Assembly (NCBI GenBank): GCA_965200155.1
Contig: CBDATR010000035.1
Coordinates: forward strand, 1-45,612
DNA: 45,612 nucleotides
Reading direction: 5' to 3'
DNA from: Nitrosopumilaceae archaeon
GTDB taxonomy: Archaea > Thermoproteota > Nitrososphaeria > Nitrososphaerales > Nitrosopumilaceae
Positions 1 through 45,612 of the stretch are shown one piece after another (position 1 is the stretch's first letter; each line of letters starts with the position of its first letter). Made by a program: the position numbers and the translations under genes. The notes under the pieces were generated by a model, which did not search any database, was not told where the DNA came from, and worked only from the letters and a program-made list of their open reading frames with translations.

Positions 1-594
1 TCTACCTCAATTTGCGCGGACGGTTAGCAGGTATTCCGGTTTACGTCGTTGTCAAGTTTTATTCGAGCGGGATCGATATAGAATCCCATATGCGCCCAGA
101 TGTAATCAAACCGGCGGTACTCCCTGGTAACCGTCCATATGAACTCCTACATAATATTACCAACACAGGAAATGACATGTTCAAGGAATCCTGTAGTTAC
201 GCGATTCCCTTGCATATCCTTGAAGCGGGTATATCACGGAATCTTTGTCTCAATTCACCACTCACGAGCACTTGACTCAATGTGCATTTCTGCATAGAGT
301 TCCGGCACCCATGTTAAAGGTGGGATTCCATCGTGAAATGCACGACCGGGAATCATACCCCGGTTTATACAATACCCTTCTCGCGCTTGATATCCGCTAT
401 CTCGGCTTCCACACGGTGCATGTTGCTGGATATCCTTCGGAACAATGCAACAAAACTTCTTACGGCCTCACCGGACTCGCCGCTCAGATGACTATATTTC
501 GACTCATACTCATCAATCAGTCTATCTCCTTGCTCTAGTGTCACAGAATAGAATGGTTCAAATGAGTATAAAAACACAGGTTAACATAACATTT
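1..594 (-). pseudogene. decayed IS66-family transposase remnant with degenerate left end
   Basis: 1-170 aligns, with many small deletions, to the IS66 copy at about 955-1240; ACACAGGTTAACATAAC at about 574-590 resembles the MITE/IS end ACACAGGTGAACTCATAC. Confidence 0.55.
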
Positions 595-1528
595 GTATGA
601 GTTCACGTGTTTTGATCACATAATAAGATAGAATGCATCCCAGTTTTTTTAATTATAACTGCATTCTGGCAGCAACCTCGTTCATAACAGAAAGGCCTTG
701 AGCCCTCCATGTCTGAACACATATGGACATGCGGCGCATTGCCCTTTCGCCACCCTTTATCTGACCACTAATCTTGCGGAATACCACTGCGTATCAGAAC
801 CGGTTCCACTGCTCCGCTGGATTGTTGGTGGGCTCTACACAGTCATATTCTAAGAATACGAACATGCATGGTATGGCCTTATTCAATCCTTTTACCTTCT
901 TTTGTAGTTCAGTATCATCAACATCACAGTACTGATGCAGAATGGATTCTGCTCCTGTCTCAAATGAGTGTCGTAATTGCGCGGACGGCCCGCAGTGATT
1001 CAGGGATTCCCGTGCGCTCCGGAACAATCCTTTCAGGTCGTTGTCAAGTTTGATCCGGGCGTCCTGAGCACCGGGATCAATATAGAATCCTGCATGTAAT
1101 GCCTGGGTATCGCGCAGTAAATGCACCCAACACAACTGGTGCTTCCCACCGTCATCAAACCGGCGATACACAACGTACCTGTCTGTGACTATCGCACCAT
1201 GGTAACCGTTCAGGTATTTGTTCACTACATTTGAACTCCTACTTTTGTCATATATGGACATCATCCACTCTTCGGCCCGCATCCCCCATACCCAACCACG
1301 CCTACCCGCCAGTGATATACCAGTTTCGTCCACATGAATGCTGGGTGATTTTATTATATTCTCATGAATTGTTTCCATAAATGATTCACATGCATCGGCG
1401 GCCCTGGCAATTATGTTGTTTACTGCACCCACCGATATATTTAGGCCGAAGAGATCCTTCGAAATTACAGGTATGCGTTTTATTGGAATCTTTTCCGCAC
1501 GCAATGCAGTGATGGCACCACATAATTG
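595..1528 (-). mobile_element. IS66-family element: right end plus 5'-truncated, prematurely stopped transposase
   Basis: IHVDETG, VTDRYVVY, QLCWVHLLRD and PTNNPAE motifs; terminal GTATGAGTTCACGTGTTTTGATCA at 595; the reading frame continues past the TGA at 794-796 as YAVVFRKISGQIKGG; cut by a MITE at 1529. Confidence 0.9.
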
Positions 1529-1620
1529 GTATGAGTTCACGTCTTCCGGAATCTTGTACACAAATCACATTAACTGTCGCGATCAGTTGTGCGTAAATTT
1601 AGACACAGGTGAACTCATAC
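1529..1620 (+). mobile_element. 92-bp IS66-derived MITE (no TSD)
   Basis: 12-bp TIR GTATGAGTTCAC/GTGAACTCATAC; flanks CATAATTG and CCGCATGG differ. Confidence 0.95.
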
Positions 1621-1640
1621 CCGCATGGTGCCGGAAGATT

Positions 1641-1739
1641 GTATGAGTTCACGTCTTCCGGAATCTTGTGCACAAAAGAACCTGTTCTTTAACTGTCGCG
1701 ATCAGTTGTGCGTAAATTTAGACACAGGCGAACTCATAC
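1641..1739 (+). mobile_element. MITE variant (99 bp), left arm of composite 1641-2335
   Basis: Same ends; internal AGAACCTGTTCT replaces TCACA; left flank GGAAGATT. Confidence 0.93.
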
Positions 1740-1932
1740 ACACAATCAGTCAAGCATGAACAATGTTAATGGCACCTGCCAGCACTAACGTATGCCGTGA
1801 TTGCAAATGTCGTGTAGTGGGGTGACCGGATCTTGATGACGTATATTATGAGTGAGCTAAATGGTTACCACAAAACCCATTAATTTAGTGGATTTTCTGA
1901 TAAGTAATATTCGAATTATAATAACACGGAAA

Positions 1933-2204
1933 TTATGGACAGATATTTTTCAAGAATTTCTTGTACCTGGTATGCTTGTGCATAATGTGTAAATTATGCA
2001 ACCCGGATACTACGAGTAGATCTTCCCGGAATTCCTCACGACTACCATCATATACCTGACTTAATCTACGATATACCTTTGGCATTCGAATTACATGCTC
2101 GATTAATATGCGCCTTTTTGATACATATTGGTTGTATTTCCTTTCAGTTTTAGTGAGTGATTCCCTACCCCTGTATGGAATTATGACCTTTGCGCCGGGT
2201 AGAA
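1933..2204 (-). pseudogene. IS5-family (ISL2/DDE_Tnp_4-type) transposase C-terminal fragment
   Basis: LTKTERKYNQYVSKRRILIEHVI...VSGLHN pattern; second copy at about 6585-6890; 5' side cut by an IS66 end at 2205. Confidence 0.75.
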
Positions 2205-2243
2205 GTATGAGTTCACGTGTTTTGATCATTCACTAAGATATAG
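2205..2243. mobile_element. solo IS66 right-end fragment
   Basis: GTATGAGTTCACGTGTTTTGATCA, identical to the ends at 595, 2924 and 3708. Confidence 0.8.
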
Positions 2244-2335
2244 GTATGAGTTCACGTCTTCCGGAATCTTATGCACAAATCACATTAACTGTCGCGATCA
2301 GTTATGCGTAAATTTAGACACAGGTGAACTCATAC
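2244..2335 (+). mobile_element. 92-bp MITE, right arm of composite 1641-2335
   Basis: Full TIRs; right flank GGAAGATT matches the left flank of the 1641 copy. Confidence 0.95.
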
Positions 2336-2923
2336 GGAAGATTTGTTAAACAGGCATGGTTCTTTGATAACTATGAAAAATGCCCCGAGATAGTTGGATA
2401 TGAAGCAGAGATATTATTTAATGCACATATCAAAGGTTATTCAGGAAAAATATTTCATGATATTGGCTTTGAGCATGTGGACCAATTGGGCCACAGTCAT
2501 AATTTCTCAGAATTCGGTCAAGGAATGAGGGCAGTAGGCTATCATCCTCTTTTTGCAATTGTAAGATGTTTTTCACATTTTTTCTAAATCAGATATTAGT
2601 AAGAGAGGTGTTTTAAACATGTTTTGGTAGTACTGTACATACAGACCAGAAAAAAGTGGACATTATTCTCAATTTCCAGATGAAACAAGACAAAAAATAA
2701 AAGAATATCAGTTAAGACTAATGAAAAATAAAATAAAAAGTAAAATTGGATTGTGACAATTTGATAGACCAGAAATGGTGAGTTTACGTGTTTTGATCAT
2801 TCACTAAGATGGAGAATATGCAAAATCAGGCAAATCATCAATTTTCTAAAACATTTCTAAGTGGAATTATTCCAGCTAATATGATGCCCAAATTTAAGAC
2901 GCCCACTAAAGAGATAAAGCATC

Positions 2924-3677
2924 GTATGAGTTCACGTGTTTTGATCACATAATAAGATAGAATGCATCCAAGTTTTTTAATTATAATTGCATTCTGGCAG
3001 CAACCTCGTTCATTACAGAAAGGCCCTGAGCCCTCCATGTCTGAACACATATGGACATGCGGCGCATTACACCCTTTATCTAACCACTAATGTTTCCGGA
3101 ATACCACTGCGTATCAGAACCGGTTCCACTGCTCTATTGGTGGGCTCCACATATAGGAATACGAACATGCCTTTATTCAATCCCTTCTGTAGTTCAGTAT
3201 CATTAATGTAGAATGGATTCTGCTCCTGCCTCAATTTGCGCGGATGGCCCACAGCGATTCACATGCGCTCCGGATCAAATCGTTGTCAAGTTTGATCCAG
3301 GCGTCCTGAGCACCGGGATCAATATAGAATCCTGCAATCTGGGTATCGCGCAATAAATGCACCCAGCTGGTGCTTCCCACCGTCATCAAACCGGCGGTAC
3401 ACTCTATGTGACTATCGCACCATGGTAACCGTTAAGGTATTTGTTCACTACATTTGAACTCCTACTTTTGTATATCATCCACTCTTCGGCCCGCATATCC
3501 AGCCACGCCTACCCACCATACCAGTTTCGTCCACATGAATGCTGGGTGATTTTTTCATGAATTGTTTCCATAAATGATTCACATGCATCAGCTTGTTTAC
3601 TGCACCCAATACAGACCGAAGAGATCCTTCGAAATTACAGGTATGCGTTTTATTGGAATCTTTTCCGCACGTAATGT
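2924..3677 (-). mobile_element. second IS66 copy with many microdeletions
   Basis: Colinear with 595-1505, starting from the same right end. Confidence 0.9.
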
Positions 3678-3707
3678 AACACATCTCAAAATCACCACTC
3701 TTTGGGA

Positions 3708-4086
3708 GTATGAGTTCACGTGTTTTGATCATACGATGAAACTTGATATGACAATATTTGCCTAAATTGTAATATGAGCAGACGCCGGGCCATGAGGAAC
3801 TACAAATCTCCGGGATACCCTTGTGTCTACCAAGAGAGATCTTGCACACTACAAGGAACGTGTAAGAAGCAGGCATAACATAGAAAAAATGCGTTTAGAA
3901 ATTATGTAAATGAATTGGAAGGAAAACAGGGGAAAATTACGGTAATCACGGCTCGGCTTATATGAGAATGCTCACTCTCCACCATCCCTACAGTACAAGC
4001 ATGAGGATACTATAAGAATGCAGTTAAAATTAAAAAACTTGGATGCATTCTATCATATCACATGATCAAAACACGTGAACTCATAC
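3708..4086. mobile_element. 379-bp segment bounded by two inverted IS66 right ends
   Basis: GTATGAGTTCACGTGTTTTGATCAT at 3708 and its reverse complement ending at 4086; no TSD seen. Confidence 0.65.
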
Positions 4087-4243
4087 GAATTTATTCCTAG
4101 ATATTAGCAGTAGATTCTGTACATTTTATGTTTGAGAACTGATGATTTGTCTGATTCTGCATATTCTCTATAATTCATCTTAAGACATACTATCTGAATG
4201 CGTATCGTGTAAACTAGTGTGTTAAGAGTTTGTAGATTAAAAA

Positions 4244-5941
4244 TTACATTCCCATACCGGGCATGCCACCCATTCCGCCCATGCCACCCATACCGGGCAT
4301 ACCGCCCATCTCATCCATTCCACCCTCGCCACCTGGGGGTGGTCCGGCAGACTTTGCGGTGGTAATTACATCGTCGATACGTAGCAACATACATGCTGCC
4401 TCGGATGCGGCCATTACTACTTGAAGCTTAACCGAGAGTGGCTCGATAATCTCACTATTCTGCATGTCTGCAACACTGCCCTTCATGACATCAATTCCAG
4501 TCCATCGTTCACCTCTTAATTGTCGAGCTCGAAGTGTCGCCAAGGTGTCGATGGGATCCATACCTGCGTTTTCAGCCAATGCTAATGGTATTGATTCCAT
4601 ACTGTCGGCAAACTTCTCTGCGGCCAACTGCTCCCTACCATCCAAGGAATTGGTCCAGTTTCGTAGACCTGTTGCCGCATATGTCTCTGGTGCGCCACCA
4701 CCTGCAACAATTGATGGTTTAAGCATTACGTCTCGTACCACCATCAAAGAGTCATGAATGGAACGATCTACTTCATCCACAACGCGCTGAGAGCCTCCTC
4801 GCACCAGAACACTAACCGATTTGGGATTCTTACACCCGCGTATAAACACCCACTTGTCTTCTTCTATCTTTCGCTCCTCTACTAGCTCTGCAGAACCAAG
4901 TTGTATGTTTGCGAGATCGTCTAGATTTGTTACAATCTTTGTTCCTGTAGCTCTGGACAACTTTGACAAATCACTCTCCTTAATACGACGTACGGCCATA
5001 ACTCCGGCTTTTGCCAGGTAGTGCTGGGCCATATCGTCTATTCCTTTCTGGCACAGTACCACATTGACTCCACAGGCAATTATCTTGTCGACCATAGATT
5101 TGAGCATGCGGTTCTCTTCATCTAAGAATACCTTCAGTTGTTGGGGGTTGGAGATGTTTATCTTTGCATCTGTCTCTGTCTTGTTTATTTCCAACGCCGA
5201 ATTTATCAGAGCTATCTTTGCATCTGATATCTCACGCGGCATTCCTCCGTGAACTATCTCCTTGTCCAGAATCATGCCTCGTACTATCTCGGAATCCTTT
5301 ATGGAGCCGCCTGCCTTCTTGTCAACTTTTATGTCGTCTATATCAACATCATAATTTTCGCCATCCTTTTCTGCTACAGCAAGCACTGCGTCCACCACTA
5401 TTTCAGATAGATGGGCAGAATCATTACGAACAAGTTTGGTCTGCATGGCAGTACGCGCTACCTTCTTGAGAATTTCCCGGTCGTCCGCAAATGTGGTCTC
5501 TGCTATCTCTGCCAAAAATGCACTGGCCTGTTTGGCCGCCTTGCGGTATCCATCCACGATTATTGTGGGGTGTACTTCTTGGTTCACAAGCGACTCTGCA
5601 TTTTCCAATAATGCACCTGCAAGAACCACAGCTGATGTAGTCCCGTCGCCTACCTCGTTGTCAGTGGTTTTTGATATCTCTACCAACATCTTTGCAGCAG
5701 GATGTTGAACATCTATCTCCTTTAGGATTGTGGCACCATCATTTGTTATAGTGACATCACCCAGTGAATCCACTAGCATCTTGTCCATACCTCGTGGACC
5801 CAGGCTACTGCGTACTATTTCCGCAATTATTTTTGATGCGGCAATATTGTTTTTGTGCGCATCCCGACCTTTTGTTTCAGTGGATCCGTCCTTTAGTAGG
5901 ACTACTGGCATTTTTCCCTGTGATGCAACTTGTACGCTCAT
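4244..5941 (-). CDS. thsB: thermosome (group II chaperonin) subunit, probably beta
   Basis: [24 protein letters not shown] motifs and GGM-rich tail; start moved to MSVQVAS (5941), which has a TATAAAAG box about 30 bp upstream. Confidence 0.96.
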
Positions 5942-6486
5942 ATTTTTGCTGCGTGATAGCCACCTTTTATATCTTATCATTTTTTGAATTAAAACCGCGT
6001 CTATATGCATTAGAGTATAGTATAAAATTTAGACTCGAAATTACTACTAAATTCGTCTACCCGACGTATGTTATCGTGTACAAATGTCTGTCAGATATTA
6101 GTGAATTATTTTTGTTGCCTGCATGCCGCATCTATACTGTAGATTTGTCCGCTGTTGACCGCCCGGAGACTAAGTGGGAGTTAATCCATGAGGTTAATGG
6201 ACAGGCATGGTGCTGTAGACCTTATGCGCATGATTGACATCAGGTCGCTCCAAATTCGGGTGTATTTTATGACACATAAACATGAACAAACAAGGTACGT
6301 AATAGTCCAACCAGTGGACTATTGGAATAATAGTACTAACCAGTGGAATTGGTGCCCAACAGCCCTAGCGTGTGTTACAAATGTCCTGCTGTGAATTAAC
6401 CTGATTTATTGTGTATTGCTTGAGCGACGTAAATGGTTACCACATTCGTGTATTTCCTGATCTTGAGTATCATGGACGCCTATGGA

Positions 6487-6578
6487 GTATGAGTTCACGT
6501 CTTCCAGAATCTTGTGCACAAATCACATTAACTGTCGCGATCAGTTGTGCGTAAATTTAGACACAGGTGAACTCATAC
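6487..6578 (+). mobile_element. 92-bp MITE
   Basis: TIRs plus 8-bp TSD CCTATGGA. Confidence 0.97.
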
Positions 6579-6725
6579 CCTATGGATTCAGGAATTTCTT
6601 GTTATAATGTGCAGGTTATACAATCCGGATACTACAATTAGATCTTCCCGGAATTCATCACGACTACCATTTAGTATGCGGATGACATGCTCGATTAATA
6701 CGCGCGGACATATTGGTTGTATTTC

Positions 6726-6817
6726 GTATGAGTTCACGTCTTCCGGAATCTTATGCACAAATCACATTAACTGTCGCGATCAGTTATACGTAGATTTAGA
6801 CACAGGTGAACTCATAC
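6726..6817 (+). mobile_element. 92-bp MITE
   Basis: TIRs plus 8-bp TSD TGTATTTC. Confidence 0.97.
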
Positions 6818-6895
6818 TGTATTTCTTTTCAGTGTTAGTGAGTGATTCTCTACCCTTGTTTGGAATTATGACCTTTGCGCCGGCTAACAAACCTT

Positions 6896-7005
6896 TCGTA
6901 GGAGTTCATATGTAGTGGACAAATACCTGAACGGTTACAATGGAGCGATAGTCAGAGTCCGCCGGTTTGATGACGGTGGGAAGCACCATCTGGGCGCATT
7001 TACTG
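6896..7005 (+). pseudogene. IS66 transposase internal fragment
   Basis: Matches the reverse complement of about 1115-1245 (DKYLNGYNGAIV; RRFDDGGKH). Confidence 0.75.
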
Positions 7006-7097
7006 GTATGAGTTCACCTGCGTCTAAATTTACGCATAACTGATCGCGACAGTTAATGTGATTTGTGCATAAGATTCCGGAAGACGTGAACTCATAC
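7006..7097 (-). mobile_element. 92-bp MITE (no TSD) at a rearrangement junction
   Basis: TIRs; flanks ATTTACTG and TATGGCCT differ; joins the IS66 fragment to the truncated helicase gene. Confidence 0.95.
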
Positions 7098-9150
7098 TAT
7101 GGCCTGAATGGTTACATCCTCTGTCACAGAGTCATTGATCAAACTCTTCAATCCATCATGGAATAGAGCAACCTCATTACGGGTTGTTTCATTATGTGTA
7201 ATTCTATTCCGGAGACGTGCCTCTATAGTTCTGGTCGTGTAACCGAGTCTCTTTCCATACTTGTCATAGTAATTGATGTCACCGACTTTCTCTACCAGCT
7301 TTGATTTTATCTTGGTGAACAGTTATGACTTCAGGCTTGTAGTCCTCTGCCCCCAGTATAGATGCATTGGGGTGGGATTCGTATTATCACCATTCTTGTC
7401 CAGATTGAGTCGGTTTATTTCATCACCAAAACTCTCATCATGGGAGCGCAGGGCATTTAATACCTGCCACACCACCTTGAACGTTTTATTATCATTCAGT
7501 GCCTCATGGAACTCTATACCAGCTGGCAAGGCCACCGGTAATATGACATAGCCGTACTCTTTTCCAGGCGATTTCCTCATCACTCTACCCACCGATTGAA
7601 CGACATCCACTCTAGACTTGCGGGGGTTCAGGAATATGATGCCATCAAGAGCGGGAACATCCACACCTTCTGACAGACACTTTGCATTACTCAGTATCCT
7701 ACAAGTATTGGAGTCGGTCTCCTTATTATCGTCCAGCCACTGTATATTCTTCCACCTCTCAAGAGCCTTGGTATCGCCGTCCACATGACGGATTTGTACC
7801 ATATGGCCTGTGCGGATACCCGTAATTCATACTGCTCTACTATCGTTCCAAGGCTCCTGTCATGTCCGATATCATCTGTTTTATCACCTGCAAACATCTT
7901 GGAGCGATCTATTCGATTGGTAAAGGCTATCACCTTTTTCAATAGTCGCGGTTTCTTTTCATCATCGGGATGATTCAAACCGTGCCAGACAGCTGCTAGT
8001 AATGTTCTCTCATCTAGCGGCATCTCCAAGTCGCCCGTACTAGAATGGTTTTGAATAGATATTGACTGCTGGAAATCCTTGTCGGCTGGAACGATTGCTA
8101 TTTTGACACGGAAATCAGAGAGTATTCCCTTGCGAACTGCATCCGGAAATGTCAAATTATAGAAAACGGGCCCGAATCGTTCCTCAACCATGGAATAGAC
8201 TAGCTTCCCCATCTTGGCTTTTATGACATCACTATACACGCGAGGCGTAGCGGTCATGTACAGTCGCTTCTTGCCGGGAACACTCTTGTGTACTTTAGTA
8301 AAGAATGACTTGTCTTCCACGCCGGTTGTTCTATGAGCCTCATCGGCTAGAATCAGATCAAACCATTCTTCTGACATAGCCTTCTTGACTACATCTAATG
8401 AATGGTATGTGGAAAAAATAACGGTCATAACCTGCTTATTCAGTGACTCCTGTAATTTGGAATAATCTGTTGTAACCTTGGACTCTAACTCTGTGATATA
8501 GGCATCCTCACCAGTTGACTCATCAGAGCACACTGCAATGTAGTTATGCGGTATATTGGCATTATCGGACCATGACCTCATACTTTGCAGTATCAATGAG
8601 ATGGAGGGAACCGCGTACAAGACCAACCCGCCAGTACCGGCGTGTTTTTCCGCTATACGGAGTGATGTTAGTGTCTTGCCAGTGCCACAGGCCATGAGTA
8701 GCTTGCCCCGGTCATTATCACCAAATCCTTTCAATACGGCCTGAACGGCTTCTTTCTGGTGTGGAAATAATTCCTTTGGTTGTTTCTTCTTCATTCTCGG
8801 GAATTGCTCCCAGTCAATGATGTCTGAATCTATAATGGAACAGCCAGAATCCCGTATCACCTTCTCGGCATTTCTGGTTATCACATCACCAGTATCTTGT
8901 TTGGTATATCCATGGAGGCGGCCTTGGCCAGGAATGTTGATACCGACTTTATGTGTGGTTTTCTCATCATAACACTTGCATTGAATGGCAGAGAGCCATC
9001 TTTACTCTCGGCGACCAAGTCTATACCAGTATCACTACCATCCCGCCCCGGCCACTCATTCTTGAAGCTATTCTGGTATAGTGAGTCTTGTTAACTTCTT
9101 GAAACGGTCTCCCAGCTCCTTCACCGTTCCTGTTCTAGTATGTCTTCAAT
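7098..9150 (-). pseudogene. Mrr-like nuclease/SF2 helicase restriction protein (Type ISP-like), frameshifted and 3'-truncated
   Basis: DTGIDLVA nuclease motif at about 9005-9035; MACGTGKT, DEAHRT, MTATP, LSEGVDVPALD and QSVGRVMR; split into ORFs 7691-8884 and 7323-7802. Confidence 0.85.
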
Positions 9151-9230
9151 GCGATTTTGGTGTTTGATTATGTTTAAGTCTACACTCTTGTATATACTAA
9201 AGCCACCACTACAAGACTATTCCATAACCA

Positions 9231-10076
9231 CTAACCCTTACATGCATGAATGCCAAACCACTCCCCCATGTAACCTAGCTGCACTGGAATAATTTCTCCA
9301 TTTATTACCACATCCACGATTTCACCGGGCTCCCTGTCATAGAGTATATTGAATGGTTCCCGGCCGTCAACAGACTCTATTACATCACCGGCCGCTACAA
9401 CATGAGAGACTCTCTCCCTAACACTTCTTACAACATTATGATCAATCATAACCCCAATACAGCCGGGTGTATAGGAACCATATTCATCCACTGATTTTAC
9501 AACCGATGTTATAATGTAGTGTGGAATGGCGAACGACAACCCGTCACCGGCTGCACTCATTGCCACCAATCTACCATTCCCATCAAAGACGGGGCCACCA
9601 CTACTCCCGGAAAATGTTGCCGCATCATGCTGGACGGATACCGGTGCACCCATTCCAGTACTGGATATCACTCCTGCCGTAATGATATATGGCCTGCCGT
9701 CCGGGTGTCCCACAGCATATACTCGTTCCCCGATACCTGCATCAGATAACTCTAACGGCCCCATGTCTGTGTCAGCAGATATTATGGCAACATCAGAGTA
9801 TGGATCAGTAAAGACCACTACTCCATCAATGACATTCCCGTACGAGTCCGTGATTACAGTATGATTGGAAATGCCATGCCTGGTTGTAACGATATAAGAA
9901 TCATCTAGAATGATTCCCGCGGATACGCGCCCCTCGCTATTTATATGGACTGTTCGCTCAAGGAGAGTAGACACCGGTATCATATATGGTTCCTGTGCTA
10001 GATATATGCCCAGCGTCATACCACATAATAATAGAACCACACCACAGGGTAGTAATACAATTCTAGTCTGGATCAC
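9231..10076 (-). CDS. membrane-anchored trypsin-like (S1C/HtrA) serine protease with a PDZ-like C-terminus
   Basis: N-terminal TM segment; triad motifs VTTRHG, DVAII and GSSGGP. Confidence 0.85.
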   Translation of the reverse strand: MIQTRIVLLPCGVVLLLCGMTLGIYLAQEPYMIPVSTLLERTVHINSEGRVSAGIILDDSYIVTTRHGISNHTVITDSYGNVIDGVVVFTDPYSDVAIISADTDMGPLELSDAGIGERVYAVGHPDGRPYIITAGVISSTGMGAPVSVQHDAATFSGSSGGPVFDGNGRLVAMSAAGDGLSFAIPHYIITSVVKSVDEYGSYTPGCIGVMIDHNVVRSVRERVSHVVAAGDVIESVDGREPFNILYDREPGEIVDVVINGEIIPVQLGYMGEWFGIHACKG

Positions 10077-10088
10077 GGTGAGGAGATT

Positions 10089-10114
10089 ACCACTCTCTTA
10101 AAAGGAGCGATCAT
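10089..10114 (-). promoter_or_regulatory. island promoter motif
   Basis: ATGATCGCTCCTTTTAAGAGAGTGGT; TTTTAA starts 27 bp before the protease GTG. Confidence 0.7.
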
Positions 10115-10130
10115 AATCTCATGTGTCCGG

Positions 10131-10490
10131 TTACTCAATATCAATCCCGGCTTTCCTTAACTTGTTAACACCAAAGACTTTCTGCATCTCATATCTCACA
10201 TTAACACTGCCCCACTCCCACATATCTTCCAGGTCTATATTATCTCCAACTTTCTGGTATCCCAATTCCTCCAGCATCATTCTCTTGGAATGATCCCCAC
10301 ACCACTTCCATAGTTGTTCAATACCTATGGCGTCGGCGACATCCTTGTAACCGACCTCTCTTAGGACCCATCTCTGCTCCATTCTCTCATGGCACGTGTT
10401 CCATATTTCATCAAGGGTGTACGTGTTTCCGGGGACCAGCATTTTGTTGAAGATATCTAATCTTCTATATCTTTTCATGTTTAGTATCAT
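10131..10490 (-). CDS. hypothetical protein with an internal repeat
   Basis: Open 119-aa ORF; LREVGY..V.D.I..E.LW.W and LEELGY..V.D.I..E.MW.W. Confidence 0.7.
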   Translation of the reverse strand: MILNMKRYRRLDIFNKMLVPGNTYTLDEIWNTCHERMEQRWVLREVGYKDVADAIGIEQLWKWCGDHSKRMMLEELGYQKVGDNIDLEDMWEWGSVNVRYEMQKVFGVNKLRKAGIDIE

Positions 10491-10538
10491 TCATGATTAT
10501 ATATATAACCATATAAATTATGGTTGCGCCGCTATAGT

Positions 10539-10563
10539 ATGACCCGCCTTTTAAGGGAGTGAT
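10539..10563 (+). promoter_or_regulatory. island promoter motif upstream of tfb
   Basis: ATGACCCGCCTTTTAAGGGAGTGAT; TTTTAA starts 29 bp before the ATG at 10578. Confidence 0.75.
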
Positions 10564-10577
10564 TCACCGTTCCCGAA

Positions 10578-11405
10578 ATGGTAAAACATTGCGATGACTG
10601 CAAATCACCCATAATGATACATGACACTGAACGGGATGAGTACTATTGTAATTCATGTGGTGTTGTTACGACCGAGCACATGCAAACCGGAGTACGCGCC
10701 GATGAATCCAGTCCCTTTGTTGGTAACTCTACCATCATAGGGAATACAAATAACTCGGTAAAACTACGACGGCTAGACCAGTGGGTTGCAAGAAGTGCCG
10801 TCCGTCCCGCCATATCCCGCTCAAACATGAGCCGACTTAGGGCAATCCATGACAAGCTGAATGTCCCAGAGAGTGTTTATGAGAGGGCCTCCAGCATATA
10901 CAAGACGAGTACATGTGGGAAGCAAAAGGGCCTACAATTAATCATAATGATGACAGCGTGCCTGTACGTAGCCTGCCGGGAGTCCGGGGCACCCAGAACA
11001 CTCCGTGATTTATCCAAGATAACAGGCGTGCCGGTCAAGGGAATCGCAAGGTATAGTAGATGGATAATGAACACGAATCATTCCTCACCATCCCAGTATA
11101 CTTTTCCCGTTCTTATAACGCGGGCCGGAAATACCACCGGCTCCAGTCCCACATGCCAGAGAGTTGCAGCAGAGATGGTAGACAAACTACCTGGCTCATT
11201 CACGTCAGGCAAGAACCCCATGGTGATGGCCGCGGCAGTTCTATGTGTGGCGGCAAGGACGCTGGGAGAAGAGCACTCCACCACTGACCTTGGTGATGCG
11301 TTAATGGTGAGCGCCGCATCCGTACGTACTAGAGCAAAGGAGATAGAGAATCATTTGGGGATACCACTGAATCAGTCATATGAGGGCGCCGATAGACCTC
11401 ACTGA
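10578..11405 (+). CDS. tfb: divergent transcription factor B (TFIIB family) paralog
   Basis: Zn ribbon CDDC/CNSCG; cyclin repeats ACLYVACRESGAPRTL and SGKNPMVMAAAVL. Confidence 0.9.
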   Translation: MVKHCDDCKSPIMIHDTERDEYYCNSCGVVTTEHMQTGVRADESSPFVGNSTIIGNTNNSVKLRRLDQWVARSAVRPAISRSNMSRLRAIHDKLNVPESVYERASSIYKTSTCGKQKGLQLIIMMTACLYVACRESGAPRTLRDLSKITGVPVKGIARYSRWIMNTNHSSPSQYTFPVLITRAGNTTGSSPTCQRVAAEMVDKLPGSFTSGKNPMVMAAAVLCVAARTLGEEHSTTDLGDALMVSAASVRTRAKEIENHLGIPLNQSYEGADRPH

Positions 11406-11455
11406 ATCTGTTTCCTGGCATAAAAAATAAAATACCAACAACCATCATTCAAACC

Positions 11456-12066
11456 ATGAATATACACGCTCCCGGTATGCAGGGGGAAATGTATTGAAAC
11501 ATACTCTTCCGGTGATGCCAATCAGTTACGTTGAGCTTGTGTCACAAGCACATACGGGATTACTCTCATGACATGTGAGATAATCAACGAGGGACTAAGT
11601 CCTGACGAGGTCGCTACAAAGGAACGCCACGGGGAATATAAACAGTCAAGGCCAGAGAGTGACTTGGGGCGGGCCATTCGTCGGTATTATCTGAGCAGAA
11701 CGTCATTCTCTGGAATAATGAAGTCGAATAATTACTACTTTGGGTATGGAGAATAGTATGCCCCCTCAGAACTGGGGCCAGCTCATCCAGTTTGAGAGAG
11801 TGATAAATGAGTCACCGAATGACTCTTTCCTGTTTATCGACCCACCATATCAGGAAAGATTTTACACGCACTCATTTTCCAGGGATAATCACGGTTGCAG
11901 AACGTCCCATACAATAGACGGCTCAAGTTCCTGCCGGCATATGATGAAATACCGGTGGGTAGACTATAAAGAGCAACGATGGAATTATACCATCAATGGA
12001 ATGGATGATAGTTGGTTTCAGTGGAGTCCGGGACAAGGGAAACAAATTATTAATACGGAATTATAA
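11456..12066 (+). pseudogene. Dam/D12-class adenine methyltransferase, fragmented
   Basis: RYAGG-type start, YYLSRTSFSG and FLFIDPPY motifs lie in different frames. Confidence 0.75.
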
Positions 12067-12761
12067 TGTCTGATGAATTTCACATCTTTAGTGGGATAGA
12101 CGAGTACTGTGAGACGTACAACATTTCGCGCGAGCACTTGCTGGATACATTACAAGACCAGAAGGTGTTACCGATTATTCGCGGAAAAATCACCGAATAT
12201 ATAGGAGCCGCCGTCCTGCGTCAGGCGCTTGATTCACGGGAGTGGCTGGTGGAGTTGAACCTGCAACAGGGCGTCTATGATAATATCAGTATCACACACA
12301 GAAGAACCGGGAAACGGTTGAAAGCCGAGACGAAAACCGCCCTACGGGGAAAATTCAGTATGGGAATAAGAAGTGTACCGGCACCACACTTCATAGTCAG
12401 ATGCTACAAGCCCAGGAGTAATTTTCTGAAAGTTCATGATGACAGGTATAAGGTAGGCGACTTTGATGTTTTGTTGACTAATGTTTCGAATTCAATATTC
12501 CGTGGGCATTCACTTGATCGCGGCCTGCCGCTAATCCGGAATGAAACACCCCTGAATTGGCTCAAGACGTTCTATGGCGCCAGTAATGATGATGAGTTGC
12601 GGCGGTACTCTTATGATGACTGGCGCGCCTGCTTACTTAGAACCATATCACTGGAGGATGGAACAATTCCAAGAACACCAAAAGTTCTCATGGTGGGTGA
12701 TGCCAACTGGTTCGGTCTGGGTTCATTACAGGATAACCTCCTTCAACTGAATCATGCATAG
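12066..12761 (+). CDS. putative type II restriction endonuclease
   Basis: Overlaps the MTase stop (TAATG); RGKITEY...D...AETKT resembles a PD-(D/E)XK arrangement. Confidence 0.55.
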   Translation: MSDEFHIFSGIDEYCETYNISREHLLDTLQDQKVLPIIRGKITEYIGAAVLRQALDSREWLVELNLQQGVYDNISITHRRTGKRLKAETKTALRGKFSMGIRSVPAPHFIVRCYKPRSNFLKVHDDRYKVGDFDVLLTNVSNSIFRGHSLDRGLPLIRNETPLNWLKTFYGASNDDELRRYSYDDWRACLLRTISLEDGTIPRTPKVLMVGDANWFGLGSLQDNLLQLNHA

Positions 12762-13066
12762 TGCCGGTTATTATGTTCCCGGACCAGTCTCCTAGCATCA
12801 AATATACTCCATACCCAGAAGGCAAGAGCAGCCACAGACATTACTATGGGAATTATAGTTTCTATAGTCAAAATGAACCCCAACACAGCTCCACCCCATA
12901 GAATAAAATTCCCGAACAGTATGATAATACCCCGTTTTATCATTCCCAGATAGACATGACCAATCCCACACAGTCCGAATATTCCAAGGACAGATGCCAG
13001 AATTAGTGTAACGCCCTCGTCCTTGTGTTCGTGTCGTGGTGGCTCGGCAGCCGGTACCTCACTCAT
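12752..13066 (-). CDS. TM2-like small membrane protein
   Basis: GLCGIGHVYLG..KRGIIIL pattern; hydrophobic helices. Confidence 0.75.
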   Translation of the reverse strand: MSEVPAAEPPRHEHKDEGVTLILASVLGIFGLCGIGHVYLGMIKRGIIILFGNFILWGGAVLGFILTIETIIPIVMSVAALAFWVWSIFDARRLVREHNNRHYA

Positions 13067-13361
13067 TATAATAATGGTTCTAACATTCTATGGTTAAAGG
13101 GTAGACATGAGTCTTCCACATGTGAATTAATGGGAGACATATGACAGGAACCACCATGGCATCGAGGCCGGTGACGGCGGCATTCCATATAACTAAATCA
13201 TCTGATTCCAGGAATCGCTCATGGTGCGGCGGGCTTTGTCTGTTTCCATAGCGCAGATTCCCAAGCAAATTCCTTATCATCCCGCTCTAACAAAGAACGG
13301 ATACCATTCATCGCGATGAATCTATTCTCATGAATTATTCCATGCGGTATGGTGCAAGAGT

Positions 13362-13480
13362 GTATGAGTTCACGTCTTGGAACCGGTTCCAATCTTGTGC
13401 ACAAAAGAACCGGTTACTCTTTAACTGTCGCGATCAGTTATAGAATGACCCGTTCCATTTAGACACAGGTGAACTCATAC
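13362..13480 (+). mobile_element. MITE variant (119 bp) with three internal replacements
   Basis: TIRs plus TSD GCAAGAGT. Confidence 0.93.
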
Positions 13481-13974
13481 GCAAGAGTAGCTATCCCGGT
13501 CTTGAATACCCCCCTATAGAACAGGTTCAGTACTGTCCATCGTTATTCCATGGAACCATAACAGTTCCTGTTAATGGTTCCCAAAATGTGGAGGTATAGC
13601 CGTCATGGATATGACAGTCTGGTTTTTAATATTACAAATTGATACATAATGATAGTATTATATTAATTGCCATACTATGTATATTATACAAAAAGCAGCA
13701 TGGGAATGATTGGGTCATTTGCTCTGATGAGCCCCATGCCTTTGATGAGATGATTGATGTAGAGATAAAGCGAAAGTTTGGCAAGTTCTTTTACTGGAAT
13801 GGGAAGAGAGTGAACCAAGTCATAGTGGACAAGAATATGGGGAAACTACCAGTTGGTTGATGCCAATCTTTGTGTGGGTATGACGTCTTTTGCTCAGCAG
13901 AGTCATGCAATGAATACGCCCTGCACATGGGCCGCTGTGAGAAACATCAGCGGTAACGATCCGGTAAGTTTTAA

Positions 13975-14555
13975 CACTTTTTGTCATTCCTAGCGGTGGT
14001 CCTATTTGGACTGCCTGGGGAATTCGAAAATGTCAGTGATGCCAATGTTATGGACCATTCTTAATGGTATGGGTTTTATTACTGAAACAGTCTGCCTGCT
14101 CCATTCTCATCAAAGGAATAATCGATGGAATGGTATCTGCCGTCCTTATGGAGGCATCCACACTTGTCATCATGCCTAGAATGGGTATGGGACCGGCTGA
14201 TTCCTTGGCGATATCATGGACTAGTAATGGATCATCGCCAACGTCCCTACCCATCATGGCAGGAAAGATTCAGCTCAAATCCTTGAAATAATGGTACTGT
14301 AATCCTCCGGCCTGCTACCCGCCAGTCTATGACCGGAAAGTCATGATATTTCAGGTTCTCGGCATGCAGGCGCCGGGGTTTCCAATGGCATTGAGATAGC
14401 CACCACTACTCAATAGTAGAAAGTTGTGAGCAGGATAACCACTCCTTGGCTTGAGTGTTATGGTTTTTGTTACAACGGTGGCCACCCCGCTTTTGTAATG
14501 GTGTCCCCGCGGCCATCATTATGGGACCTCGTTAGGGAACCGATCGTCACCCATT
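13975..14555 (-). pseudogene. pyrD: dihydroorotate dehydrogenase, heavily frameshifted (boundaries approximate)
   Basis: Fragments read by hand: IMMAAG, VVTKTITLKPRSGYP, YLNAIG/NPGA, GFELNLSC, DVGDDPLLV and AVQIG. Confidence 0.75.
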
Positions 14556-14889
14556 ATTCCCGGTAATGTCCCGGAACACGCGCTGCTATCTGTTTTATGT
14601 ACGCGCAATCCCGGACGGCGCTAGATTGAATGATACGTTCCGGCATCATGTATTCCTGATTATTCTATCGTGATCAATAATAGAATCCTGTAACCTGGTT
14701 ATAGTGAATGCCACAAGAATTGGCATAATTAGGGATTTCCAAAATTATTTACTCAAAAAAAAGCCACTAACACGAGTATGTTGGACAGTATAGGACTGGT
14801 GGCGGCCATCACATACATTCGTCATCGGCCATTATGTCATTGGCGCGATTGCCATTCTGTTTTCTGTGGTTGAATAAGGCGTTCATCCT

Positions 14890-15411
14890 AAGTGGTGTAC
14901 ATGGTTCCCGGCACTATTCGGGATGAACCAACAATGAGTCATTCAGAACATGGATTGTTGTGGGCCACGTTGCGGTGGTCATCTGTCTACTTTACGATTT
15001 TTGAGTGGAATGTGATTCTATTGGCGGCATTGATCGGGAGACTAGTCACACAGCATACCATAATGGCTTGGTGGTCTGCAAGGAAGATGGGAATGATGCC
15101 ATCTGGTGGTGAATAAGTCACTGAATGAATCACGCCCGGATCAAAACAACAACATAGCCGTCCGCGCAAATTGAGTCCATTCTGCAAAAGGGATTGAATC
15201 ATCCCCATATATGGAGCCCACCAATAGAGTAGTAGAACCTGTTCTTCTGGGAATGATTCCCGTATGAGTTCACGTCTTCCGGAATCTTATGCACAAATCA
15301 CATTAACTGTCGCGATCAGTTGTGCGTAAATTTAGACACAGGTGAACTCATACTGATTCCCGGCCAAAGTCCACACCAGTATTACACCAATCTAATCACG
15401 TGAACTCATAC
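14890..15411 (+). mobile_element. decayed IS66 remnant ending in a right end
   Basis: Ends CACGTGAACTCATAC at 15411; 15150-15400 is homologous to the reverse complement of 29048-29185; left boundary approximate. Confidence 0.65.
15262..15353 (+). mobile_element. 92-bp MITE nested in an IS66 remnant
   Basis: TIRs plus TSD TGATTCCC. Confidence 0.97.
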
Positions 15412-15505
15412 TGTAACAGACCGGTGAGGTATATTCCCAGATGTGACATTCCTCACATCTGAGCTCCGTATACCATTGCCCACACATATCCTTGCTTGGA
15501 TATGA

Positions 15506-16237
15506 TCATGTCATGCAGTGCCCACTAGTGCAATAATTCTCATCATCGGTCTCACCAAAATCCATGAAATCGGTTATCAAGCCGCTATCCCGTATACTCG
15601 TTAAAGGTCGTCCATGCATGAGTGGTGTACTGGTATTGGCATTCTTTTCCATTTGTACAGCTTTCTCGAACAAGTCGGGGTATTCTATGGAGAGTTCCCG
15701 GATTTTACTCCTTGACTGGAAGGGACAGTAATAACAGCCCGACTTTATTGGTGCAGGGTAGCCTGACTCAGTTATGATATCAAGGCATCCCTGACGGGTT
15801 ATCTTGTGGTCTATCAACGGGTACTCGACCTTGATGTATCTGGCCATGGAATCATAGCGGGCCCTATGCGCCTCATCATAAGCTATTCCCACTCCCATTA
15901 TTATCGGGTCCCGGAAGACATTCCCAAGGCTTCTCACCCATTTTTTTATGGGCACTATTTTATGATCAGTGGTGCACCATCGTTTCGACATTAGTGGTAT
16001 CATATTTTTTTTCATGCAATGCTGTAATAGCGAGTCCCATCTCCAGTGTTTTGTGGTTACAAATTCTATTCTATTCTCCTTGCAGAACGGCTTTACAACT
16101 TCCTCAATATGTTCATAGGTCTGGGGCATCTCATCACCCGTATCACTGAACAAACAGTAGTCATATCTTTCCGGCCACCTTAGTAATATGGCGAATGTGT
16201 TAACGCCGCCGCCATAGGAGAGAACGGAACGTGCCAT
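15506..16237 (-). CDS. PAPS-reductase/adenine nucleotide alpha-hydrolase family protein (phage/MGE type)
   Basis: SYGGGVNT PP-loop-like motif, DTGDE, WCT and KSGCYYCPF; start placed at MARSVLS, 27 bp after the promoter motif. Confidence 0.8.
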   Translation of the reverse strand: MARSVLSYGGGVNTFAILLRWPERYDYCLFSDTGDEMPQTYEHIEEVVKPFCKENRIEFVTTKHWRWDSLLQHCMKKNMIPLMSKRWCTTDHKIVPIKKWVRSLGNVFRDPIIMGVGIAYDEAHRARYDSMARYIKVEYPLIDHKITRQGCLDIITESGYPAPIKSGCYYCPFQSRSKIRELSIEYPDLFEKAVQMEKNANTSTPLMHGRPLTSIRDSGLITDFMDFGETDDENYCTSGHCMT

Positions 16238-16253
16238 GCATGGCGACGCCACG

Positions 16254-16274
16254 CTTCAATAAAAGGCAGGTCAT
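16254..16274 (-). promoter_or_regulatory. island promoter motif
   Basis: ATGACCTGCCTTTTATTGAAG; TTTTAT starts 27 bp before the ATG at 16237. Confidence 0.6.
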
Positions 16275-17579
16275 GCCTACTTGAAAATAATCCCGACCTT
16301 GTCGTGGAATAGTTCCAGGTATTGTTCCATTACCGAAGCAAGATTATCCCTGGGCCTCCTGTTCAGTTCTCCCGAATGAGGTGGCTGCCGGGTAAGAGTG
16401 ACACCGGGTAATGAAGCCTTCTTGAACGGGCTCTAGATGATGGTTCTATTGAAGCTCGGCCAAAGATACACTTGTCTTCAATCTTTCGTAACTCGTCCAA
16501 TGATGATTCAATGACAGGTTTAAACTCCACTCATTCCAGTAACCATTCCCCCGAATGAATCAGCCATATTCAGAGTCATGGAGGGGTATCATTAATGGTT
16601 CTATAAGATGGCTACATGACTTTTTGAGCAAAAATCCCGGGACATTATGGAATGGTCTAACAAATATTCATCATTCTTGCCCAGAGTGGTCCATATCTCT
16701 CCCGCTGGGCTCAAAGATGTGCATCAGGGCTCATCAATATCGGCTAGCTCTGTTTTAGCAGTGTACTCAGTGACTCGGCGCCGAACATGTAACATGAACT
16801 ACTATCACGTGGTTTGATTATGGAGTAAACATTCTCGCCGACAATCTCGTACTTATTTGTATGGAAACCATCACGATATCACCCAGTCCGGGAAATCCCT
16901 TTGTCTCATGCTCGGTCACTCTAAGTGGTTATTTTGCACCACCCGCCGTATTTCGTTCCTGAACTAATTCCAGAACGTCCTCTTCCGGTACCACTATTAC
17001 CTTATTGTGGAATGAGCCCCGCTTGACGCCGCCGTACTTTGCTATTGTCCTCTGAGAACTGGTATGTCTCTATGGACATTTCTACATCCCCCATCATGCC
17101 TATGAACACAGCCCTCCATTTTGAAGTTCAACATTTCCTAGTTCCCCTCTACAATGCTTGCATCACAATCATGTACGGAATCATGGGAACCGTCCTCGTT
17201 GAGATCCTGGATACTTATGGAATATGTTGGAGACCCGTACATGTATCAGTTCCTATCATACCTACATCATCGTCTGTGATCTTGTATAACTCCCATTCAG
17301 GGGATGTAACCAGAACGATGTAGCCTACATCAGGGAAGCCATTCCCTCGCTCTGTTATTCTTAACTTTGTCATCTTATATACTAGGGTTAATGGGTTATC
17401 ATGTTAATTCATATCAGATATGCAAGGTTTTACCTGAAGGACTGGCGTGTCTTCTAGTCCTTTAATGCCTGTCACTGAGTTACCTAGAACAGTCACATGC
17501 TAAAATTTTCCCATCAACTCGATAATACAAAATGAATCAGCGCATATATCATTAAATATAATGCGAAAGTAGTTCTCTC

Positions 17580-17909
17580 ATGGGCAAGTTTTTGAGTAGA
17601 GCACTGCGTGGTGCTAGTAAGGTACTGGAACGAGGAGTCGAATCCGCGGACAATATAATTGACGGGCCGGTTACCGACAGGATAAAACACGTGACTGATT
17701 CCGGCAAAAATACCGTTAACCGAGTATCCGAGAGCGTGCATCACAAGACTGTGACGGATGCGGCGCCGGAAGTGAACGAGGAGTCGACAGAAGAGAGTCA
17801 TACAGTACAAGAACCACAGAGCCCCCTGTACATGCTCAAGATAAAATTCGTGAACGGGGAGATCACACAAGAAGAATACCAGATGAAGAAAAGAATTCTG
17901 GAAAGCTGA
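17580..17909 (+). CDS. SHOCT-domain protein
   Basis: C-terminal PLYMLKIKFVNGEITQEEYQMKKRILE. Confidence 0.8.
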   Translation: MGKFLSRALRGASKVLERGVESADNIIDGPVTDRIKHVTDSGKNTVNRVSESVHHKTVTDAAPEVNEESTEESHTVQEPQSPLYMLKIKFVNGEITQEEYQMKKRILES

Positions 17910-18062
17910 GCGTTTTTCCACTATGGTTTTTGTTATATCTATGGCTATTCGTCCAGGAATGATAGTATGTCATTATTCCGAACAGGGTAGTACCATTGGT
18001 GTTATCTCCTCAACCGGAACACAGGGGGACAGACTGTGTATAAAGGGATACAATCATGAGAC

Positions 18063-18359
18063 CTACCAGTCGCCGGGAATTTGAATGGTCATGTTTGACT
18101 CTATAACAGCCATGAATGGGACCAGTAACAGTAGTGGTATGAGATGTAGCGGGCTCTTGTGGATTATTTCATTAACATATTGCTCCATTATTGTAGCCTG
18201 GTTGCGGGCTTTTGCTAGTTTTTTCTTCAAGAGGTGAATATACAAGAGTGATACAAAAAATAATGTTATCAGCAAGGGGATCAGTACCGTGGCTATATCA
18301 CTCATGTAGATAGGATTATGGTGTGCGGTACCGTAATCAGTCCAAACATTCCTGTTCAT
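18063..18359 (-). CDS. small hypothetical membrane protein (start uncertain)
   Basis: Hydrophobic stretches; island promoter motif at 18367-18391. Confidence 0.5.
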   Translation of the reverse strand: MNRNVWTDYGTAHHNPIYMSDIATVLIPLLITLFFVSLLYIHLLKKKLAKARNQATIMEQYVNEIIHKSPLHLIPLLLLVPFMAVIESNMTIQIPGDW

Positions 18360-18366
18360 TTGATGA

Positions 18367-18391
18367 ATCATTCCTTAAAAGGAGGGGTCAT
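18367..18391 (-). promoter_or_regulatory. island promoter motif
   Basis: ATGACCCCTCCTTTTAAGGAATGAT. Confidence 0.6.
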
Positions 18392-18703
18392 GGTTCTATC
18401 ACTGCGCCTTGCGTGGCCCGTATACCAATGCATATGGTATAGACGTGAACATAGCGTTATCAGTAATAGTAGTCACCGGTAACACTGATGGAATGGGAAC
18501 GCTTCCGGCAACCATATCAAGTATTTTTGCCGGTCGGTGCCACTATTCTCCAAGGATTTACCATTAGATAGGAAATGTAGGCCGCCATCTCAAAAATGCT
18601 ACACTTCCGGCCTATTCGTCATTATTCTCTCTAATGGTGGTCATGTTGGTGCCTTGGGTAATAGGGTATTTTCCGTCACCAAAGTCCTCGGTTAATGATC
18701 ATG

Positions 18704-19369
18704 TCACCGCATCTCTTTCAAATCATATTGCTCCAGCCTCAGTAGGAAGGGTGCCGCATACTCGCGGGGATTAGACTTGAACACCTGCATTGTATCCTGC
18801 TCTGATGACACTATAATGACACACTGGTTCACCTCTATTCCACTCAAAGTCTTGAGCATCATACAGTATGCGGATGTTTGGAGGTAGTAATCGATAATCC
18901 AGTCCGGCTCCTGCCTTGCCCGTTTCGTTTTATAGTCAATTATACTCAATACACCATCATACTCGGCTATACAGTCGGCCATACCGGCTATACGCATTTC
19001 ATCCGAGTATAGTGGAACTTCTGTTCCGTGAATCATGTCTATTTTGTTTAGTTGTGGCAAGAAATTCTCAAAGTGTGCTCTTGCGAATAACCCATAATCT
19101 TTCTGCTCCTTTCCATTCAAATAATCCTCATTCAGCTGGTGAACCTTTGTTCCCATGTCTGCTGCATAACTCATGATGTAATTAGCGACCTGTTTCCCCA
19201 TACGCTCCCGCCACTGTTCCAGTCCACTCTTATCCTTCGTACTACCTAGAATGGTAGTAACTGACGGGTAAAGTTTACCGGCCGGTGTCCTGTAATGGTG
19301 ATCCTCTGTAAGTGTTGCCCTTGGTATACTCAACGGTACGTGTGTCTTCATTGTGGTATGGGGGTTCAT
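18704..19369 (-). CDS. PD-(D/E)XK exonuclease (phage-type, Cas4/MGME1-like)
   Basis: YPSVTTIL, GTKVH, AGMADCI, IIDYKT and YYLQTSAY; start chosen at MNPHTT. Confidence 0.85.
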   Translation of the reverse strand: MNPHTTMKTHVPLSIPRATLTEDHHYRTPAGKLYPSVTTILGSTKDKSGLEQWRERMGKQVANYIMSYAADMGTKVHQLNEDYLNGKEQKDYGLFARAHFENFLPQLNKIDMIHGTEVPLYSDEMRIAGMADCIAEYDGVLSIIDYKTKRARQEPDWIIDYYLQTSAYCMMLKTLSGIEVNQCVIIVSSEQDTMQVFKSNPREYAAPFLLRLEQYDLKEMR

Positions 19370-19441
19370 GACCAAATAAAAGAGCAGGCCATGTTGTAGC
19401 TGTGCCCAATGATGGATGTGCAAACCGTGAGGTATATTTTC

Positions 19442-19467
19442 ATGACCGCTCCTTTTAAGGGAGTGAT
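19442..19467 (+). promoter_or_regulatory. island promoter motif
   Basis: ATGACCGCTCCTTTTAAGGGAGTGAT; TTTTAA starts 28 bp before the ATG at 19481. Confidence 0.75.
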
Positions 19468-19480
19468 ATTCCGCCGTACC

Positions 19481-19609
19481 ATGTCAAAAACAACAATTGA
19501 TGGTCTCCGGGACACACTGGAAGACTTGGGAAAAGCCGAGGACAAGTACCAGACATTGCGACGGAGAACAGAGGCAATCACAGAAGCAATACACTTGCTA
19601 AAAGAATAG
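19481..19609 (+). CDS. 42-aa helical microprotein
   Basis: MSKTTIDGL...HLLKE, at the expected distance from the promoter motif. Confidence 0.55.
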   Translation: MSKTTIDGLRDTLEDLGKAEDKYQTLRRRTEAITEAIHLLKE

Positions 19610-20465
19610 TAGTTTTTCTATTTTTAATTGACCATGGTTCCATGACCATGCCTTTCTAATGGGACACTGAAAAAATACTTCCCAAGTTGCTCTAGAGTTG
19701 GAGGCATCCAATAATTATCTGACCAAGGCAGGCTGGTGTGAGAATAATGGGTATATGACGGCGCCTACTTTTATGCCCACGATGAGGAGTGGATGCACCT
19801 GTTAAAGTTCCTTAATGAAATGCCCGGTAATAATCCCGGAAACGAGTAGACCCGATTCAAACTTTCAAAATATGTATGTCATGAGAGTCTCGCTTGTGGG
19901 CGAGAAAGTCATAGAATATAAGCAGTCATTCTAACTGAAGGGAAATCGCTGTAATGGACTTGTTACAGTGGCTCGTTAACGAGCATGAGGAGACAAAATT
20001 CGAGACTCTACTGCAAAAGTTCGATATAATCGGCCGGGACCCAGTGGTAATTTATGAGATAGACAAGGGACTGTTTACCCGTCCAACCAGGGGATGGTTA
20101 TCCAAACAGTCCAACCATGAGGCGATAAAGTCGCCCAACAGGGGGCGGCCATTCCAGTCTAACAAGATGGTTCATCATATTCATATCAATAACCTCGGAA
20201 TAACACCAGTTATGACTCCTGCCTTTCTCATAGTTTTCTGTCATATCATAACCTGTCCCATTAGAAAGGGTCGGCGCATATAAAAATTATTTAGACGAAT
20301 CTATCATATATACTACGTCGCATGTGTCACGTACCATCACTTTCGACTCCGGATATCAAGATGCAATCTTCTCTGCATCCTCAATTGCGTAGTCTTTTCT
20401 ATGTAGTCGTTTTCTTTTCCATTAATTTTTGCTGATATCACATATGACATTCCATACAATGGTTA

Positions 20466-20738
20466 TCACTGGAATGATTTCATGGAATGGTTATGCGTTC
20501 TCACCAACCCCGCATAATCTCGCACCACAAGAATGATCACATGGAATAATACGGAAAGGGCGACAACCGACAGAACCACCACATCATGAATGAGAACCAC
20601 CAAGACCATTCCCAGGAATACACATAGCACCAGCAGGAACGGTGAGACATTTATCCCGTGCCAGCGTTCATGAATGATATCAGGCACGATATTCAGCCCC
20701 CATATTATTACCCCAAGCAGAAATACCACTATCATCAT
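20466..20738 (-). CDS. hypothetical membrane protein
   Basis: Three hydrophobic segments. Confidence 0.5.
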   Translation of the reverse strand: MMIVVFLLGVIIWGLNIVPDIIHERWHGINVSPFLLVLCVFLGMVLVVLIHDVVVLSVVALSVLFHVIILVVRDYAGLVRTHNHSMKSFQ

Positions 20739-20847
20739 TTAATATGACCCAGACAGAAAGGCCCATCATCATTATGGCGCAGATTATTAAAACGTCCAGG
20801 GCGCACCTCATGCTATAATGACTATTCCAATGGTATAATAGCAACGC

Positions 20848-20872
20848 ATGACCCACTTTTTAAGGGAGTGAT
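20848..20872 (+). promoter_or_regulatory. island promoter motif upstream of thyX
   Basis: ATGACCCACTTTTTAAGGGAGTGAT; TTTTAA starts 32 bp before the ATG at 20890. Confidence 0.75.
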
Positions 20873-20889
20873 AAAGACATGATTCCGGC

Positions 20890-22485
20890 ATGGCCGAGTC
20901 ATTTACCAACTCAGAAAAATCATCACTGGAACGACACTTCTCCAATACTGACAAGAATGTATTCGTTATTACAACCCCAAACCAGGTAGACAGGGGCGCC
21001 CTCATGAGCCGCTATTCCAGGAGTCCCAAAAGCATGCGACGAATATTCTTGGACGAGTTCCTGAACCAACCTGATCGGGGGGCTAAATTCTATGACAAGG
21101 TACTAGCAGAATATGGTGATGACTCTGTGGCGGAATTGGGGCAGGTCCAGATAGCCATAGAAGGAGTATCAAATGTTGCTATACAAACCATAGAGGACAG
21201 GCGCATAGGTTTGTCATTCCTGGAAAAGTCAAGCCGTTACGTCTCCTGGGAATCAAAGCCCTACAAGTACTATTTCGGGAAGGACATGGAGTCATCGCCG
21301 TTCGCGGATGCATACAGGGAATCATGTGAGATGTCATTTGACACTTATGTAAAGTCGTTAAAGATAATGATACCATACCTGTATGAGATTCATAAGATAG
21401 AGTCATACTCGTTCCATGATTCGAATAGTGATGCTGATGCACCATTCTCAAAACTGCGTGATTCAAGTGATATAGCGCGGGCTAATAGAATATACCGGAG
21501 AACGATAAAGGCCAAGGCACTGGATACTGTTCGGGGGTTGCTTCCCGCGTCTACATTAACGAATGTTGGAATAGCCGGGAACGGGCGAGCATTCGAATAT
21601 TTGGTCTCAGTCATGAAATCATCAAGGTTGCCGGAAATTCAGGAACTTGGCGACTCCATATTACATTCCATAAGAAAAGTGATGGGCCCGTTCATGAAGC
21701 GTGCCGATGACAAGTATGGAAATGAGCTGCAACAATACCTGAATACCATAAAAACGTGGAAGCCGCCTGTAATGAAACGCGAAGCACCATGGGAACCTAT
21801 CAATCTCATTCAGTGCGAGAATGAAACCGACTCACTAGATAATATAATGGCCGGACTATTCCACGAGAACGGGAACCGTTCTTTCTCGACTACTCTACAT
21901 AATGTCAAGAGAATGTCATTGAATGAAAAGAAGAACATACTAGAACACTTCATTAGTATAAGGCAGAACAGGCGACACCGCCTGCCTAGGGCCTTTGAGT
22001 TAGTATCATACACATTCGAGATTATCAGTAATTTTGGCGTGTTCCGGGACATACACCGTCATAGAACGTTAACCATGCAAAGGCAGGATTTGAGTACCAA
22101 CTATGGCTTTACAATGCCTGCACTGATTGAGAAGGCCGGACTGAATAAAGAGTGGTTAGAGTGTATGCGACATACCAGAACCACCTATCAGGATATGGTA
22201 GGAATAATACCTGAGCAGGCCCAGTACGTGGTGAATTTCGCTCATAACTACCCATATATGATGAAAGTGAACTTGCGGGAGTTATGCCACATGATAGAAT
22301 TGAGAACCATCCCACAGGGCCACCCGGACTACCGTCACATCATGCAGAACATGTACGAGCAGGTTCAGGAACGGCACCCATTATTATCGAGAATGATAAA
22401 ATTTGTCAACATGTCTGATAATGACTTGAACCGGCTAGAGTCCGAGAAGAGAACGAATGAGAAAATACAAAATATCACCATGTAG
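20890..22485 (+). CDS. thyX: FAD-dependent thymidylate synthase, long two-domain thaumarchaeal type
   Basis: [34 protein letters not shown] and [13 protein letters not shown]. Confidence 0.93.
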
Positions 22486-23092
22486 CGTTCTCCTGTGGGA
22501 GTACAGTGGCCATTTTTTAGTTGTGTACACAAGGTAATTTCCAGGCGCCAAATCACCGGCATCATTTAGTGCACCTGCCCCATTTCTTTTCATGCTCTCG
22601 GCCACTCCATGAATGACTGATTTTATATCGATGTTAGAGCTGTGCCTCTAGCATTAACAGACCCAGTAACCAGGCGGCATCATACGATGAATACACGAAT
22701 GTTGCATCAGCGAGGAGTAATTTCAGGCGGTAGTCATCCTGCGACACGTCAGGTAGCTCTGTTAGACTCCCATGTACAACAGGCCATGTAGACAAGGTTT
22801 CATGTAGAGTTTGATAATACCATACCAATAATTCAGGTGGTGAGGGGTTATTTCTCACTGGGAATGATTCATGGGTATACCGCCGAGGGCTTTGTGTCCA
22901 ATCCTGGAATAACCGATGGAATAGTGAGAGAGTTCGTTGATAGCAGGATGTAACCTCGGCAGTGAACTAGGACTGATCAGGAATTAATCTGATACCATCA
23001 TAGAGTGATAGCTAGAAACTATTCCTGACGCCCTCTACAAGGGGACTGCTATTCCAGTCTTACAAGTAATCATGGCATGATCAACGGTATTA

Positions 23093-23914
23093 TTATTTGA
23101 CAGACATATTCAGCCGCTTTATAGCATCATTGATTATTGTTTTCCTATCTTCGACATCCCATGAGGCGAGCCAGGCCTGCTCCTCTATTTTTATTGCCGT
23201 CCCGTACTCGACGTCCACGCCACTATTCACCGCATGTTTGACCTGTTCCAAAACGCCAAGGGGTGTGTTGGATATCTTTTTGGCCAGTTCCCGTGCCTCG
23301 CTCTCCAATTGCGCTATGGGTACCACCTTGTGCAATAACCCGTACTTTTCCTGTGCATCTTCGGCAGTTATGGCCGCGCCTGTAATGAGTAAATATTTGG
23401 CATCCTGGGAGCCAATCATGTGTACCAGTCTCTGTGTGGCTCCCCAGCCGGGCACCAGATGTATATGCAGAATGTCAGGGAATGACAGTCTGGCATTTCC
23501 TGCTGCCATTCTAATGTCACACGCTAATGCCACTGATAACCCCACAGAGACACAGTTCCCTTGTATGGCGCAAATAACCGGCTGCCTTGCGGCCTCTATG
23601 GAATCAGTGAGTCTCTTCCCTGCACGCCAGTATCGTTGCGCATCCTCCTTTGTGAATTCGGCCAGTTCCGGTAAGGAGGGGCCTGCAGAGAAATGAACAC
23701 CCTCGGCCGCCAGTATGATACATTTAACAGAGTTCTCTGCGGTCAGTCCCTCAAAGGCATGTGTTAATTCCCGGACTACATTAGTAGTGAATACGTTTGC
23801 ATGGGCCGCGTTATTGATTCTGACAATAGCTGTTGGATCATCGCGGGAAACTGTGACTAGTCCCGCGGGGGCACCCCGTTTCTGCGTCTTGGCTCCCATC
23901 TTGAACAGTCCCAT
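23093..23914 (-). CDS. enoyl-CoA hydratase/crotonase-fold protein with degenerate catalytic residues
   Basis: PVICAIQG, ALACDIRMAA and PGWGATQRL. Confidence 0.88.
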   Translation of the reverse strand: MGLFKMGAKTQKRGAPAGLVTVSRDDPTAIVRINNAAHANVFTTNVVRELTHAFEGLTAENSVKCIILAAEGVHFSAGPSLPELAEFTKEDAQRYWRAGKRLTDSIEAARQPVICAIQGNCVSVGLSVALACDIRMAAGNARLSFPDILHIHLVPGWGATQRLVHMIGSQDAKYLLITGAAITAEDAQEKYGLLHKVVPIAQLESEARELAKKISNTPLGVLEQVKHAVNSGVDVEYGTAIKIEEQAWLASWDVEDRKTIINDAIKRLNMSVK

Positions 23915-24048
23915 ACTAGAATGATAGTTCAGTGATAGGTTAAAGCGTTGTTTTTATTGAATGAGTCTTATGGCATGCGTAACCGTTTACATCTAGACGG
24001 TAAATTCATGCATAGCGCCCACCACGTCATGGAACCATTCTATGACTA

Positions 24049-25238
24049 TAGCGGTCACCATAAGTCTTGGAATGGTACAAGGGACCAGTCCTAGAATGAA
24101 CCATGTTATCGTACCGTCATCTAGAATCACTCCCTGACGCGCCGGGCCGAAGTTATGGGCGGGCTTTCCAGTTCAACATGGCGGTGAACGTTTTTCATGA
24201 CTGGAGGAAGTGGACATATTCGACTTGCCGGAATGATATCCTGGTGGCAGATATCGGCGAGCCTGTTTACGCGCGCCAGTTTCATCCATCTAATGAGGAA
24301 TGGTAATGGTGGCGCCGATTGGTTGAGTGAAATGCCATTCCGGTATGGCGAGATGGATGCATAAGGTGTGTTTATGAGGATAATTCCGACAATATACCGC
24401 GCCGCCGCAAACAGAATCATTCTGTCGTGTCCAAAGCCACCAATCCGGCGCAATTCTCGTGAATTGCACTTGCCGGGCATTGGTGTCGTGAGGACGACAA
24501 AGTCGATTGACCATTCCTGGGACATGAGCTCATTCAAAATAGTCGAGCGTGTAGACAAAAGAACTGTTCCAGGAGAGCGCGATTCATATCAACAAACGGG
24601 AGAAGCCACCTATGAGGAGTAGACGCTGACGGCAAGCATTTGGCCGTCACGGCCGGCAATCCATGACATGAGGCATCGTTCCATATTACGGGAGATACGT
24701 TACCTTCAGAGTGTTAGAACACGGAAAGGCAAGAACCGTAAGAGGAAAATCGAGAAGAAAATCACTCTATTACGACAGAAGGCCGACAATATAGCGAACG
24801 ATTCCATGAATAGAATCGTCCATGCGGTCATCAAAGGAGTTGACAAGGTAGTCATCGAGAACTTGTCAGATCATGGTGGGAACAGGAATCGTTCCATGAG
24901 AGAGAACCGCGTTGGTGGATTCTTACACAAGCTGGGACAAAAGTGTGAGGCTAGGGGGATTGAGTTAGAGGCTGTACCGGCCAAGAATACCAACCAGACA
25001 TGCCATTCTTGTGGGCATCATTCCAAGAAATCACGTTTAACTAGGGACACATGTAACCGGTCACTGTACTCAGGAGTTTCATGCCGATATCAACGCGGCG
25101 TATAGTAACCGGATTTGGCGGCAGAGCGTGTCGCCCGGGGGGCAGGGAACGGTTCCCTGCCCAACCGGAGGCGCCAGGACGGAACGCAGAGTAATGTACT
25201 GTCCAGGAGCAAGGCGCCACGTATTATGGTGACCGCTA
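24049..25238 (+). mobile_element. 1190-bp tnpB-only element with IS630-like TIRs
   Basis: 15-bp TIR TAGCGGTCACCATAA/TTATGGTGACCGCTA; TA at 24047-48 and 25239-40; reconstructed empty site GAC-TA-GTC. Confidence 0.8.
24103..25110 (+). pseudogene. tnpB: TnpB RNA-guided nuclease, frameshifted
   Basis: Fragments FQFNMAV, DWLSEMP, LHLPGIGVV, GVDADGKHLAV (RuvC-I), VVIENL (RuvC-II), NTNQTCHSCG (Zn finger) and FHADINAA (RuvC-III). Confidence 0.88.
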
Positions 25239-25464
25239 TAGTCCCATCATTCCATAATGACCGGACCGTCATTATAAAGCCCGATAGGGAATTCGCCCGG
25301 CGCGCCAAGGTATACATCATATAATCACACTGGGAGGCTACTACATGCATGGAACCACCATAGGTGGGGAGGCTACTAGGAGGCGGTTTACCCGGCCAAC
25401 CATGGGGCGGCCACACCCGCCCAACCATAGACGTCAGGACGGGATATATGGCGACAAGCCTACC

Positions 25465-25556
25465 GTATGAGTTCGCCTGTGTCTAAATTTACGCACAACT
25501 GATCGCGACAGTTAATGTGATTTGTGCACAAGATTCCGGAAGACGTGAACTCATAC
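25465..25556 (-). mobile_element. 92-bp MITE
   Basis: TIRs (one mismatch) plus TSD AGCCTACC. Confidence 0.97.
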
Positions 25557-25662
25557 AGCCTACCGTCCAGGAACGAGGCACCATGTTCAGAGTTATGATG
25601 GCCACTATAACCATCAGTGCACATGAACGTGATTTAAAAAGCAAGGAGAAATAACAATTAAC

Positions 25663-25944
25663 ATGACAACATATAGGAGTACAATGCACGTGATAGCAGA
25701 CATGCTTGAGGTTACACAGGACTATGGAATAGAGGGAATAAAACCAACCGTTCTATTGAGCAAGGCAAATCTCTCACACGGCAGGATGATAAAGTTCATC
25801 GAGACACTGACGGGGGCGGGGCTCATGAATAAGATAGAATATGACGGCAGGCACACTTTCGTGATAACACCGAAAGGTAAGCAGTATCTGGAATCATACC
25901 AGAAATTCCACGAAATTGCCAACTCGTTTGGACTGGAGCTGTAA
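25663..25944 (+). CDS. archaeal winged-HTH transcriptional regulator
   Basis: YRS...IADML...KANLSH...ITPKG..YL pattern. Confidence 0.85.
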   Translation: MTTYRSTMHVIADMLEVTQDYGIEGIKPTVLLSKANLSHGRMIKFIETLTGAGLMNKIEYDGRHTFVITPKGKQYLESYQKFHEIANSFGLEL

Positions 25945-26535
25945 TGGAATACAGACGTGAATCAGTTGGAATCCAGTATGCGAGTCTCAGCCAAGGGTTG
26001 TATTTTCCAGTACCGGAAACAAAAGTCTATGTGGTTCCCGATCCCAATGGCGACATTTTGCGAGAGGGCGACTACTTGTTAGTATGAGTTCACGTCTTCC
26101 GGAATCTTGTGCACAAATCACATTAACTGTCGCGATCAGTTGTGCGTAAATTTAGACACAGGTGAACTCATACACTTGTTAGGCGAGATAGATGGCAACC
26201 ACTGTTTTGTAGTTAAGGTGAGAGGCCTGTTGAGAATGCTGGACGGCACACAAATGAATGGTGTGTATCATGTCTATTCCTGTGAAATGTACACAGGTGA
26301 GATTAAGGATATACCACAAGAGAGAAAGATGCTAAACAAGGTACTGGGCTTTGTGCAGAATGAGAAGGATCACATCGGCTCGGTCATTCCATGCAAGGAT
26401 GATGAGGGTTTGTTCTGGTTTGCTACCATGACACCGCATGAAATACAGAAGCGTGTTGATGAGAACCCGCTACTGACACTCAGTCCAGTGTGGGCTGAGA
26501 TTACAATGCTTGCAAGGAGGCCCGCTCATGTCTAG
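25944..26535 (+). pseudogene. hypothetical gene interrupted by a MITE
   Basis: Starts at a TAATG overlap with the wHTH gene; removing the MITE and one TSD joins MEYRRES...EGDYLL in frame to GEIDGNHC. Confidence 0.8.
26082..26173 (+). mobile_element. 92-bp MITE
   Basis: TIRs plus TSD ACTTGTTA. Confidence 0.97.
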
Positions 26536-26769
26536 CTATTCCGGAACGGTGGAGGCCGGAATGTGATGAGGCGTGTCGTTCTTGTTCGGTGAATCTTGAA
26601 GCATACTACATCCATGACCGGTACTATTATTGTGATGAGTCAGAGAGTGGGGATCATTCCTGGATCCCAAGGAATCATTCCAGGAATCACATCAGTCATT
26701 CCTGTAAGGCCCAGCGGATAGAGTGCAGGGAATCCTGTATACGGGAATGACGAGTTTGACAGGGAATAA

Positions 26770-26794
26770 TAGACCATGCCTCTTACCTCTGTAA
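26770..26794 (+). promoter_or_regulatory. promoter motif subtype
   Basis: TAGACCATGCCTCTTACCTCTGTAA, 24/25 identical to 34111-34135 (minus strand). Confidence 0.6.
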
Positions 26795-26851
26795 CAAACA
26801 AGTAGTTCTAACATGGAAAGTGTCTTTTTTTGTACAAAGAATGATAAAAAC

Positions 26852-26977
26852 ATGGTAGTCTGTGATGCGTGTGCAGATGACTGCCAGCGATTCGGTTTTA
26901 GAATAGATAGGGTGAATGCAGTGTACCAGGACAGATGTGACCATTGTAGTAGTTTGATACCGAATGATTTGGGATAA
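26852..26977 (+). CDS. small CxxC...CxxC Zn-finger protein (possibly frameshifted from ATG 26813)
   Basis: Translated by hand: MVVCDACADD...DRCDHCSSLIPNDLG. Confidence 0.45.
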   Translation: MVVCDACADDCQRFGFRIDRVNAVYQDRCDHCSSLIPNDLG

Positions 26978-27136
26978 TTCCCGGTTTTTTGAATTATACT
27001 AGTGTCAAAACATCATTGGAATGCCTTATCCTTCCGCTTCCATCTTGTTATGATACTACTCCTCTCTCAAGGCGCCCATCTCCACAAATTTCCAGAGATA
27101 TTGTTTTGTCTCTTCCGGCACGGCCATGGAATTATT

Positions 27137-27159
27137 CCTCCCTTAAAAGGGCGGGTCAT
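27137..27159 (-). promoter_or_regulatory. island promoter motif
   Basis: ATGACCCGCCCTTTTAAGGGAGG; in-frame ATG and GTG 21 and 27 bp downstream. Confidence 0.65.
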
Positions 27160-27297
27160 GGGCTGGAATTATTTCCAAAGGCATTAACTTGTTCTAATAA
27201 CGGCCTATTTACCTGAAGGACCCGTGAGTCCCATACCTGTCTATTACCACTCCTGGAATGGTGCCAGTGAAATTTTTGTGGGATGGTTACCATGGGA

Positions 27298-27445
27298 CCG
27301 GGGGTTCGTCCTAGTGGTCGTGCCGGGGGTTCTTGATCATGTGATACGGCCACCGGCCTGATCAGCCATGTGCCGGGGGTATTCTTGATCATGTGGTATG
27401 GTAACTGGGCTGATCAGCAGCCGGGGGGTCTTGACGTGGTCACCA
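27298..27445. repeat. imperfect 50-bp tandem repeat with a CCGGGGG core
   Basis: Units at 27320, 27370 and about 27420, plus a partial at 27298. Confidence 0.75.
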
Positions 27446-28167
27446 TTAACAAATGATTCTAGTATTGGAGTATTCCTTGTGCATTTACCATCAGCCACTT
27501 CTTGGTCTCCTCATAGTTCGGGCAATGCATGTGAACTAGTGCCCAAAATTGTTATGGTGTACAATATGACATAACTCATGAATGATGGTGGATTCTAGAA
27601 CCTCCTTGGGGGCCCTTAACAATCCTCATAGCGTATTTCATTCATGTCACAGTCACCCCAGCGGCCTCCACCGAATCTTTTCACGGACAAATGTGAGGTT
27701 TTACACCTATCACTCTAGCCAATTCATGAGTCCGTTCAATGACCCATTGAACTTACTGGGGTTTGAGATTGGAAACTGCCTCTTTCTTTTGGTCGTATAG
27801 TGCCTGCAATCCACTGGGCGTTCTTGATCACAAATATCATCCGTTGGGATACCGGGAAACGTTCTCACGACAAACTTGCCGCTCTTATCCATCAATGTCC
27901 TCACAAACATGACTCTCTGCTTGCTTCTTCGTAATGGTCTTGTTCCCCACCTTGAGTGCAACTTCTTCTGTCCTTTTCATACTATTATAATAGTGGTATT
28001 AATATACTTCCTTTGTATTAACTTGTATCATAACAGCCATGACAAAACATGGTGAAGAATCCCTACATTCTATGATATCTGTTCAAGTTTGACGTGTGTG
28101 TTCTTTAGCCGTTCTCACACACAAAGTGATTCTGCGCATAAGGTCTAATATACTGCCCAAGAATATT

Positions 28168-29067
28168 ATGATGTTGAAATCTTTGTTATTCAATAAAAGG
28201 CCACAGGTATTCGAGGTCTCCAACGGCAGGAATCCTTATCATCTTATACCATACATAGGCAACAAGTCTGGTTTTTGCCATATCTTTGATGTACTGATAC
28301 CAGATTCTATTAGAAACCACCGGATATATGATATCTTTGGTGGTGGTGGCTCATTCTCCATATATTGCTCATATCGCTTTGGTTCAAAAAATGTCACATA
28401 CAACGATAACAATCCAGTCATAGCCAATTTCATACGATGTGTAAGGGATGACCCTTCCGGGTTGCACCGGCAGTATCTCATGCATAAACAAAAATCAGGC
28501 AATGAATACTATCTTGATACACGAGACAAATCTCTAGACGTCGGTCTTGTGGGCGCTGGTCGGTTCCTGTATCTGGCCAAGAATGCATTCTCAGGTAAGA
28601 TAAGGTTCAACCGTTCCAACAAGTTCAACACACCCATGAGAAAGGACAGTCGGTGCCCGGATATGGATCTTGAGCACCTACGACGAACCAGCGATATAAT
28701 AAAGGACATGACAATTACGAACGAATCCTACGAGTTCTATGATGATACACGGGAATCATTTGTGTACCTTGATCCACCATACATGAATAATACAAACAAC
28801 CATTACAACGGGGTGCCGGAGACGGACAAGTTTATAGAATTTGTGAAGAAGATAGAATGGGATAATTATATTATGATTTCAGAGCAGAATGATCCGTCTG
28901 CCTTGAAACTGTCTGATGATTTCAGAGTCTATCCCATACTGCTGAAACGATCACTCCAATATAATACACAAAATAGCAGCCAAGAGATCATGGCGATAAA
29001 CTACATTTCGACACTGTTGGAATCTACTGATGGCAAGCATAGCCATTGTATGAGTTCACGTGTTTAG
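28168..29067 (+). CDS. Dam/D12-class DNA adenine methyltransferase
   Basis: IPYIGNKS, DIFGGGGS, YND and YLDPPY; the last codons and stop lie inside an IS66 end. Confidence 0.9.
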   Translation: MMLKSLLFNKRPQVFEVSNGRNPYHLIPYIGNKSGFCHIFDVLIPDSIRNHRIYDIFGGGGSFSIYCSYRFGSKNVTYNDNNPVIANFIRCVRDDPSGLHRQYLMHKQKSGNEYYLDTRDKSLDVGLVGAGRFLYLAKNAFSGKIRFNRSNKFNTPMRKDSRCPDMDLEHLRRTSDIIKDMTITNESYEFYDDTRESFVYLDPPYMNNTNNHYNGVPETDKFIEFVKKIEWDNYIMISEQNDPSALKLSDDFRVYPILLKRSLQYNTQNSSQEIMAINYISTLLESTDGKHSHCMSSRV

Positions 29068-29370
29068 ATTGGTGTAATGCATTCTACTACAGAAAGGCCC
29101 GGTGTGGACTTTAACTGGCCGGGAATCATTCCCGGAACACGTCCAAGAATGATTCAATCCCCTCAGTAATTTGCGCGGACGACCCGCAACGATTCAGGGA
29201 TGATCCGGGCGTCCTGATAGCGCCCAGGTGCGGATACACACCATTCTGTGACTCATTCCATGGTAACCGTCCCTATGAACTACTTACATCATCCAAATCC
29301 AGCCACTATTCTCCGCTATTCCACATGTACCATGAATTGTTCCCAGGCATAATCGGCCCTGGAATAGTAG
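29048..29370 (-). mobile_element. severely deleted IS66 remnant
   Basis: Right end GTATGAGTTCACGTG at 29048; colinear blocks match about 595-1410. Confidence 0.75.
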
Positions 29371-29372
29371 CC

Positions 29373-29531
29373 CCCTCATTGGGCGGGTAAACCGCTCCCT
29401 CATTGGGCGGGTAAACCGCTCCCTCATTGGGCGGGTAAACCGCTCCCTCATTGGGCGGGTAAACCGCTCCCTCATTGGGCGGGTAAACCGCTCCCTCATT
29501 GGGCGGGTAAACCGCTCCCTCATTGGGCGGG
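29373..29531. repeat. 24-bp perfect tandem repeat, 6 full copies plus a partial
   Basis: CCCTCATTGGGCGGGTAAACCGCT, no spacers. Confidence 0.97.
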
Positions 29532-29562
29532 AATGGTAGCCCCTTTGTTTACACATCTGGGG

Positions 29563-29654
29563 GTATGAGTTCACGTCTTCCGGAATCTTATGCACAAATC
29601 ACATTAACTGTCGCGATCAGTTATGCGTAAATTTAGACACAGGTGAACTCATAC
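29563..29654 (+). mobile_element. 92-bp MITE
   Basis: TIRs plus TSD ATCTGGGG. Confidence 0.97.
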
Positions 29655-29900
29655 ATCTGGGGCGGTATGTAGTCTGTTGTGGTGGGCACCCCTCATTGGG
29701 CGGGAATGGTCGCCCCTTTGTTTACCTTTCAGGAGGCTTGCAAAGGGCTCAAAGTAATCTATCCTAATTGGGCGGGAATGGTCGCCCCTTTATTTACCGC
29801 ACCCAATTGGAATCATTCCCGCTCACTGCTACCGCACATTCTAGCTGGCATTAATTCCGTTATGTGTACTCTGTCGGGACAGGATATACGCCAGCCTTTC

Positions 29901-30099
29901 TGGTTGGACGGCTAGAACAATTTCGTGGCTATGCCACCCCATGGTTGGACGGCTAGAACAATTTCGTGGCTATGCCACCCCATGGTTGGACGGCTAGAAC
30001 AATTTCGTGGCTATGCCACCCCATGGTTGGACGGCTAGAACAATTTCGTGGCTATGCCACCCCATGGTTGGACGGCTAGAACAATTTCATGGCTATGCC
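29901..30099. repeat. 41-bp tandem repeat, 4 full copies plus a 35-bp partial
   Basis: TGGTTGGACGGCTAGAACAATTTCGTGGCTATGCCACCCCA. Confidence 0.97.
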
Positions 30100-30161
30100 G
30101 CACTCTCATACAAGCCAGGTTGGCATCTGAACGCGTGAGCCAACTTAAACTGAGAAAAAAA

Positions 30162-32292
30162 TTAACTAGTGATGGTAAAGGTTACAGTGTTGGACATGGT
30201 ATGAGTTCCTGAGGGTCCAGGGGTTCTCACAAATGCCGTATATGTGTCAGCATCTAGGTCTTCGAGGGTATAGGAGTTAGTTGATACGCGTGCCGCTCCG
30301 CCAGTAATGACTCGGTCTCCGTCCCCATCAAATACCGCCACGATATAGGCAGTATCTGCCAAGTCGTTCCAGCTTAGAGTAACATCATTGCCACTTATGG
30401 TTCTACTTAGTACTAATGTCTGACTGTTATCAGGTGATGTCTGACTGTTATCAGGTGATGTCTGACTGTTATCAGGTGATGTCTGACTGTTATCAGGTGA
30501 TGTCTGACTGTTATCAGGTGATGTCTGACTGTTACTAGATGTAGTGAACTGTAGGATTCCCAGCCTTCCAACATCGGGTTCACAGGATTTAAACACACGT
30601 ATGGTGTACGCAGTATCAGGTGAGAGGCCCGTAATTGTTAAGGGGTTTGATTCGAAATCCTCTAAATCAGCACTTGCAGCTCCGGAGGAGGTTTTGAAGA
30701 TAGCGGCGGTTGTACAGGTTGGGTCTTTTGTATTATAGTCCTCTGAGGCGACCTCTATAGTTACAGAGGTGCTATTTTGAGTTTTGATTTGGGGTGGATT
30801 AATACCAGGGTCACTTACGGTAAGTACAAATTCATCACGTTTAGTGTCGCTGCCAGCAGTTGCTGTGACACGTAGAGTGTATTCCCCTGCTGCTGTTCTA
30901 TCAGGCTCCAAAACGAGGGTACTATCTGATATTTTCGCAGAGCCAGGTAATGTCTTGTCGTTCAGGACCTCTACACTATATGTAATGTCCCTATTATCAG
31001 AATCAGTTGCATTTATCTGTATGTTACGTGCTGTGCCCTCGGCCATGGTAATGTCATTTATGGTGTCAGTGAAGCTTAGGGCGGAGGAGCCAGTATTGAC
31101 ATTGAAGGTTGCTAAACCTATATCTTCGCATTCGTTGATCACACGGATGGTGTAATCAGTATTAGGTAAGAGGTTTGTGATTGTCATGGTACCATGAATA
31201 GTCAGAGATTCGGTCAGTTTATACTTCAATGGAGAAGATTCAGAGACATCAGCCATCATACAAAGATGTGAGTTTTTAACATCTTTTGGTTGAGTTCCAG
31301 GTACTTCAATAGTTATAGAATTTGGTGTTATTTCTGAGATACTAGGTGGATCTATAGTGCCGTCATTCACGGTAAGTGCAAAGTCCTCATGTATGGTGTC
31401 GCTACCAATAGTTGCTGTGACACGCAGTGAATATTGTCCACTTTCGCTTCTGTTAGGAGCCAAAACAATGCCGTCTCTAAATGTACGGTCAGGAGATACG
31501 TCAGCTATGTATGCAAATCTGGGTGCAGCCGTGCCGTCCTGTTTGGTTATTGCATATGTGACAGAATCACTCGCAGGGGTTACACTGAGTGGTATGGTTC
31601 TTCTCTCGGACTCATCCATGGTAATGTCTGGTATAGTATTAATGGAACTAGAGGGAGCGACTTTTGTCTTAAAGAATACAAGGTTGGACTTGACAAAGCC
31701 GTCTCCAATTGTTCTGACAAATACCCTATAGTCGGTGTCAGGAGTCAGTCCGGTAATATCATGTGTGGTTCCGGTAACGCGTGTTACCCCAAGTCTATCT
31801 CCATCTCCATCACGTAACGCCACGACATATTTGGTATCAGTTTTGTACTGATTCCATGTAACGGTGGCACCAGTGGAGGTAGGAGTTACTGTAAGACCGG
31901 ATATTGGACGGTCTTTCTTAATGACCGATATGGTGAAATCCTCGGTGTCCCACCCGTGTGTGTTGTCCTCGGCGGTGACGGTTATGGTAACAGAGGATGG
32001 GCTATAAAAGCTGGGCGTCCACGTAAAGTAGCCAGTAGAAGAGCGTAATGTGGCACCTGGTGGGGCGTTTTTCATGGTGTATGTTATGGGGCCGCCATCG
32101 CCACCCATGGCATCTATCCAAAACGCAATTGTACCGCCTTCAGCTACACTCTGTGGTTCTATGTCTAGTATATATAAGGCAAACGCAAGATCAGTGGCCG
32201 GTACTAATACTAGTAAAAGTGCAAGGAGGAGACCCCCCCCCCCCGATTAAAGCTTTAAGTGCGATATTGCTACGGTTCGTAGATTGTAACAT
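30162..32292 (-). CDS. FN3/cadherin-like surface protein, frameshifted at a G12 tract in the signal peptide
   Basis: TGLTPDTDYRVFV, NLLPNTDYTIRV and APPGATL..TGYFTWTP motifs; the ATG at 32292 joins the 648-aa ORF if G12 becomes G11 or G14. Confidence 0.85.
30416..30534. repeat. 21-bp coding tandem repeat (SQTSPDN linker), 5 copies plus a partial
   Basis: ATGTCTGACTGTTATCAGGTG. Confidence 0.97.
32233..32244 (-). promoter_or_regulatory. poly-G12 candidate phase-variation tract
   Basis: 12 C on the + strand, inside the signal-peptide coding region. Confidence 0.65.
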
Positions 32293-32336
32293 TTTAATAA
32301 AATATGGTCGATAGTATATTAGTATTGTCATCACAT

Positions 32337-33481
32337 TGTAATGTATGAAAAGTCGGTCCGCTAGTCATTGGCATCCCGCTCCATCCATTTTGCATCATTT
32401 GCCCTAGTCTGGGTCGCCTTTTTATTCCTGGAGTGGTGTCTCGCCGTTATCTATCCAGTGAGAAGTGCAATCTTCTCCCATTGTACTAGTCTACATAATC
32501 CCGGAGACTGTCATAATGCCATATCTCATTGGACTCTTAAATAAGAGTCCCCTCGTCCTCAATCATTCCATGGAAGCGCTCCAGTTTGCCATTTGTCTGC
32601 GGGTGGTATGGCCTGGAATTGATTAGTATGATGTCTTGATCCAGCAGTTCTTCCTCGAATAGTGTTGGTTTCCAGTTCTTTTTGCCCTTTTATTGTCCTA
32701 CGAAACACGCGCCGTTATTCGAGATGCAGGGGCGCCGAATCGTTTCATTGCCAGTCTCAGTAATAGAGCGGCGTTCTCTGAGGCTGCATGCTAGAATAGT
32801 GCCGCTCCGACGATGCACCTAGATGCATCATCTATGAGATTCAGTCCCTCGAAGCGCTCATCTTTTCATGACATGCCAGTGCCACATTGCATTGGAATAT
32901 TTACGCTCATAGCGTACCCACTCTGACTTTGCGGGTGATGAGACTGTCGTGCCGTTCTTTTTCATTATGCGACATACTGCGCGATATATTGTAATTCTGT
33001 CTAAGCCTCTTTGCAATACGTACTACTCCGGCGGTATGAGTTCACCTGTGTCTAAATTTACGCATAACTGATCGCGACAGTTAATGTGATTTGTGCATAA
33101 AATTCCGGAAGACGTGAACTCATACCTCCGGCGGGGTCCTTGCTGTATGCTTCAGTTACCATTCGTATCTGGGTGGCGGTGATTGGTATCATGGGCCTGC
33201 CTATCTTTACTTGAGTCGTTCCCGTCCTCTGGTTCACAATCTTCGTACGTGTCTTGTTTCAGGTCTTGAGCTATTTTGGTGGCGGCAACGCCTCTTTTGT
33301 CTTGATTCCTCTGTTATTCTCTTTACCATTGGCTTGTGCAATGAAATAGTCAGCTACTGTACGCCGGATCCTAAGCGGACTTACTTTTCGTACTATTGAC
33401 TCTGCTATTAACTGCTCCTTGGTGAGTTCTTCTACTTTTAGCATACTGGATACCACAAGATTAGACCTTTTCTGTTTCACA
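32337..33481 (-). mobile_element. IS481-family element with a pseudogenised integrase-core transposase
   Basis: Fragments WVRYERKYSNAMWH, DDASRCIVG, SRPYHPQTNGKLERFH and YN.RRLHFSL; TGT...GAAAAG-type ends; the 33481 end is approximate. Confidence 0.85.
33034..33125 (-). mobile_element. 92-bp MITE nested in IS481
   Basis: TIRs plus TSD CTCCGGCG. Confidence 0.97.
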
Positions 33482-33569
33482 CACGTGTTTGTGTTAGGCC
33501 AATAATTTGCATCTATAAACTTGGTTTAAACGTGTAAGGTGGGGCAAGTGATTCTGCGCATAACGTCTA

Positions 33570-33914
33570 TTGTCGGAATTATCCTCATAAACGCGCCAGA
33601 TGCATCCATCTTATCATACCGGAATGGCATTTCACTCAACCAATCGGCGCCACCATTACCATTCCTCATTAGATGGATGAAACTGGCGCGCGTAAACAGG
33701 CTCGCCGATATCTGCCACCAGTATATAATTCCGGCAAGTCGAATATGTCCACTTCCTCCAGTCATGAAAAACGTTCACCGCCATGTTGAACTGGAAAGCC
33801 CGCCCATAACTTCGGCCCGGCGCGTCAGGGAGTGATTCTAGATGACGGTATGATTATCATGGCTCATTCTAGGACTGATCCCTTGTACCATTCCAAGACT
33901 TATGGTGACCGCTA
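33570..33914 (-). mobile_element. truncated second copy of the TIR-tnpB element (left end and 5' tnpB)
   Basis: Near-identical to 24049-24393; homology stops just outside the TIR (AC-TA|TAGCGG). Confidence 0.88.
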
Positions 33915-33930
33915 TAGTACAAGGGAAATG

Positions 33931-34092
33931 TTACTTTTCTCTGTTATATGACCAGTCTGCCGGCACACAAAAAGTGGGATAATCATCCTTTGCCTCGTCC
34001 TTCATTCTCTCGGCTTCCTCCCAGTCATACCCCTCATAGATGGTCCAATTTGTTCCATCCTGTACTTTGATGTATACTCTCAATTTTTCCAT
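33931..34092 (-). CDS. 53-aa hypothetical protein
   Basis: Translated by hand: MEKLRVYIKV...WSYNREK; preceded by the promoter motif. Confidence 0.55.
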   Translation of the reverse strand: MEKLRVYIKVQDGTNWTIYEGYDWEEAERMKDEAKDDYPTFCVPADWSYNREK

Positions 34093-34110
34093 GTTATAGT
34101 AATCTGTTCA

Positions 34111-34135
34111 TTACAGAGGTAAAAGGCATGGTCTA
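34111..34135 (-). promoter_or_regulatory. promoter motif subtype
   Basis: TAGACCATGCCTTTTACCTCTGTAA; TTTTAC starts 32 bp before the ATG at 34092. Confidence 0.6.
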
Positions 34136-34294
34136 GTCATAAAATACAGCAGACCAACCCGTGTCTTTTGTTTCCCGGTATATTCTGCCTGCTCCCTGTC
34201 AAGTCCGTCATAAAGGATAGAAATACCATCGGGTAGATAATAAGTACTTCATGCTGGAATGGTCATTAGAAGGCATGGTCGAGTATTCCAGCCC

Positions 34295-34316
34295 ATGACC
34301 CGTCCTTTTAGGGGAG
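34295..34316 (+). promoter_or_regulatory. island promoter motif
   Basis: ATGACCCGTCCTTTTAGGGGAG; shares the upstream ATTCCAGCCC with the 27159 copy. Confidence 0.6.
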
Positions 34317-34906
34317 CGACTAATGACAGAACACGATACCCAGGCCACTTTTCGATAGTCCGGAAGAGGCACTTGGTTTTTCACACTGATTCTAATCGGT
34401 GTGGGCGCGGTTTTTACTTTTGCCGCTCTCGGTTCGCTGTCTATACCTCATGAGACCATTATCGAATCCCTCACGGCTTATGTGGACGGCATTGTCATAA
34501 CCGGTTACACCGGTTCAGAACCATTCTGTCACCATTCACGAGATGAGAGCAGGCCACTTGATGATTTCCTAGTATAATGGTGATTCTAGTAGGTACTCTT
34601 TTCATAGAGTCAAATCATGACGACTATTCCAGCGATATAGTGGGGGCATCACTTGCGTAAGAGTGAATAATGTGTGATGCAACGAATAACGGCTTTGTGG
34701 TGACAGTTGAAGGATTCTCCACCGTCAATCATATCACTCCAGCCGGGAACCATACAACCCTTCATAATAGACGGCAAGGGCAGCTTTGCAAATGTCCTGG
34801 ACATAATGAGAACAGTCCCGGATTCATCCACTCCAAGTGTAACCGGAACTGACGTACCAATCAGCACCACGTCCCAAGCTTTAGCAACTGAGATCACACA
34901 TTCAGC

Positions 34907-34930
34907 ATGACCGTCCTTTTAAGGGATCAT
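34907..34930 (+). promoter_or_regulatory. island promoter motif
   Basis: ATGACCGTCCTTTTAAGGGATCAT. Confidence 0.6.
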
Positions 34931-35210
34931 ACCGCACATGACAGTTAGCAAGATGCCAACACATGAATGGTAGAATCCGGCGAGATTGATTCCATAACGT
35001 GCCACTCATTTCAAGATGGAATGATGGAATGATCATTACAGTATTGAACTGGATGGTGACCGATCCCATTCCGTATGGGATTCTGATACTCGTTATAGCA
35101 TGGGGCTGATCAGTCCACACCTTGGAATCATTCCATGACTATTCAGCATGACGGTGAATGAGTATCTGTTCATGACGGGAATGGTGGCCAAGAACAAAAG
35201 CCACGCACTG

Positions 35211-35620
35211 TCATGGGGCGCTTATGGAATAACGACCAGACTCGAATGAATCCAGTGCACCATATGCATCCACTATAAGGTAATCATCCTTGCTGACTGC
35301 GTCCGGTGTTATCGCGTGTAACTTGTCATCAGTTATTGTTCTGCATACGCGGCCCACCATCTGATCAGCATAAGCGGATGACTCTACCATCCTCATGAAT
35401 AAGAGGCATTCCAGTGATGGCATATCAAAGCCAGTTGTTAACATATCAACACTTACAGCTATTCTAAAGTTGACTTCATGATCACATTTTTGGCTCTTTC
35501 ACCGTGCTTGTAATTATACAACAGAAATCATTACCCTTGCCGTATTCATTCCGGATAATTTTTGTTATTGTTTCAGCGTTCCCGGTGATAACAACTCATG
35601 ATAATCCGGAATGTAGCCAA
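35211..35620 (-). pseudogene. hsdR: type I restriction enzyme R subunit fragment
   Basis: RIAVSVDMLTTGFDMPSLECLLFMR...QMVGRVCRT...IVDAYG; upstream ETITKIIRNEYGKGNDFC; 5' limit approximate. Confidence 0.8.
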
Positions 35621-35975
35621 AGACTAATCATTCCAAACCTTGTATATTTGGCTTCACTGAGTGCCCGTGACATAAAAGAACCATGACTGGATTCGGCCAG
35701 TTACGTAGACCACCATGGGAATTTTCATCAGTGACGCTGGGCGGTTCTCTCCATCTATATCACTCTTGGCAAAGTATATTCATCCAAAGAACAGCCGCAA
35801 TCCTGGAATGGTTCCTTATACTCGGCTATCCGTATTGGCGCATCATTCCAAGAATGGTTACCTGCTCTCATGTACATTACAGCGCTACTGGTTCCATTAT
35901 TGCAAAATCATACCCGGTGGCGGTTTTGTTTTTTGATAACCCAAAAACCCCTCACCATTATAACAGAATAATGTA

Positions 35976-38900
35976 ATGGGTCATTCACTCTCCACCATAA
36001 GAAAAGGCGCCGGTCATGGAATGGTACGGCGGGACGGCTTTCAGTTCATGATGATTGCCATGATGTTGCCGTTGATAGTGGGCGCCGTCGCAGGGATTGT
36101 ATCCGGATTCAGTGGATTCATTGAGTCAGCATTCATGGAGATGACACTAAAGCTGGAAGGCTTTGATTATGCCTTTGGTCCGGCAGAGTGTGACGGGGAG
36201 TGGAAGGAATGCGGGAATGCTACATTCGAGTCATATGAGAGAACGCGTGAGTTAGCTATCGTTCTTTTCATTATAGCACTAGTGGCAGTCGCGGTGAAAG
36301 ACATGCTGCAGGAGGCCTTCAATACCAATGATAACAAGAACGTACTTGATCTACAAGCAGGCAACTCAATGAACCTACCAGCCATGATGCGCTACTCCGT
36401 TCTTGTATTTGTATTCCTGTTCCTGTTTCCGCCACTGTGGGATGCAATGTCCGGGACGATGAATAATCTGGCTCTTTGGATAATGAACCCCCATTATGGT
36501 TTCAACGATAATGATTCCCTCATGTGTGCCGCTGGTGAGAGTATAGATATCGAGGAGTTAAAGAATCTGGCGCCATACGTACTTAGTAAGGACCATTGGG
36601 CGGTGTATAATGATGAGGAAGCGTATCCAGGAGTAATCATGCCCTTTAGCGGCCCCAAGAAAGATAACCCGAATTACCCACAAGTTCCCGGTGCCGATAA
36701 ATGGATACCGGCATCACATAGTGAGGCTACCAACTATATCATAACAGATAGTGCGCCTATTTCAAATGCATGTTTGAATGATATAAATTCCTGTCCTAGA
36801 TCTAGTGCTACTCCACCATATGGTGTGAGTGATGCAGGTAGGAACACCGCGAACCACGCAGGTACAAGTATAGGTGACGTTCTATGTGATCCAAAACTGA
36901 GAGTCTCTTACATCTTCTATCAGGCACTAAGTGTTACAGAGTCCTATGATACCAATCCGGAAGCGATGGCAGGGATACTGACCGGTGGTGGTACTCATGT
37001 CCTCACTCTTATAATGACACAGATGATCAAGTCATCCACCACTCTGCAAGTCATCATGATAACATTCATGACCGGTGTGATGATTAACGTGGTGACAGCA
37101 TTCGCACTCTCCATTCTCCCGATAGTTCCTTTCTACAAGTTCCTGCCCGGTTCCAAAAAGGTGCAATTAGGTGAGTATTCCAATGCCGTTTACGCGTTAC
37201 TGGCGATGCCCATGGTCGCCGCTGTTGTGGTGGTGGCCGGATCCGGCGCCGTCGCTACAATGGGGTATAGTGATGACTTGGGACTAATGCAGACATTCTT
37301 TACCTGGCTGGCCGCGTTATCAGTCGTTCTATTAGTGATAGCACTGCCGACTACCATGATCCCACTGATAGCTTCTGCACAGGGACAGGCGACTGCAGCC
37401 GTCATGACCGGCGTGCAGACTGCCCAGTTCGCCGGTTCTGTGGCAGCTAGCTCCATTGGCGGCGCGGTTCTGGGCAGGCGGGATCTAAATGAGATGAAGG
37501 CACTAAGCATGGATAGTGGTATGATGAAGAGTGGTCTGACCAGTAGACAACAGGAAAGATACAACCAGCTCAAAGAAATGGGAATTAACAGGAAAATGAC
37601 CATGGCACAGGCCGTAAGTATGGGTGCTAGGCAAGGTGCAGGCAGTCAAATGTTCACCCCAGACGGCAAGATGACATCCGGATTCAAGAATGTGATGGCA
37701 CCGAACACCATGGGGTTAAGAGAGGGTGTCAAGATGCTGACAAAGTCAAACATAGAGGGTATGGATGATGGCGGGCTCACCAAGGCATTCACAGATGCCG
37801 GTACAGGATTAGGTAGTCATGTGGTGTCAGAGGTTGGTCAGTCACGCGTATCAGAGAAGGAGCGACAAGGTGTCGAGGATGACCTGAAAGAGTCCAAGAA
37901 GAGGAATGAGAAGGAGGGAAAGGAACAGGAGCGTGTCGTATCTAGGGCTAAGAAGGACTTGCTATCACAGGAAAACCCGGACGTATACAATGCCGCCAAG
38001 GAGCAGGCCAATGAACAGTATGAAAAGTCCAGTGAAGAAATGAACACAGCACGTGCCGAGAGGGATGCCGGGAAAAATGATGTAAATAATCTAGATGAGA
38101 AGATGCGACTTGCCGATGGCGAGTTAGATGATGTAACAAAGAAGCTTAGTAATGGTGAGGAGCTTGCTAGGAAAACCCAGGCTGATCTGTACAAGCTGAC
38201 AAGAACGATAGAGGAATCGAAACTGTCAAGACCGGAATACATTGTGCACCCTATGAACGGCACCAGTATGGCTCTCAATGAGGGATTGGCACATCTTGAG
38301 AACGAGGAGGTTGCTACACAGGAGACACTGAAAAACCAACTGAGCATGAATGAGGAACTGCAGGAACAGCAACGTACCAAGCGCAAGAATATTCATGAGT
38401 ATGAGGCACAAAAGACAGAAGCAGAGCGAGTCTTGGAACAGAGGGAGAAGAATCTGGAACAGAGAACAGAAGAGAAAAAGACATGGGAGAGGGAGAAGAA
38501 TGATTATGATTATGTAGCGACGGAGGAGTCATTACAAGCAGACAGGGATCAGACTGCCAATCTAGAGACGAATCTGGGAATGCACAAGGAACAACTGGGA
38601 GCGTTCATGAACGGTCTTGGAGTTGCTGGTACTGCTACCATGACAGCGATGCAAAGGATGAACCATGATAGAATTAGTAATGACGTAAGGAAGGCCCAGG
38701 AGAAGCTTGAAAGGAATAAAGCATCCATTTCAAGAAAGGAGCGGGAGCTAAGAAAGAGTCCTGGAATAAGGATGAAGGAGTCAAAATTACGCGTAATTAA
38801 ATCTGAAGAGAAATTGAATGGCATTAATGAGGAGATTGATGAGTTGAGTCACACACAGAAGCAGCTGGAAGAGGAGCACCGCAAGCTAGGCAAGAGCCAG

Positions 38901-39482
38901 AGGATGATTAATGCTGAGAAGGAACGGGAAGCGGATATTAGTAGTATGGCAGAAGCCGAGGATAAGATAGTAATCAGTCTCGAGAATCTGGAAATCAGCC
39001 GGGAACGGTTCAATGACGTGAATAGTCATATCAACAAGATAAAATCAGAGTTGAGAGCAAATGACGGGTTACAAAGAAACCTGAACAAATTACTGGACGC
39101 CTCCCCTATTGTAATGTCAGCAGCAGATGTCGCGGCGTATCATTCTAACATGGAAAAGATGCGGGCCAGGCTGGAGGAGCCGGGATCAAGGAAGGACAAG
39201 GAAACACTCGCTCAGTTACAGGGAGAGATAGACGAGTATGAGAATGGAGCTATAAAAGCAAGAGAGGATGCGGGCAAGAGGCGCGCGGCCAGGGCAAAGA
39301 TGAATGAGGCCATTCAAGAGCAGGAACGGCTGGAGAAGGAGCTGTTAGAGCAGAAAGAAGTTCTGAAAGACCATCATGATAATGTCATTATATGGTCAAA
39401 AGATGTGAAAGGCTATGATGGAATAATAAAGTCATTGGGCGAAAAGGGCATTCCCAGAATGAATGATAAGAACGATTATTAG
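35976..39482 (+). CDS. multi-pass membrane protein with a long C-terminal coiled coil (VirB6/TrbL-like architecture)
   Basis: Several TM helices with a large Cys-containing loop, a Gly/Ala-rich segment, then about 550 aa of charged coiled coil; the family call rests on architecture only. Confidence 0.6.
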   Translation: MGHSLSTIRKGAGHGMVRRDGFQFMMIAMMLPLIVGAVAGIVSGFSGFIESAFMEMTLKLEGFDYAFGPAECDGEWKECGNATFESYERTRELAIVLFIIALVAVAVKDMLQEAFNTNDNKNVLDLQAGNSMNLPAMMRYSVLVFVFLFLFPPLWDAMSGTMNNLALWIMNPHYGFNDNDSLMCAAGESIDIEELKNLAPYVLSKDHWAVYNDEEAYPGVIMPFSGPKKDNPNYPQVPGADKWIPASHSEATNYIITDSAPISNACLNDINSCPRSSATPPYGVSDAGRNTANHAGTSIGDVLCDPKLRVSYIFYQALSVTESYDTNPEAMAGILTGGGTHVLTLIMTQMIKSSTTLQVIMITFMTGVMINVVTAFALSILPIVPFYKFLPGSKKVQLGEYSNAVYALLAMPMVAAVVVVAGSGAVATMGYSDDLGLMQTFFTWLAALSVVLLVIALPTTMIPLIASAQGQATAAVMTGVQTAQFAGSVAASSIGGAVLGRRDLNEMKALSMDSGMMKSGLTSRQQERYNQLKEMGINRKMTMAQAVSMGARQGAGSQMFTPDGKMTSGFKNVMAPNTMGLREGVKMLTKSNIEGMDDGGLTKAFTDAGTGLGSHVVSEVGQSRVSEKERQGVEDDLKESKKRNEKEGKEQERVVSRAKKDLLSQENPDVYNAAKEQANEQYEKSSEEMNTARAERDAGKNDVNNLDEKMRLADGELDDVTKKLSNGEELARKTQADLYKLTRTIEESKLSRPEYIVHPMNGTSMALNEGLAHLENEEVATQETLKNQLSMNEELQEQQRTKRKNIHEYEAQKTEAERVLEQREKNLEQRTEEKKTWEREKNDYDYVATEESLQADRDQTANLETNLGMHKEQLGAFMNGLGVAGTATMTAMQRMNHDRISNDVRKAQEKLERNKASISRKERELRKSPGIRMKESKLRVIKSEEKLNGINEEIDELSHTQKQLEEEHRKLGKSQRMINAEKEREADISSMAEAEDKIVISLENLEISRERFNDVNSHINKIKSELRANDGLQRNLNKLLDASPIVMSAADVAAYHSNMEKMRARLEEPGSRKDKETLAQLQGEIDEYENGAIKAREDAGKRRAARAKMNEAIQEQERLEKELLEQKEVLKDHHDNVIIWSKDVKGYDGIIKSLGEKGIPRMNDKNDY

Positions 39483-39498
39483 ACCAGCAGGTTTCTTA

Positions 39499-39861
39499 TC
39501 AGCTTCCGGTTATCCTACAATCTGCTATCTTGATCCCATGGGTCTCGTTGTACACCCCTGGATTCGGAAGGGCAGCACACGACTCGGCGCCTCCCTGATT
39601 CAGTACCGTTACGAAATTCGCAATCGCCAGTAAACGATACGCGGTTTGTTCATCTAACTTTCCCTTCATGATGCTGACCATCTTTTGAACGGTCTTACTT
39701 TTCAATGTCTTCTTGTGGTAATACCACTCCTGGAACTCGAACGGTGAATCAACCAATGCTCCACGGAACCTAGCGTGCATTCCCACGTCCGGGATCTTAT
39801 CCATACCTGCACGTCTTAAGACCATGTGCAGTAGCTTCTCGCCTAACTCGTCATTTATCAT
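39499..39861 (-). CDS. hypothetical protein
   Basis: Open 120-aa ORF with a TTTTATA box about 30 bp upstream. Confidence 0.6.
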   Translation of the reverse strand: MINDELGEKLLHMVLRRAGMDKIPDVGMHARFRGALVDSPFEFQEWYYHKKTLKSKTVQKMVSIMKGKLDEQTAYRLLAIANFVTVLNQGGAESCAALPNPGVYNETHGIKIADCRITGS

Positions 39862-40845
39862 ATTTGTATATTATTATATCATGGTATAAAAGCTATGATA
39901 TTATAACTCTAGGAGTTATTTAGAATCAAGATTTGGGGAAATAGCGTCAATCATATTACTAACTTGTAACGCCCTACCAATAATGGAACGGCCATATCTG
40001 GAGGGGTACTTTTCCAATTTAGACAGGAACGTGCTCATTAATACTAGATGAGAGTCTGTCTCTTGGAGTGGGCCTGCACACACCCGCTTTATGTGGCCAT
40101 GGGATAACCGACTCTTTATGATATCGTGATTGTAACTTACACGTCATACTCTTGAACGATTTCTGAGCCACTCCCCCCGAATATGGTATCGCCGGGAATA
40201 GTGCATTAACAATCCGGATAAACCTTCCGGTATATGGCAGTGTATGATTTTACTCTTGGATACGTTCTTGATTAAATTCATGTTAATCCAGGAATAGGGC
40301 ATACCAGTCCAACAAAGGACTGCTATTCCAGTCCAACAAAATTAGATTCACCTAATCGATGGGCCTTTATATGGAACGACCATTCATGAGGCCAAGTTCA
40401 TTCATAATAGGACTGGTATTGACATATAGACACGCCAATACGTCTTAATAGTATTGAGAAGGCGTTATCGACCATTCTGGAACGAAACCTAATGGTCATT
40501 TGATGACATCACCGTGTTCGTACCACATGAAGTCATGAGTGGTGGTTACACTCACCGGTGACCGAATATGTTATGACCGGTGGACGTACAGACCCCATAC
40601 AAAGGCAGTCAGATATCGGCGAATTAGTAGTGATCTGGAACGTCGTATCAAAAAGCGGACCGATAAGTTACGACTTGGGGAGGTATTTCACTGGATTTAG
40701 TAGAGATGGACAATGTGGTTCTCATGGGTTGACCTGAATGGTTACACGTCCCATGTCGGGAAAATTATATGGAGAGAGTATCGATGACTCTGAATATCTT
40801 GTTGGATAACAGTCCCTTGTCATTGACCCTCGTGGGTCTTATTTT

Positions 40846-40937
40846 GTATGAGTTCACCTGTGTCTAAATTTGCGCATAACTGATCGCGACAGTTAATGTG
40901 ATTTGTGCATAAGATTCCGGAAGACGTGAACTCATAC
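40846..40937 (-). mobile_element. 92-bp MITE
   Basis: TIRs plus TSD CTTATTTT. Confidence 0.97.
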
Positions 40938-41029
40938 CTTATTTTTCCTATCTTTGTCTTTTCCGCTCTCTCCATACTGATAGGTAGAATAATAGGTAAA
41001 TTAATAAACCGCTCTCTTTATCATACCAT

Positions 41030-41212
41030 ATGGCACGAATGGATGGTACAAAGACCGCGGTGGCATCAGCGTCATCAAACAGTCAATCAATGAGGTCTAC
41101 AATACCGGTATTCGTTGTAAAGCAGCTCAAGCTAAAGGTAGGCGATCATTTAGACTGGGAGTTGGATAAGACGGATGATGGCACATGGGTAGCCAAGATA
41201 TCAAAATCTTGA
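41030..41212 (+). CDS. AbrB/SpoVT-like DNA-binding protein
   Basis: SMRSTIPVFVVKQLKLKVGDHLDW. Confidence 0.8.
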   Translation: MARMDGTKTAVASASSNSQSMRSTIPVFVVKQLKLKVGDHLDWELDKTDDGTWVAKISKS

Positions 41213-41574
41213 ATGTAGAATTTGTCGCCGATCTAATGGTTACCACCAGAAGAGTTAGAGCAGGCATTGGGGGACTGTATCCTAGAAAAGTCGTGACATT
41301 GACGTTTCCGCCCATTCATTCGTATAGGCAGGGAATGATAAGAGTCACCATCAAAATAATCCAAAAAGTATGACAAACTTGATACGTTTTATCTGGGAGA
41401 CTACGCCATTACATGTATTGCTCTCCATCTTTGGTCGGTTCCTGCATCTTGTTAATGTCACACCGGCAAGTTTTTCCATTCGCGTTTCCGGTCTGTCCTG
41501 GTTGGGCGGGTATGGTCACCCCTTGATACGAATGATGAGCCATTCATTCCCCCACGCTTAACCCGGCTCTTAGC

Positions 41575-41781
41575 ATGGAGATAGACTCGCGCCATTCTTT
41601 TATACCGTTCCCTTACAGTACCAATAATGTACAAGACAAAGGAGGCCCAGTAGTGCGTTTTGTTATTAGGTTAAAGCCAAGGACCATTATACAATTAAAA
41701 CAGTTGTCAAAGTCCTTGCATAAACGACCAGAGGACATAGTTGCCACTCTAATAGAGGATGCCTGTAGGGCGACAAAGTAA
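41575..41781 (+). CDS. possible ribbon-helix-helix protein
   Basis: VRFVIRL strand followed by two helices. Confidence 0.45.
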   Translation: MEIDSRHSFIPFPYSTNNVQDKGGPVVRFVIRLKPRTIIQLKQLSKSLHKRPEDIVATLIEDACRATK

Positions 41782-42449
41782 CCCCCTGTGGTCATGATAC
41801 ATGAAGTTCACTGGAAGGAACCACTATCACCTGATGCCATATATCGGGAACAAGTCCGGCTTTGATAGAATAATGACGTTATAGTAGTACAAGATGCCTT
41901 TGGGGGCGGTGCCTCATTGGGTGGGAATGGCCACCCATAATTGGGCTTTTCCTTGTTTCGGTCCCAACTGTTTCAGCTGGCGTGATATCAGAAGATATAC
42001 TGGAATGAGACGTCACTGCCATGCACGGGTCCTGACAATGGAATGTTGTGATGGCTGAACTTGGGGGCGCTCTATTCCATTATAGGAGACTACATCCTGG
42101 GCTAGCACCCTCTGCCTATTCCATCACATATGTGAGCTCATACTCCCCGTCCTAGATACTTTCCCATGTATCAGTTCCGCGGCCAATTTCAGACAGCCAC
42201 CATGCGCGACCTCGCCGGTCTTCTCATTCAAGACTTGGTTCTGAATTTTTAGGATTTCTTCATGTCTGGAACGGATTCATGAGGGGTCATACTGTTTGAA
42301 TGACCATTCCCCTTGTGCACCATTTTCTACATCCATCACTACCAGGCTATTCAACGACAGTAATTTTGACGCGACGCTCACCAGTTCCCCATATATCATG
42401 GGAAACCATACGTGGTCCTGACATGTGCAGAAACACCCATGGCCGACCC

Positions 42450-42565
42450 CAGTGCCCGAATTCGGCGCCATGCCCTCGTTCACTGATGTAATCTACCAAT
42501 TATTATTGGTACTGCCGCGGATGCGCCCAGTATAACCATAGTCATGGCGCCGAATTCGGGCACTG
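42450..42565. repeat. 23-bp perfect inverted repeat with a 70-bp spacer
   Basis: CAGTGCCCGAATTCGGCGCCATG (42450-42472) and its reverse complement (42543-42565). Confidence 0.95.
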
Positions 42566-43175
42566 ACACCGAATCGGCAGTCACAACAAGAGTAGTTCCA
42601 TCAGTGGAATATGCAAATGAGCCGTCCGGCAGTGAGGTCACCACTCCACCACTGACTGCTAGCAAGTCACCTTGGACTAATCCTTCCGGTATCCTCATTA
42701 CACCACTAGACTGGGGAGTGATAAATTCAATATACAATAGTGACTCGTATGAGTCCGTATATGCAGATAACATGGCATCGCCGGTAAATGATATCACATA
42801 ATCAGTATCGCTCACCATTACTACTCCCTCGACGGCGGTAGAATACACGAATGTAGCCTGTGCCATTTTGTCTGCATCCTGGGACAGCGCGTAATAGGCG
42901 GTAATCTGGTATGTGCCCGGCTCACTAAACTCGGCGGGTACACTATAATGCCAGTCACGTCCGTCTGGAATGACTTGACCTATGGCTACAATATTGCCGT
43001 TGGGCGCCATTACGGTAATGGTTATGGCGCCATCATGGGGCATGGCTATTATCCCGTTGATATGTATGGTCTGCCCGGGCACGTAAACATCCGAGTCAGT
43101 TGCAAAGTCAATGTGTGGTATGCTTTGCGCGTAAGATAATGGAATCATAATGGCCAGTACTATAACTGCTTTCAC
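42480..43175 (-). CDS. secreted PEFG-CTERM protein
   Basis: Signal peptide; TDSDVY.PGQTI.I.G Ig-like start; C-terminal VPEFG followed by a hydrophobic tail. Confidence 0.88.
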   Translation of the reverse strand: MKAVIVLAIMIPLSYAQSIPHIDFATDSDVYVPGQTIHINGIIAMPHDGAITITVMAPNGNIVAIGQVIPDGRDWHYSVPAEFSEPGTYQITAYYALSQDADKMAQATFVYSTAVEGVVMVSDTDYVISFTGDAMLSAYTDSYESLLYIEFITPQSSGVMRIPEGLVQGDLLAVSGGVVTSLPDGSFAYSTDGTTLVVTADSVSVPEFGAMTMVILGASAAVPIIIGRLHQ

Positions 43176-43211
43176 ATGAAATGATTATACCAGAGAGTGG
43201 TTAAAGCGTTC

Positions 43212-43796
43212 CTATGGCGCCACACACTGCACTGATACGCTGGCATCACTAGTGATAACAGTCTCATCAACAGAGCCATATTCCAGTATGATACCGGCCG
43301 CCTCATCCTGGAATGTCTCCCTGTAATCATTCACATCATGTATGGTGAAATTCAGTGTGGCCGTATTCCCGTCTGAGAGTGGCAGGCCGATCATGGACTG
43401 TTTGATTTTACAGTTACTAGTTGAGGTCAATACATCACTGCATTGAATGCCACTACCATCTTCCCAGCCTTCCTGGCTATATTGTAGATTGTTATAATCG
43501 AATGTGACATCATTTCCCAACCTGTTCAATGTGATAATGGTATCACCAATGACAAGTTCTGAAACGACCACTCGATCAAAGTCCGAGCCTAGAACATGCT
43601 TAAAGTCAACTAGAACTGTAACCATTCCAGCATAGCAGAATGCGTTGGCCCGAATAATCTCGCCCTCCTGTATCTCCATGAAATCAGATACCCGCTCAAT
43701 GAGTCCTGCGCCAAACACCAACCCCATTATCACCGTAAAGAACAGTAGAATCATCGTTATAACAAGAGTGCTGATGGCCCATTCCCGTGGTAACAT
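43212..43796 (-). CDS. archaeal pilin-like protein
   Basis: REWA/ISTLVITMILL resembles a class III signal peptide. Confidence 0.55.
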   Translation of the reverse strand: MLPREWAISTLVITMILLFFTVIMGLVFGAGLIERVSDFMEIQEGEIIRANAFCYAGMVTVLVDFKHVLGSDFDRVVVSELVIGDTIITLNRLGNDVTFDYNNLQYSQEGWEDGSGIQCSDVLTSTSNCKIKQSMIGLPLSDGNTATLNFTIHDVNDYRETFQDEAAGIILEYGSVDETVITSDASVSVQCVAP

Positions 43797-43843
43797 GCCA
43801 TAATGATATGCGCAGATAGGTTAATGGGTTCATGAAAAAATAA

Positions 43844-44635
43844 TTACAAAATCTCGGATAGATGGCGGTACTTTTTTGATAGAGTGCTAGTTGAGACGCA
43901 GGTCGCCTTTGCAATATCCCGTCGTAATGTCATATCACCGGACCGCACACACGCGAGGTACAGGATGGCGGCAGCCATTACGACTGGATCCTTACCCGCT
44001 ATCTCCATGCGGTCTATTCGTTGCATAAGTTTGACAGCCTCGCGACCGGTTCTCCCGCTTATTCCGGCTTTTGAGACTATTCTGGGTATGTATATGACAG
44101 GATCCGGTGCCGGTAATGAATGATCAAACTGCTCATATAGATACCTATATGTCCGGTAAACTTCCCGACGTTTCAGTCCGGTAGTGTTCACGATATCTAA
44201 AATGGTACGCGATATAGAGTGCTTTCTGCACGAGAGTAGTACGGTGGCTGCGGCTGTCGCGGATATTGAGCGGCCCGATAGATAACCGGACTGTACGGCT
44301 TTCTTGAACAGGTATAGGGCGTATTCGGCGCATGTATCTCCGAGGCCCATATTATCACGCATCATATAGATTAATGAGCGGGCTACCGGGATGGACTTGT
44401 TATACTTCTGTGACCACGAGTCGGCGCGTGTCATCTTTTTTTGATGATATGACTTGCTTAGTGACTTGCCGGTATAGTCAACTCTCTGGCGGCCTATGGT
44501 CGACGATGATATGGTAGAACCTGGTGTATACATGAGTGGTGGTTGCTCGGGAGTATATCCGGATACCCTTCCACAGTTACCACACGTCAATTCGTCTTCG
44601 ACATCAAGGATTATTCCCCCACATGGACATTTCAT
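43844..44635 (-). CDS. tfb: second divergent TFB paralog
   Basis: CPCG/CGNCG Zn ribbon; GRSISATAAATVLLSCR and GKDPVVMAAAILYLAC. Confidence 0.9.
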   Translation of the reverse strand: MKCPCGGIILDVEDELTCGNCGRVSGYTPEQPPLMYTPGSTISSSTIGRQRVDYTGKSLSKSYHQKKMTRADSWSQKYNKSIPVARSLIYMMRDNMGLGDTCAEYALYLFKKAVQSGYLSGRSISATAAATVLLSCRKHSISRTILDIVNTTGLKRREVYRTYRYLYEQFDHSLPAPDPVIYIPRIVSKAGISGRTGREAVKLMQRIDRMEIAGKDPVVMAAAILYLACVRSGDMTLRRDIAKATCVSTSTLSKKYRHLSEIL

Positions 44636-44765
44636 AATATAACTATGTATAAATCTGTATATAAGCGTATCTTAATCAGTTACAATACTGTAAATGGTTC
44701 ATCATATAACGGTACTTGCTCAAATATAAGTAGTACTTTTAAGGCACAATAAATCATGTTATGGA

Positions 44766-45134
44766 ATGGTATTCAGATGGATGAGGAAGAAGAAAGACAC
44801 AATCGACACAGGTTTACTATATGCTGCATCAAAGGTGGAGGAACGGGAATCAGAGCCTATTCCAGAACAGGAATCAGGTCGTATATTCGAGACAAACAGG
44901 GGCCAGTTGAAGTTGCAGAAGCACGAGATGATTCTAAGTACGAAAGAGGGCGACATCACTGTCCCGCTCTACCAGATAGAGGCATGGGATTCCTCGGGCG
45001 GCCAGTACCGTGTGTGGTACAGGGACGGGGATACTGATTATAGATTAACTTTGAAACCAAAGCAGTCACCGACCATTCTAGCCGATGATGTGAGGAATCA
45101 GATACATGAAAGTACATTTCAGGGTTACAAATAA
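44766..45134 (+). CDS. hypothetical protein (beta-rich, possibly PH-like)
   Basis: Open 122-aa ORF. Confidence 0.55.
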   Translation: MVFRWMRKKKDTIDTGLLYAASKVEERESEPIPEQESGRIFETNRGQLKLQKHEMILSTKEGDITVPLYQIEAWDSSGGQYRVWYRDGDTDYRLTLKPKQSPTILADDVRNQIHESTFQGYK

Positions 45135-45137
45135 TTA

Positions 45138-45569
45138 CTATAATTGCTGGGTCGTGTAGAGACAGTCACCTATCTTGCCGGTCACCTTGTGTTTCTGGGG
45201 AGGCCCATCCTTCTTTTGGACATGAATGATATCTCCTTCCTTTACTGAATGGTATGCTTTTACGCACCATTTCGGGCTGTCACCGTTGGGGTTCAGTGCA
45301 AAATGTGGCTTTCGTACGGTATAGAAGGTGTTCTCCTCGCCTGCTCCATCGCCTAACACTTCCTCATTCGTTCCGTTCCTGGATGTGACCTGAACCTTGT
45401 CGCCGGGGGCGGCCTGTTCATCTGTTATGATTACCCACTTGTCATTATCATTCTTCTTGAATCGGCCGGTAATGACAGGTGCATCAGTCCAAGAGAAGGA
45501 GAACTGTCCTGCCACCGTCAATTCCAGTCTTGCGTAATGGGCGATATTATTCATGTCCATCACTTTCAC
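45138..45569 (-). CDS. hypothetical protein with a duplicated small beta domain
   Basis: KWVIITDEQAAPGDKVQVTSRNG and KWCVKAYHSVKEGDIIHVQKKDG. Confidence 0.6.
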   Translation of the reverse strand: MKVMDMNNIAHYARLELTVAGQFSFSWTDAPVITGRFKKNDNDKWVIITDEQAAPGDKVQVTSRNGTNEEVLGDGAGEENTFYTVRKPHFALNPNGDSPKWCVKAYHSVKEGDIIHVQKKDGPPQKHKVTGKIGDCLYTTQQL

Positions 45570-45612
45570 TACATCACCTTCCTTCGCGTTTGGGATGGAT
45601 AATAGAAAGATG

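Follow-up and report, generated by a model that had tools for sequence, protein, structure and literature searches.

The genes of a genomic island in this archaeon appear to carry promoters of their own. Upstream of them we identified a sequence element, class A, whose position and orientation match those of archaeal core promoters that give leaderless transcripts. We think it probable, with some reserve, that class A is the core promoter class of an island resembling an integrative conjugative element (ICE), read by island-encoded TFB paralogs, possibly together with a TBP. Judged from sequence, recognition of class A, and of a second class B, by the island TFB and TBP proteins is plausible; which protein reads which class, and where transcription starts, are given here as the most likely assignments.

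The window is the whole 45,612-nt stretch of DNA that was analysed, contig C35 of the 2.38-Mb genome under study (G000). A sequence-only reading had listed nine ATGA(C/T)C-N4/5-TTTTA sites and two sites of a TAGACC subtype, and all 11 were recovered at the same positions and on the same strands. Across the window, ATGAYC-N4/5-TTTTA matched nine times where 0.22 matches were expected. Four matches had the N4 form and five the N5 form, against an expectation of 0.11 each in dinucleotide-preserving shuffles, and the observed counts were reached in 0/100 shuffles. The sites, a further class A-like variant and the genes concerned are as follows.

10089..10114, minus strand: class A promoter ATGATC-GCTCC-TTTTAAGAGAGTGGT, T-run 27 nt before the protease GTG
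9231..10076, minus strand: trypsin-like peptidase gene with the class A promoter upstream (Pfam Trypsin_2, E 3e-19)
10539..10563, plus strand: class A promoter ATGACC-CGCC-TTTTAAGGGAGTGAT, T-run 29 nt from the TFB1 ATG
10578..11405, plus strand: TFB1, a divergent TFB/TFIIB paralog of 275 aa (Pfam TFIIB, two stretches)
16250..16274, minus strand: class A promoter ATGACC-TGCC-TTTTATTGAAGCGTG, 27 nt before an in-frame ATG at 16237
15506..16237, minus strand: PAPS-reductase-like gene (PHROG 424, E 3.9e-33; weak Pfam match)
18366..18391, minus strand: class A variant ATGACC-CCTCC-TTTTAAGGAATGATT, before a 98-aa membrane-like ORF with its ATG at 21 nt
19366..19393, minus strand: class A-like variant CATGGCC-TGCTC-TTTTAT; an in-frame ATG (19351) follows at 30 nt
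18704-19423, minus strand: PD-(D/E)XK nuclease gene, with that variant at its in-frame ATG 19351
19442..19467, plus strand: class A promoter, T-run starting 28 nt ahead of a 42-aa ORF (19481-19609) that begins with ATG
20848..20872, plus strand: class A promoter; the thyX ATG (20890) follows at 32-33 nt
20890..22485, plus strand: ThyX-domain protein of 531 aa (Pfam Thy1, E 3.6e-44)
27134..27159, minus strand: class A motif in a decayed copy of a Type ISP restriction-modification gene junction, with GGAGG 9 nt upstream of an ATG and no downstream ORF of at least 30 aa
34295..34320, plus strand: class A motif in a decayed Type ISP junction copy, with ttccagccc and no downstream ORF of at least 30 aa
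34907..34931, plus strand: class A motif, no downstream ORF of at least 30 aa
26770..26797, plus strand: subtype TAGACC-ATGCC-TCTTAC, with a degenerate TATA
34108..34135, minus strand: subtype TAGACC-ATGCC-TTTTAC, T-run 32 nt from the start of a 53-aa ORF; at C22 53327 a paralogous copy has ATGACC

The T-run had been placed 27-32 bp before the start codon of six genes, and we measured 27-33 nt (thyX 33, or 32 from the second T). The claim that the motif precedes the island tfb gene itself is borne out by the TFB1 site, and the claim that other copies sit at decayed loci by the sites at 27159 and 34295. The thermosome promoter does lack the motif, its upstream region containing an A/T-rich box, no ATGACC and no C-rich element.

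Genome-wide, the ATGA(C/T)C-type pattern occurred 25 times (nine on the window contig, six on C22, three on C9, two on C43 and five singletons). A two-block weight matrix likewise returned 25 sites of at least 20 bits (C35 9, C22 7, C43 4, C9 3, C12 2, C5 1), compared with 1-3 in three mononucleotide shuffles. None of these sites fell on the large core contigs C10, C24 and C34 (1.29 Mb in total), and the motif is absent from core genes. Seven copies have about 10-30 more upstream bases in common (..ttccagccc); these are duplicated or decayed copies of a single Type ISP junction, whose intact copy, with a Type_ISP_C domain, lies at C22 27199-29619. Because of these copies and two duplicate pairs (C12 2282 = C22 46734; C22 11105 = C43 129418), the number of independent sites is about 18, not 25, and these show no mutual similarity outside the ~26-bp motif. 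ATGACC-N4/5-TTTTARG was found 15 times in G000. Of 150 other Nitrosopumilaceae genomes, 149 had 0-1 copies, which is chance level; the exception, G080, has six copies of a different repeat, GATTTTAGG. IS66 copies are also abundant in the G000 genome, as is a ~98-bp repeat present in about 580 copies.

The position of the motif relative to start codons is that of a promoter. TTTTAA lies 27-29 nt before an ATG or GTG (ORF of at least 40 aa) at 10/26 motif sites versus 3.1% of random island positions (binomial p = 2.5e-9), and 27-33 nt before one at 14/26 versus 11.9%. Host genes have the same geometry: among 1091 ORFs, the A/T content peaks 25 to 30 nt upstream of the first ATG, as expected of leaderless genes, host TTTTA boxes start mostly at -29, and there is no Shine-Dalgarno signal. 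With a TTTTAA TATA box 27-29 nt before the start codon, the class A mRNAs are therefore predicted to be leaderless or nearly so. Spacing differs at the ribonucleotide reductase (RNR) gene (start codon 43 nt from the T-run) and at the Type ISP copies (21 nt), where the 3' half of the motif, GGAGG, lies 9 nt before the ATG and resembles a ribosome-binding site.

A canonical archaeal promoter consists of an A-rich BRE, a TATA box and a proximal element (Thermococcus primary transcriptome, PMC5316973). Class A shares with it an A/T hexamer at the canonical distance and a leaderless geometry identical to the host's. However, where tRNA and core promoters are A/purine-rich just upstream of the TATA box, class A is C-rich at the BRE position (..CGCC or ..YCC), preceded by CCATGAC and, in the G000 sites, followed 3' of the TATA box by GGGAG(T/G)GAT. 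The proposal that GACC replaces the BRE is supported as to the C-rich composition, but GACC itself overlaps the BRE position only partly; the conserved unit is CCATGAC-C-N2/3-CC immediately upstream of TTTTAA, with a spacer between ATGACC and TATA that varies by 1 nt. When TATA boxes at leaderless distance are compared, CC stands right before the box in 12/50 island versus 16/291 core cases in G000 (Fisher p 1.4e-4), and likewise in two complete congeners, G100 (34/62 versus 4/72; p 1e-10) and G135 (30/46 versus 4/39; p 1.7e-7).

The island is not a small private one. It is part of a ~150-200 kb region that resembles an ICE, with four TFB paralogs and a TBP, VirB4/VirD4-like genes, MCM and RNR, and many ORFs without family assignment. 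Homologs of its ORFs form one contiguous region in each congener, matching 97 ORFs in G100 (1.59-1.77 Mb) and 92 in G135 (2.31-2.46 Mb, where GC content is above that of the flanks). Island proteins are 22-75% identical across congeners, compared with 82-88% for the core thermosome, and the three genomes span 45 to 66% GC. The orthologous genes have retained this promoter class, in the form CCAYR-N3-CGCC-TATA. A class A-type promoter is kept at the protease orthologs in both congeners, and the G100 orthologs of the protease, TBP3, RNR, an MCM-operon gene and a 176-aa membrane protein have CCATATAGCGCC-TTAAAT-type promoters. Matches to CCAYRNNNCGCCTTWWA fall in the island in 11 of 12 cases in G100 and seven of eight in G135. 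Conservation does not extend to ATGACC itself in either congener. The class is private in its exact form, but its generalised form also marks the homologous island in two congeners. As the comparison covers three related islands only, the three genomes are not threefold independent evidence.

A second promoter class found only in the island, class B (AACCCATTAACC; general form (T)AACCC-ATTAAC-C), precedes transfer-apparatus genes; it was missing from the motif list of the sequence-only reading. In the window it occurs at three places.

17386..17397, minus strand: class B motif AACCCATTAACC
35937..35949, plus strand: class B variant TAACCCAAAAACC, before a 1168-aa gene (35976-39482)
43819..43830, minus strand: class B motif AACCCATTAACC, with the ATG of a 194-aa ORF (43212-43796) 29 nt downstream

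All 14 exact copies lie on island contigs, and 150 other genomes have 0-2 each. In G100, GTAACC(C)-W5-AC-G is kept at 7/7 orthologs, and TAACCYWWWWACS matches fall within the island in 13/17 cases in G100 and 3/3 in G135; orthologs of the 1168-aa gene in both congeners have ..AACCCAAAAACG... Compared with a canonical promoter, the TATA core of class B is reduced to 5-6 A/T bases between CC and C.

The factors that may read these promoters are divergent. The island encodes TFB1, TFB2, a TFB on C9, a C12-type TFB with a frameshift in the present assembly, a TFB fragment and TBP3; the host genome has five core TFB paralogs, which may also be able to use these promoters. TFB1 combines a CxxC..CxxC Zn-ribbon with two cyclin repeats, and its recognition helix, VSAASVRTRAKEI, is altered; the protein can be aligned to the TFBc of 1D3U/1AIS, its closest relatives are at most 41% identical, and it scores 111.5 bits against an NCBIfam cut-off of 384. 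All the island TFB and TBP proteins score far under these cut-offs, and the TFB recognition helices are unlike core VTEVTIRNRY and that of P. woesei TFB (1D3U). TBP3, outside the window, has a class A promoter with its GTG at 28 nt. Class A is absent at the C9 TFB in G000 and at TFB2:

43844..44635, minus strand: TFB2, second island TFB paralog of 263 aa, with an A/T-rich TTATATAC box and no class A element

Two RNA libraries gave contigs covering TFB1, the protease, thyX and 17589-19278, and contigs that read through the sites at 10114(-) and 18391(-). Two of them start at 10556 and 20871, which is 22 and 19 nt upstream of start codons and upstream of the predicted leaderless start; the ends of contigs do not define transcript 5' ends, and libraries of this type can include DNA.

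Divergence of ATGACC and the 1-nt spacer variation are equally compatible with a TFB and with a separate recognition partner that evolves fast. The promoter class could then be real and owe its specificity to an island-encoded, sequence-specific activator or repressor, of the kind found in archaeal viruses and plasmids, that recognises CCATGACC and/or GGGAGTGAT flanking the TATA box, with the host or any TFB/TBP acting basally. We regard this as a serious but unlikely alternative. The BRE footprint is roughly 7 bp, so that the ATG of ATGACC lies outside it, and the outer parts of the motif (ATGACC, GGGAGTGAT) are specific to G000, with just the CC/CGCC beside TATA common to G100 and G135. The ORFs without family could include DNA-binding proteins, but no candidate regulator was identified among the island ORFs. 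The motif is asymmetric, only CC..GG around TTTTAA being palindromic, and a dimeric operator is therefore not favoured. Moreover, the part conserved across genomes falls exactly at the BRE position, and the island's four to five TFB genes and its TBP, with their altered DNA-reading helices, would otherwise need another role.

It is distinctly improbable that the motifs are simply the inherited consensus of a foreign element that lacks a dedicated factor, tolerated by host TBP/TFB despite the C-rich BRE, with conservation reflecting common descent and promoter duplication inside the island. The seven Type ISP junction copies and the C12/C22 and C22/C43 pairs are plainly duplicated, IS66 and the ~98-bp repeat suggest that sequence spreads easily here, and the G135 island is richer in GC than its flanks. 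Yet the ~18 sites resemble each other only in the motif, the promoter class has been kept in three genomes of such different GC content while the proteins diverged, G135 core DNA at 60-62% GC has CC-TATA at just the 4/39 sites given above, and two distinct classes are split by gene function. A role in RNA, be it as a 5' leader carrying a ribosome-binding site or as a processing site, is highly improbable for the motif, as is one as a non-transcriptional DNA site, e.g. for partition or recombination. AGGGAGTGAT/GGAGG is Shine-Dalgarno-like, RNA-library contigs start inside GGGAGTGAT at two sites and the Type ISP spacing is RBS-compatible, but at 10 sites the start codon, 12-14 nt past ..GAT, is too distant for ribosome binding there, host genes have no Shine-Dalgarno signal, no consistent TATA box lies upstream of the motif to make a leader, the variable spacer shows no covariation with the right arm, Rfam gives no match in the window, and orientation and start-codon distance are promoter-like.

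TFIIB genes on thaumarchaeal elements of this kind are already known, TFIIB homologs being encoded by all described thaumarchaeal ICEs (Krupovic et al. 2019, PMC6563490). The island shares with those elements VirB4-like and VirD4/TraG-like ATPases, a TadC/T2SSF-like protein, and its own MCM, primase large-subunit-like protein and TFIIB homologs. It differs in size (~150-200 kb versus a median of 64 kb), in its four to five TFB genes plus TBP and in its conservation in three congeners; unlike those ICEs, it yielded neither a ParB next to a TFB nor a PF00589 integrase. The main text of that paper gives no promoter motif and uses 'promoter' 0 times. In Sulfolobus, TFB3 activates a dedicated set of genes including DNA-transfer machinery (ups pili, ced), much as proposed here, but it is chromosomal, damage-induced and truncated, lacking the DNA-binding core and working via other promoter factors (Feng et al. 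2018, PMC6101594). The island TFBs are instead full-length: they have the Zn ribbon and two cyclin repeats, and their helix-turn-helix is altered. In addition, the island promoters themselves differ at the BRE position. Expansion of TFB (4-11) and TBP (2-5) in haloarchaea and ammonia-oxidising archaea has led to proposals of alternative promoter selectivity (Abby et al. 2020, PMC7554672); the portion of that text drawn on here ties no distinct cis-element to a paralog, whereas the island brings together, on one element, specific paralogs and two promoter classes defined by sequence.

Under the favoured reading, in which island TFBs read class A, TTTTAA would serve as the TATA box, and the divergent TFB paralogs, possibly with the TBP paralog, would recognise the non-canonical sequences flanking it; class B would drive the transfer-apparatus genes. 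Such recognition would separate island transcription from that of the host, and with TFB1 and TBP3 behind class A promoters, a positive feedback loop would arise. The phage and plasmid sigma factors of bacteria are element-encoded initiation factors with an element-specific promoter consensus, possible auto-activation and cascades. The loop may be comparable to these, as a working analogy only; the island uses archaeal TBP/TFB machinery. Island genes, including the island's own TFB and TBP, stand behind promoters that differ in sequence from those of the host, and whether TFB and TBP copies act as sigma-like factors becomes a testable question in this sponge-associated ammonia-oxidising archaeon.

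All eleven sites that the sequence-only reading had assigned to the promoter motif ATGAYC-N4/5-TTTTA (here class A) or its subtype are present in the window, each at the position and on the strand reported. The simple pattern occurs four times with the N4 and five times with the N5 spacer in these 45.6 kb; dinucleotide-preserving shuffles predict 0.11 per spacer form, and 0/100 shuffles attained the observed count. Across the genome under study (G000; 51 contigs, 2.38 Mb, of which the entire contig C35 forms the window) the simple pattern was found 25 times. A two-block weight matrix (at least 20 bits) gave 25 sites, compared with 1-3 in three shuffles, distributed over C35 (9), C22 (7), C43 (4), C9 (3), C12 (2) and C5 (1). 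None lay on the three large contigs C10, C24 and C34, so that the comparison of island with core genes proposed as a check favored the claim. Seven copies are duplicated or decayed versions of one Type ISP restriction-modification gene junction, and duplication also accounts for two other pairs, which leaves about 18 independent sites; these have nothing in common outside the ~26-bp motif, whose fuller consensus is (C)CATGACC-N2/3-CC-TTTTAA-GGGAG-(T/G)GAT. The class A observation is real and stronger than earlier reported, and represents one of two conserved, island-specific promoter classes of an island resembling integrative-conjugative elements (ICEs). The genes that follow class A sites, and two transfer genes of the island, are listed below.

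Genes behind class A sites, and transfer ATPases of the island
Window, 10578-11405 (+): TFB1, a TFB paralog
Window: trypsin-like protease
Window: PAPS-reductase-like gene
Window: ThyX
Window: small ORFs
Another contig: TBP3, a divergent TBP (GTG at 28 nt)
C22, 33091-35835 (-): putatively intein-containing class II ribonucleotide reductase (43 nt)
Another contig: methylase/specificity half of a Type ISP enzyme (21 nt)
Another contig: 176-aa membrane protein
C43, 125310-127157: VirB4/TraG-P-loop ATPase (TraG P-loop/AAA_10)
C22, 37533-39758: TrwB/VirD4-like coupling protein (TrwB_AAD_bind, TraG-D_C)

For comparison with other genomes, island ORFs of at least 90 aa were collected from C35, C22 and C12, from the initial 62 kb of C9 and from the final 50 kb of C43. 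Homologs of these ORFs fall into one contiguous region in each of two congeneric complete genomes, 92 ORFs matching 2.31-2.46 Mb of G135 and 97 matching 1.59-1.77 Mb of G100, with identities of 22-75%; the core thermosome is 82-88% identical. The island contigs also encode a T2SSF/TadC-like protein, MCM and a primase large-subunit-like protein. The 914-aa ribonucleotide reductase matches its barrel domain in two stretches around a large insert that looks like an intein. In the available text of PMC6563490, all thaumarchaeal ICEs encode TFIIB homologs, which in most of the published elements adjoin a ParB-like gene. Like those elements, the island carries a VirB4/TrbE-like and VirD4/TraG-like ATPase pair and encodes its own TFIIB homologs; unlike most of them it has no ParB-like gene beside TFIIB (ParB_N matches were confined to C34, C19 and C30, with none on island contigs), and it lies far above their published median size. 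The tyrosine integrase profile PF00589 had no match in G000, G100 or G135, and on the basis of this profile the integrase, defined borders and mobility of an ICE were not found. By its gene content, the island appears to match the published description of thaumarchaeal ICEs and is best called ICE-like.

The placement of class A sites relative to start codons is that of a promoter. The distance from the T-run to the ATG or GTG of an ORF of at least 40 aa is 27-29 nt at 10/26 sites, compared with 3.1% of random island positions (p = 2.5e-9), and 27-33 nt at 14/26 sites, compared with 11.9%. Upstream of the first ATG of 1091 host ORFs of at least 200 aa, an A-rich stretch at -37 to -31 is followed by enrichment of T at -30 to -27 and of A at -26 to -25. 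No Shine-Dalgarno signal was seen; host genes are leaderless. An EM motif search of these 1091 regions was captured by IS-element copies, and was weak once 575 regions sharing a 12-mer with another region had been dropped; positional counts and tRNA upstream regions were used instead. In the 516 non-redundant regions, host TTTTA starts peak at -29 (range about -27 to -32), which, together with the 27-29-nt spacing, places the class A TTTTAA exactly at the position of the host TATA box. The tRNA upstream regions of G000 show a purine-rich stretch followed by TTTAAAT-like boxes.

Class A therefore has the oriented A/T-rich box, about 26-30 nt before the start codon, of an archaeal leaderless core promoter, and at the position of the purine- or A-rich BRE it is C-rich (CGCC/YCC). 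This C-richness covers the 4-7 nt directly upstream of the TATA box; only 1/151 core promoter-like sites of the same geometry has at least three C in the 4 nt before the box. The suggestion that GACC replaces the BRE was correct in that the BRE position is C-rich, but the unit is CC directly before TTTTAA, preceded by CATGACC, rather than GACC alone. The thermosome copy in the window has a plain A/T-rich upstream region and, as had been claimed, no class A element.

Several other explanations of the motif were rejected. A palindromic operator would have symmetry only in the CC..GG around TTTTAA; a mini-ORF (ATG ACC ... TGA) is in frame only with the 4-nt spacer; an RNA hairpin is contradicted by a spacer that varies (CGCC, GCTCC, CACT, ACTC) opposite a constant right arm GGGAG, without covariation; and a hidden TATA box 5' of ATGACC could draw on A/T-rich patches at some sites, but these are at no constant distance and are missing at others. 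The window contained no Rfam matches.

In its exact form, ATGACC-N4/5-TTTTARG, the motif occurs 15 times in G000 and 0-1 times in 149/150 other family genomes, nine of them of the same genus (the background set of 150 includes the unpublished G077, which underlies no individual claim); the exception, G080, has six copies belonging to a different repeat. Scanned viral contigs had no match to ATGACC-N4/5-TTTTAAGGGAG. A metagenome scan for the same pattern returned at least 118 contigs, with a single match on each of the 80 contigs listed, which is the chance expectation for 17 specified bases, and no contig with clustered matches among those listed. The motif had been described as private, and this holds for the exact form but not for the class, local versions of which occur in the islands of G100 and G135. 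To compare islands with core DNA, TATA-like hexamers 26-30 nt before the ATG or GTG of ORFs of at least 60 aa were collected, and those with CC directly before the box were counted.

TATA-like boxes directly preceded by CC
G000: island 12/50, core 16/291, Fisher p 1.4e-4
G100: island 34/62, core 4/72, Fisher p 1e-10
G135: island 30/46, core 4/39, Fisher p 1.7e-7

Composition does not account for the difference, since GC content reaches 60-62% in the core windows of G135 as well. In G100, the local element CCATATAGCGCC-TTAAAT precedes the orthologs of the protease, TBP3, ribonucleotide reductase, an MCM-operon gene and the 176-aa protein; in G135, the orthologs of class A genes follow CCACA-N3-CGCC-TTTTAT or, once, CCATGACCCGTC-TTTTAT. 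The generalized pattern CCAYRNNNCGCCTTWWA has 12 matches in the whole of G100, 11 of them within the island, and 8 in G135, 7 within the island, while its reversed control gave 0 and 5, respectively. CCTTTTAWGG clusters in the same way, with 19/23 of its G135 matches inside 2.31-2.46 Mb. Of 151 Nitrosopumilaceae genomes, 41 are VirB4-positive. In ICE-like lineages further removed (G065, G028 and G041; 56-66% GC), the VirB4 genes themselves have a CC-TTAAAA or CC-TTTTAT box located 26-28 nt upstream of the ATG. The 120-kb windows around these genes show a small local excess of CC-TATA sites, and the TFB and TBP queries had no match in them at E <=1e-8. These small numbers provide a lead, a hint of a CC-TATA rule that may extend to ICE-like elements in general.

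A second motif, class B (AACCCATTAACC), was found from the upstream regions of transfer genes. Its 14 exact copies in G000 all lie on island contigs (C22 5, C12 3, C43 3, C35 2, C9 1), and 150 other family genomes have 0-2 copies each, the sole G135 copy falling within its island.

Class B sites in the window
17386-17397 (-): class B
43819-43830 (-): class B
35937-35949 (+): class B variant

Wherever an ORF is present, ATTAAC lies 28-33 nt before its ATG. Class B precedes the VirB4-like gene, a 694-aa, a 244-aa and a 194-aa gene, and a 543-aa gene whose operon includes a further TFB (the C12-type TFB); the variant TAACCCAAAAACC precedes the 1168-aa gene of the window. GTAACC(C)-W5-AC-G/C occupies the same place in 7/7 G100 orthologs and in most G135 orthologs, and TAACCYWWWWACS has 13/17 of its G100 matches and 3/3 of its G135 matches inside the islands. 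Orthologs keep their promoter class, A or B, while their proteins diverge to ~50% identity; nothing else argues as strongly for a function of both classes. We consider it very probable that the class A and class B motifs are promoters.

The genome under study has a core set of five TFBs and two TBPs, and TFB/TBP multiplicity in ammonia-oxidizing archaea is already known (available text of PMC7554672). The island contigs add TFB1, TFB2 (window 43844-44635, -), a C9 TFB, the C12-type TFB, a TFB2-like fragment and TBP3. All are divergent: the island TFBs score 83-206 bits where the curated cut-off for TFIIB is 384, and TBP3 scores 120 where it is 270. TFB1 (NCBIfam 111.5 bits, cut-off 384) has the TFB architecture of an N-terminal Zn ribbon and two cyclin-fold repeats, with CxxC..CxxC present (Zn_Ribbon_TF 21.6 bits, under the cut-off of 29), Pfam TFIIB matched in two stretches and residues 84-262 aligning to 1D3U_B. 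It departs from the family in its score and in the second-repeat helix-turn-helix, which we take to be the part that reads the BRE in the 1D3U and 1AIS structures. This helix is VTEVT(I/V)RNRY in core TFBs and P. woesei TFB (1D3U, 1AIS), VSAASVRTRA in TFB1, STVS(L/M/V)RLRR in the C12-type TFB of G000, G100 and G135, and VSTSTLSKKY or A(D/E)TTL.NRY in the TFB2 type. TBP3 keeps the phenylalanines of both repeats in altered surroundings. No relative of TFB1 exceeds 41% identity in the 150 family genomes, and an index of 5.8 billion proteins held only three matches, at no more than 33%. The C12-type TFB (C12:18999-19911, -) has one frameshift between its Zn-ribbon and cyclin parts and is intact in G100 and G135; a pseudogene and an error in the assembly are both possible. 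Additional island TBP paralogs are found in G135 (C1, ~2343, 2387, 2443.2-2443.7 and 2443.9-2444.4 kb) and at two places in G100 (C1, 1.63 and 1.747 Mb), and multiple island TBPs may be the rule.

The claim that the tfb gene has its own class A promoter proved right, with TFB1 at 29 nt, and applies to TBP3 as well. As in a sigma-like regulon, these factor genes share an element and a promoter class with the genes that they might serve, and a class A promoter precedes the TFB1-type and TBP3 genes of G000, G100 and G135 alike, in its local form in the latter two. The main rival is a separate island regulator that would read the island promoters. Judging from these sequences, we give slightly better than an even chance to the island TFB and TBP paralogs as the readers.

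Public runs holding G000 DNA comprise sponge metagenomes and metatranscriptomes. Contigs of two metatranscriptome libraries, both from one study, cover the protease, TFB1, 11055-13094, 17589-19278 and thyX through 23897, and also cross the class A sites at 10114 (-) and 18391 (-). Transcript 5' ends cannot be defined from contigs; with that limit, RNA-library contigs start at 10556 and 10622 for TFB1 and at 20871 and 20899 for thyX, those of the RNA library X6 beginning 22 and 19 nt upstream of the respective start codons, inside GGGAGTGAT. No listed X6 contig lies just upstream of 10556 and 20871. Word depth is ~1-2 at stretches such as 13669-15002 and 15670-17003, while that of the DNA-type run X1 stays level at 26-35. 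The pattern suggests libraries made up mostly of RNA, with coverage setting in close to the two promoters; contig holes and depths are not themselves evidence. The stretch 17589-19278 is covered in both RNA runs, including 18392-18701, whose minus strand has no ORF of at least 40 aa between a 98-aa ORF and a PD-(D/E)XK gene. At the 17590 end, each of the two contigs has ~23 letters without a match. An untranslated RNA and a longer operon transcript are both possible readings of this stretch.

The surroundings of the island genes in the window are rich in repeats.

Repeats in the window
593-1528: IS66-family transposase element (ORF 794-1561, -)
1523-1620, 2240-2335, 6484-6582, 6720-6817, 6998-7101: ~98-bp repeat
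15259-15358, 25462-25559, 26076-26177, 29561-29658, 40839-40946: ~98-bp repeat
29373-29531: perfect tandem array, 24 bp x 6.6
29901-30099: perfect tandem array, 41 bp x 4.9
30416-30534: perfect tandem array, 21 bp x 5.7

With roughly 580 BLAST matches in G000, the ~98-bp repeat is unusually dense for a 2.4-Mb archaeal genome; it resembles a miniature transposable element. The IS66-family element occurs on most contigs, in dozens of copies that are 89-97% identical. ORFs of at least 100 aa cover 0.55 of C35, compared with ~0.75 elsewhere; this low coding density and the decayed ORFs are attributable to the load of both elements. The thermosome gene, which places G000 in Nitrosopumilaceae, is present in the window (4244-6010, -) as a second copy, 96% identical to C10:255578-257317 and flanked by IS and small-repeat copies, indicating a recent duplication rather than the core locus. 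The three tandem arrays lie beside and inside an fn3/Ig-domain surface-protein gene (30162-32108).

Together, these observations allow a tentative proposal, which we consider possible rather than probable, that the island carries its own transcription-initiation code of at least two classes, each with its own TFB paralog. Class A would govern replication and nucleotide metabolism, plus TFB1 and TBP3, and class B the transfer apparatus as well as the operon of the C12-type TFB. The two classes would have different island TFB paralogs as their readers, acting with the island TBP, in a sigma-cascade-like programme insulated from host transcription. This programme would be conserved and co-evolving across the sponge-symbiont genus, and possibly general to such thaumarchaeal elements. 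A known functional analog is Sulfolobus TFB3, which drives DNA-transfer genes (available text of PMC6101594); element-specific BRE/TATA classes were not described in the available main text of the literature searched.

It has long been asked whether the many archaeal TFB and TBP paralogs are sigma-like, with a separate promoter sequence for each, and clear cis-elements tied to them have so far been difficult to identify. The two sharply defined, non-canonical classes described here occur only on one mobile-element-like island, which encodes divergent TFBs and a TBP of its own, and genes retain their class in three diverged genomes. This provides concrete pairs of promoter sequence and protein for direct binding and transcription assays. 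Because the promoter class marks island genes, it helps to delimit such elements in fragmented metagenome-assembled genomes. The proposed programme would also offer an explanation of why thaumarchaeal ICEs always carry TFIIB genes.

Follow-up and report, generated by a model that had tools for sequence, protein, structure and literature searches.

The genome of a sponge-associated, Cenarchaeum-like archaeon of the Nitrosopumilaceae, represented by a metagenome-assembled genome (MAG), carries a tnpB pseudogene enclosed by the perfect 15-bp inverted ends of a 1,190-bp unit. This unit occupies positions 24049-25238 of the window, the whole 45,612-nucleotide stretch of DNA analyzed here, and belongs to a large family of the genome with the same terminal inverted repeats (TIRs). 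We assign a probability of roughly 0.7 to the reading that it is a TnpB-omegaRNA cassette in an IS630-type shell, moved in trans, with an omegaRNA extending into the flank, a TAM on the left flank and homing when intact. The observed basis of this reading comprises the anatomy of the unit, a census of its copies, the duplication of TA, ends shared with a DDE family, the lack of matches to Y1 or serine transposases and an asymmetric flank motif, from which we infer mobilization in trans, the extent of the omegaRNA, the role of the TAM and homing.

In the mechanism that we propose, the unit would be a decayed non-autonomous transposon, with a TnpB-omegaRNA cassette within IS630/Tc1-mariner-type TIRs, that inserted at TA and duplicated it. 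It would have been mobilized in trans by an IS630-like DDE (DDE_3) transposase from another family of the genome with the same ends. Before its decay, the cassette most likely functioned in the manner of IS605 elements and Fanzors: an omegaRNA would be transcribed through the right end into the flank, TnpB would use as its TAM a few bases immediately outside the left end on its 5' side (T-N-G followed by TA in the main family, TAC followed by TA in the family of the window unit), and cleavage of an empty or excised allele would lead, through recombination with a filled copy, to restoration or spread of the element. The window element itself is a fossil with no present function.

The window unit and its target site

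Direct reading of the junctions gives GAC-TA-[TAGCGG...CCGCTA]-TA-GTC, in agreement with the perfect inverted ends and bilateral TA described in an earlier note on this DNA. The left TIR (24049-24070, plus strand) consists of the perfect 15-bp TAGCGGTCACCATAA followed by GTCTTGG, the right TIR (25224-25238, minus strand) is the same 15-bp sequence, and the TA dinucleotides at 24047-24048 and 25239-25240 form the target-site duplication, as indicated both by direct reading and by the 2-bp spacing derived from an uninterrupted paralog (contig C9, 1041-1117). Removal of the unit and one TA leaves the target GACTAGTC. The 15-bp end is found three times in the window, at 24049-24063 (plus strand), 25224-25238 (minus) and 33900-33914 (minus), against 0.07 matches expected, and at least three matches were obtained in 0/100 shuffles. 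A truncated second copy (33565-33918, minus strand) retains about 350 bp of the same left end, with 96% identity to the first 353 bp of the window unit, and is then followed by TA-GT, confirming the shared boundary that had been claimed for it.

The tnpB pseudogene (24320-25166, plus strand) was delimited by tblastn with an intact 450-aa relative, of which approximately residues 101-426 are covered in three frames with two in-frame stops. A 450-aa TnpB is intact in the related elements of G103/OZ242365.1. Pfam detects Cas12f1-like_TNB at 8e-9, with OrfB_IS605 below its cut-off. The pseudogene keeps GVDADGKHLAVT, GVDADGK, VVIENLS, CHSCGH and FHADINAA, which make up the RuvC D-E-D triad and zinc ribbon; on the plus strand, RuvC-I lies at 24616-24651, RuvC-II (VVIENLS) with the CxxC zinc ribbon at 24668-25105 and RuvC-III (HADINAA) at about 25075-25100. 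The canonical RuvC-II Glu attributed to this pseudogene is present in VVIENLS. No transposase was found among the open reading frames of the unit, again as previously stated, and the unit is therefore non-autonomous.

The unit is nested in an earlier element that belongs to the same superfamily and carries an internal deletion. The left end of this TnpB-type host element (24013-24046, plus strand) begins with the TIR-like TAGCGCCCACCACG at 24013 and is supported by the paralog in contig C9. The rest of the outer remnant (25241-25607, plus strand) includes a TnpB N-terminal fragment (REFARRAKVY) and a right TIR that ends at 25607, followed by TA at 25608-25609; it is itself interrupted by an unrelated 92-bp palindromic MITE (25465-25556) flanked by an 8-bp duplication, AGCCTACC, at 25457-25464 and 25557-25564.

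Comparison with the uninterrupted paralog (ATGAC-GT-GTCCC versus ATGAC-TA[..]TA-GTCCC in the filled site) reveals a 2-bp duplication at the window unit and shows that the GAC 5' of the left TA belongs to the target, since it is present in the paralog. At the site of a same-ended MITE, the empty paralog CACA-TA-TGCCC has one TA and the filled site CACA-TA[MITE]TA-TGCCC has two, proving that ends of this type duplicate TA. The empty sites sought on the basis of the earlier note were thus obtained in paralogous form, but not as a population allele: the contigs of two DNA-type and two RNA runs contain no joint that removes 24049-25240, and the joints present in them are cross-repeat joins, although contigs, unlike reads, carry no weight for the absence of such an allele. 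Nine genomes of the same genus share only coding stretches (65-74% identity) without synteny across the site, so that no orthologous empty allele can be read.

Same-ended elements and the putative DDE partner

Searching the genome with the TIR yielded 67 matches at up to one mismatch, compared with none for a reversed control; at up to two mismatches there are 105, and TA directly precedes 94 of these, against a TA frequency of 0.067. The genome contains 30 TnpB-domain matches, and the same TIR lies about 103-300 bp 3' of the domain in 27 of them. Both TIRs are present at 17/30 loci, bounding units of 1190-1977 bp, and the three loci outside the 27 consist of two with a degenerate TIR and TA, recognized by eye, and one that is truncated. 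Copies of family B, to which the window unit belongs, can be aligned end to end at four other sites. Other tnpB copies without these ends, or with ends of IS605/IS607 type, had been named as grounds for abandoning the claim; the census points the opposite way.

A further objection anticipated in the earlier note was that each repeat is a small element of its own, the pair having come to flank a tnpB remnant fortuitously. MITEs of 87 bp with the same ends do exist, and insertions are nested within one another in this region, but the constant spacing of a TIR 3' of the TNB domain in 27/30 copies, the recurrence of 1.2-2.0 kb units with both ends in 17/30 and the end-to-end alignment of family B from four other sites leave such a coincidence scarcely credible.

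The 87-bp MITEs and decayed IS630-type (DDE_3) elements bear these same ends with TA flanks. The IS630-type elements make up family C, and their frames read QDES, LFVDMAH and YPVGHPYLNPVEEFW. They align with DDE_3 over positions 2-70 and 89-141 in collinear halves (25.1 and 20.3 bits in contig C13), with all six DDE_3 fragments singly below the Pfam cut-off and every family C copy frameshifted; intact IS630-type proteins of Nitrosopumilaceae match these elements at E of about 1e-6. The proposal that TnpB was captured by a non-autonomous IS630-type shell and moved in trans is supported both by the 27/30 TnpB loci with the TIR and by this same-ended DDE_3 family. The genome search that had been suggested did recover further tnpB copies and an IS630-type family, but all of them are broken and none is intact.

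The searches revealed no IS630-type transposase that is both intact and bounded by these ends. A word-based search of 66 candidate longer proteins with a 142-aa IS630-type fragment returned no homologue, and the single match of the TIR pattern in JGI metagenome contigs falls in a bacterial locus unrelated to the present one. Beside a truncated TnpB in genome G008 (contig C3) lies a 409-aa IS630-type transposase that is intact; a composite with these ends was considered and rejected, as the TIRs of this transposase differ and make it a mere neighbor. Among the TnpB units and TIR-bounded units of the genome, none was seen to combine TnpB with a transposase. Because every tnpB copy and IS630-type transposase copy examined is broken, the system looks extinct in this genome.

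An alternative is that the units are IS200/IS605-type (IS1341-group) elements that moved by single-strand peel-and-paste to sites beside TTGTA or TACTA, the right TA being intrinsic and the inverted repeat incidental. This would account for a conserved 5-nt motif on the left flank only, as in IS605 targets, and TnpB is an IS605-family protein. It is, however, at odds with the paralog spacing of two duplicated target bases, with the occurrence of the same 20-bp ends and symmetric TA flanks on the DDE_3 element and MITEs, and with the constancy of TA while the three preceding bases vary between families. Profile searches of the assembly, which is 87.64% complete, gave no match to Y1_Tnp (PF01797) and none to the serine recombinase profile Resolvase (PF00239). 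We consider this alternative very improbable.

The left flank and the conserved 3' region

Positions −5, −4 and −3 of the left flank in family A are T, T and G in 16, 17 and 23 of 26 cases, respectively, defining T-T-G (T-N-G) followed by TA. G is found in only 4/22 family A right ends and 14/65 IS630-type and MITE ends (Fisher p of 1e-6 and 4e-9 for the respective comparisons with the left end). In family B the left flank reads AC followed by TA in 5/5 cases, from five sites only; at the window unit the motif, (T/G)AC just 5' of TA, is represented by GAC at 24044-24046 (plus strand), a candidate TAM. IS630 itself prefers CTAG targets, and the earlier note had read the palindromic target in these terms. 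This preference proved not to be general: C precedes TA in 9/17 and 3/13 IS630-type ends, and the preceding base is predominantly G at family A TnpB left ends, as above, whereas at MITE ends it varies.

Related genomes contain sister TnpBs that are still intact and lie within IS1595-type ends with 8-bp duplications. In these sisters, G lies directly 5' of the duplication in 15/16 cases and the mirror C in only 3/16; at one such locus (L086), TACATG is followed by the duplication ATAAAGAA, with 8/8 bases identical. An orientation-specific T-N-G 5' of the left duplication is kept in both shells (23/26 and 15/16). This motif, missing from the TnpB-less IS630-type and MITE ends, looks like a TAM, and it is the one feature that speaks for the guarding of excision sites suggested as possible in the earlier note. 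Dead tnpB copies with shared lesions had still transposed, and dependence of the motif on TnpB supplied in cis is therefore excluded.

The left-flank bases might instead reflect a target preference of the DDE transposase or the asymmetry of the ends, unrelated to TnpB. IS630-family elements are known for base preference around TA, and the left and right TIRs of family A are unlike at positions 6-7 (CC versus GT), so that its two ends are not equivalent. Such an origin is nevertheless unlikely given that no such base marks the IS630-type and MITE copies that bear this TIR (G in 14/65), that the family B flank is asymmetric despite identical 15-bp TIRs, that the same G (15/16) accompanies the 8-bp duplication of a different transposase type, IS1595, and that a symmetric transposase dimer should not set orientation relative to an asymmetric target.

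A bolder extension of the TAM interpretation, which we put forward only tentatively, is that the TnpB-omegaRNA cassette is a portable homing module that moved, within Nitrosopumilaceae, between two unrelated DDE shells, IS1595-type (8-bp) and IS630-type (TA), with T-N-G(T) retained. If the transposases do not select the motif, only insertions beside the TAM of the nuclease would persist or become fixed. Were this true, the genomes would provide evidence for the importance of TnpB-driven homing to cut-and-paste elements of the DDE type as well.

The region 3' of the RuvC motifs is conserved across copies of families A and B and their IS1595-framed relatives. In the window unit this non-coding/overlap region (25100-25223, plus strand; ...GGAGGCGCCAGGACGG...GGCGCCACG) adjoins the right TIR and is the expected omegaRNA scaffold, a role that we infer from sequence. 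Consensus folds of the right ends predict family-specific helices next to the TIR that do not settle the position of the scaffold end, and Rfam gave no match at E≤1 for the window region and three related loci. The spacing between a conserved, scaffold-like motif, GGCGCCA(C/T)G, and the element end varies from 17 to 50 nt, which leaves the scaffold-guide junction uncertain. Contigs from RNA libraries match 24936-25240 at low depth, although such contigs give no information on strand, ends or freedom from DNA. A fixed guide consisting of the TIR itself was set aside, as that geometry does not explain a conserved motif on the outer left flank.

Comparison with known systems

IS200/IS605 elements of the IS1341 group lack TIRs and TSDs and rely on a Y1 TnpA for movement; their ends are asymmetric and carry subterminal hairpins. 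They share with the present units a tnpB-only composition, the same domains and canonical D-E-D RuvC motifs, whereas here there are 15-20-bp TIRs with TA duplication and no Y1 match in the 87.64%-complete assembly. Common to these units and to IS630-family insertion sequences and TA-flanked MITEs are TIRs, TA duplication, DDE_3-type motifs in the partner and short MITE derivatives; the differences are that the cargo here is a nuclease/guide-RNA cassette, that the transposase of the partner family is highly divergent and no longer intact, and that CTAG is not preferred.

Capture of this kind is already published, for IS630-linked TnpBs (Altae-Tran et al. 2023, PNAS; PMC10691335) and for Fanzors. 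As described in the relevant passages of the former, IS630-linked "DDE-6" TnpBs lie within symmetrical (inverted) ends, the 3' end of TnpB being no more than 250 bp from the element end, and solo TnpBs whose ends resemble those of copies with a transposase were read as mobilized in trans. DDE-6 members combine DDE, a separate HTH protein and TnpB in one element, and several come from Klosneuvirinae; here, in a comparison made by description, TnpB is always alone, the DDE is encoded by elements of another family and both reside in an archaeon of the Nitrosopumilaceae. When viral contigs were scanned using 11 aligned intact relatives, 39 pattern matches were obtained, none of them a relative. 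What goes beyond the passages of PMC10691335 is the IS1595-framed intact sisters and the T-N-G motif, and its supplementary lists may hold Nitrosopumilaceae or IS1595-linked branches. A literature search for Cenarchaeum with TnpB found nothing, and one for TnpB with IS1595 listed co-mentions.

A 2026 OMEGA review (PMC13565253, section 6.2) describes TnpB in prokaryotic DDE transposons as rare and questions the benefit of the nuclease to elements that already leave a double-strand break. The present lineage offers a clean natural comparison, with related TnpBs in two DDE shells and TnpB-less same-ended elements in the same genome. Since the orientation-specific flank motif is found only beside TnpB-bearing units, the effect of TnpB on the fate of a DDE-mobilized element becomes testable, and the conserved motif may give insight into the part that the nuclease plays in the persistence of such transposons.

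A parallel in arrangement is provided by Fanzor1 and Fanzor2*, TnpB-family nucleases that are described as captured by eukaryotic cut-and-paste transposons with TIRs and TSDs, such as Mariner/Tc1, often in non-autonomous copies (PMC10711439, PMC13565253). As presented by Yoon et al. 2023 (PMC10711439), the TIR and TSD of Fanzors are part of the guide-RNA scaffold, the guide RNA running through both into the flank where the guide lies, and the TAM includes the 5' TSD. The units described here differ in being prokaryotic and in carrying a TnpB of canonical length, intact relatives measuring about 450 aa.

A TIR-framed tnpB pseudogene and its kin in the genome

The 1,190-bp unit at 24049-25238 is bounded by a 15-bp terminal inverted repeat (TIR), TAGCGGTCACCATAA, with TA on both sides; read directly, the unit and its flanks are ...ATGAC-TA-(TAGCGGTCACCATAAGTCTTGG ... 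CGTATTATGGTGACCGCTA)-TA-GTCCC.... The window contains three matches to the 15-mer, at 24049 (+), 25224 (-) and 33900 (-), where 0.07 are expected, and 0 of 100 shuffles reached three. The interior matches the Pfam domain Cas12f1-like_TNB (8e-9, over the cut-off), while OrfB_IS605 scores under its cut-off; tblastn aligns the tnpB with residues 101-426 of an intact 450-aa relative, in three frames interrupted by two in-frame stops. It retains the RuvC motifs GVDADGKHLAVT, VVIENLS and FHADINAA, as well as a CxxC ribbon. The second copy, at 33565-33918 on the minus strand, is 96% identical to the unit's first 353 bp and has the same left end, followed by TA-GT. These results confirm what the earlier note had read by eye, a tnpB pseudogene between perfect inverted ends with TA and a second copy that stops at the same end.

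In the assembly that contains the window (G000; 2.38 Mb, 51 contigs, 87.64% complete), the 15-mer has 67 matches at up to one mismatch, against 0 for the reversed control, and 105 at up to two, of which 94 are preceded by TA, a dinucleotide with a frequency of 0.067. The 25-60 bases next to each end separate family A (units of ~1.3-1.6 kb whose two ends diverge immediately inward of the TIR), family B (to which the window unit belongs; five left and four right ends) and family C (17 ends of one type and 13 of another), besides MITEs of 87-250 bp. TnpB is the sole product encoded by families A and B. A six-frame Pfam search of the genome yielded 30 TNB-domain matches; 27 of them have an inverted TIR 103-300 bp 3' of the domain, and 17 have both TIRs, as TA-flanked units of 1190-1977 bp. 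Three copies fall outside this rule, two having a degenerate TIR and TA by eye and one being truncated. As a rule, then, TnpB is TIR-framed in G000, and the prospect that other tnpB copies lack these ends was not borne out. Neither a Y1 transposase (PF01797) nor a serine recombinase (PF00239) was found in the 87.64%-complete assembly.

All tnpB copies examined in G000 carry stops or need frameshifts, the longest stop-free stretch recorded being 349 aa, MITE insertion included. The window copy and a copy on contig C22 have lesions in common (e.g. a TAA stop) although the two copies occupy different sites, implying that dead copies kept moving. Units of 472-498 bp at C5:39108-39579 and C23:9283-9780 are internal-deletion derivatives of family A that retain ~376-470 bp at the left and 40-120 bp at the right, with G still preceding the left TA.

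Target duplication and the partner transposase

Hypothetical empty sites were built from 51 end pairs and searched within G000, with spanning matches for seven queries. An 87-bp MITE has the filled site ...CTCACA-TA[MITE]TA-TGCCCATG... and uninterrupted paralogs reading ...CTCACATATGCCCATG..., with a single TA. The flanks of the window unit match C9:1041-1117 at 82% identity, and comparison of the filled ATGAC-TA[unit]TA-GTCCCATC with the paralog ATGAC-GT-GTCCCATC reveals a spacing that fits a 2-bp duplication. The TA duplication proposed earlier is upheld by both sites. Because the GAC left of TA is present in the uninterrupted paralog, it is target DNA and not part of the element. The target of the window unit is the left part of another TnpB-type element, which starts with a TIR-like sequence at 24013, contains an N-terminal piece of TnpB at ~25260-25330 and closes with a right TIR ending at 25607, then TA; within it lies a 92-bp MITE at 25465-25556 with an 8-bp duplication, AGCCTACC. 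The arithmetic behind the palindromic target GACTAGTC in the earlier note is real, but the sequence sits within this older remnant, and the suggested preference for CTAG is not general, C preceding TA in 9 of 17 and 3 of 13 family-C ends. A palindromic MITE of ~92-100 bp, with ends GTATGAGTTCAC.../...GTGAACTCATAC, has at least 617 BLAST matches in the 2.38-Mb genome; its copies in the window are at 25465-25556 and 26079-26173, and it was found inserted in many TnpB and IS630-type copies.

Family C has TA-flanked ends, TAGCRGYCACCATAAGTCTT..., as in the TnpB units, and frames that include ...IVTQDESHFK..., ...VLFVDMAHLK... and ...YPVGHPYLNPVEEFW.... The IS630-type Pfam domain DDE_3 matches it over positions 2-70 and 89-141 out of 146, two halves in collinear order. 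Six such fragments occur at five loci in G000, each alone under the 28.6-bit cut-off; on contig C13 the two halves, which lie in adjacent frames, reach 25.1 and 20.3 bits. The region C13:14752-15325 is matched in two collinear frames by intact DDE_3 transposases, 328 and 332 aa long, from other Nitrosopumilaceae (E ~1e-6, 22-23% identity), and a word-based search with one family-C fragment returned no homologue of greater length. We read family C as a divergent IS630-type insertion sequence, now frameshifted, and as the only candidate in the assembly for moving all elements with these ends. The candidate for the IS630 transposase with the same ends that had been sought consists of these DDE_3 halves; all IS630-type fragments in G000 are split and individually below the cut-off. 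In G008, a genome of the same genus, contig C3 carries a truncated TnpB beside an intact IS630-type transposase of 409 aa, whose 31-nt inverted ends are its own and differ from those described here (locus L123, 102-1331 and 2006-2935).

Relatives and a change of shell

The TIR is nearly private to G000: at up to two mismatches an 18-mer of it has 91 matches there, and none of 40 relatives has more than one. TnpB relatives at E<=1e-20 are present in 5 of 81 family genomes, G000 among them; the closest intact ones are TnpBs of 450 aa, some of which bear names from Cenarchaeum MAGs, and the sequencing runs containing the window are sponge metagenomes. Intact TnpB elements occur in G006 (same genus, one contig) and G103 (OZ242365.1, a Nitrosopumilaceae chromosome of 2.21 Mb on which at least 17 copies lie), with ends quite unlike those of G000: TIRs of 24-34 bp beginning GGGAATTATATAC... 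and duplications of 8 bp, which are perfect at 16 of the 22 loci. In G103 this TIR core, again with 8-bp duplications, also frames 2.7-2.8-kb elements that encode an IS1595-family transposase (Pfam 1e-40) and a methyltransferase-HNH protein. Two further TnpB subfamilies (470 and 445 aa) share the core, which frames three TnpB subfamilies in G103. At loci L109 (179-3015) and L110 (148-2837) of G103, GGGAATTATATA ends and 8-bp duplications enclose IS1595-family transposons whose cargo is a fusion of a DNA methyltransferase with an HNH nuclease.

In a quick maximum-likelihood tree (pseudogene fragments included, short search), six G000 TnpB fragments, the window's among them, form one clade (SH-aLRT 100), sister (88) to 19 proteins, namely the seven IS1595-frame TnpBs of G006 and G103 whose ends were checked, and 12 database proteins; the 445- and 470-aa forms branch deeper. 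IS1595 transposases and GGGAATTATATA-type ends occur in G000 as well, none of them on TnpB. On the simplest reading, the lineage that led to the G000 copies would have exchanged an IS1595-type shell, or transposon frame, for an IS630-type one around the cassette. IS1595-family transposase genes, one with an open 310-aa frame, and MITEs of ~250 bp with GGAAATTATATACGAAAGTAGCAC ends were noted in G000 (C7:13053-13484, C22:6976-7427 and C13:32297-32718). The longest ORF of locus L118, from another genus (325 aa), has a full-length match of 74% identity at C24:306816-307790 of G000.

A flank motif across shells, and known systems

Left ends of family A, on the 5' side of tnpB (n=26), have T in 16, T in 17 and G in 23 at -5, -4 and -3, before an invariant TA (binomial p 3e-12). 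G occupies the same flank position in 4 of 22 family A right ends (Fisher p 1e-6) and in 14 of 65 family-C and MITE ends (p 4e-9). Before TA, family B has T in four, A in five and C in five of five, the window copy reading GAC. The outer flanks differ among copies, indicating separate insertion sites. Among IS1595-frame loci whose duplication matches at 7 or more of 8 positions (n=16), G lies directly 5' of the left duplication in 15, with A (10/16), T (11/16) and N before it and T after it in 14; the mirror C 3' of the right duplication is found in only three. Aligned on G, both shells read T-N-G-T.

Such a motif could be a target preference of the transposase; we consider this unlikely, since a transposase that works on two similar ends cannot set the orientation of an element to an asymmetric target, and the G000 elements that share these ends but have no TnpB lack the motif. 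Both points argue that the motif reflects a candidate TAM, the motif TnpB needs beside its target. Either an insertion would then be kept only at sites whose empty allele TnpB is able to cut, or homing would spread only such insertions.

The last 120-230 bases of all families contain a common block ending ...GAGGCGCCA(C/T)G, followed by 17-50 bases, TIR included. Consensus folds of the right ends yield helices per family and do not fix the scaffold end; Rfam returned no match. RNA-library contigs, which carry no end or strand information, match 24936-25240. For Fanzors in cut-and-paste transposons, Yoon et al. 2023 (PMC10711439) and a review (PMC13565253) describe TIR and TSD (target-site duplication) as predicted scaffold part, with RNA ~15 nt past the TSD. 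By analogy, a guide RNA here would most likely have a Fanzor-like geometry through TIR and TSD.

The literature searched yielded no report of this Nitrosopumilaceae case, of TnpB in an IS1595-type shell or of a flank motif that is orientation-specific and common to both shells. Altae-Tran et al. 2023 (PMC10691335) describe TnpB within symmetrical IS630-family ends and solo TnpBs with the ends of transposase-bearing copies, and a 2026 review (PMC13565253) repeats this description. TnpB in IS630-type ends is therefore of a kind already known and introduces no new principle, Fanzor being the known eukaryotic parallel to TnpB in a cut-and-paste shell.
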